Source: an uncultured Candidatus Saccharibacteria bacterium (GTDB lineage Bacteria > Patescibacteriota > Minisyncoccia > Phycocordibacterales > UBA9973). Taken from it: a stretch of DNA of 63,778 nt. The notes under the pieces were generated by a model. The model was given only the letters and a program-made list of their open reading frames with translations, had not been told where the DNA came from and ran no database searches. Below are positions 1 to 63,778 of this stretch, in pieces. Position 1 is the first letter of the stretch, and each line of letters opens with the position of its first letter. Both the position numbers and the translations under genes were made by a program. Location of the stretch: assembly GCA_964475655.1 (NCBI GenBank), contig CAYYXE010000002.1, positions 1-63,778 of the forward strand, read 5' to 3'.

Positions 1-297
1 GTGGTCGAGCTCGCGCTCATGATCCCAAAGGGTCGCGTGACGACGTATGGGCACATCGCGAGAGCGGCAGGTGGCGGAAGTCTTGCATCTCGCTCTGTCA
101 CCGCAATACTTGGAAAAGCACATGACGCAGGTGTTACACAGATCCCGTTTCATCGGATCGTGTATGCGGGTGGCAAAGTCTGGATCAACGATCAGTATCG
201 CGCGAAGCGTCTCAAGCTCTACAAGGAAGAAGGTATCGAGGTCGACAAGAAGGGGAAGGTTCTGAACTTTTGGGATATCTTGTACGAGTTTAAGTAG
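1..297 (+). CDS. MGMT/Ogt-family DNA-binding domain protein without the acceptor cysteine (alkyltransferase-like); may continue upstream of the window
   Basis: Pattern IPKGRVTTYGHIA...SRSVTAILGK...IPFHRIV matches the MGMT C-terminal DNA-binding domain. The canonical PCHRV active site reads PFHRI (Cys replaced by Phe). The ORF begins at window position 1. Confidence 0.65.
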   Translation: MVELALMIPKGRVTTYGHIARAAGGGSLASRSVTAILGKAHDAGVTQIPFHRIVYAGGKVWINDQYRAKRLKLYKEEGIEVDKKGKVLNFWDILYEFK

Positions 298-343
298 GTT
301 GACTTTTGCGCCCTCACGAGTAAAGTGGAGAAAATCTTTTGGT

Positions 344-769
344 ATGCAACCACATGACGAGTTCTTTGCATGTATCGCCCAAAAATATGGAAAGGTGGAA
401 CAGGTAACGTATTGTAGAAATGAAAAAATACCAGTGTACTGGTACACGTTTACGCAATACGGAAGACTCTACCGTGGATTTGAAATAAAAGGTCTCCACA
501 ACATCGTGCTTGGGAAAACATGGGATACTGGACCGATTTGTTATACATTTTTTAAATTTCGCCCTTGCCAGCACGATGACTGGAGTGTTCCTCGATTTTT
601 TGAGATATATATCCTTGCTGGTACATGGTACTCCACGCACGACAGTACTACTCCCAAGATACTAAGACACACCGACGAAAAGAGGAGTTTTATTCCAATC
701 CAGATACTCTTTAGGCGCATACGCAATCACATCTTTGCACACGACCATGCTGCATCGGCTACCCACTAA
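344..769 (+). CDS. hypothetical protein (start uncertain, 299 or 344)
   Basis: Open frame followed immediately by an intrinsic terminator on the same strand. No recognisable motifs. A competing antisense ORF at 314..640 is less well supported. Confidence 0.35.
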   Translation: MQPHDEFFACIAQKYGKVEQVTYCRNEKIPVYWYTFTQYGRLYRGFEIKGLHNIVLGKTWDTGPICYTFFKFRPCQHDDWSVPRFFEIYILAGTWYSTHDSTTPKILRHTDEKRSFIPIQILFRRIRNHIFAHDHAASATH

Positions 770-786
770 GGTAGCCGATTTTTGTT
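754..786 (+). terminator. rho-independent terminator
   Basis: 10-bp stem atcggctacc / ggtagccgat with loop cactaa (contains the TAA stop), followed by a T-run. Confidence 0.6.
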
Positions 787-832
787 TCACACTTTAACTT
801 TCCATTAACTATTTTTTCGTATTATTTGTTCC

Positions 833-2344
833 ATGGCATTTTCGAGAGTGCAGAGTGCGCAGCTGTCGGGACTGGGCGCAGCATCAGTCGTCGTCGAGAC
901 CGATATCAATCGCGGGCTGTATATGTTTCAGATCGTGGGACTTGCCGACAAGGCAGTCGAAGAAAGTCGCGAACGCGTCATCTCGGCTCTACGCAATAGT
1001 CTAGGAAAAAATCCAAAAGCTGAAAACCACAAAGTGATCGTATCACTTTCGCCGGCGGAGCTGCGCAAAGAAGGCGCGTACGTTGATATTGCGATCGCGC
1101 TTGGCTATCTCATTGCAACGGGGGAGCTTCCCGAAAGCGCGACCCCAGCCAACACACTCTTTGTCGGAGAGCTTGCGCTCAATGGCGAAGTGCGCCCCGT
1201 GCGCGGACTCCTCTCGATTGCACAGTGGGCAAAGGCAAACGGTATCACCGCGATATACATACCAGAAGGCAATGAAATCGAAGCAAAGCTTGTCGATGGG
1301 GTTACATGGTACGTGGTCCCGACACTTGCTGCATTGGTCGGACATTTAAACGGAGGCGAGCCGCTCGTGACCGTACGATACGAACCTGTCGAGCATACTG
1401 CACGGTACAACGTCACTGACTTCGGCGACGTGCGCGGGCAGCTCCAGGCCAAGCGAGCACTCACGATCGCCGCAAGCGGCGGACACAATATCGTGCTCTA
1501 CGGTCCACCCGGCACTGGCAAGACGATGCTTGCCAAGGCATTTCACGGCATCATGCCGCCACTTGGGACCGATGAATTCTTGGAGGTCGCAACGATATAC
1601 TCGAGTATCGGGCTCATCGATGACGTGCTCGACGGACTTCCACCACTGCGAAATCCTCATCACTCGGCAAGCCATGTCGCAATCATTGGCGGAGGAACGA
1701 CGCTGCGGCCGGGCGATATCACGCTCGCACATCGCGGGATCCTGTATCTCGATGAATTCCCGGAGTTTGACCGGCGCGTGATCGAGGCGCTGCGTGAGCC
1801 GATCGAAGACGGATCGATCACGGTCGCACGTGCAAAGGGAAGTGTGCGCTATCCCGCGCGATTTATATTGCTTGCAGCAATGAACCCGTGTCCGTGCGGC
1901 TATCGCGGTTCTGGAATAAAGCACTGCTCCTGCTCGGGAGCCGAGATCGCTCGCTACAACAAAAAGCTCTCGGGTCCCATCATCGACCGCATCGACCTCT
2001 GGGTGCCAGTGCAGCACGTCGAGTATGCCACACTCCATGACGACGCGCTTCCACGTGAGAGTGAAGCGATCCGCACCAAGGTCGCACATACGCGCACCAG
2101 AGAGCTCGAGCGATTTGGCAAACTCAACTCTAGCCTCACCTCAAGTGACGTCCAGCAAAAGGCCGGGCTCTCCGAAGACGCGCGCAAGCAGCTCCAAGTC
2201 TATGCCGAGAAACTCAAGCTCTCACCCCGCTCCTACATGCGCACCATCAAAGTCGCCCGCACAATAGCCGACCTCGACAAATCAAATACCATAGAACTCC
2301 CCCACGTCCTCGAAGCACTGCAGTACCGACCAAAGTTTGATTGA
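833..2344 (+). CDS. comM: YifB/ComM family Mg-chelatase-like AAA+ ATPase
   Basis: 503 aa. N-terminal Lon-protease-like domain, Walker A GPPGTGKT, Walker B LYLDEF, Cys-rich insert CPCGYRGSGIKHCSC and a ChlI-like C-terminus. Confidence 0.9.
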   Translation: MAFSRVQSAQLSGLGAASVVVETDINRGLYMFQIVGLADKAVEESRERVISALRNSLGKNPKAENHKVIVSLSPAELRKEGAYVDIAIALGYLIATGELPESATPANTLFVGELALNGEVRPVRGLLSIAQWAKANGITAIYIPEGNEIEAKLVDGVTWYVVPTLAALVGHLNGGEPLVTVRYEPVEHTARYNVTDFGDVRGQLQAKRALTIAASGGHNIVLYGPPGTGKTMLAKAFHGIMPPLGTDEFLEVATIYSSIGLIDDVLDGLPPLRNPHHSASHVAIIGGGTTLRPGDITLAHRGILYLDEFPEFDRRVIEALREPIEDGSITVARAKGSVRYPARFILLAAMNPCPCGYRGSGIKHCSCSGAEIARYNKKLSGPIIDRIDLWVPVQHVEYATLHDDALPRESEAIRTKVAHTRTRELERFGKLNSSLTSSDVQQKAGLSEDARKQLQVYAEKLKLSPRSYMRTIKVARTIADLDKSNTIELPHVLEALQYRPKFD

Positions 2345-2561
2345 GATGCGCATCATTTACACTACACATGCAAAGGAGCGAATGAAGCAGCGCAAGATAC
2401 TACCGCGGGATATTCGAGAAGCTATTCTTCATCCAACGAGTGAGCTCGTTCGGACCGACGGGCTTCATATGGTCAATAAATCGAAAGGGAAACGGGTGCT
2501 TGAAATTATTTGTAAGAAGAGCCATACTACAGCCGTCATTATAACTGCCTATTATTTATGA
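2337..2561 (+). CDS. DUF4258-like small protein (putative toxin-type partner)
   Basis: 74 aa with YTTHAKERMKQRKI..DIREAI, typical of DUF4258. Overlaps the next ORF by 4 nt. Confidence 0.5.
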   Translation: MIEMRIIYTTHAKERMKQRKILPRDIREAILHPTSELVRTDGLHMVNKSKGKRVLEIICKKSHTTAVIITAYYL

Positions 2562-2767
2562 AGATCACTCACGACAAACTAACCGATGCGCTGTATGTAA
2601 CCTTCAAAAAGGGAGTGGTTGCACGCACCCTCAAACTCGAAGACCGACTCCTCGTCGACACCGACAAAAAGGGGTCAATCCTTGGTATCGAGATCCTCAA
2701 TGCCAGTACTCAGATTGCGAACAAAAAACCGATCGAACTCAAGCTCAAAATACCAGCGCTGGCATAA
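2558..2767 (+). CDS. DUF2283-like small protein (putative antitoxin-type partner)
   Basis: 69 aa with YDKLTDALYVTF...VDTDKKGSILGIEILNAS, the DUF2283 pattern. Translationally coupled to the upstream ORF. Confidence 0.55.
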   Translation: MKITHDKLTDALYVTFKKGVVARTLKLEDRLLVDTDKKGSILGIEILNASTQIANKKPIELKLKIPALA

Positions 2768-2782
2768 CCGGGGATTTTATAT

Positions 2783-3856
2783 TTAGAACTTCGTACCAAC
2801 TTTATATTTGAAAAATGGGTTGCCGCCGCAATTGTTTACATTGAAGTGCAGGTGCGGACCGGTCGAGCGCCCGGTGTTGCCTGAGAGTCCAATCGTCTCA
2901 CCCATGCTGACTTTGTCACCCACCGACACTTTGACACTTGAGAGGTGAGAGTACTGCGTCTGACAGCTTCCTTCGTGGTTGATAACGATATAGCTGCCGT
3001 ACCCGCCATTATATCCAGATGATTTTGCAACGATGACGGTGCCATCTTTGAATGAGCTGACTATCGTACCTGTAGGGACACCAAAGTCTACTGCAGTAGC
3101 ATCGTGACGACCCTGCGTGAGAATGCCGTGTACAGGTGTCGCATATGATGAAGAAGTTGCGGTAGTTTCTTTCTTTTCTTCTACCTTTACTGGAGTAGTA
3201 GTTGTCGGTGTTGCAACCTTTTCAGAAGTTTTTGTGGGCGCTACCTTTGGAGTAGTCACGACTTTCTTTGCGGGAGCCTTTGGTGTGACGGGTTCTGCGC
3301 CAGGAATGATAAGCTCGGTGCCCACTTTGATCTTTGCTGCTTCGATGTCGTTGTACTTGAGGATGTCGTCTTGGCTTGCATCAAACTTCGCTGCGATACC
3401 CGAGAGTGTGTCGCCTTTCTTCACAGTGTACTCCACACCTGAGACGGGGAGGATGACCAGCTCGTCTCCAATAGTGATCTTGGATGTTTTCTCGGTGAGG
3501 TCGTTGGCCCAGCGAATCGTGTTTACAGAAATATTGAACTTCTCGGCAATACCCGAGAGTGTGTCGCCGGATTTGACCTTGTAGGTCGTGATGACAGGGG
3601 TAGTGTCTTCTTCGATTGTTTCTTCTTGTGCACTATCAGATGAGACTTCGTCGGCCTCGGGAAGGGATGCTGACTCATCGAGGACCCGAGTCTCGGCACC
3701 TGCCCTAATCGCCACCTGCTTTGTAATAAGATGCGCAATCCCTGCGTTGACCAGGAGAAGGGGAAGTACAATATAGATAAACTTTTTCTTTCCAATAGAT
3801 CGGAAGAATGAACGTTTGGGAACGTCGGACGATCCCGGAGTGTCTTGTTGAACCAT
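2783..3856 (-). CDS. M23 family metallopeptidase with two LysM domains
   Basis: N-terminal TM segment. Two LysM repeats (YKVKSGDTLSGIAEKF, YTVKKGDTLSGIAAKF). C-terminal M23 motifs (HDATAVDF, GNTGRSTGPHLHF). Confidence 0.85.
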   Translation of the reverse strand: MVQQDTPGSSDVPKRSFFRSIGKKKFIYIVLPLLLVNAGIAHLITKQVAIRAGAETRVLDESASLPEADEVSSDSAQEETIEEDTTPVITTYKVKSGDTLSGIAEKFNISVNTIRWANDLTEKTSKITIGDELVILPVSGVEYTVKKGDTLSGIAAKFDASQDDILKYNDIEAAKIKVGTELIIPGAEPVTPKAPAKKVVTTPKVAPTKTSEKVATPTTTTPVKVEEKKETTATSSSYATPVHGILTQGRHDATAVDFGVPTGTIVSSFKDGTVIVAKSSGYNGGYGSYIVINHEGSCQTQYSHLSSVKVSVGDKVSMGETIGLSGNTGRSTGPHLHFNVNNCGGNPFFKYKVGTKF

Positions 3857-4066
3857 AGGTAGAAGACCAGTGTAGCAATCCAAACCAGCAGGTTTGTGAT
3901 TTTGCAATCATTACACATACCCGTCAATAGATTTTGGTGAAAATATGCTTGTTTTTGCGACTTTTGACAACTGGCTCTATATCTCGTGCGGTTCGAATAT
4001 GGCTATATAGCCTTGCAAATACAAGGTTTTTTTATATTTGTGAAAAATCAGGTACACTCTAGTCTT

Positions 4067-5995
4067 ATGGATTTCACCCTCGGCCTCAATGACGCCCAAC
4101 GCCAGGCAGTGCTCACAACTGACGGCCCACTTCTGATCGTGGCAGGGGCAGGGGCAGGCAAGACCAAGACCGTCGTGCATCGCATCGGCCACTTGATACA
4201 TAGCGGAGTCGCTCCGCGTGCAATCCTTGCCGTGACCTTCACCAACAAAGCCGCCAAAGAAATGCGCGAGCGTGTTACGCATATGATAGAGCGCATCGAT
4301 CAAGAGACGCTTGCCCCGCGAAGCTCCGAGAGGAGCGAAGTGGGGCCATTTGTGAGTACCTTTCATAGTCTCGGCGTATTTCTCCTGCGGAAATTTGGCG
4401 CGTTTGGAGGCACAACTCCCAGATTTACGATCCTCGACGACTCCGATACCATGTCGCTCATCAAAGAATCCCTCGCAGCCTTTGGCCTTGACCCCAAAGT
4501 CACTGACCCGAGAAGTGTGCGCAATATCATCAGCCGCTCTGCAAATGCATTTAATACTCCGGACGAACTCGAGAGCTCTGCGAACCCCACCTTTCGCATT
4601 GCCGGCCGCATCTGGCGCAAGTACGAAGCGCTCAAACGCGAGCAAAAGGCGCTCGACTTTGACGACCTCCTCACACAGACGGTGGAGCTGCTGGAGAAAA
4701 ATGAAGAAGCGCGGAAGTGGTGTCACGCGACCTGGAGCCACATCCATATCGATGAATACCAAGACACCAATGAAGTGCAGTATCGCATCGCCAAAGCGCT
4801 TGCCGCTCATACCAAAAATCTCTGTGTCGTAGGAGACAGTGATCAGAGTATTTATTCATGGCGTGGCGCCAACATCAAGAACATCCTCGAATTTGAACAC
4901 GACTATCCAGAGGCCACCGTCGTCGTCCTCGAAGAAAACTACCGCTCGACCAAGACCGTGCTCGCAGCAGCCAACGAAGTCATCGGTCAAAATAAGTATC
5001 GAACACCCAAAAAATTATTTACCAATAATAGTGATGGCTCACTTATCTCTATGTACACTGCGTACGACGAGACTGATGAAGCAAACTTTGTCGTCGAACG
5101 GTGTATCGAACACATCGATAGTGGTGTAGCGCCAAGTGATATCGCCGTATTATTTCGCACCAACTTCCAATCGCGCGCGCTCGAAGAAGCATTTCTCGCA
5201 TACTCGATCCCGTACCAAGTGCTCGGGGTCAGATTCTTTGAGCGCAAAGAAGTCAAAGATGTGCTCTGCTATCTGCGCGCCGCACTCAATCCTGACAGTC
5301 TCATCGATCTCAAGCGCATCATCAATGTCCCCGCGCGCGGCATCGGCAAAGTCACCATCGCAAAAGTATTTGCCAAAGAAGAGCTCAGTGGGAAAGCAAA
5401 AATTTCTGTGGATGGATTTTTCAACATACTTGAGAACATTCGAGACTATCTGAGCACCCATACCGTATCTGAAAGTATCAAGTATGTGATCGAAGAAAGT
5501 GGTATGGAAGCTGCGTACAAAGAAGACTTTGACGGACAAGAACGACTCGAAAATCTCCAAGAACTCGTGACGCTTGCCACTCGCTACGACGCACTCGGGA
5601 CCGAGGCTGGACTCGAAAAGCTGATCGAAGAAGCGACCCTCATGAGCGATCAAGACAACATGGAGTCTGCCAATGGCGTCAAGCTCATGACGATCCACGC
5701 ATCCAAGGGACTGGAATTTGCTACGGTGTTTGTCGTCGGCCTCGAACAAGGGCTTTTCCCCAGCGAGCGCGACAAAGGTGCAACGGGAGCAGATGCGGAA
5801 GAGGAGCGACGACTTATGTACGTAGCAGTCACCCGCGCCCGCCAAAAGCTCTACCTCACCTACGCAAGCATGCGCACTATCTATGGTATGCGCGACATCC
5901 GCATGCCCTCAGAATTTGTCCTCGACATCCCCGAAGAGCTCATCGAACGTGAGACACGCAAGGGTGAAGCAGGGTTTACGACGGTGTTTCTCTAA
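4067..5995 (+). CDS. pcrA: UvrD/PcrA-type ATP-dependent DNA helicase
   Basis: LNDAQRQAV, Walker A AGAGAGKT, DEYQDT, YRS, TIHASKGLEF and VAVTRAR helicase SF1 motifs. Start chosen at MDFTLGLND. Confidence 0.9.
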   Translation: MDFTLGLNDAQRQAVLTTDGPLLIVAGAGAGKTKTVVHRIGHLIHSGVAPRAILAVTFTNKAAKEMRERVTHMIERIDQETLAPRSSERSEVGPFVSTFHSLGVFLLRKFGAFGGTTPRFTILDDSDTMSLIKESLAAFGLDPKVTDPRSVRNIISRSANAFNTPDELESSANPTFRIAGRIWRKYEALKREQKALDFDDLLTQTVELLEKNEEARKWCHATWSHIHIDEYQDTNEVQYRIAKALAAHTKNLCVVGDSDQSIYSWRGANIKNILEFEHDYPEATVVVLEENYRSTKTVLAAANEVIGQNKYRTPKKLFTNNSDGSLISMYTAYDETDEANFVVERCIEHIDSGVAPSDIAVLFRTNFQSRALEEAFLAYSIPYQVLGVRFFERKEVKDVLCYLRAALNPDSLIDLKRIINVPARGIGKVTIAKVFAKEELSGKAKISVDGFFNILENIRDYLSTHTVSESIKYVIEESGMEAAYKEDFDGQERLENLQELVTLATRYDALGTEAGLEKLIEEATLMSDQDNMESANGVKLMTIHASKGLEFATVFVVGLEQGLFPSERDKGATGADAEEERRLMYVAVTRARQKLYLTYASMRTIYGMRDIRMPSEFVLDIPEELIERETRKGEAGFTTVFL

Positions 5996-6056
5996 GGACT
6001 CACGACTTGCTTGACTTTTGGTAAAAAGTCAGTAGTGTAGAGCAAAACTTTGCTAC

Positions 6057-6326
6057 ATGAAAATACCGTTACGTATTACTGCTGTCACTATTATTGCGTC
6101 CACTGTATTGCTATATGTAGTTCATATAGCAACAGCAACCACTGATGTGGAAAATCTTATCAATACATATCTTGCTGGATTCTTCATTGGAACATTTGTG
6201 GTTTTTGCGTTCATGGTTAGTTATGCACTAGCATTTACTGCCGTGTGCCTCGAGAAATCCACAGAAGACGTATCGAGCGAAACCCCTGTTGTAGACATGA
6301 CAACAACAGAGCGGATTGCTATGTAA
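6057..6326 (+). CDS. small membrane protein, hypothetical
   Basis: 89 aa with two predicted hydrophobic helices. No family recognised. Confidence 0.4.
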   Translation: MKIPLRITAVTIIASTVLLYVVHIATATTDVENLINTYLAGFFIGTFVVFAFMVSYALAFTAVCLEKSTEDVSSETPVVDMTTTERIAM

Positions 6327-6372
6327 GAAAATCCTGCGTATTTATATGCAGGATTTTTGTTATAGTAGCGGT

Positions 6373-7095
6373 ATGAGTATCTCAGTATTGATTATTGCTC
6401 ACAATGAAGAGAAACATATCGCACAATGTATCAATTCGGTATTGAATCAAACAGTCCACACCGATGAAATAGTATTGATTGCGCATAACTGCACCGACCA
6501 AACCGAGACTATCGCTCGATCGTTTCCAGGTGTCAAAGTCGTTTCATACCAAGGATTAGACGGTGTACCATATGCTCGCATCAAAGGGTTTGAAGAAGTG
6601 ACAAGGGATATCATTGCGTGTATCGATGGCGATAGTGTTGCGCATCCATCATGGCTCAAACACATTTCACAACCACTTATTGATACTCCACACGTTTCAC
6701 TCGTTGCGGGATATGTGATCCTCACCAACAACCTATGGTCACGAATCACAAGCGCATTTCAATTTATATGGAAGCGAAAAATTCTGAGACAAAACACAAG
6801 TCTCTTTGCGTGGGGATCCAACTTCGCGTGTCGCAAGAATGACTATGCACGCGTCGGCGGCATCGCACCAGTCGTTTCACTCAAAGAGACATTACCCCTT
6901 CATTTTTGGGCAGAAGATTTGTATATCTCTCGCGCACTTATGCAGATCGGTCGCATACACATCGCACTTACCGCCAAAACCTACACCACGCTTCCGTGTT
7001 GGAAACTTGACCTACACACCGCACCACTGAAACAGTGGCAAGAAGATAATAGAAAGGTTGTTGTGTATTTTGAAAATAAAAATAACCAACAATAA
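6373..7095 (+). CDS. family 2 glycosyltransferase
   Basis: ISVLIIAHNEEKHIAQCINSVLNQT followed by a DGD motif (IDGDS), typical of the GT2 N-terminal Rossmann-like domain. Confidence 0.8.
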   Translation: MSISVLIIAHNEEKHIAQCINSVLNQTVHTDEIVLIAHNCTDQTETIARSFPGVKVVSYQGLDGVPYARIKGFEEVTRDIIACIDGDSVAHPSWLKHISQPLIDTPHVSLVAGYVILTNNLWSRITSAFQFIWKRKILRQNTSLFAWGSNFACRKNDYARVGGIAPVVSLKETLPLHFWAEDLYISRALMQIGRIHIALTAKTYTTLPCWKLDLHTAPLKQWQEDNRKVVVYFENKNNQQ

Positions 7096-7149
7096 GTTGG
7101 CTATTTTGCAATCTGACTGAAAGTGATTTAGATAATAGAAAATTGTGTT

Positions 7150-7497
7150 TTACAAATCAAATGTAATAGCTATTTCTTTATTTGAAGCAGTTAACAATTC
7201 AACAACTACTTTACTTTGTTGTTCATCTACTTTTTTTATTTTTGCAAGCTCGTGATTTGCATAATAAAAATCTTCTCCTTGAAATACCATATTATATAGA
7301 GCACCTGGCTGTTCTTCGTTGTCCTTAAAAATTATTAGGAGTGACCTACTTACTCCAAACATCGGATCAGGGGATGATGTGGCAATCACAAGTGCCCAAG
7401 ATCCGTCTTTAGAGGTATAGATATCCTCTTGTGAACAATCTGTTTCTTTGAGAGACAGGTTTATTTTTTCTGTAAGAGCTATTGTTGTCTTTTCCAT
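7150..7497 (-). CDS. hypothetical protein (AT-rich orphan)
   Basis: 115-aa ORF filling the gap between convergent/divergent neighbours. No motif recognised. Confidence 0.45.
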   Translation of the reverse strand: MEKTTIALTEKINLSLKETDCSQEDIYTSKDGSWALVIATSSPDPMFGVSRSLLIIFKDNEEQPGALYNMVFQGEDFYYANHELAKIKKVDEQQSKVVVELLTASNKEIAITFDL

Positions 7498-7578
7498 ATA
7501 CTTATTTTTTATTTGAATGAATTTGTTTTAAATTACCATATAATGCAATTAAGTCAAATCGATGCTATAGTAGTCTCT

Positions 7579-8376
7579 ATGCGAGCAAAGAAATCCCTCG
7601 GGCAACATTTCTTAAAGAGCGAGAAGGCGCTGCGCCAGATCATTGAAGCGGGCACTTTGTCTATGAAAGACACCGTGCTCGAGATCGGTCCCGGCACGGG
7701 CGTCCTTACCAACCAACTTTTGCAAAAGGCAGGCAAAGTTGTCGCAGTCGAGAAAGACCGCGAGCTCATCCATTATCTGACACAGACCTACACGAGTGAC
7801 CTGGAGACCAAAAAGCTCACCATCCTCGACCAAGACATCCTCGCCTTTGATCCGACTACCATGCAGTGGTACGGCAAGAGCTATAAACTCATCGCCAACA
7901 TCCCGTACTACATTACTGGCGCAATTATCGAACAATTTTTGAGCGCCACCTTCCAACCTTCTACTATGGTGCTGCTTATACAGAAAGAAGTCGCGGAGCG
8001 TATCATTGCGCGAGACCGCAAGGAAAGTGTGCTCTCTATCGCAGTCAAAGCATACGGCACACCGCGAATCATCGACAAGGTCCCCAAGGGCGCCTTTGCA
8101 CCCGCTCCTAAGGTCGACTCGGCAATCATAGTTATCGAGGGCATTTCACGCGCATGTTTCACAGACTGTGACGAGGCGGCATTTTTTGCGCTCCTGAAGT
8201 TTATCTTTGGGCGCAAGCGCAAGCAGATAGGGGGAAGTTTGGCAGAATACTTAAATAATAAACCTCGTGCACAAGAGATACTCGCAACACTCTCGATCGA
8301 TCCCAAGACTCGCCCCGAAGATCTCGCGCTCGACTCCTGGAAATCTCTTGCGCAGCACATAGATGGTGTACAATGA
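7579..8376 (+). CDS. rsmA: 16S rRNA (adenine1518/1519-N6)-dimethyltransferase
   Basis: KKSLGQHFL, SAM motif EIGPGTG and NIPYYIT. Start chosen at MRAKKSLGQ. Confidence 0.9.
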   Translation: MRAKKSLGQHFLKSEKALRQIIEAGTLSMKDTVLEIGPGTGVLTNQLLQKAGKVVAVEKDRELIHYLTQTYTSDLETKKLTILDQDILAFDPTTMQWYGKSYKLIANIPYYITGAIIEQFLSATFQPSTMVLLIQKEVAERIIARDRKESVLSIAVKAYGTPRIIDKVPKGAFAPAPKVDSAIIVIEGISRACFTDCDEAAFFALLKFIFGRKRKQIGGSLAEYLNNKPRAQEILATLSIDPKTRPEDLALDSWKSLAQHIDGVQ

Positions 8377-8380
8377 GTGC

Positions 8381-8749
8381 ATGAAGCATCATAGATATAT
8401 TGCGATCGCGCTCCTTCTCGTCATCATCGCAGTGCCTGTCATCGCGTTTGCACAATTTGGCAGTACATCTCTTTCGTTTATGAGATCAATCGGAGGTCGA
8501 GTGGCATCGGTCGGTCCAACTGCAGCCATACAATACTGCTTGGGTATCGGTCCTATCACTATCCAGCCATTTATATCTGGTGCCCAGCAGGAGCCGTATT
8601 TTATTAGAGTTGCGGCCAATGGCACTCCTCGCGTCGGGGGATATATTCTCGGGCTCTACAATCCGGTACCAGATGGAGGAAGCTGCTACAATGCAAGCGG
8701 TGTACCCGTCCCCGCATATGAGATCACCCTCTACGGCGTGTCTCGCTAA
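8381..8749 (+). CDS. small secreted protein, hypothetical (first gene of the T4SS-like operon)
   Basis: N-terminal signal-like segment IAIALLLVIIAVPVIAFA. No family recognised. Confidence 0.5.
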   Translation: MKHHRYIAIALLLVIIAVPVIAFAQFGSTSLSFMRSIGGRVASVGPTAAIQYCLGIGPITIQPFISGAQQEPYFIRVAANGTPRVGGYILGLYNPVPDGGSCYNASGVPVPAYEITLYGVSR

Positions 8750-8754
8750 TACCT

Positions 8755-9633
8755 ATGCCAGAGCACTCCATGCGTCCGAGCAAACAGTTCATCATACGAG
8801 GATCCCTCACTGTCGGCATCGTTGCTGTTATCCTTGTTGTACAAACTACCTGGTTCAAAAACCTCTTTCATAAGAAGGCAAACGCTCCTGCGCCGGTCAC
8901 TGTAGGGGACATCATTACCCAAGACTCCAACCAAAACGGCATTGCTGACTGGGAAGAAAAGCTCTGGGGGCTTGATCCGACTGTGCTCTATACCAAAGGC
9001 GTATCCAACAAGCAGATTATTGAAAATAAAAAAAAGGCGCTCGGCGTGCCTGACTCTGCAAGTGAGCCCGCCAATGAGACCGACCGTCTTGCCCGAGAGC
9101 TCTTTAGTCTCACGGCAGCGCTTGGCCAGTCAGAGGCAGTCGATGATGCAACCCTCAAGCAAATCGCCGCAAAGATAGGCGCATCAGTCAATGTAAATAC
9201 GACGATCACCCAGTACACGACACGCGACCTCACCATTGTCCCGACCACGGTACAGAGTCTACAGAAGTACCAACAGACTATGACCTCTCTCCTTGCTCGT
9301 CAAAAGCCCGTGGGAGATATTGATGTCTTTGCCACTGCACTCCAAACTGAAGATCCTGCTACCGTAGCGTCTCTTGCCGCATCAGTTGCCTCATATGCAT
9401 CGCTGGCCAAAGATCTCCGCGCAGTACCGGTCCCGATCGGCGTCGCCAAGTATCACCTGGACATCATCAATAGCTTTGCGGGCATCACGACATCGTTTGA
9501 ATACATGCAAGAGCTTGCCGACAACTCAGTCGTGGCACTCGTCGGCGTCGCCACCTACAAAACATACAGCGCACGACTCGACACCGCAGTCGTCGGCATG
9601 AGAGCATATCTCTCGCGATACGGTATACTCTAA
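8755..9633 (+). CDS. membrane-anchored hypothetical protein
   Basis: 292 aa with an N-terminal TM (LTVGIVAVILVV). Only a 5-nt gap to the upstream ORF. Confidence 0.5.
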   Translation: MPEHSMRPSKQFIIRGSLTVGIVAVILVVQTTWFKNLFHKKANAPAPVTVGDIITQDSNQNGIADWEEKLWGLDPTVLYTKGVSNKQIIENKKKALGVPDSASEPANETDRLARELFSLTAALGQSEAVDDATLKQIAAKIGASVNVNTTITQYTTRDLTIVPTTVQSLQKYQQTMTSLLARQKPVGDIDVFATALQTEDPATVASLAASVASYASLAKDLRAVPVPIGVAKYHLDIINSFAGITTSFEYMQELADNSVVALVGVATYKTYSARLDTAVVGMRAYLSRYGIL

Positions 9634-9644
9634 GTATCTCTAGT

Positions 9645-12113
9645 ATGAAACGATATATCATTGTTCTATCATTGATTTTCCTTGCACTTCCTCAAGCTGC
9701 ATTTGCAGTACCTGTACAATGTCCGGCAGGTGCGATCACGACAGACGGCATCTTTGATCCCAATGCGCAGGTGCCGTCAGGATACGGATCGGGAAGCAAT
9801 AGCTTTGGCGGACTCAACTTTAGTGGAGTCGGCGGTGCGCTCGCAGGCTGTCTCAATGTGGGAGGATTTGCAACAAGTAGCCTCAAAGATCTCTTTGGAT
9901 CTGGTGCCAAAAGCGCAGCGAACCGTGTTGCACCTAACGGTACGACAGACAAGGCGAGCTGCATTGCAGAGTACAATACCGATAAGGCATCTGAGGCAGC
10001 CGCATGCGCAACTCGCGCGACACAAATACTCAAAGATGGCTGTATGCAAAGTGTAAACACTAAGTACGAAGGCTTGTTGGCAAATTGCGACACTGCATTT
10101 ACTGACACAAGTGGGTTTGAAAGTAGCAGTGTGGGTATTTCGACAGGCGGACAAAGTGTCCCTGTTGCAGACAGCGCAGTCAATACCCAGCTCTCCAAAA
10201 TAAACGAACGCGAGCAGTGCCTCAACGGCGTTGCCAACGCTGCAGCAAAGTCGGTCTTGCAGAGCTTCACCACCAAAACAATCAATTGGGCAAAGACAGG
10301 GTTTGACGGCAATCCCTTTTATGTGCGCGACATTGATTCGTATATGAAATCGATCCGGGACGAAAAGGTGTCGTCCTTTCTCCAAGATGTGCCCAATGCC
10401 GACCCAGTGTTTGGTATTGCGCTTCGATCTATCATCACGGAGCAAGTAACGGGATTTACCGATGGAAGACTTACACAGATCATGAATACTCCTGAGGCAC
10501 GGGAATATGAAGCATTTCAAAACGACTTCACCCAAGGTGGATGGAACGCATTTCTCAATCCACGCAACAATGCGGTAGGTGCATACTTTAATGCCGTCGA
10601 TCGGCTCAGCAGCATTGTCGATACTGCAAAGCAAAATGTGAGGGACGAACTCGTGCAGGGAAATGGATTTTTGAGTATGAAAAAGTGTGCTGAATACGCA
10701 ACAAACCGTGTTGCACCTAACGGTACGACAGACAAGGCGAGCTGCATTGCAGAGTACAATACCGATAAGGCATCTGAGGCAGCCGCATGCGCAACTCGCG
10801 CGACACAAATACTCAAAGATGGCTGTATGCAAAGTGTAAACACTAAGTACGAAGGCTTGTTGGCAAATTGCGACACTGCATTTACTGACACAAGTGGGTT
10901 TGAAAGTACCGGAAACAGCAACCGATGCCTCAGGTATGAGACGGTGACACCCGGTGCACTCATTTCAAACCAAGTATCAGCAGTGCTCAACTCACCAATC
11001 AACCAATCAATCGCTGCCGACTCGATCAACGAAGTCGTAGGCGGGTTCTTTGATAGCATGCTCAACAATCTCTTTAGTAAGGGACTTGGATCGCTCGGGA
11101 GAAGTAGGGGGTCGACCCTTAGTGGTCAAAACGTTGTATACGACAGCAGCGGCAACGTCCTGCCCGGGGTAGCCGAGGCGCTTTCGATGGAGGGAGTGCA
11201 GAGTAGTTGTATCGACAATGGCTACGCGGGTGACTTTGACATCAGTCGACCACAGCAACTGCGCGCCATCATTCAGACCCAGAAGGATTACCTCAATCGC
11301 ATCAATGACAATGCACTTGCTGCAGCAGACATCGTCCCCGCACTTGGTAAACTCGATTACTGCATTCCCGGTCCCAACCCCACCTGGAAGGATGGCCTCG
11401 ATGAAAACTTCCAGACATTTTTGAGTTCGTTTAGAGTCGACAGCAAGACACTAAACGGCCCGCTTGGACTCTTTTCATCAACATCAGTCGCATTTGTTGC
11501 AGATGCGTCGCTCTTTGATAAAGCAAAGAGTCAGTACCACCAGATCAGAAATTTCACCTTCAGTGGCCAAGGAAGTGGGTCATTCCTTGGCATCGGAGGC
11601 ACCGGTCAGACACTTGATAGTCTCGATGCTTTCCTCAAAAACGGATACAACACACTCCTAAGTCTATACACTGCGACCTACAATCCAGCATCCATCGCAA
11701 CTGCATTTGGTGCAGTGGTGCCAGTATCAGACAGAGCAACAGCGATCGCAAGCATCAACGAAAGTTTTAAAGAAACGAAAAGCCTCTCTGCATATGGACA
11801 GATCATTCCCCAATACCAACTCTTTTATAGTCAATCAGATGCACAAAGTAGGTCAAACATTGCCGAACTTGAATCAATCAACGCCGAAGTGCTCCAAATC
11901 GTTGCAACTGCGAAGGCTCGTTATCTCAGAGATCATCCCGAAGTTGCTTCTGCAATCAACCCAAAGACCGGAAATCGTTGCATTGATGATGCATATATAG
12001 TCAATACCACTCCGATCACGGGAGCCGCCCGCCAGCGCACCAACTCCATCTTGCCCGCAACGGACATTCCTTACTCAAAGGCATCAAACGATTATTTCTA
12101 CAATACCCTATAA
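9645..12113 (+). CDS. large secreted Cys-containing protein with an internal perfect duplication, hypothetical
   Basis: 822 aa with signal peptide LIFLALPQAAFA. A 68-aa segment NRVAPNGTTDKASCIAEY...TSGFES occurs twice. Confidence 0.7.
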   Translation: MKRYIIVLSLIFLALPQAAFAVPVQCPAGAITTDGIFDPNAQVPSGYGSGSNSFGGLNFSGVGGALAGCLNVGGFATSSLKDLFGSGAKSAANRVAPNGTTDKASCIAEYNTDKASEAAACATRATQILKDGCMQSVNTKYEGLLANCDTAFTDTSGFESSSVGISTGGQSVPVADSAVNTQLSKINEREQCLNGVANAAAKSVLQSFTTKTINWAKTGFDGNPFYVRDIDSYMKSIRDEKVSSFLQDVPNADPVFGIALRSIITEQVTGFTDGRLTQIMNTPEAREYEAFQNDFTQGGWNAFLNPRNNAVGAYFNAVDRLSSIVDTAKQNVRDELVQGNGFLSMKKCAEYATNRVAPNGTTDKASCIAEYNTDKASEAAACATRATQILKDGCMQSVNTKYEGLLANCDTAFTDTSGFESTGNSNRCLRYETVTPGALISNQVSAVLNSPINQSIAADSINEVVGGFFDSMLNNLFSKGLGSLGRSRGSTLSGQNVVYDSSGNVLPGVAEALSMEGVQSSCIDNGYAGDFDISRPQQLRAIIQTQKDYLNRINDNALAAADIVPALGKLDYCIPGPNPTWKDGLDENFQTFLSSFRVDSKTLNGPLGLFSSTSVAFVADASLFDKAKSQYHQIRNFTFSGQGSGSFLGIGGTGQTLDSLDAFLKNGYNTLLSLYTATYNPASIATAFGAVVPVSDRATAIASINESFKETKSLSAYGQIIPQYQLFYSQSDAQSRSNIAELESINAEVLQIVATAKARYLRDHPEVASAINPKTGNRCIDDAYIVNTTPITGAARQRTNSILPATDIPYSKASNDYFYNTL
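9921..10125 (+). repeat. copy 1 of a perfect 205-bp direct repeat
   Basis: Identical to 10704..10908. The offset is 783 nt (261 codons), so the duplication is in frame. Confidence 0.95.
10704..10908 (+). repeat. copy 2 of a perfect 205-bp direct repeat
   Basis: Identical to 9921..10125. Confidence 0.95.
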
Positions 12114-12120
12114 TACCTAC

Positions 12121-13017
12121 ATGAAACGCTTCCTCACCATCCTTATCCTCATCCTCAGTATTGTCGCGGTCTTTCTCGGCATAAGCTGGCTCGTCTCTCG
12201 CAAAAGTGCCCAAAAAAGTGGCAATACTCCTCAGACATTCAGAGAGTTTATAACAGGGGACACCGTCCCAGGATCAGCCACCTCTACTGATGATTCACTC
12301 AGCGGAGCATTCACAACCCCTCCCGATGGCACACTGGATGATGGCACCTCCTTGATAAAGCCGGGACCAGATGGTGTGTATGGTACACAGGATGATATAT
12401 CGACCCCTCCTTCACCAGCCGGAGCGCCCACAGATACCCGAATTAGTATATTTACCAACACTGGAGCACTCAATCCGGGAGATACCACCCCCCCATCGAC
12501 CAGTAGTGGCGTCGCCCCTGCAAACCAACCCGGGATAAAAACCCCAATACCTGTTCCTGTGCGGGATACCTTTGCTGGAGCGACCGTAGTCGGCGGCAAC
12601 GACTGCACTGATGCCGACCAAAACATTGTTTTCACCCCTCAGGAACTTGCCCAACTCCGCGCACTCCAAAACCGCTTTTATGCAGTAGCGACCACGCTCC
12701 ATACTGACGCAGATGTTGCAGCCGAATTTGCCAACTACAACACCTTTGACCTCAAGGCACGCAAGATCAACGAACTTGCAAATTACTGCACAAACCACAT
12801 TGCACAAGTCGTTGCGGCAAATCCAATCTACGGTACAACAGTTGCCACTCCATACTGGGGCGCTCCTCTCAAAGATAGTTTGTACGGATTCTTTAGCAAG
12901 GCTGCTACCCCTCAAGGCGGTATCACCCCTCCTGACTACGGCGGCCCCTTTGATATCAACGACCTCACTTCAGGGCTTCGCAACGTCGAACGCGCGCTGC
13001 GCCTCAATCTTTGGTAA
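12121..13017 (+). CDS. membrane-anchored Pro/Thr-rich protein, hypothetical
   Basis: 298 aa with an N-terminal TM (LTILILILSIVAVFLGISWLV) and a low-complexity P/T/G-rich linker. Confidence 0.55.
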   Translation: MKRFLTILILILSIVAVFLGISWLVSRKSAQKSGNTPQTFREFITGDTVPGSATSTDDSLSGAFTTPPDGTLDDGTSLIKPGPDGVYGTQDDISTPPSPAGAPTDTRISIFTNTGALNPGDTTPPSTSSGVAPANQPGIKTPIPVPVRDTFAGATVVGGNDCTDADQNIVFTPQELAQLRALQNRFYAVATTLHTDADVAAEFANYNTFDLKARKINELANYCTNHIAQVVAANPIYGTTVATPYWGAPLKDSLYGFFSKAATPQGGITPPDYGGPFDINDLTSGLRNVERALRLNLW

Positions 13018-13074
13018 CGCGAACCCAATTACCCGCATACTGTGCGGGTAATTCGTGTATCTGCGTGATACACT

Positions 13075-16000
13075 GTGTCTGTGCACACGCATCTATTTCG
13101 ACGTATGTTTTCTCTCTCCATCTTGAAAAAACTTTCAAAGGCGACACTACTGTCGGTTGTATTGCTCGTGATATTTTTGGGAAGCATGCGTCCGGCGTTT
13201 GCAGCACCTGATACTTCCTTAAAACAATATCGTGATTTGTTTGGCGCATATCTTGGCAATGATCCAGTCATTAAGGGTACCCCGGATGCAATATCACGGA
13301 CACAAAGTGGAGTATTTTATATACGAACCGATAGGGTAAGTAACGGGGTAACAAAGCTTTTGTTTGGGGCAAATCTTATGTTTCCAGGACTCAATGATGG
13401 TGCTCAATATGAAAATACTGAAAATCAAATATGGGACTATGTAGGCAACAACGACGGTGATGCAAATGACAGCAGTGGCACAACATCTTCTGCTGATGAC
13501 AGCTTTATACTTCGAACGTACCAGATCGACACAAACGGACAAAAAACCAATATTTCATACGAAACTGACATTTACAAGATAATGCAGACAGGTCCCAATG
13601 TCCCGCTCAATCAAATGCCTTTATTATCTGCACCTCAAACAGGGCAAGCAAAATTTTATAAATGGGGATATTTCAAAAACGCCAATGGTGCGGCACAGCG
13701 AGTGTATTTAGTTAACCAAAAAATTACTATTCCCGTTTCGTATACTACTGCGGTTCCGTATGGTGCAACTATGGGAGCAGATCTCTGGTACTGTGGCGGC
13801 CGAGGAGCAGGTGTAGGTAATGGGGACTTTTCAAGAGGAGATGATGAAATAACGGGATGGGAAAACAACGTTGAATTCTTTGATGGTGACCCTGAGCTCT
13901 GCGATGGTACTGCGTATTGGAAAATAGGACCGAGTATTACATTCACGCTCCCCGCAAGTGCCCAAGCTGCGATACAAGAAAATGAGGCACAGGCCGCAGC
14001 ACAAGCACAACAGATTGCAAATGTTGGATCTGCTAGGTCAGGACAAGAAGGTGCAGGTGACGTTCTTCCGCAGTGTAGTATGAGCAATGGCACGTTTGGC
14101 TCGGGTTCATTTGTGGGCTGTATTGCATACCTTGTGTACTATCTGGTGTACTGGCCGGTGGCATGGTTTGCCGGTATTTTGGGTAAACTCTTTGACTTCT
14201 TCCTCGGCTATTCGCTCAGCGATGCGTCGTACCGCGCTCAGTTTGCAGTGCGCGGCTGGCAGATCGTGCGCGATCTTTCCAACATCTTCTTTATTATCAT
14301 CCTTGTCTATACTGGACTTATGGCCGTATTTGGGGGTGGTCCAAATATGAAAAAGGTGGTGCCACAACTTATCCTCAATGCGCTCCTCATCAACTTTTCT
14401 CTCTTTGGAACCCGTGTCATCATCGACATCTCCAACGTCGTCGCGCGTGTCTTTTATAAGTCAGTCGAGGTGTGCGATGGCAAATGCAACAGCGACATGT
14501 CCAACAAAAAGGAGGGGATCGCAGGCTACACCCCACTCTCCGAAAAGATCGTATCTGCATTCAATCCTCAAAAAATATTTAGTACCGATACACTTAGTGC
14601 TGCAAGCGCCCTCCCTGACAATGGCACAAGCCAGCAAGGCAGTGTGAATGCGCGAGTAGCAGATCGCAGTACCAGTGAATATGCGGGGTATTTCATTGTT
14701 GTGAGCCTCATCGCCGCATTTATCCTTTTTGCAATAGCGATGATGTTTTGGAAGACGGCGTTCTTCTTTGTCGGGCGCGTGATCGGACTCTATCTCTGCA
14801 TGATCTTTGCGCCATTTGCAGTACTCACCAAGGGCGGCATGCCGCTCGTGAGCAGTATCGGCGAACTCTCCTGGAAAAAGTGGTCCGAAGATCTTGTCAA
14901 CTACGCAACTCTTGCGCCTATCTTTGTATTCTTTCTCTATGTCATTTACTCATTCCTTGAGACTGACTTTATCAAAGTCTATGCAGACAAAGTCGGCAAT
15001 AGCTTCTTTGAGACCGTGGTGTACATCGCCATCCCGATGATCATCGTGTGGTACATGATCAGACAGGGAGTAAAGATTGCCGAAAAGTATGCAGGTGATG
15101 CGGGTAAGTTGGTATCGGGATATATCAACAAAGCGACTGGGTTTGTCGGGGGAGCGGCGCTTGGGGTTGCGACAGGGGGAGCGGCATTTTTGGGAAGAAA
15201 CGCAGTCGGACGAGGTCTTCGACTGCTTGGTAATAGCGGCAAAAGAACTGATGCTGCTGGCAATACAACAACCCGCGCAGAACGTTGGGCGGCAAATTCA
15301 AATAATAGCTGGCTTTCTCGACAATGGAACAACACCTATAGTAAGACTCAGACCGGTTCATGGGATGCGCGAAATACAAAGTTGGGCGGCCTTGTAAGTA
15401 GTGCAGGAGGTTCACTCGGAGGCCAGATGGGCGTCAAGTTTTCTGACAAACTATCTGGATCTATATATGGGCTGGGCAAAGACTCTGGAAAAGGTGGTGT
15501 GGTTGAAGTAAACAAAAAACTTGCAAAGCGTAAGCAAGAAATTTTAGAGAAAAAAGTTGACATGAGCCACCTCAGTGATGACGAAGCAAAAAATGCTGCG
15601 ACAAAATACAAGAGTGATCAGATCAAAAAATATGGCGAAGCTCATTGGGAAGAGCATATCGATAAGGTGGATACACTCAAAGCCCCCAAAGATGCAATGG
15701 ATGCTGCAAAAACAGCTCTTGATGCAGCAATAAAAGATCTTGATGACAAAACAAAAGCTGGTACCGCTACTACTGCGGATAGACTTGCACGCGATAGGGC
15801 ACAGAAGGACTTTGACAACAAAAAACAAGCGTTTGATGCAGCAAAAATTGGTATTATCGATAATATAAAACAAGGCAAAGCTGACGCTATCAAAGATAAA
15901 GCTTTGGAATTTGCACAAAAAGAAAAGGAGAAGGAGCTTGCTGCGTACAAGGTCAAAGATGCAGCCTCATTTGGCAACATGATGCGCGCTGAGTACGTAA

Positions 16001-16602
16001 ATGGCCTTCAGAATGCTTCATTTATGAAGAAACTAATAGAGGGTATCGATGTGACAAATCCAGTTTCTATGATCGGAGCTGCTGCTGGAGTAGCAGTATC
16101 TGCACTTATTCCTCCACTTACCCCGTTAGTTGTAACGGCAATGACTGCTGCTATCGCAAAAGAGCTTGGTGATGAAATTGTATATGCAGCAACAGGAAGC
16201 AATGGTAAAGCTGTTAAAGCGATAAATAAAAAAGCAAAATCAAAAGCGGGAACTGGAAATGTGCTTATTGACATGGAAGCGCGTCTAGAAACTCTAAAAG
16301 CAGTAGTGACGAATGCTATCAAGAAAGACTTTGATAAAGTTACAGAAGATGAAATCCTTGATTACACTGCAGATCTTCAGGGTGAAGTAGATGAACTCAA
16401 TGATAAAATCAAGAGTAAAACCGGTACTCCTGACGAGCTCAAACAGGCACGAAGACATCGTGCACGTAAACTTGATGAACTTGATAAACTCAAAAACATT
16501 CAAGATAAGATTGCTCGCCAGCAAAAAGATATCGACGACCACAAACAAAAAGAAAAGGAGAAGGAAGAAAATAAAAAGAAAAAGGATGAAGAGAAAAAAT
16601 AA
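13075..16602 (+). CDS. VirB6/TrbL/TcpH-like polytopic membrane protein with a large N-terminal ectodomain and a Lys/Glu/Asp-rich coiled-coil tail
   Basis: 1175 aa (ATG alternative at 13105). Signal peptide, a ~330-aa extracellular region, then a block of about 6-8 hydrophobic helices. The C-terminal ~450 aa are charged coiled coil ending KEKEKEENKKKKDEEKK. Confidence 0.55.
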   Translation: MSVHTHLFRRMFSLSILKKLSKATLLSVVLLVIFLGSMRPAFAAPDTSLKQYRDLFGAYLGNDPVIKGTPDAISRTQSGVFYIRTDRVSNGVTKLLFGANLMFPGLNDGAQYENTENQIWDYVGNNDGDANDSSGTTSSADDSFILRTYQIDTNGQKTNISYETDIYKIMQTGPNVPLNQMPLLSAPQTGQAKFYKWGYFKNANGAAQRVYLVNQKITIPVSYTTAVPYGATMGADLWYCGGRGAGVGNGDFSRGDDEITGWENNVEFFDGDPELCDGTAYWKIGPSITFTLPASAQAAIQENEAQAAAQAQQIANVGSARSGQEGAGDVLPQCSMSNGTFGSGSFVGCIAYLVYYLVYWPVAWFAGILGKLFDFFLGYSLSDASYRAQFAVRGWQIVRDLSNIFFIIILVYTGLMAVFGGGPNMKKVVPQLILNALLINFSLFGTRVIIDISNVVARVFYKSVEVCDGKCNSDMSNKKEGIAGYTPLSEKIVSAFNPQKIFSTDTLSAASALPDNGTSQQGSVNARVADRSTSEYAGYFIVVSLIAAFILFAIAMMFWKTAFFFVGRVIGLYLCMIFAPFAVLTKGGMPLVSSIGELSWKKWSEDLVNYATLAPIFVFFLYVIYSFLETDFIKVYADKVGNSFFETVVYIAIPMIIVWYMIRQGVKIAEKYAGDAGKLVSGYINKATGFVGGAALGVATGGAAFLGRNAVGRGLRLLGNSGKRTDAAGNTTTRAERWAANSNNSWLSRQWNNTYSKTQTGSWDARNTKLGGLVSSAGGSLGGQMGVKFSDKLSGSIYGLGKDSGKGGVVEVNKKLAKRKQEILEKKVDMSHLSDDEAKNAATKYKSDQIKKYGEAHWEEHIDKVDTLKAPKDAMDAAKTALDAAIKDLDDKTKAGTATTADRLARDRAQKDFDNKKQAFDAAKIGIIDNIKQGKADAIKDKALEFAQKEKEKELAAYKVKDAASFGNMMRAEYVNGLQNASFMKKLIEGIDVTNPVSMIGAAAGVAVSALIPPLTPLVVTAMTAAIAKELGDEIVYAATGSNGKAVKAINKKAKSKAGTGNVLIDMEARLETLKAVVTNAIKKDFDKVTEDEILDYTADLQGEVDELNDKIKSKTGTPDELKQARRHRARKLDELDKLKNIQDKIARQQKDIDDHKQKEKEKEENKKKKDEEKK

Positions 16603-16605
16603 TCT

Positions 16606-17214
16606 ATGGACACAACTACTACAAAAATCGAAGAAGATACTTTCCAAGAAGCACTTGATGCTATGCCTGAGGAAGTACGCGACTACATGTGGGGTCCAGC
16701 ATTTGATTATGCGATAGACGTCGCAGAGAAGGTCATCACTCTCAGTTCGCAAGAAAAAGAATACGTTCGTGATATTGCGTACGATTTGCTCATGCGACTT
16801 ATTGATATGGACAGCGCGGCAAATATTCTTTTGGAGAAGAAAGTTGCACCAGAAAAAGTGAGTAAAATTATGTACTATATTGATCAAGAAATTCTCGAGT
16901 CAGCAAGAAACCTAGTTAACTATTATGGAGACATCAATGAAATTGCTCGAAGTGACCAAGGTAAGTCTGCACAGAGCAATGAATCCGAACAGCCTCCACA
17001 AACCGTTCCGGATACCTTCTCTCGTCTCTCCCAATCCTTCACTACCCCTTCCGCAATCATTCCCAAAAAGAGCGTGTACACCGATCTTCCTTCTGCATCT
17101 GCCTCAGTATCGAACACGCCGCCTGGCTCTCGGCCGCTCTCTGAAGCAATACCGAAGTCTGATACTAGCAAACCCGCTGTCGATCCATACCGACTTGATC
17201 CCAACGAGAAGTAA
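16606..17214 (+). CDS. hypothetical protein
   Basis: 202 aa with an acidic N-terminal half and a Ser/Pro-rich C-terminal half. 3-nt gap to the upstream ORF. Confidence 0.5.
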   Translation: MDTTTTKIEEDTFQEALDAMPEEVRDYMWGPAFDYAIDVAEKVITLSSQEKEYVRDIAYDLLMRLIDMDSAANILLEKKVAPEKVSKIMYYIDQEILESARNLVNYYGDINEIARSDQGKSAQSNESEQPPQTVPDTFSRLSQSFTTPSAIIPKKSVYTDLPSASASVSNTPPGSRPLSEAIPKSDTSKPAVDPYRLDPNEK

Positions 17215-17243
17215 TTTATATCTTGATAGGGTACAATAGATGC

Positions 17244-17645
17244 ATGCAGTTTAAGGTACCGCAATTTATCGACATCGAAGACAAAGTCTTTGGGCCGTTT
17301 ACGTTTAAACAATTTCTCTACCTTGCGGGTGGGGCAGGGCTTTTGTATCTTTCATTCAAATTGCTACCGCTCATCATTGCACTCATCATAGGACCTGCGC
17401 TTGGCGGACTTGGTCTTGCGCTTGCATTCTTTAAGTACAACGATAAGCCGTTTGTCAATGTGCTCCAGTCCTTCATCCGTTACTACACGCACTCCCGTCT
17501 CTATCTGTGGCACAAGCAGGATCCCAAAGCACCCAAGAAATCCGTCCCCGAAGCAGCTGCATCAAGCGCGCGTGGTACACTGACAGAGAGTAAGCTCAAG
17601 ACCCTCTCATGGAGTCTTGATGTCATCGACCCCAACAAACAATAG
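17244..17645 (+). CDS. PrgI/TcpE-family small membrane protein (VirB3-like role)
   Basis: MQFKVPQFIDIEDKVFGPFTFKQFLYL followed by two TM helices, the characteristic PrgI-family N-terminus. Lies directly upstream of the VirB4 genes. Confidence 0.65.
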   Translation: MQFKVPQFIDIEDKVFGPFTFKQFLYLAGGAGLLYLSFKLLPLIIALIIGPALGGLGLALAFFKYNDKPFVNVLQSFIRYYTHSRLYLWHKQDPKAPKKSVPEAAASSARGTLTESKLKTLSWSLDVIDPNKQ

Positions 17646-17647
17646 CT

Positions 17648-18283
17648 ATGGCAACCCTTGGCACACCCGCCCAACAATTTGTTCCGATCCAAGAAGTCAG
17701 AGACGGCATCATGGTCATGAAAGACGGCACGCTCGCGATGGCGGCACTGGTTTCTTCGATCAATCTGTCACTGAAGAGCTACGACGAGCAGCGCGCGACA
17801 CTCATGCAGTTTCAAAATTTCCTCAATACGCTTGATTTTCCGATCCAAATCGTTATTCAAAGTCGCCGCTATGATATCCGGCCATATATACTCACTCTCG
17901 AAAACCGCCTCAAGCAGCAAACAGAGCCCTTGCTCCAAGTACAGACCCGCGAATACATTCAATTTATCCAAAAGTTTACCCAAGATGTCAGTATCATGCG
18001 CAAAAGCTTCTTTGTGGTCGTACCGTACATCCCTCCCATCTTGAGCCAAAAGCAGGGCTTGGGCAAAGTACTTTCGTTTTTGAACAAAAAGCCTGCAGCC
18101 ACACAAAGCGTCACCGACTTTGAAGAACAGCGCACCCAACTCGAGGAGCGCATGAGTGTCGTAGTACAAGGCCTTACGCGCGTAGGCCTCCGGGTAGGGC
18201 AGCTTGGTACCGAAGAAGTGATTGAGCTTTTGTACAAAACATTCAACCCAGGTGACACCATGACACACGCAAATGCAGTGTAG
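17648..18283 (+). CDS. stand-alone VirB4/TcpF N-terminal-like module
   Basis: FVPIQEVRDGIMVMKDGTLAM...SINLSLKSYDEQRATLMQFQNFLNTLDFPIQIVIQS resembles the N-terminus of Gram-positive VirB4-type ATPases (IPy..m..DGI...DINY.L..e...if..w..fLN). Confidence 0.45.
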   Translation: MATLGTPAQQFVPIQEVRDGIMVMKDGTLAMAALVSSINLSLKSYDEQRATLMQFQNFLNTLDFPIQIVIQSRRYDIRPYILTLENRLKQQTEPLLQVQTREYIQFIQKFTQDVSIMRKSFFVVVPYIPPILSQKQGLGKVLSFLNKKPAATQSVTDFEEQRTQLEERMSVVVQGLTRVGLRVGQLGTEEVIELLYKTFNPGDTMTHANAV

Positions 18284-18301
18284 TGCTGTATACTATAGAG
18301 A

Positions 18302-20110
18302 ATGGGTCTCTTTGGATCAAAGCAAAAAACAGAAGAAAAGACGCTTCCAGTCCTTCCCTCTGAAGTACATGAGTGGGCAACTATGGAGCTCGCGGACAAG
18401 ATCGCGCCCTCTGCGATCGAGATCACTCCCAAATCACTTCGTATCGGCGACAAGATCGTGCGCACCTTCTTTGTGATCTCATACCCCCGCTACCTCACCG
18501 ACAACTGGTTTACCCCCATCATCAATCTCGACAAAATCTTTGATGTCGCGATCTATATCAACCCGATCGAAACCGCCGAACTCCTCAAGCACTTCCAAAA
18601 GAAGATTGCGGAGGTTGAAAGCCAGATCATTGTCCGCCAACAGAAGGGACTTGTCCGCGATCCCATGCTCGACACTGCCTTCCAAGATCTCGAGGAGCTC
18701 CGCGACAACCTCACCCAGGCACAAGAAAAGATGTTTGATATCGGCTTTTATATCTCGATCTATGCCGACAGTGACCAAGAGCTCTTCAGGACCGAAAGCG
18801 AGATCAAAAGCATGCTCGAAGGCAAAATGATCTACATCAAACCGACCCTCTTTCAGGAAGAAGATGGGTTTAAGACGGTCGTCCCCCTTGGTACTGACAA
18901 GCTCAGCATCACTCAAAAGCTCAACTCCGAACCCATCTCGAGCATGTTCCCCTTTGTATCATTTGATCTCACCGGAGACGAGGGGATACTCTATGGGGTC
19001 AACCGCCACAACTCATCCCTCGTTATCTTTGATCGCTTTTCGCTCGAAAACTACAACTCCATCATCTTTGCAAAGTCCGGTGCGGGTAAGTCGTACGCGA
19101 CCAAACTTGAGATCATTCGCACGCTCATGTTTGATACTGACGTGATCGTCATCGACCCAGAGCGCGAGTACGAGTACTTGGCAGAGGCAGTAGGGGGGCG
19201 ATATTTCAATATTTCACTCTCATCTGACAACCACATCAACCCGTTTGACCTGCCGATCCCACGCGTCGACGAATCCCCTGCGGATGTGCTGCGCAGCAAC
19301 ATCATCAATCTCGTAGGGCTCTTTCGTATTATGCTTGGCGGCCTCACCCCCGAAGAAGACTCGATTATTGATCGCGCGATCACCGAGACCTACTCACTCA
19401 AAGACATCACTGCAGAGAGCGACTTCACCTCAATCGAGCCGCCACTTCTCTCAGACTTTGAAATGGTGCTCGGCGGCATGGAGGGGACTGAGAGTATCTT
19501 GCAGCGCCTGACCAAATACACACACGGCTCGTGGGCAAACTTCATCAACCAGCCGACAAACGTCGACATCAACAAAAAGTTTATTGTGTTCTCGGTACGC
19601 GACATGGAAGATGACCTCAAACCTGCTGCGATGTACATCGTCACACATTTCATTTGGAATGCCGTGCGCAAAGAGCTCAAAAAGCGTCTGCTCGTCGTGG
19701 ATGAGGCATGGTGGATGATGAAAAGTGACGACACTGCAAGTTTCCTGTATTCAATTGCAAAACGAGGCCGTAAGTACTACCTCGGTCTCTGTACAATCAC
19801 CCAAGACGTGGGAGACTTTATGAAGAGCCCGTACGGTGTCCCGATCGTCACCAACTCCTCGATCCAGCTCCTGCTCAAGCAATCCCCAAGCACCATCGAT
19901 GTGCTCCAAAAGACGTTCAACCTCACCGATGAAGAAAAGTTTCTCCTGCTCGAAAGCGGCGTAGGGGAAGGGATTTTCTTTGCAGGACTCAAGCATGTCG
20001 CGATCAAGATCATTGCCTCATACACCGAAGATCAGATCATCACCAGTGACCCATCCCAAGTCATCTCGATCCGCAATGCAAAGAAGGAGTTTAGTGAACA
20101 GCGTACGTAG
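18302..20110 (+). CDS. VirB4/TraE/TcpF-family type IV secretion ATPase
   Basis: 602 aa with Walker A FAKSGAGKSYATK, Walker B LLVVDEAWWMM (DEAW) and a conserved upstream segment RTFFVISYPRYL. Confidence 0.85.
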   Translation: MGLFGSKQKTEEKTLPVLPSEVHEWATMELADKIAPSAIEITPKSLRIGDKIVRTFFVISYPRYLTDNWFTPIINLDKIFDVAIYINPIETAELLKHFQKKIAEVESQIIVRQQKGLVRDPMLDTAFQDLEELRDNLTQAQEKMFDIGFYISIYADSDQELFRTESEIKSMLEGKMIYIKPTLFQEEDGFKTVVPLGTDKLSITQKLNSEPISSMFPFVSFDLTGDEGILYGVNRHNSSLVIFDRFSLENYNSIIFAKSGAGKSYATKLEIIRTLMFDTDVIVIDPEREYEYLAEAVGGRYFNISLSSDNHINPFDLPIPRVDESPADVLRSNIINLVGLFRIMLGGLTPEEDSIIDRAITETYSLKDITAESDFTSIEPPLLSDFEMVLGGMEGTESILQRLTKYTHGSWANFINQPTNVDINKKFIVFSVRDMEDDLKPAAMYIVTHFIWNAVRKELKKRLLVVDEAWWMMKSDDTASFLYSIAKRGRKYYLGLCTITQDVGDFMKSPYGVPIVTNSSIQLLLKQSPSTIDVLQKTFNLTDEEKFLLLESGVGEGIFFAGLKHVAIKIIASYTEDQIITSDPSQVISIRNAKKEFSEQRT

Positions 20111-20165
20111 GTGCTGTTGCGCTTGGCCACGACCTTGTGCCATCTATGCGTGATATACTTTTGCT

Positions 20166-21095
20166 ATGAAATATCTGCTCGCGCTCATTGGCACATTTGT
20201 CTTTACTGCAATGGTTGCGTCAGCGCAGACCGGAAGCGTCGACCTTGCACTCCAATCAATCCCGCTCAATCCGCAGCCTGGAGAAACTGTCACGATCACC
20301 GCATCAAGTTATGGCACCGATCTTTCACAGACAACACTTTCGTGGAACTATAATGGATCTTCTGTTGGACAAGGTGTTGGCAAAACATCTATCCAAGTAG
20401 TGGCCCCAAAGGCGGGCACTACCGGAATCATTACTGTCACTACGATTGACGGCGGGACCGCAAGTACCATACTGCGCCCAGGAACCATGGACTTGCTGTG
20501 GGAGGCAGCAGATGCCTATACACCGCCGTTTTATAAAGGGAAGGCACTTCTGCCTCTTGGGGGATTGATTCGTCTGACTGCTGTATCCTCTACAAATACT
20601 CCTCGTGGCATCAGCTTTGATTGGGAGCGCAATACTTCAGCGATGCAGGAAGCGTCTGGGTTTGGCAAATCAAGTACGACATTTCGGTACAACCCACTCA
20701 ATGCATCAGAACAAGTGTCTGTTACTGCTACCTCTGGCAACTTTCAAGCAACTGCCTCGCTTCGTCTAGGCGCGTATGTCCCCCTTGCTCTCGCATATCG
20801 CAACAACGACGGCTTTATCGACTATGCGCACGGCTATACTACAACAATACCTATCACTACTACAGGTGCAGTGCTTCACTTCGAACCATACTACTTCTCA
20901 GTACCTTCAACCATCGCCAAAGATCTCTCAGTAGGTATGGTGGTAAACAAGCAACCAATACTCACTGCAGTACCCAATGAAATAGCGCTCTCTCGTCCAG
21001 AAAACGGGGTACAAAGTACGCTCGAACTCGCCATTACTACCGTCGCCTACAGCTTGCAACATCTGACCAAAACCTTTACGCTTCTATTCAACTAG
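20166..21095 (+). CDS. secreted beta-rich protein, hypothetical
   Basis: 309 aa with signal peptide LIGTFVFTAMVASA and an Ig-like-looking repetitive beta composition. Confidence 0.5.
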   Translation: MKYLLALIGTFVFTAMVASAQTGSVDLALQSIPLNPQPGETVTITASSYGTDLSQTTLSWNYNGSSVGQGVGKTSIQVVAPKAGTTGIITVTTIDGGTASTILRPGTMDLLWEAADAYTPPFYKGKALLPLGGLIRLTAVSSTNTPRGISFDWERNTSAMQEASGFGKSSTTFRYNPLNASEQVSVTATSGNFQATASLRLGAYVPLALAYRNNDGFIDYAHGYTTTIPITTTGAVLHFEPYYFSVPSTIAKDLSVGMVVNKQPILTAVPNEIALSRPENGVQSTLELAITTVAYSLQHLTKTFTLLFN

Positions 21096-21096
21096 T

Positions 21097-22584
21097 ATGA
21101 AATATTTTATTGCAGCAATATCCATTCTCTGTATCTTGTGTTTTCCTTTGACAACAAGTGCGCAGAGAGGTACTAGCGTCGATCCACTTCCCACCGCAAC
21201 GGTATCCGACTTTGCAGTCAAACCAGTATCTGATCGGGAGGTATCCATTAGTGGAAAAATCACGACAACCAACATCGAGATTAATCTCTTACGGGTTACC
21301 TTTCTGTGGTCGCAGACAAAAAACGGAGATACTAATGATCCTGGAGACCCTCAACAAATCTACACAGGCGCAGGAGGACAAGCTGCAATTGCAGTGGATG
21401 GGGCGTACAGTTTAAAACTCAGCGGCCTTACACCCAATACAAAGTATTATTTCAAACAGATCGTTACTTTTACGAACGGTAATCCACTTGACACCCAGAG
21501 TGGCACTTTCAATACTGACAAGGGCTACATTATACCGGGCTCTGTAGGGGAGCAGCTCGACTTCAATTCCCGAAGCTACCACTTGCTCGCACCACTCCCC
21601 GGACTTTCAGTACTCATGGATCCAGATCTCTGTGCCGAAAAGAAGGCAAAGGGCGAGGTGCCCGCAAATGCAATTTGTGACGTCAACGGCTTTCTCGACT
21701 TTGCATTTAAGCTCATGATCGGCCTTGCTGCAGTAATTTTGGTAATCCGCCTCATGATTGAGGGGTACAAGATCCTTACCACTGACGTGCCGTTCATTGC
21801 AGCCAGCGCAAAAGGTAATTTCTTTAGTGCACTCCTCGGACTCCTCCTTGCTCTCTCGGCATACCTCATTCTCAATACGATCAATCCGAAGTTGGTGAAT
21901 AATAAGATAACTATTGATAGTGTGAATGTTGGGGTTGAGGAATTTAAATTCTCAGATGTTAACCAAGCATATACTGTAAGAAACGGTGTTCGAGTAAAAA
22001 TTAATTCAATAAAGATGAAGGAGGTACTTCCATATGCAGAAAAAGCAGAAACTGCATCTGGAGTTAAAAAAGAAAATATTCTTGCAATTCTTGCTATCGA
22101 AACAAATCTTGGTACAAAACAAGGTGCATGTTATTGGGACGATACTGGTGTGATGCCACCAGAACCTGGCCGGAACGCAGATAGAGATGACAAGACTATC
22201 TATAAAGGAATTATTTCTGATCTCAAAATAGGTCTTCGGGACCATAAGGTTTCTTGTGCACTTTCTAATAGTACATGGGGTGGTGGAATGGGACCTTCAC
22301 AGCATATTCCTACCTATTGGAAACAATTTGCTCCGAAGATAACCGCCATAACAGGAAGACCTGCCGACCCGTGGGATCTACAAGATGCAGTTTATGCACT
22401 GGCGTTTCATATGGCAGCAGACGGAGCGGTAAACGATCCGGAAAATGCTGCATGCAAGTACTACAGTGGACATGCTTGTGGAACACGGTCGCGCGATTTT
22501 GGTAAATATGGAAATCTCGATTACAGAGATAAATTTAGAAATGCTGTTGTATCTGTAAAAGCAGAGCTCACAAAAATTAAATAA
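21097..22584 (+). CDS. tri-modular protein: secreted beta domain + T4SS-pilin-like two-TM segment + MltB/SLT_2-like lytic transglycosylase
   Basis: Signal peptide and an FN3-like N-terminal domain. The central segment LAPLPGL...CDVNGFLDFAFKLMIGLAAVILVI...FFSALLGLLLALSAYLILNTINPKL is pilin-like. The C-terminus has ILAIETNLG (catalytic Glu context) and GPSQHIPTYW (G.xQF.P.tW-like). Confidence 0.55.
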   Translation: MKYFIAAISILCILCFPLTTSAQRGTSVDPLPTATVSDFAVKPVSDREVSISGKITTTNIEINLLRVTFLWSQTKNGDTNDPGDPQQIYTGAGGQAAIAVDGAYSLKLSGLTPNTKYYFKQIVTFTNGNPLDTQSGTFNTDKGYIIPGSVGEQLDFNSRSYHLLAPLPGLSVLMDPDLCAEKKAKGEVPANAICDVNGFLDFAFKLMIGLAAVILVIRLMIEGYKILTTDVPFIAASAKGNFFSALLGLLLALSAYLILNTINPKLVNNKITIDSVNVGVEEFKFSDVNQAYTVRNGVRVKINSIKMKEVLPYAEKAETASGVKKENILAILAIETNLGTKQGACYWDDTGVMPPEPGRNADRDDKTIYKGIISDLKIGLRDHKVSCALSNSTWGGGMGPSQHIPTYWKQFAPKITAITGRPADPWDLQDAVYALAFHMAADGAVNDPENAACKYYSGHACGTRSRDFGKYGNLDYRDKFRNAVVSVKAELTKIK

Positions 22585-22605
22585 TATCTGTAGTACAATA
22601 CATCC

Positions 22606-23898
22606 ATGCGAAAGGTTCTCATTATTGTACTTATCGTCATCATTGCAGCTGCCGGCGGCTGGTACTGGTATGCCCGGTCTCACCAAACTGCGCCGGGCGT
22701 GCCGGCAATCACTGACTTTAGTGCATTCTTCCCTGTTGGGGAAACGGGCGATCCTACACTTCTTGATGGATTGCTTCAGGGGACACCACCTGATCCGACC
22801 AACACACCCACGACCACTCCTTCACCCTTTCGGCAGCTCAGTCCTCACCCTGTCGCAGGCTTCGTATCCTATATGAAGCCGCTTGTGACGACTGTTGTAG
22901 ATCCGACCAAACCCCAGCCCAAGGCTGGTCAGCCTCGGGCTGACAAAGCAAAACCAGTCACGACTACAACACAAGTGCACACGATTCGGTATATATCTCG
23001 CGCGACTGGGTATGTGTATGAGATCACCGATGGCGACGTACCGCTGCAAATCTCCAATGTCTACATCCCCAATATATACGAGGCACTTTTTGGGGAAGGG
23101 ATGAACACGGCACTCCTTCGATTTCTCAGACCAGACCAGCGCACGATTGCAACCTACAGCGTCCCCATTCCACCCCCCAACACCGACGGTACTCGCACAC
23201 AACGCGAGGGCACGTACTTTCCCGATACTATCCTCCAGACTGTACTGTCTCCCGACAACAAACAAGTCGCCTATCTTACAACTGGCACCAGTGGGGCAAC
23301 GATTACTCTCTCATCACTTACCAACACCAAAAAGACTGCACTTATCACGACACCGTTTCGCGAATGGCTTCTCTCGTGGCCGAGCACAAAGAGTCTCTAT
23401 GTCCAGACCAAGCCCAGCGCGCAAGTGCTTGGATTTCTCTACCGCATCGATACAGGCGAAAAGAAGCTTCGCCGCGTCCTCGGAGATATCAATGGCCTTA
23501 CTACCTCGGTGAGCCCGTCTGGCACCTATGTGCTGTATTCGCAGCATAGCGATGGAGGATTTGTGACACGCCTGCTCAACACCAAGACGGGCACTACACG
23601 ATCTCTCACACTCGCCATCCTTCCAGAGAAATGCACCTGGCTTGCAAACGAAGACCTCATCTGTGCAGGGAACACCTCTGTGGCAGAGCGCGCGGAGTAC
23701 CCCGATGCGTGGTACCAGGGGAGCGTGGCATTTAGCGACCAGCTCTACCGCATCGCGACCGCATCCCTTGTATACGAGACACTCTATGACAACAGCGCAA
23801 AGTCGTTTGATATGACCAATCTGCAGGTGGATGAAGCAACTCGCATCGTCTACTTCATCGACAAATCGACTGGCCTTCTGTGGCAGATGTCATACTAA
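22606..23898 (+). CDS. membrane-anchored protein with a TolB-like beta-propeller character, hypothetical
   Basis: 430 aa with an N-terminal TM, a Pro/Thr linker, then repeated 'S.DG..v.y' style blades (SPDNKQVAYL, SPSGTYVLYS). Confidence 0.45.
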   Translation: MRKVLIIVLIVIIAAAGGWYWYARSHQTAPGVPAITDFSAFFPVGETGDPTLLDGLLQGTPPDPTNTPTTTPSPFRQLSPHPVAGFVSYMKPLVTTVVDPTKPQPKAGQPRADKAKPVTTTTQVHTIRYISRATGYVYEITDGDVPLQISNVYIPNIYEALFGEGMNTALLRFLRPDQRTIATYSVPIPPPNTDGTRTQREGTYFPDTILQTVLSPDNKQVAYLTTGTSGATITLSSLTNTKKTALITTPFREWLLSWPSTKSLYVQTKPSAQVLGFLYRIDTGEKKLRRVLGDINGLTTSVSPSGTYVLYSQHSDGGFVTRLLNTKTGTTRSLTLAILPEKCTWLANEDLICAGNTSVAERAEYPDAWYQGSVAFSDQLYRIATASLVYETLYDNSAKSFDMTNLQVDEATRIVYFIDKSTGLLWQMSY

Positions 23899-23907
23899 TT
23901 GTTCAAT

Positions 23908-23936
23908 AAAAAATCGCACTTCTCTGTGCGATTTTT
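23908..23936. terminator. bidirectional intrinsic terminator between convergent genes
   Basis: Stem aatcgcac / gtgcgatt, with an A-run on the left and a T-run on the right. Confidence 0.65.
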
Positions 23937-23943
23937 GTTTTCC

Positions 23944-24651
23944 CTAACTAGCCTTTACTATCTGCCTCCTAAAGTACAGCTCCTGAAGGATTGAGAACGT
24001 ATTTGCCACTACCCAGTACAGTGCAACTGCGGCGACGAGCTTGCTTGCCACAAAGATAATGATCAGTGGCAGTACGTAGCGCGTCTGCACATGCATACTC
24101 TTGGCAAACTGCTCTTGAAATCCTGGTTTGCCAGTCGTAGCACTTGTTGGTTTGGGCATGAGGAAGGCCTGGATCGACTGTGTGATGCCCGCAAGGATCG
24201 CAAGGGGGAGATACGGCTTGGTGATATCGATCAGTCCGAGAAGAGTCTCTTTGAGGCCGTCGGTCGAGAGGGCTCCATATAGGTGCTCTGGCTGAAAGAT
24301 GCCCTTCATAAAGACAAAGTACAGCGCAAAGAGGATGGGGAGCTGGATGAGGAGGTAGAGGCAACCCGAGAAAGGATTGATACCTTCGGCTTTGTAGAGC
24401 GCAAAAGTCTCGCGGGCTTCTTCTTCCTTAGAGAGCCCTTTGGCCTTGATTGCGGCGAGTTTTGGCTCGAGCATGCGCGTCTTGTACTGGCTCATGATGC
24501 TCTTTTTGGAAAGTGGCATGAGGATAAAGCGGATAAGGATAGTCACTACGATCACCGCCAGCCCGACATCCTGCATTGTTACGTGCTGTGCCGTCCAGAT
24601 AAGGACATTGTAAATGGGGTTGTAGATCAGGTTGGTCCAAAGGGTATGCAT
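23944..24651 (-). CDS. yidC: membrane protein insertase YidC (short form)
   Basis: 235 aa polytopic protein. PIYNVL...LAVIVVTILIRFILMPL, KMLEPKL..IK and GINPFSGCLYLLIQLPILFALY are typical of the YidC/Oxa1 core. Confidence 0.9.
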   Translation of the reverse strand: MHTLWTNLIYNPIYNVLIWTAQHVTMQDVGLAVIVVTILIRFILMPLSKKSIMSQYKTRMLEPKLAAIKAKGLSKEEEARETFALYKAEGINPFSGCLYLLIQLPILFALYFVFMKGIFQPEHLYGALSTDGLKETLLGLIDITKPYLPLAILAGITQSIQAFLMPKPTSATTGKPGFQEQFAKSMHVQTRYVLPLIIIFVASKLVAAVALYWVVANTFSILQELYFRRQIVKAS

Positions 24652-24687
24652 GGTGTGTATTGTACTTGTTGAATAAAAAATCGCAAT

Positions 24688-25002
24688 TTATGGTACATCC
24701 ACCCCCGGCTCATTTCCTGGATGACAGCGACCTATACGAGTCGCTGTTTTCTTTACAGCTTTGAAAAATGAATATTTTTTGAAGCATTCGATGCCATACT
24801 CGGAACACGTCGGATAAAAGATACAGCTGGGGCGTGGATAAAAGGGGAGGTAGTGCAGTATCCCTACACTTGGCGAGAACGTGAGTCTGTAGAGGCGTAT
24901 GGCTCCAATGGTGAGCTTATTTGGAAGGCTGCACACTCGTCTTAGAAGCCTTTGCCAAAAGGTCGAGGGTGAGGGATTTGACTTCGTCGTGGGAGAATCC
25001 AT
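24688..25002 (-). CDS. yidD: membrane protein insertion efficiency factor YidD (start uncertain)
   Basis: IRLYRLTFSP...CIFYPTCSEYGIECFKKY...RIGRCHP is the YidD signature. Its 5' end overlaps the rnpA 3' end in another frame. Confidence 0.8.
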   Translation of the reverse strand: MDSPTTKSNPSPSTFWQRLLRRVCSLPNKLTIGAIRLYRLTFSPSVGILHYLPFYPRPSCIFYPTCSEYGIECFKKYSFFKAVKKTATRIGRCHPGNEPGVDVP

Positions 25003-25258
25003 AGCTTTGCTTTGCTGCATACACTATACCTTGTATGAGGGGCTTTGATGAAGAAACAGCTGTATAGATACGGCGGCGAAGCTTGTTGCGATCTACTGCC
25101 TTCTTGGCAGCCTTGCTGCTCGTCACTACAGAGAGCTGGGTAGAGGGAGAAGGGAGGTATTTGAGCGTCCCAAGACGGTTGAAAACGACCGATATCCCTT
25201 TATGTGCAAGGAAATCTGAGAATTGTGACCGAGAAAACCGCGCCTTGGACGGTAGCAT
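24917..25258 (-). CDS. rnpA: ribonuclease P protein component
   Basis: Small basic protein directly downstream of rpmH, with AVDRNKLRRRIY (the RNR-like motif). Confidence 0.8.
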   Translation of the reverse strand: MLPSKARFSRSQFSDFLAHKGISVVFNRLGTLKYLPSPSTQLSVVTSSKAAKKAVDRNKLRRRIYTAVSSSKPLIQGIVYAAKQSYGFSHDEVKSLTLDLLAKASKTSVQPSK

Positions 25259-25272
25259 GAGGGGAGTATAGC

Positions 25273-25407
25273 TTATACCGCGATCTTTGCGCGACCTTTG
25301 TGGCGACGAGCTTTGAGGACCTTGCGGCCAGAGGCAGATGCGCTTCGGACCAAAAATCCGTGTGACTTTGCGCGCTTTCGGTTGTTGGGCTGGTAGGTGA
25401 CTGACAT
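25273..25407 (-). CDS. rpmH: 50S ribosomal protein L34
   Basis: [44 protein letters not shown] (44 aa). Confidence 0.9.
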
Positions 25408-25466
25408 ATGTGGGCACACTATACACAAAAGTAGGGGTTTTATCAAGTGACTCCTCCCAATCTTCA

Positions 25467-25527
25467 CAAATTCGAACATATCCGCCCTGCGCGTCTTGGG
25501 CTGCGCCCTTCGGACAGGTGCTCGGTC
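25467..25527. repeat. left arm of a ~60-bp imperfect inverted repeat in the rpmH-dnaA spacer
   Basis: Its reverse complement begins GACCGAGCACCT and contains ACGCGCAGGGCG, both also present in 25632..25692. Confidence 0.8.
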
Positions 25528-25631
25528 AAATATATTCGATTTGCTCGATTGGGGATCGGTCAAGCAAAATGCCCCTATTTAGACTACATATATACAGCAC
25601 TTGTGTTCGATCGAGAAAACTGAGTACATGC

Positions 25632-25692
25632 GACCGAGCACCTTTCGGAGGCCTTTGGCCGAAACGCGCAGGGCGTATGTGCTCAAGTTTTT
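25632..25692. repeat. right arm of a ~60-bp imperfect inverted repeat in the rpmH-dnaA spacer
   Basis: GACCGAGCACCT...ACGCGCAGGGCG...GTGCTCAAGTTTTT. The internal hairpin differs from the left arm but is retained. Confidence 0.8.
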
Positions 25693-25734
25693 GAGAATCG
25701 AACACCCTTGCTCATATAGATACGATATCTGCTA

Positions 25735-25785
25735 TAATCCACACAATTCACATCTTTTCCCCATTTTCACAGACGCTGTGGATAT
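25735..25785. promoter_or_regulatory. two DnaA-box-like 9-mers upstream of dnaA
   Basis: TAATCCACA (25735..25743) and TGTGGATAT (25777..25785, reverse orientation), just upstream of the dnaA start. Confidence 0.5.
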
Positions 25786-25806
25786 GCGGTATGATGAGTG
25801 ATATTT

Positions 25807-27153
25807 ATGGATGAATCTCTCGTACAACTTTGGAACACCTGCTTGGGAGAAATAGAGTCTCAGGTGACCAGTGCGCAGTTTGCGACCTGGTTTAAACAAA
25901 CCGGTCTATCCAAAGAAGAAGAGGGGATTATCTTTATCAGCGTCCCGAGCGAGTTTGTCCGCGAGTGGATGATCAGTAAGTATCACAAGCTTATCTTGAA
26001 GACGATCGTCGATCACGCCCCTCATGTGCGCGGCATCGAGTTTATCATTGGAGCACCTACGGTCGAGAAGCAGAGTTCCAAACCTACCCCCATCACCACT
26101 TCCCAAGAACTCCCCCTTACCAATGTCCTTATCAACCGCGACGACAACCTCAACCCTCGCTATACCTTTAATAGCTTCATCGTGGGGCCGTTCAACGAGC
26201 TTGCCTATGCTGCAGCACAGGTGGTCGTAAAGAACCCGCAGCACGCCTACAACCCACTCTTTTTCTACAGTCCGAGCGGTCTCGGCAAGACACACTTGAC
26301 GCAAGCTATTGGTAATGAAATAAAGCGCCTCTTTCCTGAGAAGAAGATCTTGTATGTAACTGCAGAGAAGTTTAGTAATGAGTATGTCGCTTCAGTACTC
26401 AACAATAAGTCTATGCATTTTCGTGACAAGTATCGTAAATTTGATGTACTTATTATGGATGATATTCAATTCATCTCAGGTAAAGAACAGACCCAAAACG
26501 AACTCTTTCATATCTTCAACACCCTCTACGAGCAAGGCAAAAATATAATCTTTTCAAGTGATAAGCATCCCAACCACATCATCGGACTCGAAGATCGCCT
26601 CAAGACTCGTTTTAATGCTGGTATGACGATCGACATCCAAGAGCCCGACCTTGAGTCTCGTCTTGCCCTTGTCCGAGAAAAGAGTAATCACCTCATACAA
26701 CCACTCGATCCGGAGGTTGTCTCATATATTGCTTCCTCAGTATCTGGTAGTATCCGTGAGCTCGAAGGGGTACTCAATATCATCAACATGCATGCAGAAG
26801 TAAAGCAACGACCGGTCACCCTGACTGAAGTAAAGACACTAATCAAAAACAATGTAAAAACCAAGAAAATCATCTCAGTGGATACCGTCGTCAAGGCAAT
26901 ATCTGACTATTACAACCTTGATGAGCGAGTCATATACGAAAAGACTCGCCGTAAGGAGATCGTGCGTGCGCGCCAGGTGATTATGTTTATCCTTCGAGAA
27001 GACTTTAATGAATCATATCCCTCCATTGGAGCAAAGCTTGGCGGCAAAGACCATACCACCGTCATTCACTCATACGAAAAGATACACCAAGAGCTCAAAA
27101 GTGATCCTCAACTCATGAAGCAAGTCGAAGATATCCGCATCTTGTTTAAATGA
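25807..27153 (+). CDS. dnaA: chromosomal replication initiator DnaA
   Basis: Walker A SPSGLGKTHL, AAA+ core and a C-terminal DNA-binding domain (IGAKLGGKDHTTVIHSYEKI). Confidence 0.95.
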   Translation: MDESLVQLWNTCLGEIESQVTSAQFATWFKQTGLSKEEEGIIFISVPSEFVREWMISKYHKLILKTIVDHAPHVRGIEFIIGAPTVEKQSSKPTPITTSQELPLTNVLINRDDNLNPRYTFNSFIVGPFNELAYAAAQVVVKNPQHAYNPLFFYSPSGLGKTHLTQAIGNEIKRLFPEKKILYVTAEKFSNEYVASVLNNKSMHFRDKYRKFDVLIMDDIQFISGKEQTQNELFHIFNTLYEQGKNIIFSSDKHPNHIIGLEDRLKTRFNAGMTIDIQEPDLESRLALVREKSNHLIQPLDPEVVSYIASSVSGSIRELEGVLNIINMHAEVKQRPVTLTEVKTLIKNNVKTKKIISVDTVVKAISDYYNLDERVIYEKTRRKEIVRARQVIMFILREDFNESYPSIGAKLGGKDHTTVIHSYEKIHQELKSDPQLMKQVEDIRILFK

Positions 27154-27332
27154 TGTGGATATCGCCCGGAATACCCGCGTATAGTGTGGGGAGTATAGGT
27201 GTGGTAGTGTAGAGAAGGAGTATGTATCCACATCTATCCACACCCGCACTCGCTCATATATCCTTATATACCAATCTTTTATCACGTTTTCCCCAATCCA
27301 CACGCTATACTAGCGCCTAAGCAATTATTTAT
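27154..27332. promoter_or_regulatory. oriC-like DnaA-box cluster with an adjacent AT-rich segment (dnaA-dnaN spacer)
   Basis: TGTGGATAT 27154..27162, GTATCCACA 27224..27232, CTATCCACA 27234..27242 and CAATCCACA 27294..27302. An AT-rich stretch lies at about 27255..27290. Confidence 0.7.
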
Positions 27333-28430
27333 ATGAAACTAACTTGTAATGTAGAAAAGCTCAAAAACGCCGTCACCCTCGCCGATCGCATGACCGGCAA
27401 ACATATGACACTCCCTATCCTCAATGCGATCCTTCTTGTAGCAGAAGGCAAGACGCTCAAGATCCGCGCGACCAACCTTCAGGTAGGTATAGAACTCGAA
27501 ATCCCAGCAACTATAGAGACAGAAGGAAGTGTGGTGCTCAAGGGTGATGTGGTCGCAAGTGTATGTAGTAATATCCCTTCGGGTAGCGAGGTGTCCCTTA
27601 CTCTTGAGAATGACAACTTAGTACTCATGGTTGCCAAATCCAAAACAGTGATCAAGGCGCTTCCCAGTGAAGAGTTCCCGACACTTCCTGTAGTAGAAGG
27701 AGAACACATTGAGATCAAAAAATCTCTTCTCGAAGACGGTATCCGATCAGTCTCCTTTGCAGCAGCGGTCACTGAGATCAAGCCCGAGATTGCAAGTATC
27801 TATCTCTACAGTGAAAGTGGGACGCTGTATGTGGTGGCGACTGATTCATTTCGTCTCGCCGAAAAGAAAATCACTATCAAAGGGCTTCCAGATATCTCCA
27901 AGATCTTGATCCCTCACAAAAACGTCCAAGATGTACTCCGTGCACTCGAAGTGTGTGGAGACACGGTGCGTATCGCATATACGCGCAATCAGATCGCCTT
28001 TAGTGGAAATGGTGTGTACTTCACCTCCCGTCTCATTGATGGGGGATTTCCACCGTATCATCTCATCATTCCCAAAGAAGAAACGACACAGGTCGTCGTG
28101 ATGAAACAAGACCTTATCAATACCCTTCGTCTCTCTACTATCTTTACTGATAAATTTTTTCAAGTGGTCTTTCGTATTGATCCTGCTACCAAACAGCTTG
28201 CTATTACATCCCAAAATAGTGATGTCGGTTCAGTCGACTCGACAGTCGATGCAGTGATAAAGGGTGAGCCGATCGAAGTCGTCTGCAACCTCAAGTACTT
28301 TCTCGATGTCTTTCAGGCTACTGTCGGCGACAGTATTTCACTTTCATTCACCACTCCTCAAAAGCCGATCGTCATCAAGAGCGTCAGTGATACCAACTTC
28401 CTGTATCTGTTGATGCCTACAAATCGATAA
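27333..28430 (+). CDS. dnaN: DNA polymerase III beta sliding clamp
   Basis: 365 aa directly downstream of dnaA, with a typical three-domain beta-clamp pattern (ATDSFRLAE, LIDGGFPPY). Confidence 0.95.
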   Translation: MKLTCNVEKLKNAVTLADRMTGKHMTLPILNAILLVAEGKTLKIRATNLQVGIELEIPATIETEGSVVLKGDVVASVCSNIPSGSEVSLTLENDNLVLMVAKSKTVIKALPSEEFPTLPVVEGEHIEIKKSLLEDGIRSVSFAAAVTEIKPEIASIYLYSESGTLYVVATDSFRLAEKKITIKGLPDISKILIPHKNVQDVLRALEVCGDTVRIAYTRNQIAFSGNGVYFTSRLIDGGFPPYHLIIPKEETTQVVVMKQDLINTLRLSTIFTDKFFQVVFRIDPATKQLAITSQNSDVGSVDSTVDAVIKGEPIEVVCNLKYFLDVFQATVGDSISLSFTTPQKPIVIKSVSDTNFLYLLMPTNR

Positions 28431-28435
28431 TACCT

Positions 28436-28690
28436 ATGTCACTCTTTGATTCATTTATTACCAATCTCAAGGCAAAAGTCGACGCACAAACTGCCTACAA
28501 ACAGTCTGTTATACAAGCAATCAAAGAAGTGGTTGGGGTATCTATCTCACCCGAGCAGATCATTTCGCTCAAAGAAGGGGTACTCAGGCTTGCCGTACCT
28601 TCGACACTCAAATCAGCACTTCTCCTTAAACAAGGAAAACTCCTTGCGGAGTTTTCTAAACACTCATTCACGGTAACTACTATTCAGTAA
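28436..28690 (+). CDS. DUF721/DciA-like small protein
   Basis: 84 aa immediately after dnaN. LKEGVLRLAVPSTLKSALLLKQGKLLAEF resembles the DUF721 core. Confidence 0.45.
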   Translation: MSLFDSFITNLKAKVDAQTAYKQSVIQAIKEVVGVSISPEQIISLKEGVLRLAVPSTLKSALLLKQGKLLAEFSKHSFTVTTIQ

Positions 28691-31079
28691 CAGTAACTGA
28701 TCGTTCAATAGTTGTTTTTTGCGATAGGTTGTTGGTCGTACTAACCTTTATAGTATGTACTCCGGGAGTTAGATTGTAATCAGTAGGACTGAGTCTAAAT
28801 CGAAATGGAGCAGAAAGGGTGGCGACGAGATTGTTGTCGATCAGTACGTTTGCACTTACCAACGTCGCTACTCCTTGGTACGAAATACTGATCGTTGCAC
28901 TGCTTGCGCGAGAGAGTGTAGGAGGAAGTCCGTCGATGGATATGATACCCGTATCTTGGGGAGGAGTGGGTTCGTATCCGGCAGGGAGTGTGCCGGCGTA
29001 TCTGCTCATGTTTTGCAGCCACCATGCCTCGACTGAGGGGTTCCAAAGGTGGAACTGTGGATCACTGTTGGGATTGGTAGGAGCAGGACCACGTGGGTTA
29101 TTCTTTTGTACCCAGTAGAGGATGTCTTGTATTGGTGCGGTAAGCCATGTCCCACGAAGGATTGGTTTGAGAGTATCGTAGTCAGGATCAATCGCCGGCT
29201 TTTCGAAGGCAGGGGCCGGGTGCTCTTTGAGGTACTCTTCCATAAACGACTTGAGGATGGGTCCGGAGACCGCAGACCCACCACTACGCATACTTTTGTT
29301 GTTGTTGTTGCCGCTCCATACGCCCACCGTGATACTCGGCGTGTAGCCCATGATCCATGCATCACGTTCGTCGTTGGTGGTACCTGTCTTTACGGCAACC
29401 CCTGGGATAGTGATTGCATTTCCAAAGGTTGGTGTACGCGCAGCAGCGTCACTCAAAACATCATTGAGTTCAAGCACTGCATTTCTGTCGACTACCTCTT
29501 GCGCGTCTGGAGTAAACTGCTCCATTACTTTGCCTTTGTTGTCCGTTACCGAGAGTATGCCGACTGCAGGATTGCGCGTACCACTGTTTGCAAAGACTGA
29601 GTATGCACTCGTCATATCGAGGAGTTTGACTTCGCCACCTCCGAGCACAAGGGAGAGCCCGATCTCTTTAGGATCTTGGAGTGTTGAGATGCCGAGTTTG
29701 TGTGCAGTATCGACGACGTTGTCGACTCCTGCGAGATACAGTGTCTTTACTGACGGCACGTTGCGAGATTCTGCAAGAGCACTTCGCATCGACATCGGAC
29801 CCTTAAAGGTACGATTTGCGTTTTGTGGATGATAGCAGTCTTCGCTCGGATTTGCCTGTTCGATGGCGGTAATAGGAGCACAACTTGTCGAAAACTCAGT
29901 CGGTACATCAAAGAGGATCGTCTCAGGCGTATACCCCTTCATAAATGCCGTAAGGTATGCAAACGGTTTAAAGGATGAGCCTGGCTGGCGATCGGCAACT
30001 GCGATGTTGTAGGCACCATCGATGTCTTTGTTGAAATAGTCTTTGGAGCCGACCATGGCGAGGATTTGGCCCGTAGTCGGGTCGATCACGACCATTGCGG
30101 AGTTTGATGCATTAAAGTTTTTGAGGTTGCTCTCCGCGTATTTGGTGATCGCTGCTTCTGCCTTTTGTTGGAGTTCGTAGTCGAGTGTGGTGGTGATCGT
30201 AAAGCCGCCACTTTCCATGACGTCCTTGCCATAGCGCTCCTCGAGCTGATCAAGGATCCAAAAGACGAAGTGGGGGGCTTTGACGCTGTTGGATGCAGAG
30301 ATGTTGAATGTCACGACTTCGTTTTTTGCGGATTCGTATTGATCGGCAGTGATGTATCCTTGATCTTTCATTTTGGAGAGGACGAGGTTTTTGCGCTCAT
30401 CGAGCTTGTCCTTGTGTTTGCCAAAGGGGGAGTAGTAGCTCGGCGCAGGCATGAGTGCTGCAAGGTACGCAGCTTGTGCGATAGTGAGGTCTTTGGCAGA
30501 TACACCATAAAACGCCCGTGATGCTTCCTCGACACCATAGATCGTACTTCCAAACGGCGCGTCGTTGAGGTAGATGGTAAGGATCTGATCCTTTGAGAAT
30601 TCTCGCTCGAGCTTGAGTGCGAGCACCCACTCCTTAAACTTGCGCACGACGGTCTTGTCGGTATTGAGCAGGGTGTTTTTGATGATTTGTTGGGTGAGGG
30701 TCGAGCCGCCTTGTGAGAAGCTCCCGCTCGTGAGGTTTACAAACACTGCGCGGATGATCGATGTCGGACGGATGCCTTTGTGTGTATAGAAATGCGCGTC
30801 TTCGATCGCGACGACTGCATGCTTGATGTTCTCTCCCATTTCTTCGAATGGGACCTCGGTGCGACGCACACCTTGGTTGATGTCGTAGAGCACGACGCCG
30901 TTGCGGTCCGTGATCTTGGACGAGTTTGCAATCTTGCGCGCCTCAAAGGTTGAGACGTCGGGGAGTTTGATGGTTGCAGCCCAGAGTAAGCAGATACCGC
31001 CGACAAAGAGCACAAAGCCGCTGATGCCGATTGCGATCTTTTGCCATTTACTAAAGTGTGTCGGATATTTTTTCGTCAT
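28680..31079 (-). CDS. class A penicillin-binding protein (transglycosylase/transpeptidase) with a C-terminal Ig-like extension
   Basis: GT51 motifs EDAHFYTHKGI and GGSTLTQQ. Transpeptidase motifs SSFKP, SRN and KTGT. Confidence 0.9.
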   Translation of the reverse strand: MTKKYPTHFSKWQKIAIGISGFVLFVGGICLLWAATIKLPDVSTFEARKIANSSKITDRNGVVLYDINQGVRRTEVPFEEMGENIKHAVVAIEDAHFYTHKGIRPTSIIRAVFVNLTSGSFSQGGSTLTQQIIKNTLLNTDKTVVRKFKEWVLALKLEREFSKDQILTIYLNDAPFGSTIYGVEEASRAFYGVSAKDLTIAQAAYLAALMPAPSYYSPFGKHKDKLDERKNLVLSKMKDQGYITADQYESAKNEVVTFNISASNSVKAPHFVFWILDQLEERYGKDVMESGGFTITTTLDYELQQKAEAAITKYAESNLKNFNASNSAMVVIDPTTGQILAMVGSKDYFNKDIDGAYNIAVADRQPGSSFKPFAYLTAFMKGYTPETILFDVPTEFSTSCAPITAIEQANPSEDCYHPQNANRTFKGPMSMRSALAESRNVPSVKTLYLAGVDNVVDTAHKLGISTLQDPKEIGLSLVLGGGEVKLLDMTSAYSVFANSGTRNPAVGILSVTDNKGKVMEQFTPDAQEVVDRNAVLELNDVLSDAAARTPTFGNAITIPGVAVKTGTTNDERDAWIMGYTPSITVGVWSGNNNNKSMRSGGSAVSGPILKSFMEEYLKEHPAPAFEKPAIDPDYDTLKPILRGTWLTAPIQDILYWVQKNNPRGPAPTNPNSDPQFHLWNPSVEAWWLQNMSRYAGTLPAGYEPTPPQDTGIISIDGLPPTLSRASSATISISYQGVATLVSANVLIDNNLVATLSAPFRFRLSPTDYNLTPGVHTIKVSTTNNLSQKTTIERSVTVTE

Positions 31080-31116
31080 AGGAGTATCATAGCAATAGCA
31101 CACTTTTTATAAAAGG

Positions 31117-31153
31117 AAAAACAAAAATCTCTTCACCATGTAGATGAAGAGAT
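31117..31153 (-). terminator. rho-independent terminator of the 31159..31527 gene
   Basis: 9-bp stem atctcttca / tgaagagat, followed on the minus strand by TTTTGTTTTT. Confidence 0.6.
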
Positions 31154-31158
31154 ACTAA

Positions 31159-31527
31159 TTAGTTGAGGCAAAGGTGTGTAGAAAATTCAAACGGAGAGCG
31201 CTTTTTGTACTCCGGATCCTGTTGGGCAGATAGTGGTAGTACCCCTCCGACATAATCGGCTACATAGCAAAAGGCAGCGATCTTGAGCTGACGATTTATC
31301 GCAAACGAATCAGCCGGATTACAACAATACAAGTTAATATCTATAAAAGTTGTTCCTTGGTATTCGGACCATATCTCGCTGCAGATAATTGCACAACTCA
31401 AGTCATCGATACGATCTACACATGTCTCCAAACGTATAACAGGACCAACACCGGCCTGTACTTCCAACACAATGAAGGTGTAGCCAGTTGCTGATTTGGT
31501 GCAACGAACCATATATTCTTTACTCAT
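31159..31527 (-). CDS. Cys-rich hypothetical protein
   Basis: 122-aa ORF with its own terminator. No family recognised. Confidence 0.45.
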   Translation of the reverse strand: MSKEYMVRCTKSATGYTFIVLEVQAGVGPVIRLETCVDRIDDLSCAIICSEIWSEYQGTTFIDINLYCCNPADSFAINRQLKIAAFCYVADYVGGVLPLSAQQDPEYKKRSPFEFSTHLCLN

Positions 31528-31551
31528 AGATAACGTTTTTCAAACAGTACC

Positions 31552-31893
31552 ATGTATAAATTGACAAGTCAAGTATCTGTATATATAATGTTGCCTATAT
31601 TGTTCATCAAAACTTCATACATGAGCACGCCTCCAGCACCAAAGAGTAATTGGAATAATGTATCAAATTTTTTCTTCGGATCGCCCAAACGAGTACGAAA
31701 TACATTTATATTCTTAGTAATTATTGCGAGTATTGTTTTTGCTGATAAAATTGCACATGCAATACAGGTATTGATATACAAGATAACCAATATTGCTATC
31801 GATCTTGTAAATCATCTTGCACAACCAATAATCGCAGGAGTACTAATTATTTTGGGATTTAAATTCTTATTTCGAAAGGTTGGCGGAAAATGA
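31552..31893 (+). CDS. small membrane protein, hypothetical
   Basis: 113 aa with 2-3 hydrophobic helices, followed by a terminator. Confidence 0.45.
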   Translation: MYKLTSQVSVYIMLPILFIKTSYMSTPPAPKSNWNNVSNFFFGSPKRVRNTFIFLVIIASIVFADKIAHAIQVLIYKITNIAIDLVNHLAQPIIAGVLIILGFKFLFRKVGGK

Positions 31894-31900
31894 TCCTTAC

Positions 31901-31925
31901 GAAGCACATAGGTGCTTCTTTTTTA
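31901..31925 (+). terminator. rho-independent terminator
   Basis: Stem gaagcac / gtgcttc, loop atag, then a T-run. Confidence 0.65.
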
Positions 31926-31950
31926 TTACAAACCCAGAAATGCTATAGTT

Positions 31951-33300
31951 ATGCTATCTATGGAACGAGAAGACAAAATTGAGCTCTTGCTTGCGAAGGG
32001 GGTATCGGAGATATTGCCAGGGCGGGAGTATCTGGAGAAGCTTTTGAGAGGCAAGCAGCGACTTTCTATTTATTGCGGCTTTGATCCGACTGCACCCACG
32101 CTTCACATCGGGCACGCGATCACGCTTCGCAAACTTCGTCATTTCCAAGACCTTGGGCATCATGTGATCTTTTTGATCGGGGATTTCACGGCGCGCATTG
32201 GAGATCCGACTGACAAAACTGCAGCAAGAGCACAGCTAACTGAAAAGGAGATTAAAAAAAATTTGAAAGCATATAAAAAACAGGCAAGCAGGTTTATTCG
32301 TTTCAGTGGTCCAAATCCTGCAAAAGTAAAATTTAATAATAAATGGTTAGGTAAGTTAAAATTTGCAGATGTTATAGATCTTGCATCCAAAATGACTGTC
32401 GATCAAATGCTTAAGCGATACATGTTTCAAAGAAGAACAAGATGGATGCGCACATGTTTTAATTGCGGAACTGATTTAATAGCCTATGATGCAGATCTTA
32501 TTTTCCCAGGAACACCATTTCCTAAGATCACATGTGCTATTTGTGGTAAAGAAAATATAATTAACTCAAAAGCTGATTTAATTGAACCTACAAGGCAACC
32601 AATCTACATCCATGAATTTATGTACCCACTCATGCAAGGATATGATTCAGTCGCACTCGACGTGGATGGAGAAGTCGGTGGCAACGACCAACTCTTCAAC
32701 ATGATGGCAGGACGTACTCTACTCAAGTCCATCAAGGACAAAGAAAAGTTTGTGATCACGATGAAGCTCCTTGCGGATGCAAACGGCAAAAAGATGGGTA
32801 AATCAGAAGGGAACATGATCGCGCTCTCAGATGACCCCAAAGATATTTATGGCAAAGTGATGTCGTGGACTGACGGTATGATCGTGAGTGGATTTGAACT
32901 CTGTACTGACTACACACCCGCACAAGTTGCAGTGGTGTCTGATGAACTTGCAAAGGGTATCAATCCACGCGATCTCAAAATGCGCCTCGCATTTGAAATA
33001 GTGAAATCTATCGCAGGAGATATGGAAGCAAAGGCTGCCGAAGAAGCATTTGTGGCGACATTTCAAAAGAAGGAGAGTGTCGAGGCAGTAGAAGTGAATG
33101 GAAATAACAGAACACTTGAGCATGTATTGGTACAAGAAGGTATTGTGTCGTCAAACGGTGAAGTGCGCAGACTCGCAGAAGCAGGGGCTATTTCAAACTT
33201 TGACTCCAAAGAAGTACTGACACTTCATCAGGTAAAGTCCGTCGCACTTCCTAGTACGTACAAGATCGGCAAAAATCGTTTTGTAAAAGTATTACTCTAG
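31951..33300 (+). CDS. tyrS: tyrosine--tRNA ligase with a Zn-ribbon-like insertion
   Basis: HIGH (LHIGHAI), KMSKS (KKMGKSEGN), EFMYPLMQGYD and a C-terminal S4-like domain. An extra CxxC...CxxC segment sits at aa ~178-230 of the long ORF. Confidence 0.9.
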   Translation: MLSMEREDKIELLLAKGVSEILPGREYLEKLLRGKQRLSIYCGFDPTAPTLHIGHAITLRKLRHFQDLGHHVIFLIGDFTARIGDPTDKTAARAQLTEKEIKKNLKAYKKQASRFIRFSGPNPAKVKFNNKWLGKLKFADVIDLASKMTVDQMLKRYMFQRRTRWMRTCFNCGTDLIAYDADLIFPGTPFPKITCAICGKENIINSKADLIEPTRQPIYIHEFMYPLMQGYDSVALDVDGEVGGNDQLFNMMAGRTLLKSIKDKEKFVITMKLLADANGKKMGKSEGNMIALSDDPKDIYGKVMSWTDGMIVSGFELCTDYTPAQVAVVSDELAKGINPRDLKMRLAFEIVKSIAGDMEAKAAEEAFVATFQKKESVEAVEVNGNNRTLEHVLVQEGIVSSNGEVRRLAEAGAISNFDSKEVLTLHQVKSVALPSTYKIGKNRFVKVLL

Positions 33301-33307
33301 TGCACGA

Positions 33308-33466
33308 CTACAATCCGAGATTCTTTTTCATTGCATCTTCCCACGGCTTTTGGAGATAGGTCACGATCAAGAATGAGGGGAGGAAGAGAAGTGAAAGTAC
33401 GACAAAGAGCGCGAAATTGAGTATCGCGAGCAGTACTGTCTGGAGGATGTCGAGCGCTTGATCCAT
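33308..33466 (-). CDS. possible small membrane protein
   Basis: 52 aa (MDQALDILQTVLLAILNFALFVVLSLLFLPSFLIV...) in the gap between tyrS and the epimerase gene. Confidence 0.3.
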   Translation of the reverse strand: MDQALDILQTVLLAILNFALFVVLSLLFLPSFLIVTYLQKPWEDAMKKNLGL

Positions 33467-33564
33467 GTGAGCGTATCCTACCCCAGAGCGTGTATTTTGC
33501 AAAAGTGCACGGGTGTGGTGTACAAACGGCCGCACTGTGGTGTCGTGATATAGTGATAGGACGT

Positions 33565-34467
33565 ATGACTATTGTACTTACTGGTGGATCGGGATTTATC
33601 GGGACCCAGCTCGCCCGCAAACTCCTCGCACTCGGCGACACCGTCGTCGTAGTCGATCTGAGGCCCCCTGTATTTACCCACGAGCATCTCTTTTATATCC
33701 AATGCGACATCACGGCATCCCAGCTTCCGTTCAACGTCCTTGAGCACACCGATGCAGTGATCAACCTTGCCGGCGCACCCATTAGCGAAAAGTGGACACA
33801 GGCGCACAAGCAAGAGATCTATGACTCGCGCATCATGAGCACCCGTCATGTGGTCGAGAGTATGCGTGGCGCCGCGAGCAGGCCTACGATCCTCATCAAT
33901 GCATCTGCCGTCGGGTACTATGGCGAGCGCGGCGATATCGAGCTCACTGAGCACGCACCCAAAGGCGCGGGATTTCTTGCAGATGTCGTCAGTGACTGGG
34001 AGTTTGAAGCGCGCAAGGCCGAAGAGTTTGGCACCCGCGTCGTGTGCATCCGCACGGCGCCCGTGGTCGGACACGGCGGTATGCTTGCGCAAATCCGAAA
34101 GACGGCGAAGTTTGGATTTCTTTTGGCACTTACCAAGAAACTTTTTTGGCAAGCGTGGGTGCACGAAGACGACATCGTCAACGCGTACCTCTTTGCGCTC
34201 CAGACCTCGACACTCCAAGGTCCAGTCAACGTTGCCGCTCCCGACATGGTGACGCATGAGTCTTTTATGCACACCCTTGGATCAGTTATCAAACGTCGAG
34301 TACTCGGAGTGGTGCCTAGGTTTTTGGCACGGATCAAGTACGGAGACCTCCTTGCCGAACTTACCAAAAGCCAGAAAGTCAGCCCCAAGCTTCTCATCGA
34401 CAAAGGATTTGTCTTTCAGTACCCGACACTTCGCGAAGCGCTTGTAGATGCAACTACAGAGGAATAA
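33565..34467 (+). CDS. YfcH/TIGR01777-type NAD-dependent epimerase family protein (SDR fold + DUF1731-like C-terminus)
   Basis: MTIVLTGGSGFIGTQL Rossmann motif, with length and C-terminal pattern typical of the family. Confidence 0.8.
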   Translation: MTIVLTGGSGFIGTQLARKLLALGDTVVVVDLRPPVFTHEHLFYIQCDITASQLPFNVLEHTDAVINLAGAPISEKWTQAHKQEIYDSRIMSTRHVVESMRGAASRPTILINASAVGYYGERGDIELTEHAPKGAGFLADVVSDWEFEARKAEEFGTRVVCIRTAPVVGHGGMLAQIRKTAKFGFLLALTKKLFWQAWVHEDDIVNAYLFALQTSTLQGPVNVAAPDMVTHESFMHTLGSVIKRRVLGVVPRFLARIKYGDLLAELTKSQKVSPKLLIDKGFVFQYPTLREALVDATTEE

Positions 34468-35318
34468 TGAAACGCATCGATATCACAACTGACGGCTGGG
34501 ACGACTACGAGCTCATCGATAGCGGAGAGGGCAGAAAGCTTGAGAGGTTTGGAAGTGTCGTACTCGACCGACCCGACCCACAGGCACTGTGGCACAAAGA
34601 CGCTGCCCAAAGGTGGTTTGATGCTCAAGCGCAATTTCTCTGGGCTGACAAAGGCGAGCGGTGGAAGCTTGCAGGTGGTACACTCGAAGTCTGGCAGATT
34701 GCGCGCGGCGATATGAAGCTTGAGCTTTCACTGAAAGGATTTAAGCATGTCGGTATCTTTCCCGAACACGCGCATCAGTGGGATGAATTAGTAAGTCTTG
34801 GAAAAAAGAATGAAGGACTGAAAATGCTTAACCTGTTTGGATACACCGGAGCTGCAAGTGTGGCAGGTGCACTTGCCGGTATGGAGGTGACCCATGTCGA
34901 TGCATCAAAGTCGACGATCGAGACTGTGAAGAAGAATGCTGAGCTCTCAGGACTCCCCACAGAGGCGCTTCGTACAATATGTGAAGACGCACTTCGTTAT
35001 GCCAAGAGATTGGTCGCACGAGGAGAGCAGTTTGACGTGATCGTCATGGACCCACCGGCCTTTGGTCGTGGCCCCAAGGGAGAAGTCTGGAAGATCGAAG
35101 AGTCGCTTCTCGAACTCGTTTCACTGTTGCCACAATTGGTTTCACCAAACGCAAAGCTTGTGATACTCAATGGGTATGCGTCAGGGTATAGCGCGCGAAC
35201 GTTTGGAGAATTGCTAAGTGATGCGTTTGGTAAAGAGAATGTTTCATACGGAGAGATTGCGATCGAGAACAATACTCGACTTCTTACAACCGGTATCTAT
35301 GCCGCGTGGCGCGCGTAA
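34467..35318 (+). CDS. class I SAM-dependent (rRNA large-subunit type, RlmI/K-like) methyltransferase
   Basis: LNLFGYTGAASVAGA (SAM motif I) and VIVMDPPAFGRG (motif IV DPPxF). Confidence 0.8.
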   Translation: MKRIDITTDGWDDYELIDSGEGRKLERFGSVVLDRPDPQALWHKDAAQRWFDAQAQFLWADKGERWKLAGGTLEVWQIARGDMKLELSLKGFKHVGIFPEHAHQWDELVSLGKKNEGLKMLNLFGYTGAASVAGALAGMEVTHVDASKSTIETVKKNAELSGLPTEALRTICEDALRYAKRLVARGEQFDVIVMDPPAFGRGPKGEVWKIEESLLELVSLLPQLVSPNAKLVILNGYASGYSARTFGELLSDAFGKENVSYGEIAIENNTRLLTTGIYAAWRA

Positions 35319-35334
35319 TGTACAATAGATTTTT

Positions 35335-35760
35335 ATGCCCAAATACACTCCCACATACGACCCCAAAAAGGACTTGCAGGTGAAGCGTGGGATCAACGGC
35401 CTTGGGCTCTTTGCTAAGGTCCCGATCAAGAAAGGTGACTGCGTGATCGAATACTTTGGTGAAGTCATCACGGCAGCTGAGGCAAACCGACGCGGCGGAC
35501 GATACCTCTTTGAGACCTCTGCCAATCGCCATATCGACGGCACGACTCGAGCAAACATCGCCCGCTACATCAACCACTCCTGCCGCCCCAACTGTGAACC
35601 TGATACATCCGCTGGACGTGTCTACATTTCTGCGATCAAGAATATAAATCCTGGTGATGAGCTCTGTTACGACTATGGCAAGGAGTACTGGAACGAGTAC
35701 ATCAAACCCAAGGGCTGCCTCTGTCCGAAGTGTACTGAGAAAAGAAAAACCACCGCATAG
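35335..35760 (+). CDS. SET-domain protein (putative protein-lysine methyltransferase)
   Basis: GLGLFA..., YINHSCRPNCE, ELCYDYG and a post-SET-like Cys cluster CLCPKC. Confidence 0.85.
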   Translation: MPKYTPTYDPKKDLQVKRGINGLGLFAKVPIKKGDCVIEYFGEVITAAEANRRGGRYLFETSANRHIDGTTRANIARYINHSCRPNCEPDTSAGRVYISAIKNINPGDELCYDYGKEYWNEYIKPKGCLCPKCTEKRKTTA

Positions 35761-35774
35761 TGCGGTGGTTTTGT

Positions 35775-36020
35775 TTAGCGTTCGTCGTACCCAAGTTCTT
35801 CGTAGATATGGTTAGATATATCTTTAAAATCGTCATCATACGTTCCGTACAAACCTTCTTCACCCTCTTTTGCAAATGCCTTTCCAAATTTTTCTTCATT
35901 CGGATCTTCTTCTATAGAATCAACAACATCCTCAGGGTCTATATCTACTATGTCGCTCCCATCGATATTTTTTGGTGTAAAACCATCGAGCTCTTCTTCG
36001 TCGTATTCTTTTTCCGCCAT
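35775..36020 (-). CDS. highly acidic small protein, hypothetical
   Basis: 81 aa dominated by Asp/Glu. Convergent with the SET gene. Confidence 0.45.
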   Translation of the reverse strand: MAEKEYDEEELDGFTPKNIDGSDIVDIDPEDVVDSIEEDPNEEKFGKAFAKEGEEGLYGTYDDDFKDISNHIYEELGYDER

Positions 36021-36105
36021 GAATTAAGAAATAAATTAAATATTTTTATAATAGTAATGCATCTAGTTGTATCAAATACTGTTTTCCTTTGCAAGGGGAT
36101 CTTTT

Positions 36106-36594
36106 CTATCTTGAAAGACTGTTGACGCGCAGTGTTTCTGCGGCAGCAAAACCAAGCGCGATTGCGTCGATTTCATCATCGATTTTCCCGTTGATATCGA
36201 GCTTGAGCGTGAGCGCTACCATCTTTTGGACCTGCTCTTTGGAGGCGTTTCCGACACCTGTCATCGCCTGTTTCACTTCTTGGGGCGAAAGTTCGAGCAG
36301 GGGAAGGCTGTGAAGGCCTGCAAGGAGCACGATCACTCCGCGGGACTCTGCTACCTTAATCGCAGTCTTTTTGTTCACAGAAAAAAACAGCGTCTCGAGC
36401 GCGAGATGCGTCGGCTGCCATTTTTGTATCACAGTAGTTACACGATCATACACATCACGCAGGCGCTTTTCCTGGAGATCTTTCTTATTGGTCTCAATGC
36501 ATTCTGAATGCAGAAGCTCTGACGGCCGCCCCTGCTTCACAATGGCGACGCCGACGCGGTCGTATCCGGGGTCTATGGCGAGGATGAGATTCAT
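36106..36594 (-). CDS. ruvC: crossover junction endodeoxyribonuclease RuvC
   Basis: MNLILAIDPGYDRVGVAIV..., LALETLFF and DEIDAIALG catalytic acidic residues. Confidence 0.9.
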   Translation of the reverse strand: MNLILAIDPGYDRVGVAIVKQGRPSELLHSECIETNKKDLQEKRLRDVYDRVTTVIQKWQPTHLALETLFFSVNKKTAIKVAESRGVIVLLAGLHSLPLLELSPQEVKQAMTGVGNASKEQVQKMVALTLKLDINGKIDDEIDAIALGFAAAETLRVNSLSR

Positions 36595-36615
36595 AGAAGT
36601 TGAGTATACAGTAAC

Positions 36616-36688
36616 GGGCCAGGTGCAAAAAATAATTTTTAAAAAATGTGTTCGGAATTTTTTAAAAATTATTTTTTGCACCTGGCCC
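36616..36688. repeat. perfect 31-bp inverted repeat (11-nt spacer) between ruvB and ruvC
   Basis: gggccaggtgcaaaaaataatttttaaaaaa / ttttttaaaaattattttttgcacctggccc, with loop tgtgttcggaa. Confidence 0.95.
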
Positions 36689-36694
36689 TAGAGA

Positions 36695-37717
36695 CTATTT
36701 GTCGAGATACTCTCTCCCTTTCTCAGTCAGTACTCTTCCTCTCGGAGTGCGTTCGATGAGGCCAAGCTGGATGAGATAGGGCTCCACGACATCTTCGATC
36801 GTTCCTTCATCTTCGCCAGTCGCTGCGGCGAGATTCTTCACACCAGTCGGACCACCACCAAACTTCTCTTTGAGTGTGCGGAGTATTTCGATGTCGCTTT
36901 TGGAGAGACCATGGTCATCAAGTCCCAGAAGTGTAAATGCTTCTTTTACTGATTCTTCGGTAATTTCTTTTTTGTGCATTTGTGCATAGTCGCGCACACG
37001 ACGAAGCAAGTAGTTGGCGATGCGGGGGGTTTGACGAGAGCGTCCGGCGATTGCATCAAGCTCGCTCTGGGGAAGAGAGATGTCGAGGATGGATGCAGAG
37101 CGCGCGAGGATCGTCGAGATTTCTTCGGGTGTATAAAACTCAAGTCGGAATGCGCCGCCTGAGAAACGCGTGCGAAGCGGGGCAGAGAGCATGCCAAATC
37201 TGGTCGTTGCACCGACAAGCGTAAATGGCGGCAGATCAAGCTGCACGGTGCGCGCAGAGGGACCCTTGCCGATCATGATGTCCATTTTGCCGGTCTCCAT
37301 GACGGGATAGAGGACCTCCTCGATGGCTTTGTTGAGACGGTGGATCTCGTCGATAAAGAGCATGTCACCCGGCTTGAGGTTGGTCAGTATTGCTGCAAGG
37401 TCACCGACACGCTCAATCGCAGGCCCTGACGTCACGCGCAAGTTTGCACCGACCTCCTTTGCGATCACGTGTGCAAGCGTGGTCTTCCCAAGTCCTGGTG
37501 GGCCATAAAAGAGGATGTGTTCGGGCGCATGACCGCGACTTTTGGCAGCACCGATCAAGATACTGAGGTTCTTTTTGATCTGAGACTGACCGATGTAATC
37601 GTCAAATGTACCCGGACGCAACACAGTATCAGAGAACTGATCATCGCGGGGAATATTTGGGGTAAGTGGGGGGATGCTTGACATATTTATTATATATGCT
37701 ATCATGTGACTAGACAT
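36695..37717 (-). CDS. ruvB: Holliday junction branch migration helicase RuvB
   Basis: Walker A GPPGLGKTTLA, Walker B LFIDEIHR and a winged-helix C-terminus. Confidence 0.95.
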   Translation of the reverse strand: MSSHMIAYIINMSSIPPLTPNIPRDDQFSDTVLRPGTFDDYIGQSQIKKNLSILIGAAKSRGHAPEHILFYGPPGLGKTTLAHVIAKEVGANLRVTSGPAIERVGDLAAILTNLKPGDMLFIDEIHRLNKAIEEVLYPVMETGKMDIMIGKGPSARTVQLDLPPFTLVGATTRFGMLSAPLRTRFSGGAFRLEFYTPEEISTILARSASILDISLPQSELDAIAGRSRQTPRIANYLLRRVRDYAQMHKKEITEESVKEAFTLLGLDDHGLSKSDIEILRTLKEKFGGGPTGVKNLAAATGEDEGTIEDVVEPYLIQLGLIERTPRGRVLTEKGREYLDK

Positions 37718-37737
37718 ATATATTCTACCTTAAGAAG

Positions 37738-37878
37738 GCACTAATCTCTAAGCAGTCAGCCCATGTGGTTCTAGGTTTACGCGCAGGACGTTCTGGTTGC
37801 GACTGGGGCCATCCTACAACTATTCTTTACTTATATCTTTTTAATTTATAAGGACTGTTTAGAGATTAGTGCTTTTTT
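37738..37878 (+). ncRNA. candidate structured RNA or MITE-like element: 20-bp closing stem plus U-tract
   Basis: gcactaatctctaagcagtc (37738..37757) pairs with gactgtttagagattagtgc (37853..37872) with one G-U pair, followed by TTTTTT. The 95-nt interior has a GC-rich 5' half and an AT-rich 3' half. Confidence 0.35.
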
Positions 37879-37910
37879 AAATACTATTTTGAACTTTTAA
37901 AAAATAAAAA

Positions 37911-38246
37911 ATGAAACATAATTTCCCGTCATACGAAATTGTCGCCAGTGATATATCAATACTGGTGGGTAAAAAACTTTTTGTAAGATTTGCTTTCTCT
38001 ATAGCTGGTGACGATGAATTCCATTTACAAGAGGACTGTTTTGTTATTAAACACGTAGCTCATGATTGTGGTGAAAAAGAAATTTTCATTCAGCAAAAAG
38101 TGGCAAGTTTCGAAGTAGGGGAAGAATCGTATACGTTAGGGTTTCGAATTTCAGAAAAGAAGGGTCTTCAATTCTGGTATTCAGAAGGGGAGGATAATTC
38201 CGATAAGAAACTTGATGAAGGAAAAACAGAAATCAAACTTATCTAA
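37911..38246 (+). CDS. hypothetical protein (AT-rich orphan)
   Basis: 111-aa ORF followed by a terminator. No family recognised. Confidence 0.45.
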   Translation: MKHNFPSYEIVASDISILVGKKLFVRFAFSIAGDDEFHLQEDCFVIKHVAHDCGEKEIFIQQKVASFEVGEESYTLGFRISEKKGLQFWYSEGEDNSDKKLDEGKTEIKLI

Positions 38247-38253
38247 AAAGAAC

Positions 38254-38283
38254 AAAGAGCCTTTATACGGCTCTTTTATTTTT
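38254..38283. terminator. bidirectional terminator between convergent genes
   Basis: Stem aaagagcc / ggctcttt, with a T-run on plus and an A-run on the left. Overlaps the pilB stop codon. Confidence 0.6.
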
Positions 38284-40000
38284 CATACAAATCGACAACA
38301 CTCTTCACCTCCTCAAAGTCAGTCTTTCCTTGGAGGATCTTGATCAGTCCATCTTCTTTCATATCAAGTGTGCCTTGTGCATCCGCGATCTTTTTGATCT
38401 CGCGTTCGCTGGGGGATTCCACGATTATTTTTTCAATATGTTCGTCAGTCTGGATCACTTCAAATATACCGATACGCCCTTTGTAGCCAGTGTTGTTGCA
38501 CTGCGCACAGCCTTTTGCGGCCCAGAGCTTTTCAGTATCTTTTGTTACACCAAACTGTTCCATATTTTTGCCTTTGGCCACCGCTTCATTCCAAATTGTT
38601 TCGATCAACGTCTTTTCTTCGGGGGTTGTCGCACGTTCTTCTTTGCAGTGTGGACACAGTGTGCGCACGAGACGTTGCGCGATAGAGAGTGAGAGAGCTG
38701 ATACCAAGATCTTGGGATTTACATCGAGATCAATGAGACGGGGGATCACACCTTGGGCGTTGTTGGTGTGGAGTGTCGAGAAGACGAGGTGACCCGTGAG
38801 TGCAGACTCCACCGCGATCTTTGCGGTCTCAGGATCGCGGATTTCTCCGACCATCATCACATCGGGATCTTGGCGAAGTGCACTACGCAACCCTTCGAGG
38901 AAGGTATACCCCTTTTTGTGATCGACTTGGGTCTGTGTGATGCCGGCGAGGTGGTACTCGATCGGGTCTTCGATAGTAATGATTTTGATTTCAGGGGAGT
39001 AGATCTTTTGGAGGAATGCATAGAGTGTTGTCGTCTTGCCGGACCCGGTCGGACCCGTGAGCAGGATCATGCCGTTTGGCTTACGGATTTCTCTCATAAA
39101 GATATCAAACATCGGCGGAAGGATGCCGAGATCTTCGAGTCCCACTCGTATGGATTTGGGATTAAGTATTCGGAGCACGATAGACTCGCCATACGCACCA
39201 GGGATGAGCGAGGTACGGAAATTGATCTCGACCTCCTCGGTACCTTTGTCAGTCTTTTGAGTCATAAATGCACTAAAGCGCCCATCTTGGGGATTGCTTG
39301 AGATCGTGAGCTTGAGACCTGAGAGAAGCTTGATGCGGGTATTGAGTTGTTTGTATGTTGCACCAGTCACCGTAGTGATGATGCGGAGCACCCCATCCAG
39401 ACGAAATCGCAATTCCACTGCTTCTTCCATGGGTTCGATATGTACGTCAGATGCGCCAATACCGATTGCTGCTCCAAGTATCACCTCAAGTACTCGTGAG
39501 AGGTGGTGGGTCTCATCCTCATCCGTTAGCGCTCCTTGTATTTCTGATACCGCATCTTCGATGTTGTTGACCTTTTCGGCAAGTTCTGCGAGTACGTCTT
39601 GGGAGATATCGAGCCCTCCGGCACGGCTCCTGGTCGCAAACGAGAGGTCTTCGTATCGGCTCCATACCTTGGATATGCTTGCCTCGCTCGCCATCACCAT
39701 CTCTACGTCATACCCCTTTGCTTCGAGCATGTCCTTGGCACGCAGTGCGCCATCGGCGATAGGAGAGCGGACTGCCAGAGATACCCTTTTGCCGACGAGC
39801 TTGTACGGAGCGACGTCGAGTGCTCGCGCATCCTTCTCTTCGAGAAGTCTGATCGCATCGTTGTCGATGGGGAGCGCCTTGAGGTCGACCGAAGGGACGC
39901 CGTAGCGACTAGTCGCGAGCATGGCGACCAAGCCTTCCTCCTCCTCACCGCGGAGCTGGTCGTAGCGCTTTTGCTGTTCTTCTTCGTCAAAGTGAACCAT
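38276..40000 (-). CDS. pilB: type IV pilus assembly ATPase PilB (GspE family)
   Basis: 574 aa with an N-terminal GSPII_E_N-like domain, Walker A LLTGPTGSGKTTT, Asp box, Walker B and a tetra-Cys motif CPHC...CAQC. Confidence 0.9.
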   Translation of the reverse strand: MVHFDEEEQQKRYDQLRGEEEEGLVAMLATSRYGVPSVDLKALPIDNDAIRLLEEKDARALDVAPYKLVGKRVSLAVRSPIADGALRAKDMLEAKGYDVEMVMASEASISKVWSRYEDLSFATRSRAGGLDISQDVLAELAEKVNNIEDAVSEIQGALTDEDETHHLSRVLEVILGAAIGIGASDVHIEPMEEAVELRFRLDGVLRIITTVTGATYKQLNTRIKLLSGLKLTISSNPQDGRFSAFMTQKTDKGTEEVEINFRTSLIPGAYGESIVLRILNPKSIRVGLEDLGILPPMFDIFMREIRKPNGMILLTGPTGSGKTTTLYAFLQKIYSPEIKIITIEDPIEYHLAGITQTQVDHKKGYTFLEGLRSALRQDPDVMMVGEIRDPETAKIAVESALTGHLVFSTLHTNNAQGVIPRLIDLDVNPKILVSALSLSIAQRLVRTLCPHCKEERATTPEEKTLIETIWNEAVAKGKNMEQFGVTKDTEKLWAAKGCAQCNNTGYKGRIGIFEVIQTDEHIEKIIVESPSEREIKKIADAQGTLDMKEDGLIKILQGKTDFEEVKSVVDLYEK

Positions 40001-40172
40001 AGGTGTCTACAGTATAGCCCAAAACCCCCAAAATACGCCCTAAAATGGGCACTTTTTGGTCCATCCGCCACCCTAGATTGCCCGAGGGGTGGGTAGTTGA
40101 CAAAAGATGAGAGATATGCTAATATAAAGAAAAATCGTAAACAAAATTTTTAAACCGATAAATTTAAAAACT

Positions 40173-41246
40173 ATGGCTCTTTCAAAACTAAAGTCAGTAT
40201 TTGTGTTGCTTATCGTAGCACTAACTGCAAACGCACAAAATGATCCGTTTATGGATTGGGGTGGAGATCCTCCTCCTGCTGAAACAGTAACAAAAGCAAA
40301 CATTATCAGTGGCCTTAAATCAGTAATGCAAGGACAATTGCCCGCTGGGGCAGATCCTAAAAAACACACAGTGCATTGCACTCGTGAAAACTTCATTAGT
40401 GTCATCAGTGAAACTGCGTACAATGAATTGCTTGCCGCGCCGGCCGAAAAAATTGAGTTTATCTTAAGTGACGGAACTGAGATAAACAACGGCATTAAGA
40501 ACGGCAAAACAGTATCAACAGGCAAAACGCTTGATAAGGGCATTCCTTTGATCGCCTTTACTGCTTCAAATGGCGAACGGGTAAAGATTAAGTATGGCAA
40601 TAATGGTTGTTACAATCCTCAGGGACCACTTCGTGATCCTGATGAAAGGAAAACAACCACTCCGCCACCACCGCCCCCTACACAGGCAACAAACCCTTGG
40701 CCACTTGCAGTAGTGAGTAACATTACAGCTGCACCAGCAAGAGAAATGACCGCATGGGAATATCTTGGTGCATCAGGTGTTGCTGAAGCAAAGCAATTGA
40801 ATGCTATGTACAACGGTGTCGCCATCTTTAAAGACGGCGTATCAACCGGTGCATCGCTTAAAACTTGTTGTGGAAATAGCAATATAACCACAACGATTCA
40901 GCAGCCAGCAATACAAACTATTCAGCCGGCGTACATACCACAAGTTTCAACACAGACAGTTGTGGTAAAGGAAGGTGGTTCAAACTTTTGGGGTATGTTT
41001 GCAGGAAGTGCGCTCGGTACACTGGGTGGAACACTGCTCGGGAATGCGATTAATGGAAATAGGGGTAATGCTTACATTTACCAATATCCAATCTATCAGC
41101 AGCCTATTCAGCAAGGATTTAATTACACAAACTTAAATCCTCCGCAGCAGCAAGTGTTCAACAACCAGCCGATTGGCGAACCTCAGTGGAACACCAGCCA
41201 GCTCAACGGAACGCTTTCGTTTGGACAGGGTGGAAACCCGTTGTAA
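40173..41246 (+). CDS. secreted protein with a poly-Pro tract and a Gln/Asn-rich C-terminus, hypothetical
   Basis: Signal peptide VFVLLIVALTANA, a TTTPPPPPPTQ tract and a Q/N/Y-rich tail. AT-richer than neighbouring genes. Confidence 0.5.
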   Translation: MALSKLKSVFVLLIVALTANAQNDPFMDWGGDPPPAETVTKANIISGLKSVMQGQLPAGADPKKHTVHCTRENFISVISETAYNELLAAPAEKIEFILSDGTEINNGIKNGKTVSTGKTLDKGIPLIAFTASNGERVKIKYGNNGCYNPQGPLRDPDERKTTTPPPPPPTQATNPWPLAVVSNITAAPAREMTAWEYLGASGVAEAKQLNAMYNGVAIFKDGVSTGASLKTCCGNSNITTTIQQPAIQTIQPAYIPQVSTQTVVVKEGGSNFWGMFAGSALGTLGGTLLGNAINGNRGNAYIYQYPIYQQPIQQGFNYTNLNPPQQQVFNNQPIGEPQWNTSQLNGTLSFGQGGNPL

Positions 41247-41385
41247 ACTGACTTTAACAGTACCCTTCAAAGGATTGGTGGTCCACCATCAATCCTTTTA
41301 TTCTTTAGTACTTCAGGCTCCATGCCCGGATTTGGAGTACTAAAGAGTAATTAGTCGATATTTAATCGAAATAACGTATATATTT

Positions 41386-43392
41386 ATGAACAAATTTATT
41401 ATTACAGCTCTCGCAGCACTTACACTCACCTTTGGTGTGTCTATTTCGCATGCACAGGCTGCATGTACACTCACTCGTTTTTCTGCCTCTCCAACAAGTG
41501 TTGGATACGGAGGAAGTTCAACAGTTACCTGGGCTACGAGTGGCTGTGACACGGTGTCTATTACGCCGGCACAGTACCCAGACAACCGTCCTCCATCAGG
41601 AAGTACGGGGACCGGTCCGCTTACGCAGACCACTACATTTACTGCTATTGGTCACACCTATTCGGGAAGCGTCAGTAATGCGCTTAGTGTTACCATTACC
41701 GTAACCGGCAATGGTGGTACTACGCCGACCACTAGTTGTAAGCCGCTTTCGTTTACTGCACAGGAATACACTGTACAGGAAGGAGAAGGAACAGTGCTTC
41801 ACTGGGATACCCAGGGTTGTGATCATGTAGCGATCCATCCTGCAGACTATCCAGGAGACCGTCCTCCTTATGGAAGTATTTCAACTGGTGCAATTTTGCA
41901 CACGACTGAATATACACTCACTGCATATTATGCAGACGGACGTATTGGTGGCCAACGGTTTCTTACGATCAACGTAGGTGGATCAAATAACAACGGGAAC
42001 AGTTGTCAGATTGATAGCTTTACTGCAGACGATACTACTCTTGATGAAGGGGACTCAACCGACCTCAATTGGCGTACGACTGGCTGTGACTATGTCGACA
42101 TTGATTCAAATGATCGTGATTTCAACAATCTCGACACAGATGATTCTGTTTCAGTAAGTCCTGACAGTACGACTACTTATACGCTTCGCGCGTATGATGT
42201 AAATGGCAATCTTGGCGATACTGATACAGTGCGCATCAACGTTGATGAACAAAACAATGACCAGTGTTACATCGATAGCTTCTCTGCAAGTCCTTCGAAC
42301 ATTTCGCAGGGCAACAGCTCAACGCTTCGTTGGAACACTTCAGGAGACGTAGACTACGTTACCATTAGCAATTTCTCAGGAAATCGCAGTGAAGACGGAT
42401 CGCTCTCTGTAAGTCCCTATAGTACGACAAGTTACACGCTTCGCGCGTACTGTAACAACGGCGACAGCCGCACGCAGTCAACGACCGTGTACGTAAACCA
42501 AGTAGATCAGTCATCTGCACCACAGGCGATCACGACTATTGCAAATGTATTGAATGGTACCCAGGCTCGCCTCAATGGTATTGCGATTCCGCATACTACG
42601 ACAGGCAGCACCACTGCGTGGTTTGAATGGGGAGTCGGAGGGAATTATCCCAACCGTACTACCTCACAAAACATTTCGCTTGGCGTAAACTCATACCCAT
42701 ACAGCGATACCCTTTCGGGCCTCACTGCAGGGGTGACGTATACCTATCGTGCAGTAGTGCAGAACCAATACGGTACTGCCTACGGTGCACCGGCATCATT
42801 CCGTACTTCTACTCCATCACCAGTACCTGTCGTACGGAATACCGTTCGGAATGTAGTGGTAGCCCAGAGCGCAGCCTCACTTCTCGAACTCCGAGTAGAA
42901 AGCAACTACGATCGCATGTGTGTAAACGGTCTCATCGACTACACTATTAGTTACAAAAACATTTCAAGTCAGACGCTTGAAAACGCAGTATTGCAGTTTA
43001 CCAACCCAACTGAGATCACGTATCTCACGGCATCTCGCGGCAACTACGACGTAGTAACCCGCACGATGACGATTGCGCTTGGCAATGTTGCACCAAATGA
43101 GCAAGGATTTATCACGGTACACGCTCGTATCAACGATACGGCAGTCCGCGGCAACCTTGCAGTCGCAACTGCATCAGTGGTGTATACAAATAGTAAGACC
43201 CACGCACAAGAAGACGCAACTGCATATTCATTGATCACCGTATCAAATGATTGTCCAAATGGACTCGGTGCAAGTACGTTTGGATTTGGATCATTCCTTC
43301 CCAACACCTTGCTCGGATGGTTGCTCTTGATCCTCGTTATTCTCGCTCTTATCGTATTGGCTCGACAGTTCCAAAAGAAACCGTCAGCATAA
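41386..43392 (+). CDS. cell-surface protein: four tandem Ig-like repeats + FN3-like + DUF11-like domain + C-terminal TM anchor
   Basis: Signal peptide. Four repeats of ~95 aa each start with C..(S/D)F(S/T)A and end TY(T/L)L(R/T)AY. The DUF11-like segment reads TIALGNVAPNEQGFITVHARIND. The C-terminus is LLGWLLLILVILALIVLARQFQKK. Confidence 0.7.
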   Translation: MNKFIITALAALTLTFGVSISHAQAACTLTRFSASPTSVGYGGSSTVTWATSGCDTVSITPAQYPDNRPPSGSTGTGPLTQTTTFTAIGHTYSGSVSNALSVTITVTGNGGTTPTTSCKPLSFTAQEYTVQEGEGTVLHWDTQGCDHVAIHPADYPGDRPPYGSISTGAILHTTEYTLTAYYADGRIGGQRFLTINVGGSNNNGNSCQIDSFTADDTTLDEGDSTDLNWRTTGCDYVDIDSNDRDFNNLDTDDSVSVSPDSTTTYTLRAYDVNGNLGDTDTVRINVDEQNNDQCYIDSFSASPSNISQGNSSTLRWNTSGDVDYVTISNFSGNRSEDGSLSVSPYSTTSYTLRAYCNNGDSRTQSTTVYVNQVDQSSAPQAITTIANVLNGTQARLNGIAIPHTTTGSTTAWFEWGVGGNYPNRTTSQNISLGVNSYPYSDTLSGLTAGVTYTYRAVVQNQYGTAYGAPASFRTSTPSPVPVVRNTVRNVVVAQSAASLLELRVESNYDRMCVNGLIDYTISYKNISSQTLENAVLQFTNPTEITYLTASRGNYDVVTRTMTIALGNVAPNEQGFITVHARINDTAVRGNLAVATASVVYTNSKTHAQEDATAYSLITVSNDCPNGLGASTFGFGSFLPNTLLGWLLLILVILALIVLARQFQKKPSA

Positions 43393-43403
43393 TGCACCTA
43401 CGC

Positions 43404-43429
43404 AAAAACCCCTCATATGAGGGGTTTTT
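43404..43429 (+). terminator. rho-independent terminator
   Basis: aaaaacccctcatatgaggggttttt palindromic hairpin with a T-run. Confidence 0.7.
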
Positions 43430-43451
43430 GTATGTGTGATATGATCCCGCT

Positions 43452-43877
43452 ATGGAAATAACGTATACAGAACACGATACACAAGCTGTTGCCCAAAAGC
43501 TTTTGGCAATGCTGGAAAACGGTCCTATTGCAACCATAGTTGGTCTCTCTGGAGATTTGGGCGCTGGCAAGACGACACTTGTGAAAGCTATTGCAGAAAT
43601 TCTTGGAGTAAAAGAAACTATCACCAGCCCAACATTTGTGATTGCAAAATACTACAGAACTCGAGATCCAAAATTTACGGATCTTATTCATATAGATGCA
43701 TATCGTATTGAAGATCCAAAAGAGTTAGAAGTGTTGGGGTGGGAGAATATGAAAAAAGAACCAAACACCCTCATTGTGATTGAATGGCCAGAGAGGGTGG
43801 AGGAGTTATTACCAGGAGATGTAAAAAGGTTTGAGATTACGCATCAAGGAGAAGAGCGATCAATAAAGAAGATATAG
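43452..43877 (+). CDS. tsaE: tRNA t6A37 biosynthesis ATPase TsaE
   Basis: LSGDLGAGKTTLVKAIA, SPTF and HIDAYR motifs. Confidence 0.85.
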   Translation: MEITYTEHDTQAVAQKLLAMLENGPIATIVGLSGDLGAGKTTLVKAIAEILGVKETITSPTFVIAKYYRTRDPKFTDLIHIDAYRIEDPKELEVLGWENMKKEPNTLIVIEWPERVEELLPGDVKRFEITHQGEERSIKKI

Positions 43878-43919
43878 ATTGACATTTCGATGCAAAGTAA
43901 TAGATTATAGAAAAAACAT

Positions 43920-44468
43920 ATGGAAATAGAAATAAAAGTTCGAATAGAAAAAGGTGATAACCTCAAGCAATTTCTTGAAAGAGAAGGAACAAAAGCATAT
44001 ATCAACAAACAGGTAGATGAGTATTATACTCCAGCCCATGAAGATTTCACTGCTGTAGATCCAGTGATTGAATGGCTCCGTCTTCGTGATAGCGATGGGA
44101 AATTCTCTATAAACTACAAACATTGGCATCATGAATCTGATGGAAGAAGTCATCACTGCGATGAGTACGAGACAAAGATAGACAATATAGAAAGTCTTAG
44201 AAGTATTCTCACCGCACTGGATTTCAAACATCTGGTAACGGTCAATAAGCTTCGCTCGGTGTGGAGCTACAAGGAGTATGAAATCTCACTGGATAACGTC
44301 GAACAGCTCGGATCCTTTGTTGAAATAGAATACAAAGGAAATACTGACGATGTAGTACCGAGTGAGATAACTGAACAAATGCTTGCTTTCTTGAATGAGC
44401 TTGATTGTGGCGAATTACAAAGAGATTTTAGAGGGTATCCATATCTCCTACTGGAAATGAAAAAATAG
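43920..44468 (+). CDS. CYTH-domain protein (class IV adenylyl cyclase/triphosphatase family)
   Basis: N-terminal EIEIKVRI (ExExK) with a charged beta-barrel pattern. 182 aa. Confidence 0.8.
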   Translation: MEIEIKVRIEKGDNLKQFLEREGTKAYINKQVDEYYTPAHEDFTAVDPVIEWLRLRDSDGKFSINYKHWHHESDGRSHHCDEYETKIDNIESLRSILTALDFKHLVTVNKLRSVWSYKEYEISLDNVEQLGSFVEIEYKGNTDDVVPSEITEQMLAFLNELDCGELQRDFRGYPYLLLEMKK

Positions 44469-44476
44469 GAATTAGG

Positions 44477-44507
44477 ACAGGTCGTATATGCGACCTGTTT
44501 TCTTTTA
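44477..44507 (+). terminator. rho-independent terminator
   Basis: Stem acaggtcg / cgacctgt followed by a T-rich run. Confidence 0.6.
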
Positions 44508-44551
44508 TTGAAAGTAGCAAAAGTCTCTCTGGGGTAGTACAGTAAGAGCAT

Positions 44552-46924
44552 ATGGTAAAGGCAAAAGCAGTGGAAAATGGGCATAAGACATTGGTTATCC
44601 TCGACGCACACGCGATTATTCATCGTGCGTACCATGCGCTCCCGAGCTTCTCAAACACCCAGGGCGTGCCGACGGGGGCACTCTACGGGATCGTCTCGAT
44701 GCTTATTCGTATCGTCGAAGACCTTAAACCTGACGCCATCGTTGCGGCGTACGACCTCCCGAAACCGACCTTCAGACACCTTGCATACGACGACTACAAA
44801 AAAGGGCGAGTCAAGGCAGATGATGACCTTGTCGCGCAGATCAAGACCTCGCGCGCGCTCTTTGAGGCGTTTGGGATCGAGTGTCTCGACGCAGAAGGGT
44901 TTGAGGCAGATGATGTGATCGGCACGCTTGTGGAGCAATACAAGAAAGACAAGAATGTAAGTATCATCATTGCGTCAGGCGATATGGATACGCTCCAGCT
45001 CGTCGATGGTACGCGGGTGAAGGTGTTTACGCTCAAAAAGGGCCTCACTGACACCGTGCTCTATGATGAGGCAGGAGTGCGTGCTCGCTATGGATTTGAT
45101 CCGCTCCAGCTCGTCGACTACAAGGGTCTCCGGGGTGACCCGTCTGACAACATCATCGGCGTGCCAGGGATTGGCGAGAAGACTGCAACGAGCATCATTA
45201 CTACATTTGGATCAATCGAAAAGCTCTACGATGCACTCGACAGTGATGATCCCAAACTCAAAGATGCAGGGCTTACTCCGCGCGTAATCGGCATTCTCAA
45301 GGAGCACAAGGACGATGCATTCTTCTCAAAGACGCTTGCGACGATCCGTAGGGACGCACCAGTGACATTTGCTATTCCAGACAAACCCTACAAAGAAATC
45401 GTGCAACAAGAAAAGGTGATGGAGAAAGTATCGGAATATGAATTCAGAAGCCTTGTACCTCGCCTCAAAAAACTCTTTGCATTTGAAGAAGAGCATACTG
45501 GTCCGACCGAAGAGATCGATGAAGACCTGCTCAAAGAGGCATCAGTTGCACTCTGGGTGCTGTATTCCGAAAATACCAATCCTAGCTATGAGGCGATACT
45601 TGAGCGCACACGCAAAAAGACGCTTCGTGAAGCGTATGATGCAATCCTTGCTGAGTTGAAAAAAAAGAACTCGTTCGATATCTTTGAAAAGATAGAAAAG
45701 CCGCTCATGCCCATTATCAAAGACATGCAAGCATGGGGTATCACGATCGATCGCGCGTACTTTGAGAAGCTGCGCGAGACGATGAAGGAGAAGCTTGCAC
45801 GCATCGAACAAGAAGTGATCGAACTCACTGGAGAAACGCTCAACCTCAATTCTCCCAAGCAGCTCTCCGAACTCTTGTTCAATAAACTCGGCCTCAAACC
45901 CAAAGGCAAGCAAAAGGCGAGCGGTGCATATACGACCAATGCTGAGACACTCGAAGGATTGGTCGACGAGCATCCTGTCGTCGCAAAAATCCTCGAGCAT
46001 CGCGAAGTGCAGAAGCTCCTCAGTACGTATGTCGAGGCGCTCCTTGAATGTGCAGACGAGCACGACGTCGTGCATTCGACCTTTCTCCAACACGGTGCAG
46101 CAACGGGGAGATTTTCGTCCACCAACCCCAATCTCCAAAACATCCCGATCAAGGGCGAAGGGGGAGCTGAGGTGCGCCATGGATTTGTGGCGCGCCCCGG
46201 ACATGTGTTTGTCGGCAGTGATTATTCACAAATCGAGCTTCGCGTGCTCGCCATGCTCTCAGGAGATGTGGCACTTATCGAGACATTTCAAAAGGGTGAA
46301 GACATTCATGCGCGCGTAGCTGCAGGAATGTTTGGGGTGCCGGTGGATCAGGTTACAAATGATATGCGTCGCAAGGCCAAGGTGATCAACTTCGGCATCC
46401 TCTACGGCATGGGGGTCTCTGCGCTCCAAAAGAATCTGAAATCCACGAAGCAAGAAGCGATGGAATACTACGCAAAGTACTTCGAGACATTTCCGACCAT
46501 TGCCGCATATCTCGAAGGCACCAAAACCTTTGCCAAAGAACACGGGTATACGGAGACGATGTTTGGGCGACGGAGATATTTCCCCGGTATCACAAGCGCG
46601 GCGCCATTTATGCGCGCCTTTGCGGAGCGTATGGCGGTCAATGCTCCCATCCAGGGGACGAACGCCGACATCGTAAAGATTGCGATTGCGCTTATCGATA
46701 CTGATCTGCGTGCAGCGGGACTCATCGACCAGGTGCACCTCATGCTGCAGATCCACGATGAGCTTGTGTATGAAGTCGAGGAGTCGGTCAAGGAGAGGGC
46801 AGAGGCAATCATTGTGGCAGCGATGGACGATGTCTTTGCGCGAAGCCCCATACCGGTGGCAGAGGCGACGGTCCCGCTTGCAGTCTCGACCGGATCCGGA
46901 CACCGGCTTGATGAGCTCAAATAA
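44552..46924 (+). CDS. polA: DNA polymerase I (5' nuclease + polymerase; short middle domain)
   Basis: 5'-3' exonuclease N-terminus (DAHAIIHRAYHA, GVPGIGEKTA). Polymerase motif A DYSQIELR, motif B RRKAKVINFGILYG and motif C QIHDEL. Confidence 0.95.
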   Translation: MVKAKAVENGHKTLVILDAHAIIHRAYHALPSFSNTQGVPTGALYGIVSMLIRIVEDLKPDAIVAAYDLPKPTFRHLAYDDYKKGRVKADDDLVAQIKTSRALFEAFGIECLDAEGFEADDVIGTLVEQYKKDKNVSIIIASGDMDTLQLVDGTRVKVFTLKKGLTDTVLYDEAGVRARYGFDPLQLVDYKGLRGDPSDNIIGVPGIGEKTATSIITTFGSIEKLYDALDSDDPKLKDAGLTPRVIGILKEHKDDAFFSKTLATIRRDAPVTFAIPDKPYKEIVQQEKVMEKVSEYEFRSLVPRLKKLFAFEEEHTGPTEEIDEDLLKEASVALWVLYSENTNPSYEAILERTRKKTLREAYDAILAELKKKNSFDIFEKIEKPLMPIIKDMQAWGITIDRAYFEKLRETMKEKLARIEQEVIELTGETLNLNSPKQLSELLFNKLGLKPKGKQKASGAYTTNAETLEGLVDEHPVVAKILEHREVQKLLSTYVEALLECADEHDVVHSTFLQHGAATGRFSSTNPNLQNIPIKGEGGAEVRHGFVARPGHVFVGSDYSQIELRVLAMLSGDVALIETFQKGEDIHARVAAGMFGVPVDQVTNDMRRKAKVINFGILYGMGVSALQKNLKSTKQEAMEYYAKYFETFPTIAAYLEGTKTFAKEHGYTETMFGRRRYFPGITSAAPFMRAFAERMAVNAPIQGTNADIVKIAIALIDTDLRAAGLIDQVHLMLQIHDELVYEVEESVKERAEAIIVAAMDDVFARSPIPVAEATVPLAVSTGSGHRLDELK

Positions 46925-46941
46925 GTCTATACAATAGCAGT

Positions 46942-47388
46942 ATGACTACTACCCCCAAGGTCCACACAACGCTCGCTCGCTCCTACCTCGTCTACTTTGT
47001 CTGCAGTATCGTGGGGCTCTTTGGGGATACCCTCATAGGATTTGATATTGCACTCTTGTATGCCCATACAATTGCGCTCATATGTTTTGGGCTCGGGGCA
47101 GTGCTCATCGGGTGGGCGCAGTATACGTCTCGGCATGCGCACCAAGAGCCGGGGAAGCCATACTTTCTCAAGGGTCCATACCGATATATGCGCAATCCTA
47201 CACATCTCGGGATAGTGGTGCTGGTGCTTGGCTACACAGTGGTTAGTGGATCAGTCATCTTTTGTGTGGTGACACTTGTGGGCTACCTCATATCTAATAT
47301 CTTTTTTAAGCAGTATGAGTTGCTCCTTACGGAGTCGTACGATGGCGTATACGCAGATTATCAATCCAAGGTTCCCAAAATTTTCTAA
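46942..47388 (+). CDS. isoprenylcysteine carboxyl methyltransferase (ICMT/PEMT) family membrane protein
   Basis: Polytopic protein with GPYRYMRNPTHLG..., typical of the ICMT family. Confidence 0.7.
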   Translation: MTTTPKVHTTLARSYLVYFVCSIVGLFGDTLIGFDIALLYAHTIALICFGLGAVLIGWAQYTSRHAHQEPGKPYFLKGPYRYMRNPTHLGIVVLVLGYTVVSGSVIFCVVTLVGYLISNIFFKQYELLLTESYDGVYADYQSKVPKIF

Positions 47389-48002
47389 TGCTTTGTGTAG
47401 TAGTCGGTGACAATCACAGAGAGCGCACCCAGACAATCGACGCACTGCTGCCCACAGAAGGCGAGGTCTTTGTCTTTGATGAGACGATGGGGACAGTGGG
47501 CGACCTTGAGCAGTATCTGTACCCCTCGCTCTTTATGAGCGCGCCGCCGGTGATCCACGCAAAGTATATGCTTGCAACTGAGCCGCTTGATCCTTCATTT
47601 GTCAGGCAGCTTCTTGCAAGTCCGACACTTTTTATCTTTGAAGAAATAGAACTTCCTGCGCCACTGGTTACCGTATTTAAAAAACAAGGAGCAGTGATCC
47701 ACGCTCAAGAAAAGACTAAGACTATAAAAAAAGATGCAGATATCTTTGCCGTGACCGGCGCACTTATGGCAAGTGACAAAAAGAAACGCTGGATGATCTA
47801 TCGTGAAGCAATCACGCAGCATCCGATCGAAGCGATTATGGGCATACTCTACTGGAAAGTCCGCGATATGGCGCTCAAAAATCCCAAAGAAAAAGCTGTG
47901 CATTTGAAACTCTATCGCGAATTACTTAATGCACATGCACGAGCATGGGAGAGTGGGACGCCGCTTGAGCTTGAGATCGAGAAGGTGCTGCTTATGCAAT
48001 AA
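47388..48002 (+). CDS. hypothetical protein, possibly a short DNA polymerase III delta (HolA)-like subunit
   Basis: Weak resemblance only (position after polA, helical C-terminus ILYWKVRDMAL...LYRELLNAH). Confidence 0.3.
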   Translation: MLCVVVGDNHRERTQTIDALLPTEGEVFVFDETMGTVGDLEQYLYPSLFMSAPPVIHAKYMLATEPLDPSFVRQLLASPTLFIFEEIELPAPLVTVFKKQGAVIHAQEKTKTIKKDADIFAVTGALMASDKKKRWMIYREAITQHPIEAIMGILYWKVRDMALKNPKEKAVHLKLYRELLNAHARAWESGTPLELEIEKVLLMQ

Positions 48003-48156
48003 AAAGCTCCCGAAAAAGGAGTTTTAGAATGTGCTACTTGGAGTAGGCAAAATAATTTGGTATTGAGCTCCAAGTAGCACCGGTCGTAGTTTACGTAGGG
48101 TGTAGTAATAAAGTACAGTCTCTATTTAGTATAGACCTTTTATACCGTTCGACAAC

Positions 48157-48675
48157 TTATTTGGATGAATATCGTCTTGCAAGGAGGGTAAGAAGAATCC
48201 CTGCAGTAAGTACGGTCAGTGACATCACTTGGATCGTGATATATCCAAATTCATAGACGTAGCGGACGTTGCAGGAGACACTCGCGGCACCACAGACGTC
48301 GATACCGGTCGGAAAGACATCGATGACGATGTGAAAGAGTGCGACTACTGCGCCGATGAGAGAAAGGGTGAGGACTTGTGTTTGGAGGAGCTTGCTCGTG
48401 CGGAGGTTTGCAGTCCATGCGAGGATGGCGATCGGGATAATCGCAATGCGCTGGTACCAACACAGGAGGCACGGCTCATATCCAAAGCCGTATTGGTACA
48501 CAAAGCTTATCAGTGTCGCTAGTCCAAAGATACTCGCAGTGATGAGTCCCGCATGCTGTGCGACAACTTTCACAAAGGGAGCCTTCGTGATCCATCCGAT
48601 GAGGATGATAATGATGGCGATTTGGAGTGCGATGATACCGAGAGAAGCAAGGGTTGTAAACAGAGTGGTAACCAT
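48157..48675 (-). CDS. DsbB/BdbC-family disulfide bond formation protein
   Basis: Four TM helices, CLLCWYQR (CxxC in the first loop) and a second Cys pair in the second loop. Start at MVTTLF is coupled to the upstream gene. Confidence 0.8.
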   Translation of the reverse strand: MVTTLFTTLASLGIIALQIAIIIILIGWITKAPFVKVVAQHAGLITASIFGLATLISFVYQYGFGYEPCLLCWYQRIAIIPIAILAWTANLRTSKLLQTQVLTLSLIGAVVALFHIVIDVFPTGIDVCGAASVSCNVRYVYEFGYITIQVMSLTVLTAGILLTLLARRYSSK

Positions 48676-48676
48676 A

Positions 48677-49066
48677 TTACTTCGCGTTTGCCGCGTCGAG
48701 TGCGGTGGTACAGTTTGTCTTTGTCGCAAGCTCTTCGAGGGTGCGCTCACCGCCGAGGCGGGCACCATCTGCAAATTCCCAGGTCGGATAGCCTTCTACT
48801 TTGGCATCAGTGCAGATCTGTAGCTGCCCTTTGCCACTTGGTTGGGAGCACTCGATGTACGGGAGCTTCTTGGCGGCCTTCCCAAACATTGCCTTGGTCG
48901 CCTGGCAGTGCGGGCACCAAAACGCGCCATAAAACTTCGCCCCGCTATCTGCGATACATTGCGCAACTTCATCATACTTGCCTGGTTTCTTGGCCTGCAC
49001 TACCAACAGCGACACAAGTCCTCCCACTATTACAACGACTACAACAATCCAAACTATTTTTTTCAT
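48677..49066 (-). CDS. membrane-anchored thioredoxin-fold oxidoreductase (CPHC)
   Basis: N-terminal TM and FYGAFWCPHCQATKAMFG, as in the Trx-like domains partnered with VKOR/DsbB. Confidence 0.75.
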   Translation of the reverse strand: MKKIVWIVVVVVIVGGLVSLLVVQAKKPGKYDEVAQCIADSGAKFYGAFWCPHCQATKAMFGKAAKKLPYIECSQPSGKGQLQICTDAKVEGYPTWEFADGARLGGERTLEELATKTNCTTALDAANAK

Positions 49067-49120
49067 ATATCAACGGTATCGTGTGTGCGTGATTTTTGCA
49101 AGCTATCGATTGTGTACCTG

Positions 49121-49193
49121 TGCCCCTAGCAGGGCTCGAACCTGCGACCGTCTCCTTAAGAGGGAGCTGCTCTACCAACTGAGCTATAGAGGC
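49121..49193 (-). tRNA. tRNA-Lys (anticodon CUU), no encoded CCA
   Basis: Manual cloverleaf: acceptor GCCTCTA/TAGGGGC (one G-U), D arm GCTC AGTTGGTA GAGC, anticodon loop CTCTTAA, T arm GCAGG TTCGAGC CCTGC. Confidence 0.85.
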
Positions 49194-49233
49194 GTATTGC
49201 AATTTGCAGCCAAAACTATACCATGCGCCATAT

Positions 49234-49710
49234 ATGAAATCAAATGAGCGCATACTTATCGTCCACGATATCCGAAGTGCGCAAAACGTCGGCTCACTCT
49301 TTCGCACGAGTGATGCGGTAGGGATTACCAAAGTCTATCTCTCAAGTATATGCCCACTCCCACTCGATCGCTTTGGTCGTCCGCGAAGCGACGTCGCCAA
49401 GACTGCGCTTGGGGCAGAAAAGACTATCGCATGGGAAGTCTATACAGACATTGCAACGCTTATTACCACACTCAAACGTGAGCAAGTGCAGGTAGTCGCA
49501 ATCGAACAGTCCCCGAAGTCAGTAGATTACAAAACCATCACCATCGATGGATCTGTTGCATTTGTGCTCGGCAATGAAGTTGATGGCTTGCCACACGAAG
49601 TACTTAACCTCTGTGATGTCGTCGCTGAGATCCCGATGAAGGGAAGCAAAGAGTCGCTCAATGTCGCCGTTGCAGCGGGGGTGGCACTCTTTGGAATGCT
49701 GGGGGTTTAG
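49234..49710 (+). CDS. TrmH/SpoU-family RNA 2'-O-methyltransferase
   Basis: NVGSLFRTSDA, VLGNEVDGL and IPMKGSKESLNVAVAAG, the three SPOUT motifs. Confidence 0.85.
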   Translation: MKSNERILIVHDIRSAQNVGSLFRTSDAVGITKVYLSSICPLPLDRFGRPRSDVAKTALGAEKTIAWEVYTDIATLITTLKREQVQVVAIEQSPKSVDYKTITIDGSVAFVLGNEVDGLPHEVLNLCDVVAEIPMKGSKESLNVAVAAGVALFGMLGV

Positions 49711-49916
49711 GGCCTCGTCCTATCCTTCAGCTCTTCAAGGGTATAGATACGACCGCTTTCGATCGGAGCGGGCTGCTCGAGGAAGGGGTGGGTGCGGTTG
49801 ACTTGGATGCGGTCAGGACCGCCAGTGATAAACCAGCCGAGCCACAGGAGCGCAAGGAGGACCAGGAACCATTTGAGCTCTTCGTTCATATGGAGAGTAT
49901 AGCTGACTTTTGACAA
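49707..49916 (-). CDS. small membrane protein, hypothetical
   Basis: 69 aa with one TM (WFLVLLALLWLGWFI). Confidence 0.4.
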   Translation of the reverse strand: MSKVSYTLHMNEELKWFLVLLALLWLGWFITGGPDRIQVNRTHPFLEQPAPIESGRIYTLEELKDRTRP

Positions 49917-49954
49917 ACGTGTAGAGAGGCGTAGTATGGAGAAAAATATTCTTT

Positions 49955-50491
49955 ATGAAAAAAACACTAATCAACACTCGCGGTTTGCAAAAAGCAAACC
50001 AGCATATCCTTGCATTTATTGATAAGTATGAAAAAAGAGTACTACCTCTTCCGTTTCTTTCAAATCAATTAAACAGCGAAACATTTTTCACACCACTTAG
50101 TGAGTCAAGCTTTTTTTCACAACATGATTGTAAGCATCCTATTTTAAAGGATCTTACTTTTTTGGGACAAGCACTTACGCTGCTTTTAAATGAAAAAGGA
50201 GTGATCCCCTCAAGAATCATATCTCTACAGGCTTTGTATAATCTCCAGCGGCAAAAGCTAAAAGAATACGAAAAACTGCAGAAGCATTTTGTTGAGCTGC
50301 CAGTTGGGGATATTCTCCACTATTCCTTAATTGAGCCGGTATTGATCGTTCACAACATTTCTCCTGAAACAGTTTTTGGCAATCCTGTGTATAAGAAACT
50401 TTGTAAAGAAGACCCTATAGTTGGAAAATACAATCACATTTGTCATTTCAAATGGTGTATTGAAAACTACAAAGAAATTCTCAAAAACTAA
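49955..50491 (+). CDS. hypothetical protein (AT-rich orphan)
   Basis: 178-aa ORF, visibly AT-richer than its flanks, followed by a hairpin terminator. Confidence 0.45.
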   Translation: MKKTLINTRGLQKANQHILAFIDKYEKRVLPLPFLSNQLNSETFFTPLSESSFFSQHDCKHPILKDLTFLGQALTLLLNEKGVIPSRIISLQALYNLQRQKLKEYEKLQKHFVELPVGDILHYSLIEPVLIVHNISPETVFGNPVYKKLCKEDPIVGKYNHICHFKWCIENYKEILKN

Positions 50492-50498
50492 AAGCGTA

Positions 50499-50524
50499 AC
50501 TGCCCCACATTCGGGGCAGTTTTA
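50499..50524 (+). terminator. intrinsic terminator between convergent genes
   Basis: Stem actgcccc / ggggcagt, loop acattc, then TTT. Confidence 0.55.
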
Positions 50525-51067
50525 CTTTTTCAACAACTGCAGCGCTTGCGTAATTTGCTTCTCAAGTACAACTTCAGGATCGATCGACGGAAGCACTGCA
50601 CGGATGTCGTGCTCTTTGAAGCCGAGCGAGAGGAGGGCTTCGACGAGGTCGCTTCCGCCGGCGTGTTCGGTAGCGGCAAATCCAGCGAGTTTGTCTTTGA
50701 GGTCGATGATGACTTTCTCAGCGGTCTTTTTGCCGATGCCAGGGACGAGCGAGACTGCCTTTGCATCGCCTGTGCGGATCGCGCGGACGAGCTCGCTCAT
50801 CGGATACATCGTGAGCATGTGGAGCGCCGTCTTGGGTCCGACACCAGAGACCGATATGAGATGCATAAAGAGCGCCTTCTCCTGCATGTCCTGAAACCCA
50901 TAGAGCTCGTGGGCGTCTTCGCGAATGACGAGATGCGTGTGCAGGAGTGCAGTGTCGCCGATAGCGTAGATGCCAGGGGTGTAGACGGCATAGGCGAGCG
51001 CTCCTGTGTCGATGACGACGCCCCTTTCAAAGAGGTCGACGACGGGTCCCTGGATGCGTGCAATCAT
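50522..51067 (-). CDS. ruvA: Holliday junction DNA helicase subunit RuvA
   Basis: MIARIQGPV..., an HhH pair (ISVSGVGPKTAL, VPGIGKKTAEKV) and a short domain III. Confidence 0.9.
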   Translation of the reverse strand: MIARIQGPVVDLFERGVVIDTGALAYAVYTPGIYAIGDTALLHTHLVIREDAHELYGFQDMQEKALFMHLISVSGVGPKTALHMLTMYPMSELVRAIRTGDAKAVSLVPGIGKKTAEKVIIDLKDKLAGFAATEHAGGSDLVEALLSLGFKEHDIRAVLPSIDPEVVLEKQITQALQLLKK

Positions 51068-51135
51068 GCACCTATCATAGCAGATCAGGGGACTCTCTTG
51101 CGAAAATGACCCGGTATGCTATAGTAGCGTCCTAT

Positions 51136-51396
51136 ATGCCAATCACACGAAATGCAAAAAAGGCCCTCCGCGTCGCTAACCGCAAGCAGGCAGTAAATGC
51201 TCGCACCAAGAAAGCGCTCAAGGAAGGCGTTAAGTCAATCGAAAAGCTCGTAAGTGCAAAAAACTGGAAGGATGCCAAGAAGTCTCTAGCAGAAGCGTAC
51301 AGTGCGATCGACAAGGCTGCAAAGAAAGGAGTGATCAAAAAGAACACTGCAAGCCGCAAAAAAGCTCGACTCTCTCGAATGAGCAAAGAAAAGTAA
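51136..51396 (+). CDS. rpsT: 30S ribosomal protein S20
   Basis: MPITRNAKKALRVANRKQAVNARTKKALK..., a basic helical protein of 86 aa. Confidence 0.9.
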   Translation: MPITRNAKKALRVANRKQAVNARTKKALKEGVKSIEKLVSAKNWKDAKKSLAEAYSAIDKAAKKGVIKKNTASRKKARLSRMSKEK

Positions 51397-51401
51397 GTAA
51401 G

Positions 51402-51424
51402 ACCACCCGACAAGGGTGGTTTTG
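51402..51424 (+). terminator. rho-independent terminator
   Basis: Stem accaccc / gggtggt, loop gacaa, then TTT. Confidence 0.6.
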
Positions 51425-51437
51425 CTATACTTACACA

Positions 51438-51710
51438 ATGTTATATGAATTCTACGGAGAAGAATGTCCGCACTGCCAGCGGATGCGCGAACTCACGACC
51501 AAGCTGATGAAGGAATACCCCCAGGTGCAAATACAGCGCAAGGAGGTCTGGCACGATAAGCGCAACATGGCGTTTATCAAGGAATGCGACAAAGGGGATG
51601 AGTGCGGCGGCGTGCCGTTCTTCTTCAATACTGAGACCAAGAAGTGGCTGTGCGGGGAAGTGGAGTATGAAGAGATCAAGAAGTGGGCAGGGGTGGATCG
51701 TCTTGACTAA
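51438..51710 (+). CDS. small thioredoxin/glutaredoxin-like protein (CPHC)
   Basis: MLYEFYGEECPHCQRM... 90 aa with a Trx-fold pattern. Confidence 0.7.
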   Translation: MLYEFYGEECPHCQRMRELTTKLMKEYPQVQIQRKEVWHDKRNMAFIKECDKGDECGGVPFFFNTETKKWLCGEVEYEEIKKWAGVDRLD

Positions 51711-51728
51711 ATAGGGTTTGGGGGTAGT

Positions 51729-52106
51729 ATGAGGGGAAAACGTACATGTATCACTATGGGAAATAATTACAGTGGGTTTTATTCTGGAAAACCAAAGCAG
51801 AAAAGCAGTGCTTGGATGTATGTCGGTGCTATTCTCGGTGCACTAACTATTATTATCGGATTTTATTTTTGGTTAGGTATCAAAGGTATTGTGGGGATTG
51901 CAATAATCGGTATGCTGATTGTAGCTGCATTTGAATACCTTCAAAAAAATAAGCCAGAAGTAATTCTAAAAGAAACGAGACAAATAATACGTGAAATAAT
52001 AATTCTTATTGTATTTTTTGTTCTTACTATGGTCTGGAAAAATCACCAAGCAAAACATGCTGAACAACCACCACACAAGGTGGTTGTTTTTGTGTACCCT
52101 GGGTAG
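51729..52106 (+). CDS. small membrane protein, hypothetical
   Basis: Three hydrophobic helices. The 3' end runs through a terminator hairpin (52063..52092). Confidence 0.4.
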   Translation: MRGKRTCITMGNNYSGFYSGKPKQKSSAWMYVGAILGALTIIIGFYFWLGIKGIVGIAIIGMLIVAAFEYLQKNKPEVILKETRQIIREIIILIVFFVLTMVWKNHQAKHAEQPPHKVVVFVYPG

Positions 52107-52178
52107 TCAGCACCTCCCCCTGTGGTCACGAGTCACTAAGTATAATTGTTCGCTTCGCTCCAATTCTACAAAGTGCTC

Positions 52179-52264
52179 GCGACCCCGCCTCGCGGCACTT
52201 CGTGCAACGCTCCGGCCAGCCCAAGTATGAAAAAACGCGAAGCAGTTCGCGTTTTTTCGTCTTG
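52179..52264. repeat. tRNA-flanking conserved structured element, copy A
   Basis: Shares the blocks GCGACCCCGCCTCGC, GCTCCGGC, GCCCAAGTA, GAAAAAA, AAGCAG and TTTTTTCGTCTTGTG with 63689..63778. Two hairpins are kept by compensatory changes. Confidence 0.8.
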
Positions 52265-52336
52265 TGCTCTCGGTAGGAATCGAACCTACATCATAACTTC
52301 CGCAAAGTTACGTCCTATCCATTGAACGACGAGAGC
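52265..52336 (-). tRNA. tRNA-Arg (anticodon GCG as read manually)
   Basis: Acceptor GCTCTCG/CGAGAGC, D arm GTTC AATGGATA GGAC, anticodon stem TAACT/AGTTA with loop TTGCGGA, T arm GTAGG TTCGATT CCTAC. Confidence 0.8.
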
Positions 52337-52348
52337 ATATATTTCTAT

Positions 52349-52804
52349 TTAAAACCCGAGACGCTCCGCAATCTTGACCCCGGTAGACTCGCGCATCTGG
52401 ACTTCGGGGGCGTGCTTGGCCATCTCGGTGCGGACCGCATCTGCAGTCACGCCGGCAAGCGGGAGGCTCATCATGGGGATCACGGATCCTTTGACGAGCA
52501 GTAACAGCTTATCTGGTTTCCCAGATTCGTCAATCCAAAACTGCTTGACGCGCTCCCACGGCACAACCTCCTCATTTACAGAGAAGTCTTTCTCTCCAAG
52601 TGTAATCGTGAGCATGGCAGGCTTGCGCTGCGCAAAGATAATCACTGCCCCACCGGCGATAATGAGAAATATCCCAAAGAAAATGTTGCCATAAAAGAAG
52701 CAGATCGTCGCCGCAATCCCAAACACGAGTCCTGCGTACCACAGCCAGTCGGGGTGTCGTTCCTTTTCTTCAAATTCAAGCGTGGTCCATGAGAGTCTTT
52801 CCAT
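52349..52804 (-). CDS. membrane protein, hypothetical (two TM helices + soluble C-domain)
   Basis: Start chosen at MERLSW. WLWYAGLVFGIAATICFFYGNIFFGIFLIIAGGAVIIF. Confidence 0.5.
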   Translation of the reverse strand: MERLSWTTLEFEEKERHPDWLWYAGLVFGIAATICFFYGNIFFGIFLIIAGGAVIIFAQRKPAMLTITLGEKDFSVNEEVVPWERVKQFWIDESGKPDKLLLLVKGSVIPMMSLPLAGVTADAVRTEMAKHAPEVQMRESTGVKIAERLGF

Positions 52805-52861
52805 ACGCAAAAGTGTAACACAAAACCGCAACGATCGTTGCGGTTTGCGCAAAAAGAAGTG

Positions 52862-53161
52862 TTACTCTTTTTTCTTGTCGAGTTTGTCGAGACCGAGCGC
52901 CTTGATCCCAAAGTACACAACTGCCGCGATGATGACGAAGTCGACGATGGTGGAGATAAATGCGCCCCATTTGATGCTCGCATTGCCGATCACGGTCATC
53001 TTGTCTGCGAGGTTTACTTTGCCAAGCGCGAGGCCGACAAGGGGATTGATAATGTTGTCCACGAGCGAGCTCACCGTCTTGCTCACTGCACCGCCGAGAA
53101 TGAAACCGACCGCAAGCCCAACTACTCCCTGTTCTCGTATAAAGTCCATAAATCCTGACAT
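52862..53161 (-). CDS. mscL: large-conductance mechanosensitive channel MscL
   Basis: MSGFMDFIREQGVVGLAVGFILGGAVSKTVSSLVDNIINPLVG... and a second TM segment plus a KKKE tail. Confidence 0.85.
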   Translation of the reverse strand: MSGFMDFIREQGVVGLAVGFILGGAVSKTVSSLVDNIINPLVGLALGKVNLADKMTVIGNASIKWGAFISTIVDFVIIAAVVYFGIKALGLDKLDKKKE

Positions 53162-53286
53162 CTTGCCTTTGATTGTATTCATATGCATGAGTATACCAAA
53201 TATGTTGGCGGGAGTGGTTAGATGTGTTCAGAACTATAGACTGGAAGGAAATAAAAAGCAATTTGGAGTATTCAGGCATAGGAAGA

Positions 53287-54054
53287 TTACTTGTTGCCGT
53301 TTAGCCATAAATCATCGATATGGGTTTTTGCAGTGCTGTAAGCAGAACCTTCGACTTTACTAATACTCGATGCACGGTTTCCGAGCTCGGCAAAACTATG
53401 ACCCGAATGATAGATAGCATTTTCATCAACAACTATGTACCTGTCATGGGCGGTTATATTGTCATAATACTTCAACTCAATTTTATTGTTAGGATATTGT
53501 GCTGACAGAGCTTTTACATCAGTTGAAAAAGTACCGAAGAACTTATTGTTATTTTTTTGGGTCAGAAAGCAAAGTTCCATATTTGGGTTATCAATGATAT
53601 TTAATTCAATAACTTCCAAGATTTCAGGTCTCAAATAAGCATCCACAAGCAACAGCTTGGTTGTTGCTTGATTGAAAATAGACCGAAGTATTCTACGTCC
53701 CTCGAAAGGAGAGTTTTCAGTAATAAAAATATCTTTACGAGGGATATGGCTTCCCAGTGTATTTATAAGTTCGGCGGTTATATTCAAAAGGGGTTCAAGT
53801 GCTTTTCTTGCTGTACCTTCCTGTACAAAAAAGCCAGTTTTGGGCATATTAATCCATGTAGGAACTGCACGTTCAATTTTGAGCTGTTCCACCTCTCCAA
53901 AATTAGGTTTCAGTTCAATCAACCTCCTTTTGCTTTCTGAAACAACCTGATGTTCTCTTTCTGATTTTAGTAAACCCTCTTTTGCCAAATCCAAAGCCGT
54001 CTGAATACCTGTATGTATTTGGTTCAGCTCATTTAGTGTTTCTTCTGGGGTCAT
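53287..54054 (-). CDS. hypothetical protein with a C-terminal HxR-x4-D (degenerate HKD/PLD-like) motif
   Basis: 255 aa, AT-rich. N-terminal helical region and a C-terminal AHDRYIVVDENAIYHSGHSF segment. Confidence 0.45.
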   Translation of the reverse strand: MTPEETLNELNQIHTGIQTALDLAKEGLLKSEREHQVVSESKRRLIELKPNFGEVEQLKIERAVPTWINMPKTGFFVQEGTARKALEPLLNITAELINTLGSHIPRKDIFITENSPFEGRRILRSIFNQATTKLLLVDAYLRPEILEVIELNIIDNPNMELCFLTQKNNNKFFGTFSTDVKALSAQYPNNKIELKYYDNITAHDRYIVVDENAIYHSGHSFAELGNRASSISKVEGSAYSTAKTHIDDLWLNGNK

Positions 54055-54099
54055 ATAGGGAAATCATACTGGAAGTAATGCTAAGAGTGAAGAACCTTT

Positions 54100-54513
54100 A
54101 TGGAAAAATCCTATAGTAATGTAATGTATACTAATACTATGAAGACCTTATCCTCAAAAATAGGACTTTTCATCCTCATAAGTTATATCTGGATTGCCGT
54201 TTTTGGGCTCCTCCAACTCTCTCACATGTCCCATATGGGTCATGGAATGCACCCGTGCCCGTTCATGGTCGGACAACAATCGTTGTGTCCGATGGATACC
54301 GCTCATCACCTTAGCTCATGGCAAACCTTTTCGACCGCTGTATTTCCTGCTATTGAGCTTCTCGTTCTTGCAGTTCTTACTGTTGTAGTATTCAACGTAT
54401 CGTTATTTTCCCCGCCACGGTTTTCATATACAAAACAACGGCAACAGCGTATTCCTATTCCGTTATATCAGACACTTTTTTCAAGGGGTATTCTTAACCC
54501 AAAGGCACCATAA
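54100..54513 (+). CDS. membrane protein with a His/Met/Cys-rich loop, hypothetical (metal-related?)
   Basis: LSHMSHMGHGMHPCPFMVGQQSLCPMDTAHH lies between hydrophobic helices. Confidence 0.4.
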   Translation: MEKSYSNVMYTNTMKTLSSKIGLFILISYIWIAVFGLLQLSHMSHMGHGMHPCPFMVGQQSLCPMDTAHHLSSWQTFSTAVFPAIELLVLAVLTVVVFNVSLFSPPRFSYTKQRQQRIPIPLYQTLFSRGILNPKAP

Positions 54514-54554
54514 AAAACTTTAGCAAATTATTAACTTTAATTTATCTAATCTTT

Positions 54555-54959
54555 ATGGAAAACAAAAACAATGTTACAGGTATCGTTATTGTAGGAATAG
54601 TAGGCATTTTTATTGGTTGGCTTATTTGGGGACATGCAAAACCACAACAGGCGATGCAGACCATGCCTGGTATGGCACACATGATGCCAGACGGCACGAT
54701 GATGGGCGGAAATACCGATATGGCTTCGATGATGGCAAGCATGAATGCAGGACTCCAAGGAAAGACAGGGGACACCTTTGACCAAGAGTTCCTTGCAGAA
54801 ATGATTGTGCACCACCAAGGAGCAATTGATATGGCAAAGCTCGCACTAACCAATGCGAAACACCAAGAAATCAAAGACCTTGCACAAGCGATTATCTCTG
54901 CTCAAACAAAAGAGATAGGCGAAATGAAGCAATGGCAAAAGAATTGGTATAACCAATAG
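54555..54959 (+). CDS. DUF305-family protein with a Met-rich N-terminal region
   Basis: DQEFLAEMIVHHQGAIDMAKLAL...HQEIKDLAQAIISAQTKEIGEMKQW, preceded by MQTMPGMAHMMPDGTMMGGNTDMASMMASM. Confidence 0.8.
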   Translation: MENKNNVTGIVIVGIVGIFIGWLIWGHAKPQQAMQTMPGMAHMMPDGTMMGGNTDMASMMASMNAGLQGKTGDTFDQEFLAEMIVHHQGAIDMAKLALTNAKHQEIKDLAQAIISAQTKEIGEMKQWQKNWYNQ

Positions 54960-54967
54960 ATAGAAAC

Positions 54968-54993
54968 AAAAAGCACCCGAAAGGGTGCTTTTT
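54968..54993. terminator. bidirectional intrinsic terminator
   Basis: aaaaagcaccc gaaa gggtgcttttt. Confidence 0.7.
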
Positions 54994-54994
54994 G

Positions 54995-55180
54995 TTAATG
55001 CTTTGGATGCCGCTCAAGGAAATCCGCAATCATTGCTTTTTGTTTCTCAATAAAATCTGGTTGACCATGTTCTTCAAGGTATTTTCGTAAGAAACCAACT
55101 TCTGCTCGAAGTGCCATAAGTATTCCTTTGTCTTCACCAAAACGTTCAATAAGTTCTTTTACGAAATCTTGATATGTCAT
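54995..55180 (-). CDS. small hypothetical protein
   Basis: 61-aa helical ORF downstream of the 55203..55634 gene. Confidence 0.35.
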   Translation of the reverse strand: MTYQDFVKELIERFGEDKGILMALRAEVGFLRKYLEEHGQPDFIEKQKAMIADFLERHPKH

Positions 55181-55202
55181 TTGAGGATTTTACCACGGGG
55201 CA

Positions 55203-55634
55203 CTAATTGTAGTCCTCAACACTCATAGTAAAGCTGCCCATTGTGTTTGCTTCGATATAGTACTCACCACTGCCGTAGGCAACGGTCTCATCTTTGGTAG
55301 ACCCCGCAGTATTCATGATGACAGTTGGGATTTTGCTATCGAGTTTGTACATATACGCCTGACACATATCACCCTTACAATCGTATTTAATCTTGAACCT
55401 GTCGCCAGTAACAGTAAATGGTTCTGATTTTTTGATACCGTTCCCAGAAAAACTAAATACTTGGTGGTAGGTTTTTGTTGTCGAAGTTTGTACCACTGGT
55501 TCCTTCGAAGTTGTACTTGATGTAGTAGATGTTTTACTACTGCCCATGTTACTGATAATCAAAAGCAATACGATGATGATACCTGTAATGCCGTACCATC
55601 TTTTGTACCAAGGTTTCTTTATTGTTTCATTCAT
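55203..55634 (-). CDS. membrane-anchored or secreted small beta-rich protein, hypothetical
   Basis: 143 aa with an N-terminal TM (GITGIIIVLLLIISNM) and a Ser/Thr linker. Confidence 0.5.
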   Translation of the reverse strand: MNETIKKPWYKRWYGITGIIIVLLLIISNMGSSKTSTTSSTTSKEPVVQTSTTKTYHQVFSFSGNGIKKSEPFTVTGDRFKIKYDCKGDMCQAYMYKLDSKIPTVIMNTAGSTKDETVAYGSGEYYIEANTMGSFTMSVEDYN

Positions 55635-55790
55635 AAATCTCTTGCTGTTTTAATCCCTCGCATAGGCATACAAAAAGCCCTTAGCCAGGCGGTAACCACG
55701 GAAGTGGCACCCATACCCGTTTCCAGGTACGACAGCAAGAGTGACCCTGACTAAGGGTTCTTTATACTCTTGCTGATTTTCGACCATATC
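55635..55790 (-). promoter_or_regulatory. candidate switch-like 5' leader of the 55203..55634 gene
   Basis: On the minus strand CAGCAAGAG occurs twice (plus coordinates 55767..55775 and 55639..55647, the latter 5-13 nt before the ATG). Its complement CTCTTGCTG (55733..55741) lies between them. A second alternative pair is CCCTTAG / CTAAGGG. Confidence 0.3.
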
Positions 55791-55903
55791 CAGGGGTTGC
55801 CCAATGGGGTTAGGTCTCTAATAAATTGTTTCGAAATCGAGCCAAATGGCTTGAAGTAAGTATATTGTTTTATGAGGTAATGTAAAGTAAAGTAAAGCGA
55901 TAT

Positions 55904-56698
55904 ATGCGAACGGAAACAGGCAAAATCAAGGATGTGCTTGAAAGGAAAGTGGAGCTAGTGCGAGATAGTCGGCACCACAAAATGTACTACCAAGCTGTAA
56001 TGGACTATCACGAGTATATTTGCAGCTCCAAGGAGCTAACCCCAATTTTGAAAAAACTGATTGATAGTGACAAAATATCGCCAGTGTATTTGAGAGACAT
56101 CTTCAGTGATTTTTTGATTATCCAGGATTTGAAATATGATGTACCGACTGTCCATCACTATCCCAATTTTTATACACCCGAGATTGAAGCAAAGTATAAG
56201 CTAATGAAGCATCTAGCAGAGCTTGCTAAGAGTGAATATGATGAAATCAATACTCCAAATAAACTATTTTTTGACCCAAATACACCAGTCATTAAAACGC
56301 AGAGAGATGAGGAGTATTTTTACACACAGAAACTGCATAACGACATTATTGAGTTACTCAATGAGCCAGGCGATACAGACGATGTGTCACAGCCTGTATT
56401 TGACGACCGTACCTGTACACTCCATTTTCAAAACGAAGCTATAGTCATATCTAAGAAGCAAGAAAGCGACCCGCATAAGCTCATGAGGACAATTTTCAAA
56501 GATACAAGTAAGGTTTGGGCAAACGATGAAATACTCGAGGATTGGGGCTATGATTTTGGTGAAGAAGTATCAGAAGGCAAGATATATCAAGCAGGTAAGG
56601 CTGCAAATGAAAAGATTGCCCAGAGTACAACAATCAAGGATTTCTTGGACGTTACCACCAAATCGGTAGCCATAAACAAGAAGTATCTCGCTATGTAA
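55904..56698 (+). CDS. hypothetical protein (element-borne)
   Basis: 264-aa ORF with no family recognised, followed by a 9-bp-arm palindrome (56702..56721) and a terminator. Confidence 0.5.
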   Translation: MRTETGKIKDVLERKVELVRDSRHHKMYYQAVMDYHEYICSSKELTPILKKLIDSDKISPVYLRDIFSDFLIIQDLKYDVPTVHHYPNFYTPEIEAKYKLMKHLAELAKSEYDEINTPNKLFFDPNTPVIKTQRDEEYFYTQKLHNDIIELLNEPGDTDDVSQPVFDDRTCTLHFQNEAIVISKKQESDPHKLMRTIFKDTSKVWANDEILEDWGYDFGEEVSEGKIYQAGKAANEKIAQSTTIKDFLDVTTKSVAINKKYLAM

Positions 56699-56744
56699 AA
56701 AGTTTACAAACTTTTGTAAACCAACAATTCATTACCCTGAAGGG

Positions 56745-56763
56745 AACCCCTTCGGGGGTTTTT
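56745..56763 (+). terminator. rho-independent terminator
   Basis: aacccc ttcg ggggtt followed by TTT. Confidence 0.6.
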
Positions 56764-56940
56764 ATGTCTGAAGGTATTCCTCAAAAAGAAATACTGGATT
56801 GGTCGATACAAGACCTATCTGAAACAGAGCGGAATAACCTGCTCGGGTTTTTCGCGTTGCTTGTCAAAATTGATAAACGACTAAATCCTCATCTCTATGC
56901 TCGACACAGTAATCCTGACAATACCGAGGGGGTCGTATAA
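56764..56940 (+). CDS. possible small ORF (58 aa), hypothetical
   Basis: ATG directly after the terminator. It overlaps the Rep gene start in another frame and is absent from the ORF track (<60 aa). Confidence 0.2.
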   Translation: MSEGIPQKEILDWSIQDLSETERNNLLGFFALLVKIDKRLNPHLYARHSNPDNTEGVV

Positions 56941-58015
56941 GCTCAAAACTGATGCGTTTACCCCAAATGCCAACATACTCAAGATGTCAGGTAACTATCT
57001 TTTGAAGTGCGTAAATAACCCAACTAGTGCAGACAAGAAAGATGGCAACTATCGCCCTCGATTGACCCTGATGAAAAGGATGACAAGAAAAGGTGATGAA
57101 ATACCGCTCAAAATAGAGTTCTCTGTTGCAAAAATGCTGCATGGAAATAATGTCGATGAGGTTGAAGAAGATGACTTCCATAAAGTGGTCATAGCACTTC
57201 ATGAAGCGATGATTGAAATGAGTGTGTATGTATCGACTGAAGATTTACAAAATGCATCAGTATCAGCGTTTCATCCATCCAAAAACATCGAGCTTGCGAA
57301 TGGTTATACCTCAAGTTTCGTTATTACCGAGTTACATAAGATTGATGTCAGTAAAAAGATGGACTTGAACCGCGACAGTTTCAGAAACAATGGACACTCG
57401 CTTCAGTTCTATACCAACTCGCACTCGTTGGTTGTGTACGACAAAGTGCAAGACCTGAAAAAGCCAGAGAAGCGCGCAATGGATAAAGACCAAAACCCGC
57501 TTCAGTTATCTCTCTTTGAGACGCTTACCAAAAAAGAAAAGAAAGAAATACTTCGCATTGAAGCTCGGCTTCCAAAGAAGGTAAAAATGAATGCGGTTTT
57601 GAAGAAATTGAAGTTCCCAGAAAATCCAACCTTCAAACAAATCTTCAACAAGGAGCTCTGTCAAAAAGTGCTTCTCGACTATTGGGACGAACTCATATCA
57701 GGTAAAAATCATTTTTTGTTCGATATGGAAAGTAGCCCAACAAAGACGCTTGAAGCAATCTTCAAGGACAACCCTCATATAAGCCCAAAAGAGGCACTGT
57801 ATCTCGTAGGACTACGAGTGATGAGTAAAGAGGGTATACGGACAACAAGAGCGATTGTAGAGCGATATGCAACCACTCGTACCTGGTATCGGATGAAAGA
57901 GGATTTGAAGCTCTTGGACAAGATTTCTGGAAAGACAACCCATGAATGGGTACAACAGATAAAAGACGAACTGGAAAGATTTACGACTTATAAATTAATA
58001 AATACAAAAACATGA
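56897..58015 (+). CDS. rolling-circle-type replication initiation protein (phage gene II/X - CRI / Rep_trans-like)
   Basis: N-terminus MLDTVILTIP resembles the MIDWLTL.IP starts of this family. Internal ...HSLVVYDKVQDLKK resembles the conserved (r)vYdK..e motif. Confidence 0.55.
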   Translation: MLDTVILTIPRGSYKLKTDAFTPNANILKMSGNYLLKCVNNPTSADKKDGNYRPRLTLMKRMTRKGDEIPLKIEFSVAKMLHGNNVDEVEEDDFHKVVIALHEAMIEMSVYVSTEDLQNASVSAFHPSKNIELANGYTSSFVITELHKIDVSKKMDLNRDSFRNNGHSLQFYTNSHSLVVYDKVQDLKKPEKRAMDKDQNPLQLSLFETLTKKEKKEILRIEARLPKKVKMNAVLKKLKFPENPTFKQIFNKELCQKVLLDYWDELISGKNHFLFDMESSPTKTLEAIFKDNPHISPKEALYLVGLRVMSKEGIRTTRAIVERYATTRTWYRMKEDLKLLDKISGKTTHEWVQQIKDELERFTTYKLINTKT

Positions 58016-58158
58016 ACACTAAACAAGAAAAGGAAATTATGAAGGATATGGAAAAGGTCTTCCAAAAGATGTACCAATTTCAGCTTTCTGAAAACGTTAG
58101 AAGAGCCATGAAAATTAAAAAAGAAAGGTCGTTGCATGTAAAGAAAAGTAAAGTATAA
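58012..58158 (+). CDS. possible small basic ORF (48 aa)
   Basis: ATGA overlap with the Rep stop codon. Lys-rich and absent from the ORF track. Confidence 0.2.
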   Translation: MNTKQEKEIMKDMEKVFQKMYQFQLSENVRRAMKIKKERSLHVKKSKV

Positions 58159-58165
58159 TAAATAT

Positions 58166-58339
58166 ATGGAAAAGGACTTCTACACAGCTAAGGATTTAGC
58201 CGATAAACTTGGTCTTAATATCATGACTATTTATCGCTATATTGATGCAAAAAAGCTCAAAGCATACAAAATCGGTAAAGAATACCGCATAGCAAAGTCG
58301 GATTTTGATGCATTCTTGAAAAAGGTAAGCACTAAGTAA
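58166..58339 (+). CDS. excisionase-family helix-turn-helix DNA-binding protein
   Basis: 57 aa. YTAKDLADKLGLNIMTIYRYIDAKKLKAYKIGKEYRIAKSDFDAFL matches the excisionase/MerR-type HTH pattern. Lies directly upstream of the recombinase. Confidence 0.65.
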   Translation: MEKDFYTAKDLADKLGLNIMTIYRYIDAKKLKAYKIGKEYRIAKSDFDAFLKKVSTK

Positions 58340-58343
58340 CACT

Positions 58344-59816
58344 ATGAAAGCAATCATTCTAGCCCGAGAAAGTGATAAAAATCAGGACAGTAATGATGCC
58401 CAACTTTCCCGCATTCTTGAGTATGTCCGAGCAAAAGAGCTTGAAGAATGGAAAGTCATCAAGCTCAAGGAAAGTTCAACAAAGGGCTATCGAACAAAGT
58501 TTCAAGAGATTATTGAAATAATCAGAGCTTCAAAAGAAACTGTCGCAATAGTGGTCGATACAGTCGACCGACTACAGAGAGGTTTCAAAGAAAGCGTTGT
58601 TTTTGATGAACTACGAAGAGAAGGAAAGGTAGAGCTTCATTTTTACCGAGAAAACCTTGTCATCAACAAGAAATCAAACAGTGCTGACATTATACGTTGG
58701 GATATGGGCGTAATGTTTGCAAAGAGCTATGTCCTACAACTAAGCGACAACCTCAAACGAAAGCATGACAAGATGCGAGAGGATGGGGAACTCATTACGG
58801 CACCACCTATCGGCTACAAGAGTATTTACAACGACAATCCATTACGGATAAGAAGAATTGATGTAGTCCCTGATGAAAAGGCGCATTTCATCGTAAAGAT
58901 TTATGAAGAGTATGCGAAAGGCGATGTATCAGTCGCTACACTTGCAGACCGAATGTACGACATGGGTTTCAGAAGCAAGGCAAACGGCAAAGTAAATCAC
59001 GCAATGATTTATAAAATCCTGAACGATAGCTTCTATTATGGTTACGCATACTCACGAAATCATGACTTGCGGTATCGCCATAAGTACAAAGCAATAATCT
59101 CAAAAGAACTGTTTGATAGATGCCAAGAGGTAATGGCTCGACACAACAAAGTACCGACAAAATACGCTGCTAAACCTTTTATGTTCAGAGGTTTGATTGT
59201 ATGTGCTAAGTGCGGAGGTGTTGTAGGTGGTCAGCTCAAGAAAGGAAAGTATGCCTATTACAGTTGTTCTGGGTATAAGGACTGCAAAAGAGAGTATGTG
59301 CCCGAAGCGGAGCTTTTGAAACAGGTCTACAAGAAACTTGATGGTTTCAACATGTCGGACAAAGTGATACAGGAAATCACGGACGGCTTGAAAGGCATTG
59401 CCGAAAGTGAAAGTAATTTTTATCGGAAAAATATCAGCGTGCTCAAGATTGAACACGACAAATACCAAGAACGTATCAAAAAGATGTACGAGGACAGACT
59501 TGATGGACGTATTACGCCTGAAATGTATGACAAGTATTTGCGAGAGTATAAGGAAAAACAAGCCGAAATACTGAGTCAAATGCAAGACCATTCTGATGCA
59601 GACGAACAGTTCTATCTCACTGCAAATATAACGCTACGTATAGCTAAACAGGCAAAAGAAGTGTTTACCAGTTCTGAACCAGCAGAAAAAAGGCAACTTC
59701 TTGGTTTCCTACTTCAGAACTGTAGCTTAGACGGAAAAAAGCTAGATATTACAATGCGTTCTCCATTCAATCTGGTACTTAATTGTCCAGATGATATTAC
59801 TGTGCGGAGGCGGTGA
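58344..59816 (+). CDS. large serine recombinase
   Basis: Resolvase catalytic domain (AIILARESDKNQD with Ser10, VDTVDRLQR). Recombinase domain (PPIGY, IYKILNDSFYYGY). Zn-ribbon (CAKCGG...YYSCSGYKDC). Long coiled coil. Confidence 0.9.
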   Translation: MKAIILARESDKNQDSNDAQLSRILEYVRAKELEEWKVIKLKESSTKGYRTKFQEIIEIIRASKETVAIVVDTVDRLQRGFKESVVFDELRREGKVELHFYRENLVINKKSNSADIIRWDMGVMFAKSYVLQLSDNLKRKHDKMREDGELITAPPIGYKSIYNDNPLRIRRIDVVPDEKAHFIVKIYEEYAKGDVSVATLADRMYDMGFRSKANGKVNHAMIYKILNDSFYYGYAYSRNHDLRYRHKYKAIISKELFDRCQEVMARHNKVPTKYAAKPFMFRGLIVCAKCGGVVGGQLKKGKYAYYSCSGYKDCKREYVPEAELLKQVYKKLDGFNMSDKVIQEITDGLKGIAESESNFYRKNISVLKIEHDKYQERIKKMYEDRLDGRITPEMYDKYLREYKEKQAEILSQMQDHSDADEQFYLTANITLRIAKQAKEVFTSSEPAEKRQLLGFLLQNCSLDGKKLDITMRSPFNLVLNCPDDITVRRR

Positions 59817-59892
59817 GATTCGAACTCACGGTCCCATTACTGAGACTCTTGTTTTCAAGACAAGTGCAATAGACCAACTCTGCCACACCTCC
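59805..59892 (-). tRNA. tRNA-Ser (anticodon UGA), long variable arm
   Basis: Acceptor GGAGGTG/CGCCTCC (one G-U), anticodon stem CTTGT/ACAAG with loop CTTGAAA, long variable arm, T arm GTGAG TTCGAAT CTCAC. The 3' end overlaps the last 12 nt of the recombinase ORF. Confidence 0.85.
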
Positions 59893-59905
59893 TAGTTTAT
59901 ATATT

Positions 59906-60361
59906 TTATTTAATAAAATGTTCTTCGCAATGACAATTGGGACAAATAAGTTCAAGATTGCCTAGGTCGTTGTCATTACGATCCCTATTTTTGTGATGAA
60001 TCTGCAATATTTCGTATCGCTCATATCCACACCGCTCGCACACATTTCCTCGTTCTTGAAGCAATCTGGCTTTAAGGGCACGACCAGATTTTACCTTATC
60101 ATTTGGACTACCAATGCCATAGGTAATACCGGCGCGGTTTATATTAGCACAATGTCTGCTACATGTCTTCTTGTGAAGACCTGCAAGTATCGGAGTGCCA
60201 CAGATGATACAGGGGACCTCTTTGCGCTGAGAAGTAGCTGAACAAGTGAGACTACAAAACACCTGTCCTTGATTGCGTGCGATCTGGCTGGGTCGTCGAT
60301 AGACAGGTTTTGAACAGACAGCACAATTGGTATTGGGATTTCTCAAATACTTCTCAGGCAC
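59906..60361 (-). CDS. free-standing HNH endonuclease with N-terminal Cys-rich (Zn-finger-like) repeats
   Basis: CERCGY...HHKNRDRNDNDLGNLELICPNCH, plus three upstream CxxC-type clusters. Confidence 0.85.
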   Translation of the reverse strand: MPEKYLRNPNTNCAVCSKPVYRRPSQIARNQGQVFCSLTCSATSQRKEVPCIICGTPILAGLHKKTCSRHCANINRAGITYGIGSPNDKVKSGRALKARLLQERGNVCERCGYERYEILQIHHKNRDRNDNDLGNLELICPNCHCEEHFIK

Positions 60362-60402
60362 TCATCCGGTATACCACAAAGATCTGTGATATTATGCACC
60401 CT

Positions 60403-60783
60403 ATGAAATATCTCGGGATAGACTACGGCACCAAGCGGGTGGGGATTGCGATCTCGGACGAGGCGGGGGAGTTTGCATTTCCCAAGGCAATTTTTCCTTC
60501 CCCAGAAGCCATCGAAGGGATAGTCGCGCTTTGCAAGGAAGAAGGCGTGGGTGCGATCGTGATCGGAGAGTCTATAGCAAGCAATGAAGTGAGCAACGAC
60601 CTCATGCCAATGGTCAATGCGTTCAAAGCAAAACTCACACTAGCTACAGAGCTTCCGATATTTTTTGAGCGAGAAGGGTTTTCGACTGTCGAAGCACATC
60701 GCTATCAGACGAGTGCGGGGAGTCGTGACGATAGTGCAGCAGCGATCATCCTCCAGCGCTTTCTTGATAAAAAGAAAAAATAG
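60403..60783 (+). CDS. ruvX: YqgF/RuvX putative pre-16S rRNA nuclease / Holliday junction resolvase-like protein
   Basis: MKYLGIDYGTKRVGIAISD... with an RNase H-like fold pattern. Confidence 0.85.
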   Translation: MKYLGIDYGTKRVGIAISDEAGEFAFPKAIFPSPEAIEGIVALCKEEGVGAIVIGESIASNEVSNDLMPMVNAFKAKLTLATELPIFFEREGFSTVEAHRYQTSAGSRDDSAAAIILQRFLDKKKK

Positions 60784-60798
60784 TATATCTTCATATCT

Positions 60799-61131
60799 AT
60801 GGAACACATCTCAATCGATGAATTTAAAAAGGTAGAGGCGCGCATCGGGAAGGTGCTTGCGGCTGAGGCAGTGGAAGGGTCTGAAAAGTTGATCAAGCTA
60901 ACATTGGACTTTGGAGAAGAAACACCTCGACAAATTCTTTCGGGGATCAAGCAGTGGTATACGCCCGAGTCTCTTGTCGGCAAACAACTTCTCTTTGTCA
61001 CCAATCTCGCACCGCGCAGCATGATGGGTCTTGAATCGCAAGGTATGCTCATGGCGGTAGATGGTGCTGATGGACAACCAGTGTTTGTGGTCCCCGAAAC
61101 AGCAGTACCAAACGGTTCGAAAGTCAGATAA
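60799..61131 (+). CDS. tRNA-binding domain protein (CsaA/Trbp111/EMAP-like OB fold)
   Basis: FKKVEARIGKVLAAE...KLIKLTLDFGEE...QILSGIKQWY...LVGKQLLFVTNLAPRSMMG.ESQGMLMA. Confidence 0.8.
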   Translation: MEHISIDEFKKVEARIGKVLAAEAVEGSEKLIKLTLDFGEETPRQILSGIKQWYTPESLVGKQLLFVTNLAPRSMMGLESQGMLMAVDGADGQPVFVVPETAVPNGSKVR

Positions 61132-61163
61132 TACTTTATACATATACACTTGTATCGTATACT

Positions 61164-62237
61164 TTGTACGTGCAATCACTCTTTGCGAGATTATTTCCGA
61201 TACCATTGTTTTTTACGCTTCCCAGTGTGGGATTGGACTTTTCGGATACGACGCTTCGCTTTATGAAGCTTACACAATCCATACATGGACTAGTGCCAGA
61301 TGCATACGCACAGCTCACGTTGCCCGAAGGTGCGCTTGAGCGAGGGCGCATTGTAGATGAAGCAAAACTCACCGCCTTTCTCAACGAAGTGCGCATGGCG
61401 CACAACCTCACCAATGTCCGCATTGCAATCCCCGAGTCGCAAGTCTACTCAGTGACGCTTCCGATCGACACTGCAGTGGGGGACGATATACGAGGGTCGA
61501 TTGAGCTGTTGCTCGAAGACAACGTCCCACTTGCTGTGGGAGAGGCGATCTTTGATTATCAAGTACTCACGAGGGCCGACAAGACGATCGTGGTGCAAGT
61601 AGTTGCGATTGCACAGACGGTCGCAGAGTCGTACCTGCGCGTCTTTACCAATGCCGGGATGACGCCAGTGTCGTTTGAGGTAGATAGTCAAGCTGTCGCA
61701 CGCGCACTCCTTGTGCCGCATGCACCCGGCTCCGCGCTTATCGTCGATATTGGTGGAGAGCGGACGGGCATCAGCATTGTGACCGCAGGGACTGCAGTGT
61801 ATACGACGACGCTAGAATTTGGAGGGCGCACACTTGTCGAGGCTCTTATGCGCGAGCACAACCTCGACACCGCCAAGGCACACGAAGTACTCCACGAAGG
61901 TATCAGCCCTATACACAAAGATACGTTTCCGGTCCTTGTAAGTGCACTCTCTGTGCTTCGAGACGAGATCGATCGACGATATATATATTGGCACGACCGC
62001 AAAGATGAATTTGCACCGCTTCCCGCTATCGACACGGTGTACCTGTGTGGTGGATACAGCACGATCGATGGCCTGGCAGATTACTTGAGCGCAAGTCTCA
62101 AGCTCAAGGTCGTGCAGTCAAACCCGTGGATCAACTGCGTGTCATTTGACCGCACCATACCCCAGATGCCGCAACGCGAGGCGCAGAGTTATGTGACGGC
62201 GATCGGTCTTGCGCTCACTGACCATCTCTATGATTAA
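61164..62237 (+). CDS. pilM: type IV pilus assembly protein PilM (actin-like ATPase fold); non-ATG start uncertain
   Basis: VGLDFSDTTLRFMKL..., ALIVDIGGERTGISIV and YLCGGYSTIDGL, typical PilM motifs. Confidence 0.8.
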   Translation: MYVQSLFARLFPIPLFFTLPSVGLDFSDTTLRFMKLTQSIHGLVPDAYAQLTLPEGALERGRIVDEAKLTAFLNEVRMAHNLTNVRIAIPESQVYSVTLPIDTAVGDDIRGSIELLLEDNVPLAVGEAIFDYQVLTRADKTIVVQVVAIAQTVAESYLRVFTNAGMTPVSFEVDSQAVARALLVPHAPGSALIVDIGGERTGISIVTAGTAVYTTTLEFGGRTLVEALMREHNLDTAKAHEVLHEGISPIHKDTFPVLVSALSVLRDEIDRRYIYWHDRKDEFAPLPAIDTVYLCGGYSTIDGLADYLSASLKLKVVQSNPWINCVSFDRTIPQMPQREAQSYVTAIGLALTDHLYD

Positions 62238-62763
62238 CATCCTTCCTCCATCACAAAAGAAGCTCGTGCGCCGCATCCGTATCATGCGTGTCGTCGCGGC
62301 ATACCTTGCGAGCGTCATTGTGCTTGCTGCAGTTGCGGTGGTGCTCCTGCTTCCGACGTACGTGAGTATCAGATCACGCGAGACGGCGCTTCGCTCGCAC
62401 ACTCGAGCGCTTGAGGCAAACGGCGTAATGGTGTCTGCTACCGATATCACCACACTCGAAGCTCGTACCAAGCGCATTCGCGAGAAGCTCACCGCAAAGG
62501 TGCCTGCCTCTCCACTTGTCTTTGTGCGGATAGTCAGTGACGTCGCAGTCCCGGGAGTGAAGCTTGTCGGCTTTGATATCCCCAATCCCGAAAAGAACAC
62601 TGCTCAAATCCGCGGTACGGCAAGCACTCGCGAAGCACTCCAGCAGTTTATCGGAGTACTCCAAAAGGATACCCGCATCGCGACGGTCGATAGTCCTATC
62701 ACCAACTTTGTCAAAAGCAGTGAAAGCGAGTTTACGCTCACGCTTACCTTTGTCCAGCCATGA
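62230..62763 (+). CDS. pilN: PilN-like type IV pilus inner-membrane component
   Basis: MINILPP (INLLP hallmark), a basic stretch, a single TM, then a periplasmic domain. Overlaps the pilM stop. Confidence 0.65.
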   Translation: MINILPPSQKKLVRRIRIMRVVAAYLASVIVLAAVAVVLLLPTYVSIRSRETALRSHTRALEANGVMVSATDITTLEARTKRIREKLTAKVPASPLVFVRIVSDVAVPGVKLVGFDIPNPEKNTAQIRGTASTREALQQFIGVLQKDTRIATVDSPITNFVKSSESEFTLTLTFVQP

Positions 62764-63293
62764 ATACTATCCATAGATACAGAAGGCATATCGTAGTGCT
62801 CATCACTCTCTCCATACTTGCGGCAGCAAGTGGGGTAGGGGTGTATGCAGGTGTACGCTATCTCAAGCGTGAGACGGTCAATACAGTCAATGCACGAGAG
62901 CGCATTGCCTCATATGAGCGCAACGCAAAGATCTTTGCCGACGAATCCGCAGCGCTCGCCGACCTCCAAAAGAGAGTGACCGCCATGGAGTCATACATCA
63001 TAACGCCGGCGACGACGCCGACGCTTCTCTCATCTATCGAAGCGCTTGCGACAACTCACGCTATAGAGTTTACGATCACCTCTGCTCAGACTCCCGGCAA
63101 ATCCAAAGACAAGCTCATCGTCGACTTCTCAGCGACTGGCAGCATGAAGGCAGTGAGCGCTTTTCTCGACGACCTCGGGCACCAGACATATCAGGTAAAG
63201 ATGAACAAGCTTTCACTCTTTGCAGATCGAACTACTACTAAAGGTGAATGGAACGCACTTGGCAGCATCCAAATTATGAGTTTTGGCCTATGA
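62760..63293 (+). CDS. PilO-like type IV pilus component
   Basis: Single N-terminal TM, coiled coil and an alpha/beta C-domain, in the position after pilN. Confidence 0.45.
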   Translation: MNTIHRYRRHIVVLITLSILAAASGVGVYAGVRYLKRETVNTVNARERIASYERNAKIFADESAALADLQKRVTAMESYIITPATTPTLLSSIEALATTHAIEFTITSAQTPGKSKDKLIVDFSATGSMKAVSAFLDDLGHQTYQVKMNKLSLFADRTTTKGEWNALGSIQIMSFGL

Positions 63294-63538
63294 TCAGATG
63301 TACCCTTTCCAAACAACGCCGCTTCAATCCGCACCATAGCTGGGCGATCTTTTGCTCGGTCTTTGTCATTGCCCTCATCGCACTCCTTGTCCTAAGCAGT
63401 TGGTTCTTTGTGGAGATCACCCGAGAGCTCGATGCACCGCGTCCTCCGGTACTACAGAGCAATGTTGCCAAAATCCAAGAAATGCAGCAGGCGGTCGGGA
63501 TTGTAGAAAGAGCGGTTGAGAAACGAATAGCGAAGTAA
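63290..63538 (+). CDS. small single-TM protein, hypothetical (pilus operon tail)
   Basis: ATGA overlap with the upstream stop codon. One TM (IFCSVFVIALIALLVLSSWFFV). Confidence 0.35.
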   Translation: MIRCTLSKQRRFNPHHSWAIFCSVFVIALIALLVLSSWFFVEITRELDAPRPPVLQSNVAKIQEMQQAVGIVERAVEKRIAK

Positions 63539-63553
63539 TTGATTTTTGGGATG

Positions 63554-63625
63554 TGCCCTCGCTTGGAATCGAACCAAGAATAACGGCTTAGAAGTCCGCA
63601 GTTATATCCATTTAACTACAAGGGC
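63554..63625 (-). tRNA. tRNA-Arg (anticodon UCU)
   Basis: Acceptor GCCCTTG/CGAGGGC (one G-U), D arm GTTA AATGGATA TAAC, anticodon loop CTTCTAA, T arm CTTGG TTCGATT CCAAG. Confidence 0.8.
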
Positions 63626-63688
63626 AATGCTGTAACAATACCATTTTTATTGGTGGTCACAACTATTTCTTCTTTACAGGGAAATGCA

Positions 63689-63778
63689 GCGACCCCGCCT
63701 CGCTGGTCCTATCGGACATAGCTCCGGCTCGCCCAAGTACGAAAAAATCCCAAGCAGATGGGATTTTTTCGTCTTGTG
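63689..63778. repeat. tRNA-flanking conserved structured element, copy B (runs to the window end)
   Basis: Same conserved blocks as 52179..52264. It ends ...TTTTTTCGTCTTGTG exactly as copy A does where the next minus-strand tRNA begins. Confidence 0.8.

Follow-up and report, generated by a model that had tools for sequence, protein, structure and literature searches.

A chromosomal gene cluster beside dnaA that very probably encodes a Patescibacteria-type type IV secretion system

Conjugation-like machinery packed between housekeeping genes raises the question of whether it is still a mobile element and, if not, what it does. [quoted passage not shown] On the upstream side the cluster is bounded by the core-genome gene rsmA/ksgA (7513..8376, plus strand; 16S rRNA dimethyltransferase, Pfam RrnaAD 8e-54), the end of which overlaps the longest form of the first cluster gene, g1. 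On the other side lie yidC (23944-24651), yidD (24688-25020) and rnpA (24917-25426) on the minus strand, followed by dnaA (25798-27153) and dnaN (27333-28430) on the plus strand, all recognised by Pfam matches. The g12 and yidC genes converge on a terminator-like hairpin (23909..23936, plus strand; 11-bp stem, then a T run), the probable end of the operon. The presence of dnaA, dnaN and rnpA, together with DnaA-box-like 9-mers clustered at 25735, 25777, 27154, 27224 and 27234, indicates that the cluster is close to the replication origin. GC skew was rejected as a locator of oriC; in this window it tracks the coding strand.

We are highly confident that the cluster is a Patescibacteria-type T4SS. 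Its motor is the VirB4 ATPase g9 (18302..20110, plus strand), whose translation contains the Walker A motif SGAGKS and the Walker B motif DEAW. This protein matched positions 183-733 of the NCBIfam conju_CD1110 model (1.7e-112; 377 bits, cutoff 325) and the Pfam TraG P-loop (3.9e-25). The preceding gene, g8 (17648..18283, plus strand; 211 aa), encodes, as a polypeptide of its own, a TrsD-like homologue of the VirB4 N-terminal domain. It matched the NCBIfam models VirB4_plasma (1.2e-10), conju_CD1110 at positions 1-109 (3.3e-6) and TrsD (3.9e-4), and in an hhalign comparison its family profile aligned with residues 25-200 of a clostridial VirB4 that is not split (E=6e-6). VirB4 had been described as split over two ORFs, which is correct, and a frameshift or disruption as the cause was rejected: the related loci, those of the 80 best among at least 596 VirB4 relatives in species genomes, have a separate TrsD-like ORF of ~210-220 aa in 79 of 80 cases. 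The PrgI/VirB3-family membrane protein g7 (17223..17645, plus strand), which more likely starts at the ATG at 17244, was detected by Pfam PrgI (PF12666; E=1e-8, 36 bits, cutoff 27) and more weakly by TcpE (0.026), and occurs in 76 loci. PrgI and VirB4 both score above their profile cutoffs, and the reading of a Gram-positive-style core is upheld.

The VirB6 assignment had a mixed outcome. At the sequence level g5 (13075..16602, plus strand; 1175 aa; 64 loci) gave no Pfam or NCBIfam match, and comparison with the CD1112 VirB6 family by hhalign returned E=0.31. It is a polytopic membrane protein with a signal peptide, a beta-rich ectodomain, a TM bundle of ~6 helices and a Lys/Glu-rich cytoplasmic tail of ~500 aa. 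When its AlphaFold (AF2) model (pLDDT 75.8 overall, 85-95 in the TM core) was searched with Foldseek, the top three matches were TrwI/VirB6 of R388 (E 0.012-0.016, prob 0.97-1.0), with a TM-score of 0.33-0.45 on the target, and DotA ranked fourth; the identity of the matched chains was checked. Fold similarity and gene position, the only grounds for the assignment, weakly suggest that g5 is an 'extended VirB6-like' protein.

Profile searches also upheld the proposal of a pilin-like plus lytic-transglycosylase protein. In g11 (21097..22584, plus strand), a signal peptide and a variable N-terminal domain are followed by a VirB2-like two-helix pilin hairpin (aa ~199-262) and a C-terminal SLT_2 lytic transglycosylase domain (2.6e-7, above cutoff), for which a VirB1-like function is predicted. 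The T4SS_pilin match of g11 itself is below cutoff (E=0.006), and the same model was found in 48/60 same-slot orthologs (best E=9e-10), with TrbC in 4/60; the ETNLG motif is retained. No second pilin-hairpin match and no stand-alone pilin were found in the window. The C-terminal enzyme class of this slot differs between close relatives. Neither the fusion of this lineage's only pilin-like module to a peptidoglycan enzyme nor the switching of enzyme class was found in PMC10633639 or PMC12102498, the latter making no mention of such a fusion.

Seven further proteins had been called secreted, which holds for six of them; N-terminal hydrophobic segments are present in 8 of the 12 cluster proteins. 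The exception is g6 (16606..17214, plus strand; 202 aa), an acidic cytoplasmic protein with no signal peptide, TM or other hydrophobic segment. Its slot holds an ORF of 176-438 aa lacking an N-terminal TM in 63/63 loci, so that its position is conserved while its sequence evolves fast. Two of the six, both on the plus strand, are orphans of close relatives. The small exported protein g1 (8363..8749; 128 aa; N-terminal hydrophobic segment), with the ATG at 8381 as its likelier start, has no Pfam or NCBIfam match and is detectable solely in the closest relatives (tblastn match in 3/80 loci), and g4 (12121..13017; 298 aa), anchored by an N-terminal TM segment and containing a Pro/Thr-rich linker, is found in 10 loci, its slot being variable or empty elsewhere.

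The other four, again on the plus strand, are conserved. The N-terminally TM-anchored g2 (8755..9633; 292 aa), the conserved first gene of the cluster (35 loci), carries a TSP3-like calcium-binding motif (DSNQNGIADWEEKLWGLDP) in an otherwise helical protein; TSP3_bac was detected in 4/28 orthologs (2.2e-8), and no sequence match was found in the PDB. An internal 222-nt duplication (9904-10125 / 10687-10908) is present in g3 (9645..12113; 822 aa; 46 loci), an exported, mostly helical orphan with a signal peptide. Its AF2 model (pLDDT 66.8) gave no Foldseek match (best E=1.3), and some orthologs bear Bact_surface_Ig-like or F5/8 type C modules, making it a candidate surface or adhesin component. 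Directly 3' of VirB4, and in 77/80 loci, is g10 (20166..21095; 309 aa), an exported beta-rich protein with a signal peptide that probably consists of tandem Ig-like domains; it has no sequence match in the PDB, and its orthologs gave weak Ig_3 (4/31) and PKD_3 (1/31) matches. The last cluster gene, g12 (22606..23898; 430 aa; 68 loci), encodes an N-terminally TM-anchored protein that is probably a TolB-like beta-propeller: it matched the NCBIfam TolB propeller (6.7e-4), 12 of 12 PDB profile matches were TolB (E 0.015-0.22), and PD40 and PG_binding_1 each appeared in three orthologs. No firm assignment was obtained for the five conserved proteins g2, g3, g6, g10 and g12. No VirB8-like component was identified in the window.

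Is the cluster, then, part of a mobile element? Every recognisable part comes from monoderm conjugative systems, and a large serine recombinase, the sole recombinase on the contig, is encoded at 58344-59816, which would fit a remnant or cryptic ICE whose relaxase, coupling protein and integrase have decayed or lie outside the region. However, the recombinase is 34 kb from the operon in a separate low-GC stretch, and neither an integrase nor att-like or flanking direct repeats were found in or beside the operon, as the sequence-only reading had maintained. Operon GC (0.44-0.52) is similar to that of the flanks, with composition unbroken at the operon, and the intact genes and the conserved TrsD/VirB4 split do not look degenerate. 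The order rsmA-g2-g3-g5-PrgI-TrsD-VirB4-g10-(g11)-g12-yidC-dnaA-dnaN is repeated across dozens of species genomes of Paceibacteria, with rsmA upstream in 27 related loci and the yidC..dnaN core genes (23944..28430) in shared order in most. VirB4 relatives were found in at least 596 species genomes, the 80 best at 74-95% identity, and these are Paceibacteria-type MAGs throughout. Since the rsmA-to-dnaN order is conserved in this way, the cluster is vertically inherited core chromosome, and a decayed ICE is highly improbable. The absence of a relaxase and a coupling protein (T4CP) was confirmed within the 63.8-kb contig but was overstated if meant genome-wide: a VirD4-like gene may lie elsewhere, beyond the 64-kb contig, and most Patescibacteria genomes are reported to have such genes at a long distance from virB4 (PMC12102498).

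The explanation that we favour, with good confidence, is a monoderm-derived, non-conjugative Patescibacteria T4SS acting as a host-contact/export machine. On this reading its ancestor is a conjugation apparatus of the MPF_FATA, CD1110/CTn2-like kind found in monoderm bacteria, from which the DNA-processing module has been lost. VirB4/TrsD would assemble with PrgI and the VirB6-like protein, on which it docks, into a membrane translocon, and an extracellular part built by the pilin-hydrolase g11, the Ig-like g10, the TolB-like propeller g12, g2 and g3 would cross the symbiont wall and contact or breach that of the host. The result would be a host-contact conduit or a two-step (Sec, then T4SS) protein export or assembly device for episymbiotic growth. 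A non-conjugative contact/export role is suggested by Sec signals on most co-encoded proteins and by a cluster that encodes neither relaxase nor coupling protein. The weak fold similarity behind the VirB6 assignment, the failure to identify a VirB8-like component and the five conserved proteins that could not be firmly assigned weigh against the explanation. Export or contact as the function is held tentatively, and the direction of transport and the substrate are pure conjecture.

The machine might instead face inward, like H. pylori ComB or archaeal Ced, and import host DNA, nucleotides or other macromolecules. PMC12102498 and PMC11665869 both prefer this hypothesis, and it would suit an organism whose lineage lacks nucleotide biosynthesis; in Southlakia, ComEC-dependent competence is dispensable while the T4SS is essential. 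The missing relaxase and T4CP fit import as well. VirB4 also weakly matched the CedB (3.6e-8) and CedD (4.9e-5) models, but far under the family cutoffs (32.5 vs 700 bits); with the conjugative CD1110 family as best model, these matches reflect generic VirB4 resemblance. Nor is any DNA-binding or nuclease component recognisable in the operon, and we regard import as possible but doubtful. VirB4, which drives pilus biogenesis (PMC12102498), might alternatively power a VirB2-like surface filament whose subunits bear peptidoglycan-hydrolase and Ig-like domains. Such a filament would mainly attach to the host wall and digest it locally, and no substrate would be translocated. The lone pilin-like module, the g11 hairpin, does have extracytoplasmic domains on either side, and the varying enzyme class of its slot and the lectin-like and Ig-like modules of g3 orthologs are consistent with adhesion. 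However, a pilin whose hairpin is preceded by ~180 aa and followed by ~230 aa is unprecedented as a polymerising subunit, the hairpin may be a mere membrane anchor of a VirB1-like hydrolase, and the cluster has kept PrgI and a VirB6-like channel protein, which one would expect of a translocon. Such an adhesion organelle is unlikely.

Compared with known systems, the cluster resembles the T4CP-less effector translocators Bordetella Ptl and Brucella VirB in having no coupling protein in the cluster, and its candidate cargo or accessory proteins with Sec signal peptides suggest a similar two-step route; those, however, belong to the MPF_T type of diderms and possess an outer-membrane core complex. 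Also comparable are the MPF_FATA systems of Firmicutes of the CD1110/CTn2 type (C. botulinum pCDC3875; pGO1 TrsD/TrsE), the CD1110-family cutoff being passed by VirB4 here. The clostridial conjugative cluster VirD4-x-VirB6-PrgI-x-VirB4-x-SLT is collinear with ours minus VirD4, the pGO1 subclass likewise has its TrsD-like N-domain as a protein of its own (PMC12102498), and the nearest plasmid VirB4s are from Firmicutes and Actinobacteria (29-35% identity). Unlike these systems, the window cluster has no VirD4 (CD1115) or relaxase and is fixed in the core chromosome, its g5 is four times larger than VirB6 with no detectable sequence relation, and it has a VirB2-like pilin module, which is absent from Gram-positive systems.

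The closest parallels are within the Patescibacteria, ultra-small bacteria to whose Paceibacteria/Parcubacteria branch this genome belongs. The T4SS of Southlakia epibionticum ML1 (SEML1_0006-0019), essential for epibiotic growth (Wang et al. 2023, PMC10633639), is likewise chromosomal and origin-proximal, adjoins dnaA and has no recognisable T4CP or relaxase. It is collinear with the present cluster: a ~1000-aa VirB6-like protein, PrgI, a ~290-aa protein and VirB4 (612 aa), then a large protein, a cell-wall hydrolase and an exported Ig-like (PEGA) protein. In contrast to the window, with its single pilin-hydrolase fusion, Southlakia carries PF18895 pilins as six stand-alone genes, encodes its lysozyme-like protein separately and also has an NTF2-like (VirB8-like) protein; essentiality is established only for Southlakia. 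A survey of 3,035 Patescibacteria genomes described a VirB4, TrsD, PrgI, VirB6 and VirB2-like repertoire without a relaxase and near dnaA/ksgA/rnpA (Quinonero-Coronel et al. 2025, PMC12102498), the Paceibacteria neighbourhood being dnaA/dnaN/rnpA/ksgA. Our cluster, with VirB4 and an adjacent TrsD homologue, PrgI/VirB3, VirB6-like and VirB2-like (PF18895) proteins and no relaxase nearby, shows no essential difference from it; the accessory genes g2, g3, g6, g10 and g12 are unannotated in that paper. That the Patescibacteria T4SS is domesticated and non-conjugative was already concluded in PMC10633639, PMC12102498 and the review PMC12857230, so the sequence-only reading correctly rediscovered an origin-adjacent Patescibacteria T4SS published in 2023-2025.

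The twelve plus-strand ORFs at 8363–23898 (g1 to g12, in order 5′ to 3′) are spaced by 1–57 nt. The ninth, g9 (18302–20110), matched the NCBIfam model conju_CD1110 ('VirB4-like conjugal transfer ATPase, CD1110 family') at positions 183–733 of 752 with 377 bits (E = 1.7e-112; cutoff 325 bits) and the Pfam TraG P-loop model at 3.9e-25, and the Walker A (SGAGKS) and Walker B (DEAW) motifs were intact in its translation. By these matches g9 is a VirB4 ATPase. The preceding gene, g8 (17648–18283), matched positions 1–109 of conju_CD1110, a mycoplasma VirB4 model at 1.2e-10 and TrsD at 3.9e-4, and hhalign placed its family profile on residues 25–200 of a clostridial VirB4 that is unsplit and 797 aa long (E = 6e-6); judged from these alignments, g8 is a homologue of the N-terminal part missing from g9. 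The sequence-only reading had described a VirB4 split over two ORFs. The homology of both ORFs to VirB4 stands, but the split is not a disruption: the two-gene form (~210–220 aa plus ~600–620 aa) was kept in 79 of 80 related loci, indicating that g8 and g9 are a TrsD/VirB4 pair, and a frameshifted VirB4 was rejected. Such separate pairs are known from Patescibacteria and pGO1-type systems (PMC12102498). The product of g7, two genes upstream of the g9 ATPase, scored 36 bits against PF12666 (PrgI; cutoff 27), which bore out its initial assignment as PrgI/TcpE-like; at this score g7 is classed as a PrgI/VirB3 protein.

VirB4 relatives numbered at least 596 in one-genome-per-species collections. 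The loci of the best 80 were compared; their VirB4 proteins are 74–95% identical to g9, and all come from Paceibacteria, Nomurabacteria or Parcubacteria-type MAGs. Identity of g9 to any plasmid VirB4 was 29–35%, its nearest non-CPR relatives being conjugative ATPases of Firmicutes and Actinobacteria in that same range. With identity used as a proxy for a tree, g9 would belong to the Patescibacteria VirB4 clade. Wherever the flank sufficed, the order rsmA-g2-g3-(g4)-g5-(g6)-PrgI-TrsD-VirB4-g10-(g11)-g12-yidC-yidD-rnpA-dnaA-dnaN recurred, in dozens of species, so the synteny of the block next to dnaA that had been proposed for checking is conserved. Many of the closest relatives (loci L001, L002, L006, L012 and others) are deposited as 'uncultured Candidatus Saccharibacteria'. 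Their full synteny and 79–95% VirB4 identity with genomes labelled Nomurabacteria or Paceibacterota make these record titles look like mislabels.

The operon has the same composition as its flanks, no direct repeats bracket it and no integrase lies near it. No relaxase and no coupling protein (VirD4/TcpA) turned up in a Pfam scan of the ORFs of the 63.8-kb contig; the scan covered nearly all ORFs of 150 aa or longer, apart from those that simply lie across a larger gene in a different frame or on the opposite strand. The initial impression that relaxase, coupling ATPase, integrase and att-like boundary are all missing thus held, for the first two across the scanned ORFs of the contig and for the others at the operon. 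Together with the conserved synteny and matching composition, these absences rule out an ordinary ICE, and the comparison of gene orders shows the operon to be vertically inherited. The sole recombinase on the contig is a large serine recombinase (58344–59816), 34 kb off in a separate low-GC stretch (~52300–59900; GC 0.39–0.41 versus about 0.48 elsewhere) that also carries orphan ORFs. The 3′ end of its gene overlaps a tRNA-Ser (59804–59892, minus strand), and a tRNA-Arg lies at 52264–52336. An integrated element is a possible explanation of this stretch, but a search for att repeats around it at 52–60 kb gave none that convinced.

The operon is flanked upstream by rsmA/ksgA (7513–8376) and downstream by a terminator-like hairpin (23909–23936), beyond which lie yidC, yidD and rnpA on the minus strand and then dnaA and dnaN. 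DnaA-box-like 9-mers cluster in the rnpA–dnaA and dnaA–dnaN spacers. GC skew was rejected as an origin marker: across the window it tracks the coding strand, plus-strand dnaA and dnaN being equally negative, so the neighbouring genes and the DnaA boxes are what support the origin-proximal claim. The adjoining dnaA, dnaN, rnpA and ksgA place the cluster in the Paceibacteria-pattern location of the Patescibacteria T4SS, where the published neighbourhood comprises dnaA, dnaN, rnpA, ksgA and rpmH (PMC12102498). A cell-wall hydrolase with LysM and Peptidase_M23 domains (2783–3907, minus strand) is encoded some 4.5 kb upstream; domains of this type are known in Patescibacteria VirB1-like proteins (PMC12102498). 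The same contig carries type IV pilus genes, with a PilB-like T2SSE ATPase and PilM (38276–40000, minus strand; 61164–62237, plus strand; and neighbours), and two large unannotated proteins (40173–41246 and 41386–43392), the second of which weakly matches DUF11.

The assignment of g5 (13075–16602) as VirB6/TcpH-like is probable from fold and context but has no sequence-level match behind it. Neither g5 nor any of its 149 homologues, all unannotated and without a Pfam domain, had a match in Pfam, NCBIfam or PDB sequences, and alignment of the family with CD1112 VirB6 was not significant (hhalign, E = 0.075 for the single protein and 0.31 for a 15-member family profile). An AlphaFold2 model of residues 11–760, built from a 63-sequence alignment (pLDDT 75.8; membrane core 85–95), has an ectodomain rich in beta structure and a bundle of membrane helices. 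When this model was compared with the PDB by Foldseek, the top three matches were all chains of TrwI/VirB6 from the T4SS of R388 (E 0.012–0.016, probability 0.97–1.0, target TM-score 0.33–0.45), followed by Legionella DotA. The matched chains, of 260–272 residues, fit TrwI (342 aa) and are too long for TrwJ (229 aa). The topology of g5 also fits, as does its location upstream of PrgI, where a clostridial plasmid has VirB6. Since the profile alignment was not significant, the VirB6 call stands on modelled fold and context, which make an 'extended VirB6-like' role likely without proving it; the model gives this idea fold-level support that could guide structural or genetic work.

The pilin and the peptidoglycan enzyme of the system are both domains of g11 (21097–22584). 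The protein matched SLT_2 above the Pfam cutoff (30.6 versus 24.3 bits), while its T4SS_pilin match (0.006) was sub-threshold. Among 60 same-slot proteins of related genomes, however, T4SS_pilin was found in 48 (best 9e-10) and TrbC/VirB2 in 4, making the pilin-hairpin assignment sound at the family level; a joint pilin-like and lytic-transglycosylase protein had been recognised at the outset. The VirB2-like pilin (PF18895/PF04956) near virB4 is thus present as a domain of g11, and the VirB1-like peptidoglycan hydrolase of the cluster is its SLT_2 domain, with other peptidoglycan enzymes in orthologous slots. The architecture is a variable N-terminal domain, a pilin hairpin in mid-protein and a C-terminal cell-wall enzyme, and pilin-module proteins of this lineage are exported and 300–730 aa long. 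An HMM of the ortholog hairpins matched g11 alone, and a separate pilin gene in the rest of the window was rejected on that result.

The enzyme domain in this slot varies. Across the 60 related loci we counted NlpC/P60 in 11, VanY in 9 and M15_4 in 3, SLT-type in 7, YkuD in 5, Amidase_5 in 4, and Amidase_2 and 3D in 1 each. SLT_2 occupies the slot in loci L007 and L002, NlpC/P60 in L003 and L005, VanY in L004, Amidase_2 in L008 and 3D in L012. By alignment and domain counts, these loci differ in their enzyme although their VirB4 proteins are 84–95% identical to that of the window. The E-T/S motif is typical of MltB-type enzymes, and in g11 the motif ILAIETNLG is retained in both the translation and the ortholog alignment. 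Neither the pilin–hydrolase fusion nor the enzyme swapping was found in the published accounts that were consulted, and the fusion with its interchangeable enzymes could guide structural or genetic work.

An N-terminal hydrophobic segment was present in 8 of the 12 operon proteins and absent from g6, g8 and g9. The description of seven unrecognisable proteins as secreted therefore fails for g6 (16606–17214). Its slot, between the VirB6-like gene and prgI, held an ORF of 176–438 aa without such a segment in 63 of 63 loci, diverging too fast for detection by tblastn; g6 is a cytoplasmic, positionally conserved, fast-evolving partner of the machine. The last gene, g12 (22606–23898), matched NCBIfam TolB at 6.7e-4, all twelve of its PDB profile matches were to TolB, though weak, and some orthologs have PD40 repeats; it is probably a TolB-like beta-propeller. 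A PG_binding_1 domain (5.4e-11) in three g12 orthologs (set A7) hints that this component binds peptidoglycan. Weak Ig_3 and PKD_3 matches among its orthologs make g10 look like tandem Ig-like domains, and g2 has a calcium-binding motif of the bacterial TSP3 type. The long exported protein g3 is mostly helical, and Ig-like or discoidin-type modules in some orthologs suggest that it is surface-exposed and ligand-binding. Its model had no Foldseek match in the PDB (best E = 1.3), and its 60 homologues are all unannotated and without a Pfam domain. Because of a 222-nt direct repeat in g3 (9904–10125 and 10687–10908, 97% identical), a block of 68 aa occurs twice in the 822-aa protein. Its counterpart in a different assembly (P0121, 754 aa) lacks exactly 68 aa and is otherwise 100% identical, so the duplication is strain-specific or an assembly artefact. 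Both g1 and g4 were detected in the closest relatives only. Ortholog-alignment profiles of g5, g8, g10, g3 and g2 found nothing significant among all PDB sequences. No operon protein had a VirB8-like match (NTF2-fold; PrgL/TraM/TcpC) in Pfam, NCBIfam or PDB profiles, a comparison made at the sequence level. The lineage-specific conserved accessory proteins g2, g3, g6, g10 and g12 make a list that could guide structural or genetic work.

In the mechanism that we propose, TrsD-like g8 and VirB4 g9 would be the motor on the cytoplasmic side, with PrgI and the VirB6-like channel as its docking site, the Sec-exported g2, g3, g10, g11 and g12 would build the extracellular portion, and the putative transglycosylase of g11, with its E-T/S motif, would open the peptidoglycan. 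The function of the Patescibacteria T4SS has been termed 'completely unknown' (PMC11665869), and two hypotheses have been published: in one the system delivers effectors to the host, in the other it takes up DNA or macromolecules from the host. The lack of a coupling protein and relaxase in the cluster and the Sec signals on most co-encoded proteins lead us to favour a contact-dependent conduit or a two-step export/assembly device, a tentative preference to which we give slightly less than even odds. An importer we regard as rather unlikely; of the DNA-import components (ComB/Ced), CedB scored 32.5 bits where the cutoff is 700 and CedD 22 where it is 600, and further Ced or ComB components were not detected. 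The present data do not firmly discriminate between an export/contact device and an importer.

The enzyme of g11 may be matched to the wall of the host. On a bolder reading, g11-type proteins make up, by polymerisation or display, a pilus that pierces walls and suits the cell-wall chemistry of each symbiont's host, and the T4SS is a host-wall-breaching feeding conduit. We think this improbable, and g11 may be no more than a VirB1 that is anchored in the membrane and evolves in a modular way. If the pilus reading were true, enzyme swapping would be a record of host switching, as with phage tail lysins.

The overall reading of the locus as a non-conjugative T4SS core was supported, and it is a correct rediscovery of a known system, the Patescibacteria T4SS. 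These T4SSs are established newcomers to the superfamily (2025 review, PMC12857230) and among the few machines on which the episymbiotic life of a vast, largely uncultured bacterial radiation has been shown to depend. Wang et al. (2023) found the origin-proximal SEML1_0006-0019 of Southlakia epibionticum essential for epibiotic growth; it resembles Gram-positive conjugative T4SSs, with essential VirB2-like pilins and no recognisable coupling protein or relaxase (PMC10633639). In 3,035 genomes, Quinonero-Coronel et al. (2025) saw the VirB4 proteins form one monophyletic clade inside MPF_FATA; the partners were TrsD, PrgI, VirB6 and VirB2-like proteins, and there were almost no relaxases (PMC12102498). 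The Southlakia T4SS has six stand-alone pilin genes, whereas the window has none and carries the hairpin within g11. A C. botulinum plasmid has the collinear core VirD4-x-VirB6-PrgI-x-VirB4-x-SLT, so that the operon looks like this module minus the coupling protein and plus extracellular proteins. The locus is no new kind of system, but it represents the Paceibacteria cleanly, its layout of 12 genes being fully conserved.

Follow-up and report, generated by a model that had tools for sequence, protein, structure and literature searches.

The 63,778-nucleotide stretch of DNA analysed here (the window) stems from an activated sludge (wastewater) 'candidate phyla radiation' (CPR) bacterium and carries, next to a gene for tRNA-Ser(UGA), a recombinase gene whose reading frame ends inside the tRNA. 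The locus raises the question whether this recombinase and the genes around it constitute a mobile element and, if so, how such an element integrates and replicates. We consider it probable that positions 53208-59807 are a 6.6-kb site-specific integrative element of a Patescibacteria/CPR bacterium that appears to unite chromosomal integration with plasmid-like rolling-circle replication. All six co-directional open reading frames described in an initial annotation of the sequence are present (Table 1).

Table 1. Features of the element and of its insertion site (coordinates refer to the window).
Feature	Position	Strand	Basis or remark
attL core GCGG	53208..53211		left end of element
P' arm, conserved left-end block	53212..53304	+	on the circle, last 30 codons and stop of the recombinase (EWLDVFRTIDWKEIKSNLEYSGIGRLLVAV*)
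255-aa PLD-like protein, candidate anti-phage defence gene (PDC-S05)	53287..54054	-	PADLOC PDC-S05, E 2.9e-19
137-aa His/Met/Cys-rich membrane protein and 134-aa DUF305 protein	54100..54959	+	DUF305, E 2.5e-19
61-aa ORF and 143-aa predicted secreted/membrane-anchored protein	54995..55634	-	ORF list
LOOT RNA (RF03000), leader of 143-aa gene	55691..55816	-	Rfam
264-aa protein	55904..56698	+	variable helical N-terminal part, conserved C-terminal winged-helix domain (alignments, AlphaFold)
Palindrome AAAAGTTTACAAACTTTTGTAAAC	56698..56721		candidate double-strand origin (nick/bind site) or operator
GC-rich hairpin and T-run, intrinsic-terminator-like	56735..56757	+	directly 5' of orf58 start
58-aa ORF (orf58)	56764..56940	+	overlaps rep start
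Rep, 372 aa	56897..58015	+	candidate catalytic Tyr181; homologues, motifs, fold
48-aa basic ORF	58012..58158	+	also in L016 and L124
57-aa excisionase-type HTH protein	58166..58339	+	HTH_17, E 1e-14; TIGR01764 'excise', E 4e-13
Dyad CGGTA-AAGAA-TACCG	58273..58287		centred on variant V breakpoint 58280|58281
Large serine recombinase, integrated form, 490 aa, ends ...ITVRRR*	58344..59816	+	Resolvase, Recombinase, Zn_ribbon_recom domains
attR core GCGG	59804..59807		approx. nt 71-74 of tRNA-Ser (our numbering)
tRNA-Ser(UGA)	59804..59892	-	intact attB-bearing host gene; ARAGORN

Boundaries, insertion site and cargo

The element comprises 6,596 bp with a 4-bp GCGG core at either end, and its GC content (39.6%, flanks 48-50%) bears out the earlier description of the region as AT-richer. 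The left boundary, which the initial annotation could not locate, is now placed at 53208: the conservation of six elements begins exactly at this position, with host-specific DNA to its left, and in a relative (L128) the homologous mscL flank passes into GCGG and tRNA-Ser. At the right end, contigs of variant strains terminate exactly at 59803|59804, the edge of the attR core; the Rfam call for tRNA-Ser(UGA) is 59805-59892 on the minus strand. The comparison with an element-free relative, proposed earlier as a check, is provided by L128/L129, in which synteny is identical on both sides and mscL directly adjoins tRNA-Ser(UGA)-ruvX; this locus therefore represents the empty site. Sequence comparison thus places the insertion point between the region upstream of mscL and the very 3' end of tRNA-Ser(UGA); GCGG is common to both junctions, and the tRNA is intact.

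Five other hosts harbor elements with 62-87% identical proteins at the same tRNA, while RuvX, tRNA_bind and PilM of element-bearing hosts are only 23-48% identical, showing that same-type elements have entered the same tRNA in hosts with far more diverged core genes. A related module is found at tRNA-Asn in a different context, beside PLD/glnA (L013). The recombinase reading frame stops inside an antisense tRNA in 44 of the 63 related loci with a complete recombinase and runs through the tRNA in 3 more, hence the overlap is not due to chance; the tRNAs whose 3' part these 47 frames reach or cross have nine identities. In six other loci attL is marked by direct repeats (13-19 nt) of the tRNA 3' end, and in the recombinase tree the tRNA targets are clustered (Ser clade support 100/100). 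A vertically inherited, non-mobile gene block with incidental tRNA adjacency would account for the occupied tRNA-Ser-ruvX site in several hosts, but it is scarcely conceivable given the empty site in a syntenic relative, the sharp and conserved ends, element identity far above host identity, and sister clades that use other tRNAs. The initial reading of the block as mobile, rather than universally syntenic, is thereby upheld. We found no published description of this large element family.

We infer that cargo makes up the left third of the element: a candidate nuclease for defence, two proteins for metal handling, and a secreted protein whose gene has a LOOT RNA leader; with the left end at 53208, the earlier suggestion that DNA from 53287 onwards could be cargo holds. 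The PLD-like protein also matches NCBIfam VPA1262_N_dom (E 9.5e-7, below cut-off) and the PLD-like Pfam family MIT_C (0.0025). The 137-aa membrane protein and the DUF305 protein are probably a metal-handling pair, and L016 likewise has a DUF305 gene (57% identity) between left-end block and Rep. The adjacent minus-strand genes (54995..55634) show weak PHROG matches to superinfection-exclusion families (E 1e-5 and 1e-4), confined to the N-terminal region. The LOOT RNA matches its Rfam model over the full length (67.3 bits, gathering score 46.4, E 2.5e-11) and was not found in six related loci checked. Genes outside the rep-HTH-recombinase module are wholly different between related elements; L013, for example, has a type I restriction-modification system.

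Recombinase and attachment sites

The assignment of the 490-aa protein as a large serine recombinase is corroborated by its three domains and by a match to phrog_95 'integrase' (E 6e-56); its N-terminus reads MKAIILARESDK, with Ser10. The stop codon TGA (59814-59816) lies inside the 3' acceptor strand of tRNA-Ser, and the antisense overlap, previously given as 12 nt, amounts to 12-13 nt. Because the 3' end of the recombinase gene contains attP, the C-terminal tail differs between the two forms of the element: the protein has 518 aa with a conserved 30-residue tail on the circle and 490 aa, ending in RRR, when integrated. The in-frame tail extension is found in six of six elements, with its first ~16 residues conserved, and the P' block is 80-87% identical in DNA sequence to its counterparts in L016, L018, L020, L021 and L022. 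Variable sites in the tail-coding block are distributed 8/4/6 over the three codon positions, and its conservation could reflect recombinase binding, not coding. Neither the reconstructed attP nor attB shows dyad symmetry (12-15 of 30), and conservation between hosts does not extend to the B arm of attB, both of which are unusual for large serine recombinases. The 57-aa protein, whose excisionase-type HTH was recognized earlier and is recovered by both family models, is a candidate recombination directionality factor; such a protein is encoded between Rep and recombinase in most of 83 surveyed loci.

Replication initiator and its neighbourhood

The 372-aa protein had been annotated as a gene II/X (CRI/Rep_trans-like) initiator. 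Since neither Pfam, PHROGs nor NCBIfam yields a Rep-family match for the window's own protein, which stays below every HMM threshold, its assignment rests on homologues, motifs and fold; together these place it as a remote member of the rolling-circle initiator superfamily G2P (Phage_CRI)/Rep_trans. The family comprises 1,248 clusters; PF05144 is matched by 14 of 76 diverse members and Rep_trans by 2 of 76, so that the claim survives HMM testing at the superfamily level. Homologues at 70-79% identity exceed the PF05144 gathering score across residues ~63-233. Three of the five published active-site motifs are clear and a fourth is only loose; Y181, K183, E222 and R224, all invariant, agree with motif III (YxKxxE, whose tyrosine sits on a beta strand) and with motif IV (W/LxRxE) as defined in PMC5714925, and Rep_trans motif II was not found in the protein. 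Its AlphaFold model (pLDDT 87) resembles predicted inovirus G2P proteins over the full-length fold (E 1.7e-8 to 2e-5). A Foldseek search with the model matched no solved Rep_trans structure, and profile searches against PDB sequences likewise gave no match.

The protein thus shares a superfamily with gpII (G2P) of filamentous phages and RstA of CTXphi (PF05144/PF02486; PMC5714925), including a candidate catalytic tyrosine on a beta strand in Y-x-K-x-x-(D/E) followed by (I/L)-x-R-x-E, but identity to the matched G2P models is only ~12-15%. CTXphi integrates via host XerCD, whereas this element encodes its own serine recombinase. Given that inoviruses have G2P as their hallmark initiator, that Inoviridae models give the best fold matches, and that the element encodes a number of small ORFs and membrane proteins, it might be taken for a filamentous (inovirus-like) prophage or its satellite with unrecognised structural genes. 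We regard this as very improbable: searches of Pfam and PHROGs gave no match to a morphogenesis ATPase of the Zot/pI type, a secretin or a coat-protein family, and a phage morphogenesis module is absent; the genes outside the conserved module differ between relatives; and only two weak matches turned up among 2.9 million IMG/VR contigs, with none among 50,697 phage records. The 264-aa ORF does not offer a capsid either, as structure prediction reveals a winged-helix DNA-binding domain, in line with the earlier remark that no capsid or other structural genes were seen; a Zot-like gene is likewise absent.

A MOB_T-type relaxase instead of a replication initiator would make this an integrative mobilizable element that borrows the conjugation pore of another. 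Rep_trans-family proteins act as relaxases in ICEBs1 and Tn916-type elements (PMC5714925; PMC6499999), and the element is small, with no transfer genes of its own detected in Pfam and PHROGs. Sequence and fold are, however, nearer to phage G2P (PF05144) than to Rep_trans, no coupling protein or type IV secretion gene was found in any surveyed locus map, and no transfer machinery was identified. We also know of no conjugation system described in CPR bacteria, and overall judge a relaxase unlikely. The two roles are not exclusive, because such relaxases drive rolling-circle replication too (PMC5714925).

Further genes and sites surround the proposed initiator. The AlphaFold model of the 264-aa protein (pLDDT 84.9) retrieves OmpR-family DNA-binding domains as the top ~30 Foldseek matches in the PDB (probability ~1.0, target TM 0.6-0.72; E-values weak, 0.04-0.6), suggesting an OmpR/PhoB/ToxR-like winged-helix DNA-binding protein and a candidate regulator or origin-binding protein. 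The 9-bp-arm palindrome noted earlier (GTTTACAAA-CT-TTTGTAAAC, 56702-56721) is kept at the same intergenic position in L013, L017, L018, L020, L021 and L022 and is a candidate double-strand origin or operator. The adjacent hairpin has 10 pairs followed by a T-run, with compensatory stem changes among relatives. In 12 loci a homologue of orf58 (E 1e-10 to 1e-20) directly precedes Rep; orf58 has no family match in Pfam, PHROGs or NCBIfam and is a conserved companion of Rep, possibly involved in copy control.

Proposed life cycle and known systems

In the proposed life cycle, the recombinase would join attP of the circle to attB at the tRNA end, cutting within GCGG, and the small HTH protein encoded directly upstream would serve as directionality factor for excision. 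The initiator would then use Tyr181 to nick the excised circle at an origin close to the palindrome that precedes the orf58-rep operon; rolling-circle replication would keep the circle from being lost and may provide single-stranded or multimeric DNA for transfer, and the winged-helix protein and orf58 would regulate this module. The predicted circle junction is ...ATTACTGT-GCGG-GAGTGG.... A search for the junction pattern recovered a contig (L100) with recombinase residues 389-511 unbroken across the core, and two others (L101, L102) are relics of a circle-type junction; circle-type (P-core-P') junctions thus exist in environmental DNA. As to the circular form that the initial annotation proposed to look for in metagenomes, neither excision nor a circle of this exact copy was found in the assembled contigs of four runs; such contigs drop rare variants.

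The copy in this genome might hence be an immobilised, effectively domesticated island that arrived as proposed but excises no more, its genes kept for their cargo or by inertia. The element lies beside mscL in 20 of 20 contigs encoding the exact MscL protein, and all sampled populations of the species have its left end there, so that it may be fixed; the four runs also yielded no empty-site joint. A widespread variant V, from two studies, has neither the recombinase nor the 3' end of the HTH gene: L004, L006, L009 and L010 depart from the window exactly at 58280|58281, with a 5-nt TAAAG microhomology, and runs X4 and X8 have a depth of 0 over the recombinase. In other hosts, relic junctions and tandem accretions at tRNA-Ser indicate that decay is common. 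On the other hand, recombinase, HTH, Rep, orf58 and orf264 are intact here, as they are in a sister strain of ~91% identity; in this copy the att cores at both ends and the P' block are intact as well, and contigs cannot show rare excision events. Immobilisation thus seems possible but rather unlikely, and we retain the reading as an integrative, replicating element.

Among known systems, the pSAM2/SLP1-type elements of actinomycetes are likewise small, combine a xis-int-rep-type module with integration at tRNA 3' ends, and replicate by rolling circle after excision through their own initiator. They use a tyrosine integrase, a long identity segment, an HUH-type initiator and an FtsK-like transfer protein, whereas this element has a large serine recombinase, a 4-bp core, a G2P/Rep_trans-type initiator, no recognisable transfer gene, and a CPR host. 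As in SSV1 of Sulfolobus and mycobacteriophage BPs, attP lies within coding sequence and tRNA integration alters the encoded protein; those systems use tyrosine recombinases, with the SSV1 integrase gene split in two and the BPs repressor truncated, whereas in this element the exchange affects no more than the 30 terminal codons of a serine recombinase, which are replaced by two. Firmicute IMEs and ICEs with Rep_trans-type (MOB_T) relaxases, such as ICEBs1 and Tn916, share the combination of a Rep_trans-superfamily tyrosine transesterase, a site-specific recombinase and rolling-circle replication of the circle (PMC5714925; PMC6499999). Tn5397, with the serine recombinase TndX, is another such element. 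Their transesterases, however, are true PF02486 members accompanied by a conjugation pore, whereas the present protein stands nearer to phage G2P and the element has neither a pore nor a coupling protein. Tycheposons of Prochlorococcus are also cargo-carrying and tRNA-site-specific, with their own replication module, and pile up in tandem at the same tRNA, leaving partial tRNAs and degraded remnants; tyrosine recombinases occur in 910 of 937, a minority has a large serine recombinase, and the replication genes are primases, helicases or polymerases (10.1101/2020.12.28.424599). The present family differs in having a serine recombinase throughout and a rolling-circle initiator. To our knowledge, the serine recombinases of Firmicute IMEs and ICEs target protein-coding or intergenic sites, not tRNA genes. 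The family described here is one that targets tRNA genes with serine instead of tyrosine recombinases.

Boundaries, mobility and distribution of the element

The six co-directional open reading frames proposed in the initial annotation are all present, and the AT-richer character ascribed to the region corresponds to a fall in GC content from ~50% to ~40% between 53.2 and 60.0 kb. The tRNA-Ser(UGA) placed near 59805..59892 is found on the minus strand, and the stop codon of the recombinase gene (TGA, 59814-59816) indeed lies within the 3' acceptor strand of this tRNA. The tRNA 3' end has no direct repeat in the window at up to three mismatches, which is expected because the recombinase is serine-type. 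The sole 9-mer, at 50770 within ruvA, was dismissed as a chance match, and a search for an inverted copy of the P arm (element DNA beside the attP core) as a marker of the left end gave nothing above chance.

Both ends were located by comparing the window with the six loci that have the most similar recombinases (L016, L018, L020, L021, L022 and L024). The tRNA-Ser(UGA) adjoins the element in all seven, and a conserved block is found 2.4-4.3 kb upstream of the rep gene in six of them, the exception being L024, whose contig begins only ~1.1 kb upstream of rep. The window copy of this block is situated between mscL and a 255-aa gene. Its conservation sets in abruptly at GCGG(G/A)AGTGGTTAGATG..., with the DNA further left being unrelated between hosts, and the same GCGG is found on the right side at the tRNA 3' end; these two positions therefore delimit the element (see table).

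As had been suggested initially, relatives lacking the element were compared, and they provide an empty site. Loci L128 (GCA_964474435.1) and L129 encode a RuvX 75% identical to that of the window. L128 shares with the window the genes to the left (polA, PEMT, dsbB, spoU, ruvA, rpsT, tRNA-Arg(gcg), a 151-aa gene and mscL) as well as to the right (ruvX, tRNA_bind, pilM, HAD, rluD-like, rplS, AI-2E transporter and VKOR). In L128, ~24 nt lead from mscL to ...AAATTT-GCGG-AAGCGGTGAGATTCGAAC, which is the tRNA-Ser 3' end; the homologous mscL flank of the window meets GCGG after 19 nt, where the element starts. At the level of sequence comparison, the L128 locus is proof of the element boundaries. 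Within the species itself, no empty site was found. Between tRNA-Ser and ruvX, and outside the element boundary, lies an HNH endonuclease gene. It is missing from L128/L129 and L016 and present in L018 (62% identity); the gene is an insertion independent of the element, possibly a homing-type gene.

Coordinates of features in and around the element (window positions; strand where reported)
Feature	Location	Strand	Details
Element	53208-59807		6,596 bp; 4-bp core (GCGG) per junction
PLD-like protein, PDC-S05 candidate defence gene			cargo
DUF305/His-Met-rich protein pair			cargo
Predicted secreted 143-aa protein			cargo; leader is the LOOT RNA
LOOT RNA (RF03000), full-length	55691-55816	-	67.3 bits; gathering score 46.4
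Candidate origin	56698-56760		candidate
Palindrome	56702-56721		9-bp arms
Rep gene	56897-58015		372 aa
HTH gene	58166-58339		57 aa
Breakpoint of variant V	58280/58281		contigs L004, L006, L009, L010, L105
Recombinase gene	58344-59816		490 aa
tRNA-Ser(UGA)	59804-59892	-	
HNH endonuclease gene	59906-60361	-	outside element boundary

Between the tRNA-Ser loci, the element proteins are 62-80% (Rep), 68-87% (HTH) and 72-81% (recombinase) identical; the host proteins RuvX, tRNA_bind and PilM are 34-41%, 45-48% and 23-33% identical, respectively. Locus L013 encodes a Rep 78% identical to that of the window, carries type I restriction-modification cargo, and has a recombinase gene ending 16 nt inside tRNA-Asn, beside PLD and glnA.

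The family was found in 267 of ~185,000 species representatives, and the best 80 of these 267 genome matches were surveyed together with the window, L013 and L016. The 83 loci, all with Rep, contain a co-directional downstream recombinase in 70 cases (complete in 63), the HTH gene and the recombinase being separated by 0-7.7 kb of variable cargo. The stop codon of the complete recombinases lies inside an antisense tRNA in 44 loci (median overlap 37 nt), and in 3 further loci the reading frame runs through the tRNA. Targets are tRNA-Asn (21), Ser (6), Gln (6), His (5) and Arg (2), as well as Glu, Trp, Asp and Leu (one each). In six non-Ser loci, attL is marked by a 13-19-nt direct repeat of tRNA sequence starting from the 3' end; it lies 2.2-5.1 kb upstream of rep, giving elements of 5.8-13.9 kb. 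On a recombinase tree built after removal of the last 25 residues, the tRNA targets cluster (27 changes versus a shuffled mean of 36.5; none of 200 shuffles was as low). The Ser elements form one clade with 100/100 support, and their hosts are labelled as several candidate phyla. These comparisons support and extend the proposed reading as a mobile integrated element, and the family is widespread in CPR bacteria. According to record titles, 12 element-bearing contigs (L025, L034, L035, L049, L053, L061, L071, L080, L082, L083, L087 and L088) carry MAG labels of Gammaproteobacteria, Bdellovibrionales, Promethearchaeota or Actinomycetota; these probably reflect mis-binning or mislabelling, not true host range.

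A predicted replication module and its companions

Initiators of the Rep_trans and Phage_CRI families nick a specific origin and form a 5'-phosphotyrosine link. The assignment of Rep to the gene II/X type draws on homologues, motifs and fold: with the threshold relaxed to E 10, searches of Pfam, PHROGs and NCBIfam give no match for the window protein itself. Homologues 70-79% identical to it match PF05144 (Phage_CRI, the G2P N-terminal domain) over residues ~63-233 with 25-30 bits, above the gathering cut-off of 21.7 bits. PF05144 is recovered in 7 of 37 close and 14 of 76 diverse family members, Rep_trans (PF02486) in 3 and 2, respectively, and no other family recurs among the diverse members. 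The family comprises 362 matches in a word-indexed search, or 1,248 clusters at 50% identity in an exhaustive profile search, almost all from Patescibacteria/CPR metagenomes.

Five active-site motifs are given for Rep_trans proteins in a review that cites their crystal structures (N' D, I RxD, II T/SxY/ExG, III YxKxxE, IV W/LxRxE), with the catalytic tyrosine on a beta strand and motifs common to M13 and Cri proteins (PMC5714925). Motif III of the window Rep reads Y181-D-K183-V-Q-D186, with Y181 and K183 invariant in the 76 sequences and a nearly invariant D186 in place of E. Motif IV reads I218-L-R220-I-E222 (E222 invariant, R220 nearly so). The acidic metal-binding residues D3 and D156 are nearly invariant, the latter within a motif I of the form (K/R)-x-D156, and no clear counterpart of motif II is found among the conserved columns. 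The AlphaFold model (pLDDT 87, pTM 0.86) places Y181 on a strand (177-182). In a Foldseek search the model matched five predicted viral proteins in full-length alignments (E 1.7e-8 to 1.9e-5, probability 1.0, TM 0.41-0.54), the one that is named being an Inoviridae G2P. No solved structure in the PDB was matched, Rep_trans structures included, and profile searches of PDB sequences likewise gave no match. A tblastn search of 72,556 plasmid and 50,697 phage records found no relative, and a search of IMG/VR gave only two weak matches. From the homologue matches, the conserved motifs and the modelled fold we conclude that Rep belongs to the G2P/Rep_trans superfamily as a distinct and remotely related branch and is a predicted initiator.

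The excisionase-type HTH protein is confirmed by matches above curated cut-offs to PF12728 (HTH_17; 54.7 bits, cut-off 27, E 1e-14) and TIGR01764 (49.4 bits, cut-off 28.8, E 4e-13), and a 58-aa ORF is a constant companion of Rep. For the 264-aa protein, whose N-terminal part is variable and whose C-terminal ~95 residues are strongly conserved, a capsid or Zot-like identity had been considered. Its model (pLDDT 85) instead points to a winged-helix fold: the top ~30 PDB matches are DNA-binding domains of the OmpR/PhoB/ToxR type (probability ~1, target TM 0.6-0.72, weak E-values). The protein is neither a capsid nor Zot-like. The palindrome AAAAGTTTACAAACTTTTGTAAAC is present as described. It begins at the last base of the stop codon of the 264-aa gene and close relatives keep its sequence; it is followed by a terminator-like structure, a hairpin showing compensatory changes together with a T-run. 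The LOOT RNA of the window is absent from six related loci.

The recombinase and its attachment sites

Large serine recombinases recombine attP with attB and require a directionality factor for excision, and their att sites show imperfect dyad symmetry around a very short core. The 490-aa protein was correctly recognized as a member: it contains the catalytic domain (PF00239, Resolvase; residues 3-148, E 2.8e-9, above cut-off) with Ser10 of the motif ARESDK as the nucleophile, the Recombinase domain (PF07508, E 1.7e-13) and the zinc ribbon (PF13408, Zn_ribbon_recom; E 5.2e-10), and matches phrog_95 over residues 1-484 (E 6e-56). In the six tRNA-Ser elements, only GCGG is common to both junctions; in other subgroups 13-19 nt are common to both ends and restore the tRNA end. 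The best dyad symmetry in the reconstructed attP and attB sites of the six elements covers 12-15 of 30 positions, less than is typical of such sites. The host DNA on the 3' side of the tRNA gene (the B arm) differs from host to host, conservation being confined to the tRNA half-site, and the right arms P' (element) and B' (tRNA end) agree at 11 of 25 positions plus the core. We also observed that public gene calls miss an intact 490-aa recombinase in the JGI contigs L123 (1340-2810) and L124 (7940-9410), perhaps due to the overlap of ORF and tRNA, and elements of this family may thus be under-annotated.

The attP site lies within the recombinase gene. When the right end of the element is joined to its left end, the recombinase reading frame continues in frame in all six Ser elements, so that the window recombinase has 490 aa in the integrated state (...ITVRRR, then stop) and 518 aa in the circle form (...ITVREWLDVFRTIDWKEIKSNLEYSGIGRLLVAV, then stop). 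Conservation of the added residues extends over the first ~16 (REWLDAFRTV[DN]WKE); like the rest of the circle-form tail, these lie beyond the generic recombinase profile, which ends at residue 486. In other subgroups the core is also inside the ORF and the integrated tail is encoded by the antisense T-arm (...QDSNL..., then stop); their circle-form tails are not conserved. Variable sites in the tail block are distributed over the codon positions as 8/4/6, without an excess at third positions. These counts are not decisive between coding constraint and constraint from a P' binding site, and we therefore confine our claim to the geometry, attP within the gene, and do not extend it to function.

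A joint reading, which we consider rather unlikely, combines a state-sensor role of the attP placement with asymmetric recognition of attB via the tRNA half-site. The circle-form enzyme with its conserved 30-residue tail (REWLDAFRTVDWKE...) would then be the integration-competent form, and the tail-less enzyme made from the integrated copy would have another directionality or stability; if true, integration-dependent switches would have a counterpart among serine recombinases. As to the second component, attB may be recognized mainly through the acceptor/T-arm half-site of the tRNA, which would account for the unconserved B arm as well as for the repeated change of target within a set of at least nine tRNAs.

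The predicted circle junction of the window element reads ...GATATTACTGT-GCGG-GAGTGGTTAGATG... JGI metagenomes were scanned for the junction TTACNNTGCGGRAGTGGNTAGATG, which is not expected in any integrated copy, and four contigs were retrieved. In L100, the reading frame for recombinase residues 389-511 passes without a break through the core and into the tail. L101 (~8329-8451) and L102 (~4486-4608) contain ~120-nt junction relics between tRNA-Arg(gcg) and tRNA-Ser-ruvX; in each, GCGG separates the final 14 codons of the recombinase from the tail block, and a recombinase gene is absent. The fourth, L099, was rejected as a chance match within an unrelated ORF. The sole possible origin of a P-core-P' junction is a circle or a concatemer. 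Rolling-circle replication would yield multimers, and an integrated multimer is a plausible source of the relics. The proposed metagenome search for the circular form yielded circle-type junctions in environmental contigs; the contigs of four runs showed neither a circle nor an empty-site joint of the exact window copy.

Proposed tandem islands and relation to known systems

The host is present in metagenomes from activated sludge, from wastewater and from freshwater. In runs X1 and X3, the contigs show the window form. Two other studies contributed runs X4 and X8, in which depth is zero over 58340-59607; the left contig ends at 58280 and the right one begins exactly at 59804. Strains of this variant V lack the recombinase as well as the 3' end of the HTH gene. 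In their place stand the terminal 66 codons of another serine recombinase (LSR2) and an island of ~10 kb, which encodes, among other proteins, a two-component system, a VTT-domain protein, an ABC transporter and DUF347 and whose right end adjoins tRNA-Ser at the same GCGG. At the breakpoint in the HTH gene there is a 5-nt microhomology (TAAAG), and the window site is a small dyad, CGGTA-AAGAA-TACCG. A break inside the HTH gene could be read as a nested insertion of a second element; this model is rejected because these strains lack the recombinase and the second island adjoins tRNA-Ser directly. The simplest reading of the contigs is that two elements stood in tandem at the tRNA and that a deletion at the TAAAG microhomology would have removed both recombinases. 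A sister strain of ~91% identity has the element intact.

Contig L007 contains the same island end, followed by GCGG and different, non-tRNA DNA (TGTTTGTTGGACAAAGTTCGAATGT), which may represent the island's own circle junction or another target site; L007 itself shows no terminal overlap and was rejected as a circle. Its second island (1-18935) encodes a 439-aa serine recombinase, a CBASS pair (CD-NTase and Cap15), an S24 peptidase, an N6/N4 methyltransferase, a two-component system and an ABC transporter. In L023 (14525-15698), ~1.2 kb of DNA containing a 133-aa ORF separates tRNA-Ser from the right end of a Ser-clade element and is another tandem accretion at this site. Positions 1-1740 of L124 are 99.4% identical to ruvA-rpsT of the window (50418-52157), but positions 1871-13213, from tRNA-Arg onward, only 90.7%, which suggests recombination between strains near the element locus.

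pSAM2-type AICEs are among the closest functional analogues. They combine a tyrosine integrase, an HUH initiator and an FtsK-like Tra protein, whereas the window element has a serine-type recombinase, a G2P-like initiator and no FtsK-like gene. ICEs and IMEs bearing Rep_trans also belong to the closest analogues (PMC5714925, PMC6499999). Tycheposons resemble the family in tRNA targeting and tandem accretion, but 910 of 937 use tyrosine recombinases and they carry primase/helicase modules (10.1101/2020.12.28.424599); the window element lacks primase, helicase and polymerase and has a putative rolling-circle initiator instead. It differs from an Inoviridae prophage in that none of its ORFs matches a Zot/pI morphogenesis ATPase or a coat protein in Pfam or PHROGs. 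A large family of serine recombinases at tRNA genes is unexpected, as targeting of tRNA genes is usually credited to tyrosine integrases (e.g. PMC4383910). A full-text literature search on Patescibacteria and serine recombinases found nothing related, and a second one, on attP spanned by a serine integrase gene, gave no relevant result.

The element is an integrative, predicted rolling-circle-type element. It is distinguished by a serine recombinase aimed at tRNA 3' ends, an attP in the recombinase's own gene and a divergent G2P-like initiator. To our knowledge, mobile elements of CPR/Patescibacteria are almost unknown and genetic tools for them very few. The family supplies serine recombinases paired with defined attP/attB sites in conserved tRNA genes, as well as a compact, predicted replication module native to CPR bacteria; together these could seed integration vectors or shuttle replicons. 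With one recombinase scaffold and many tRNA targets, it also constitutes a natural series for studying site choice by serine integrases. Finally, the element moves candidate defence and probable metal-handling cargo between distant CPR hosts, which bears on how reduced genomes gain accessory functions.
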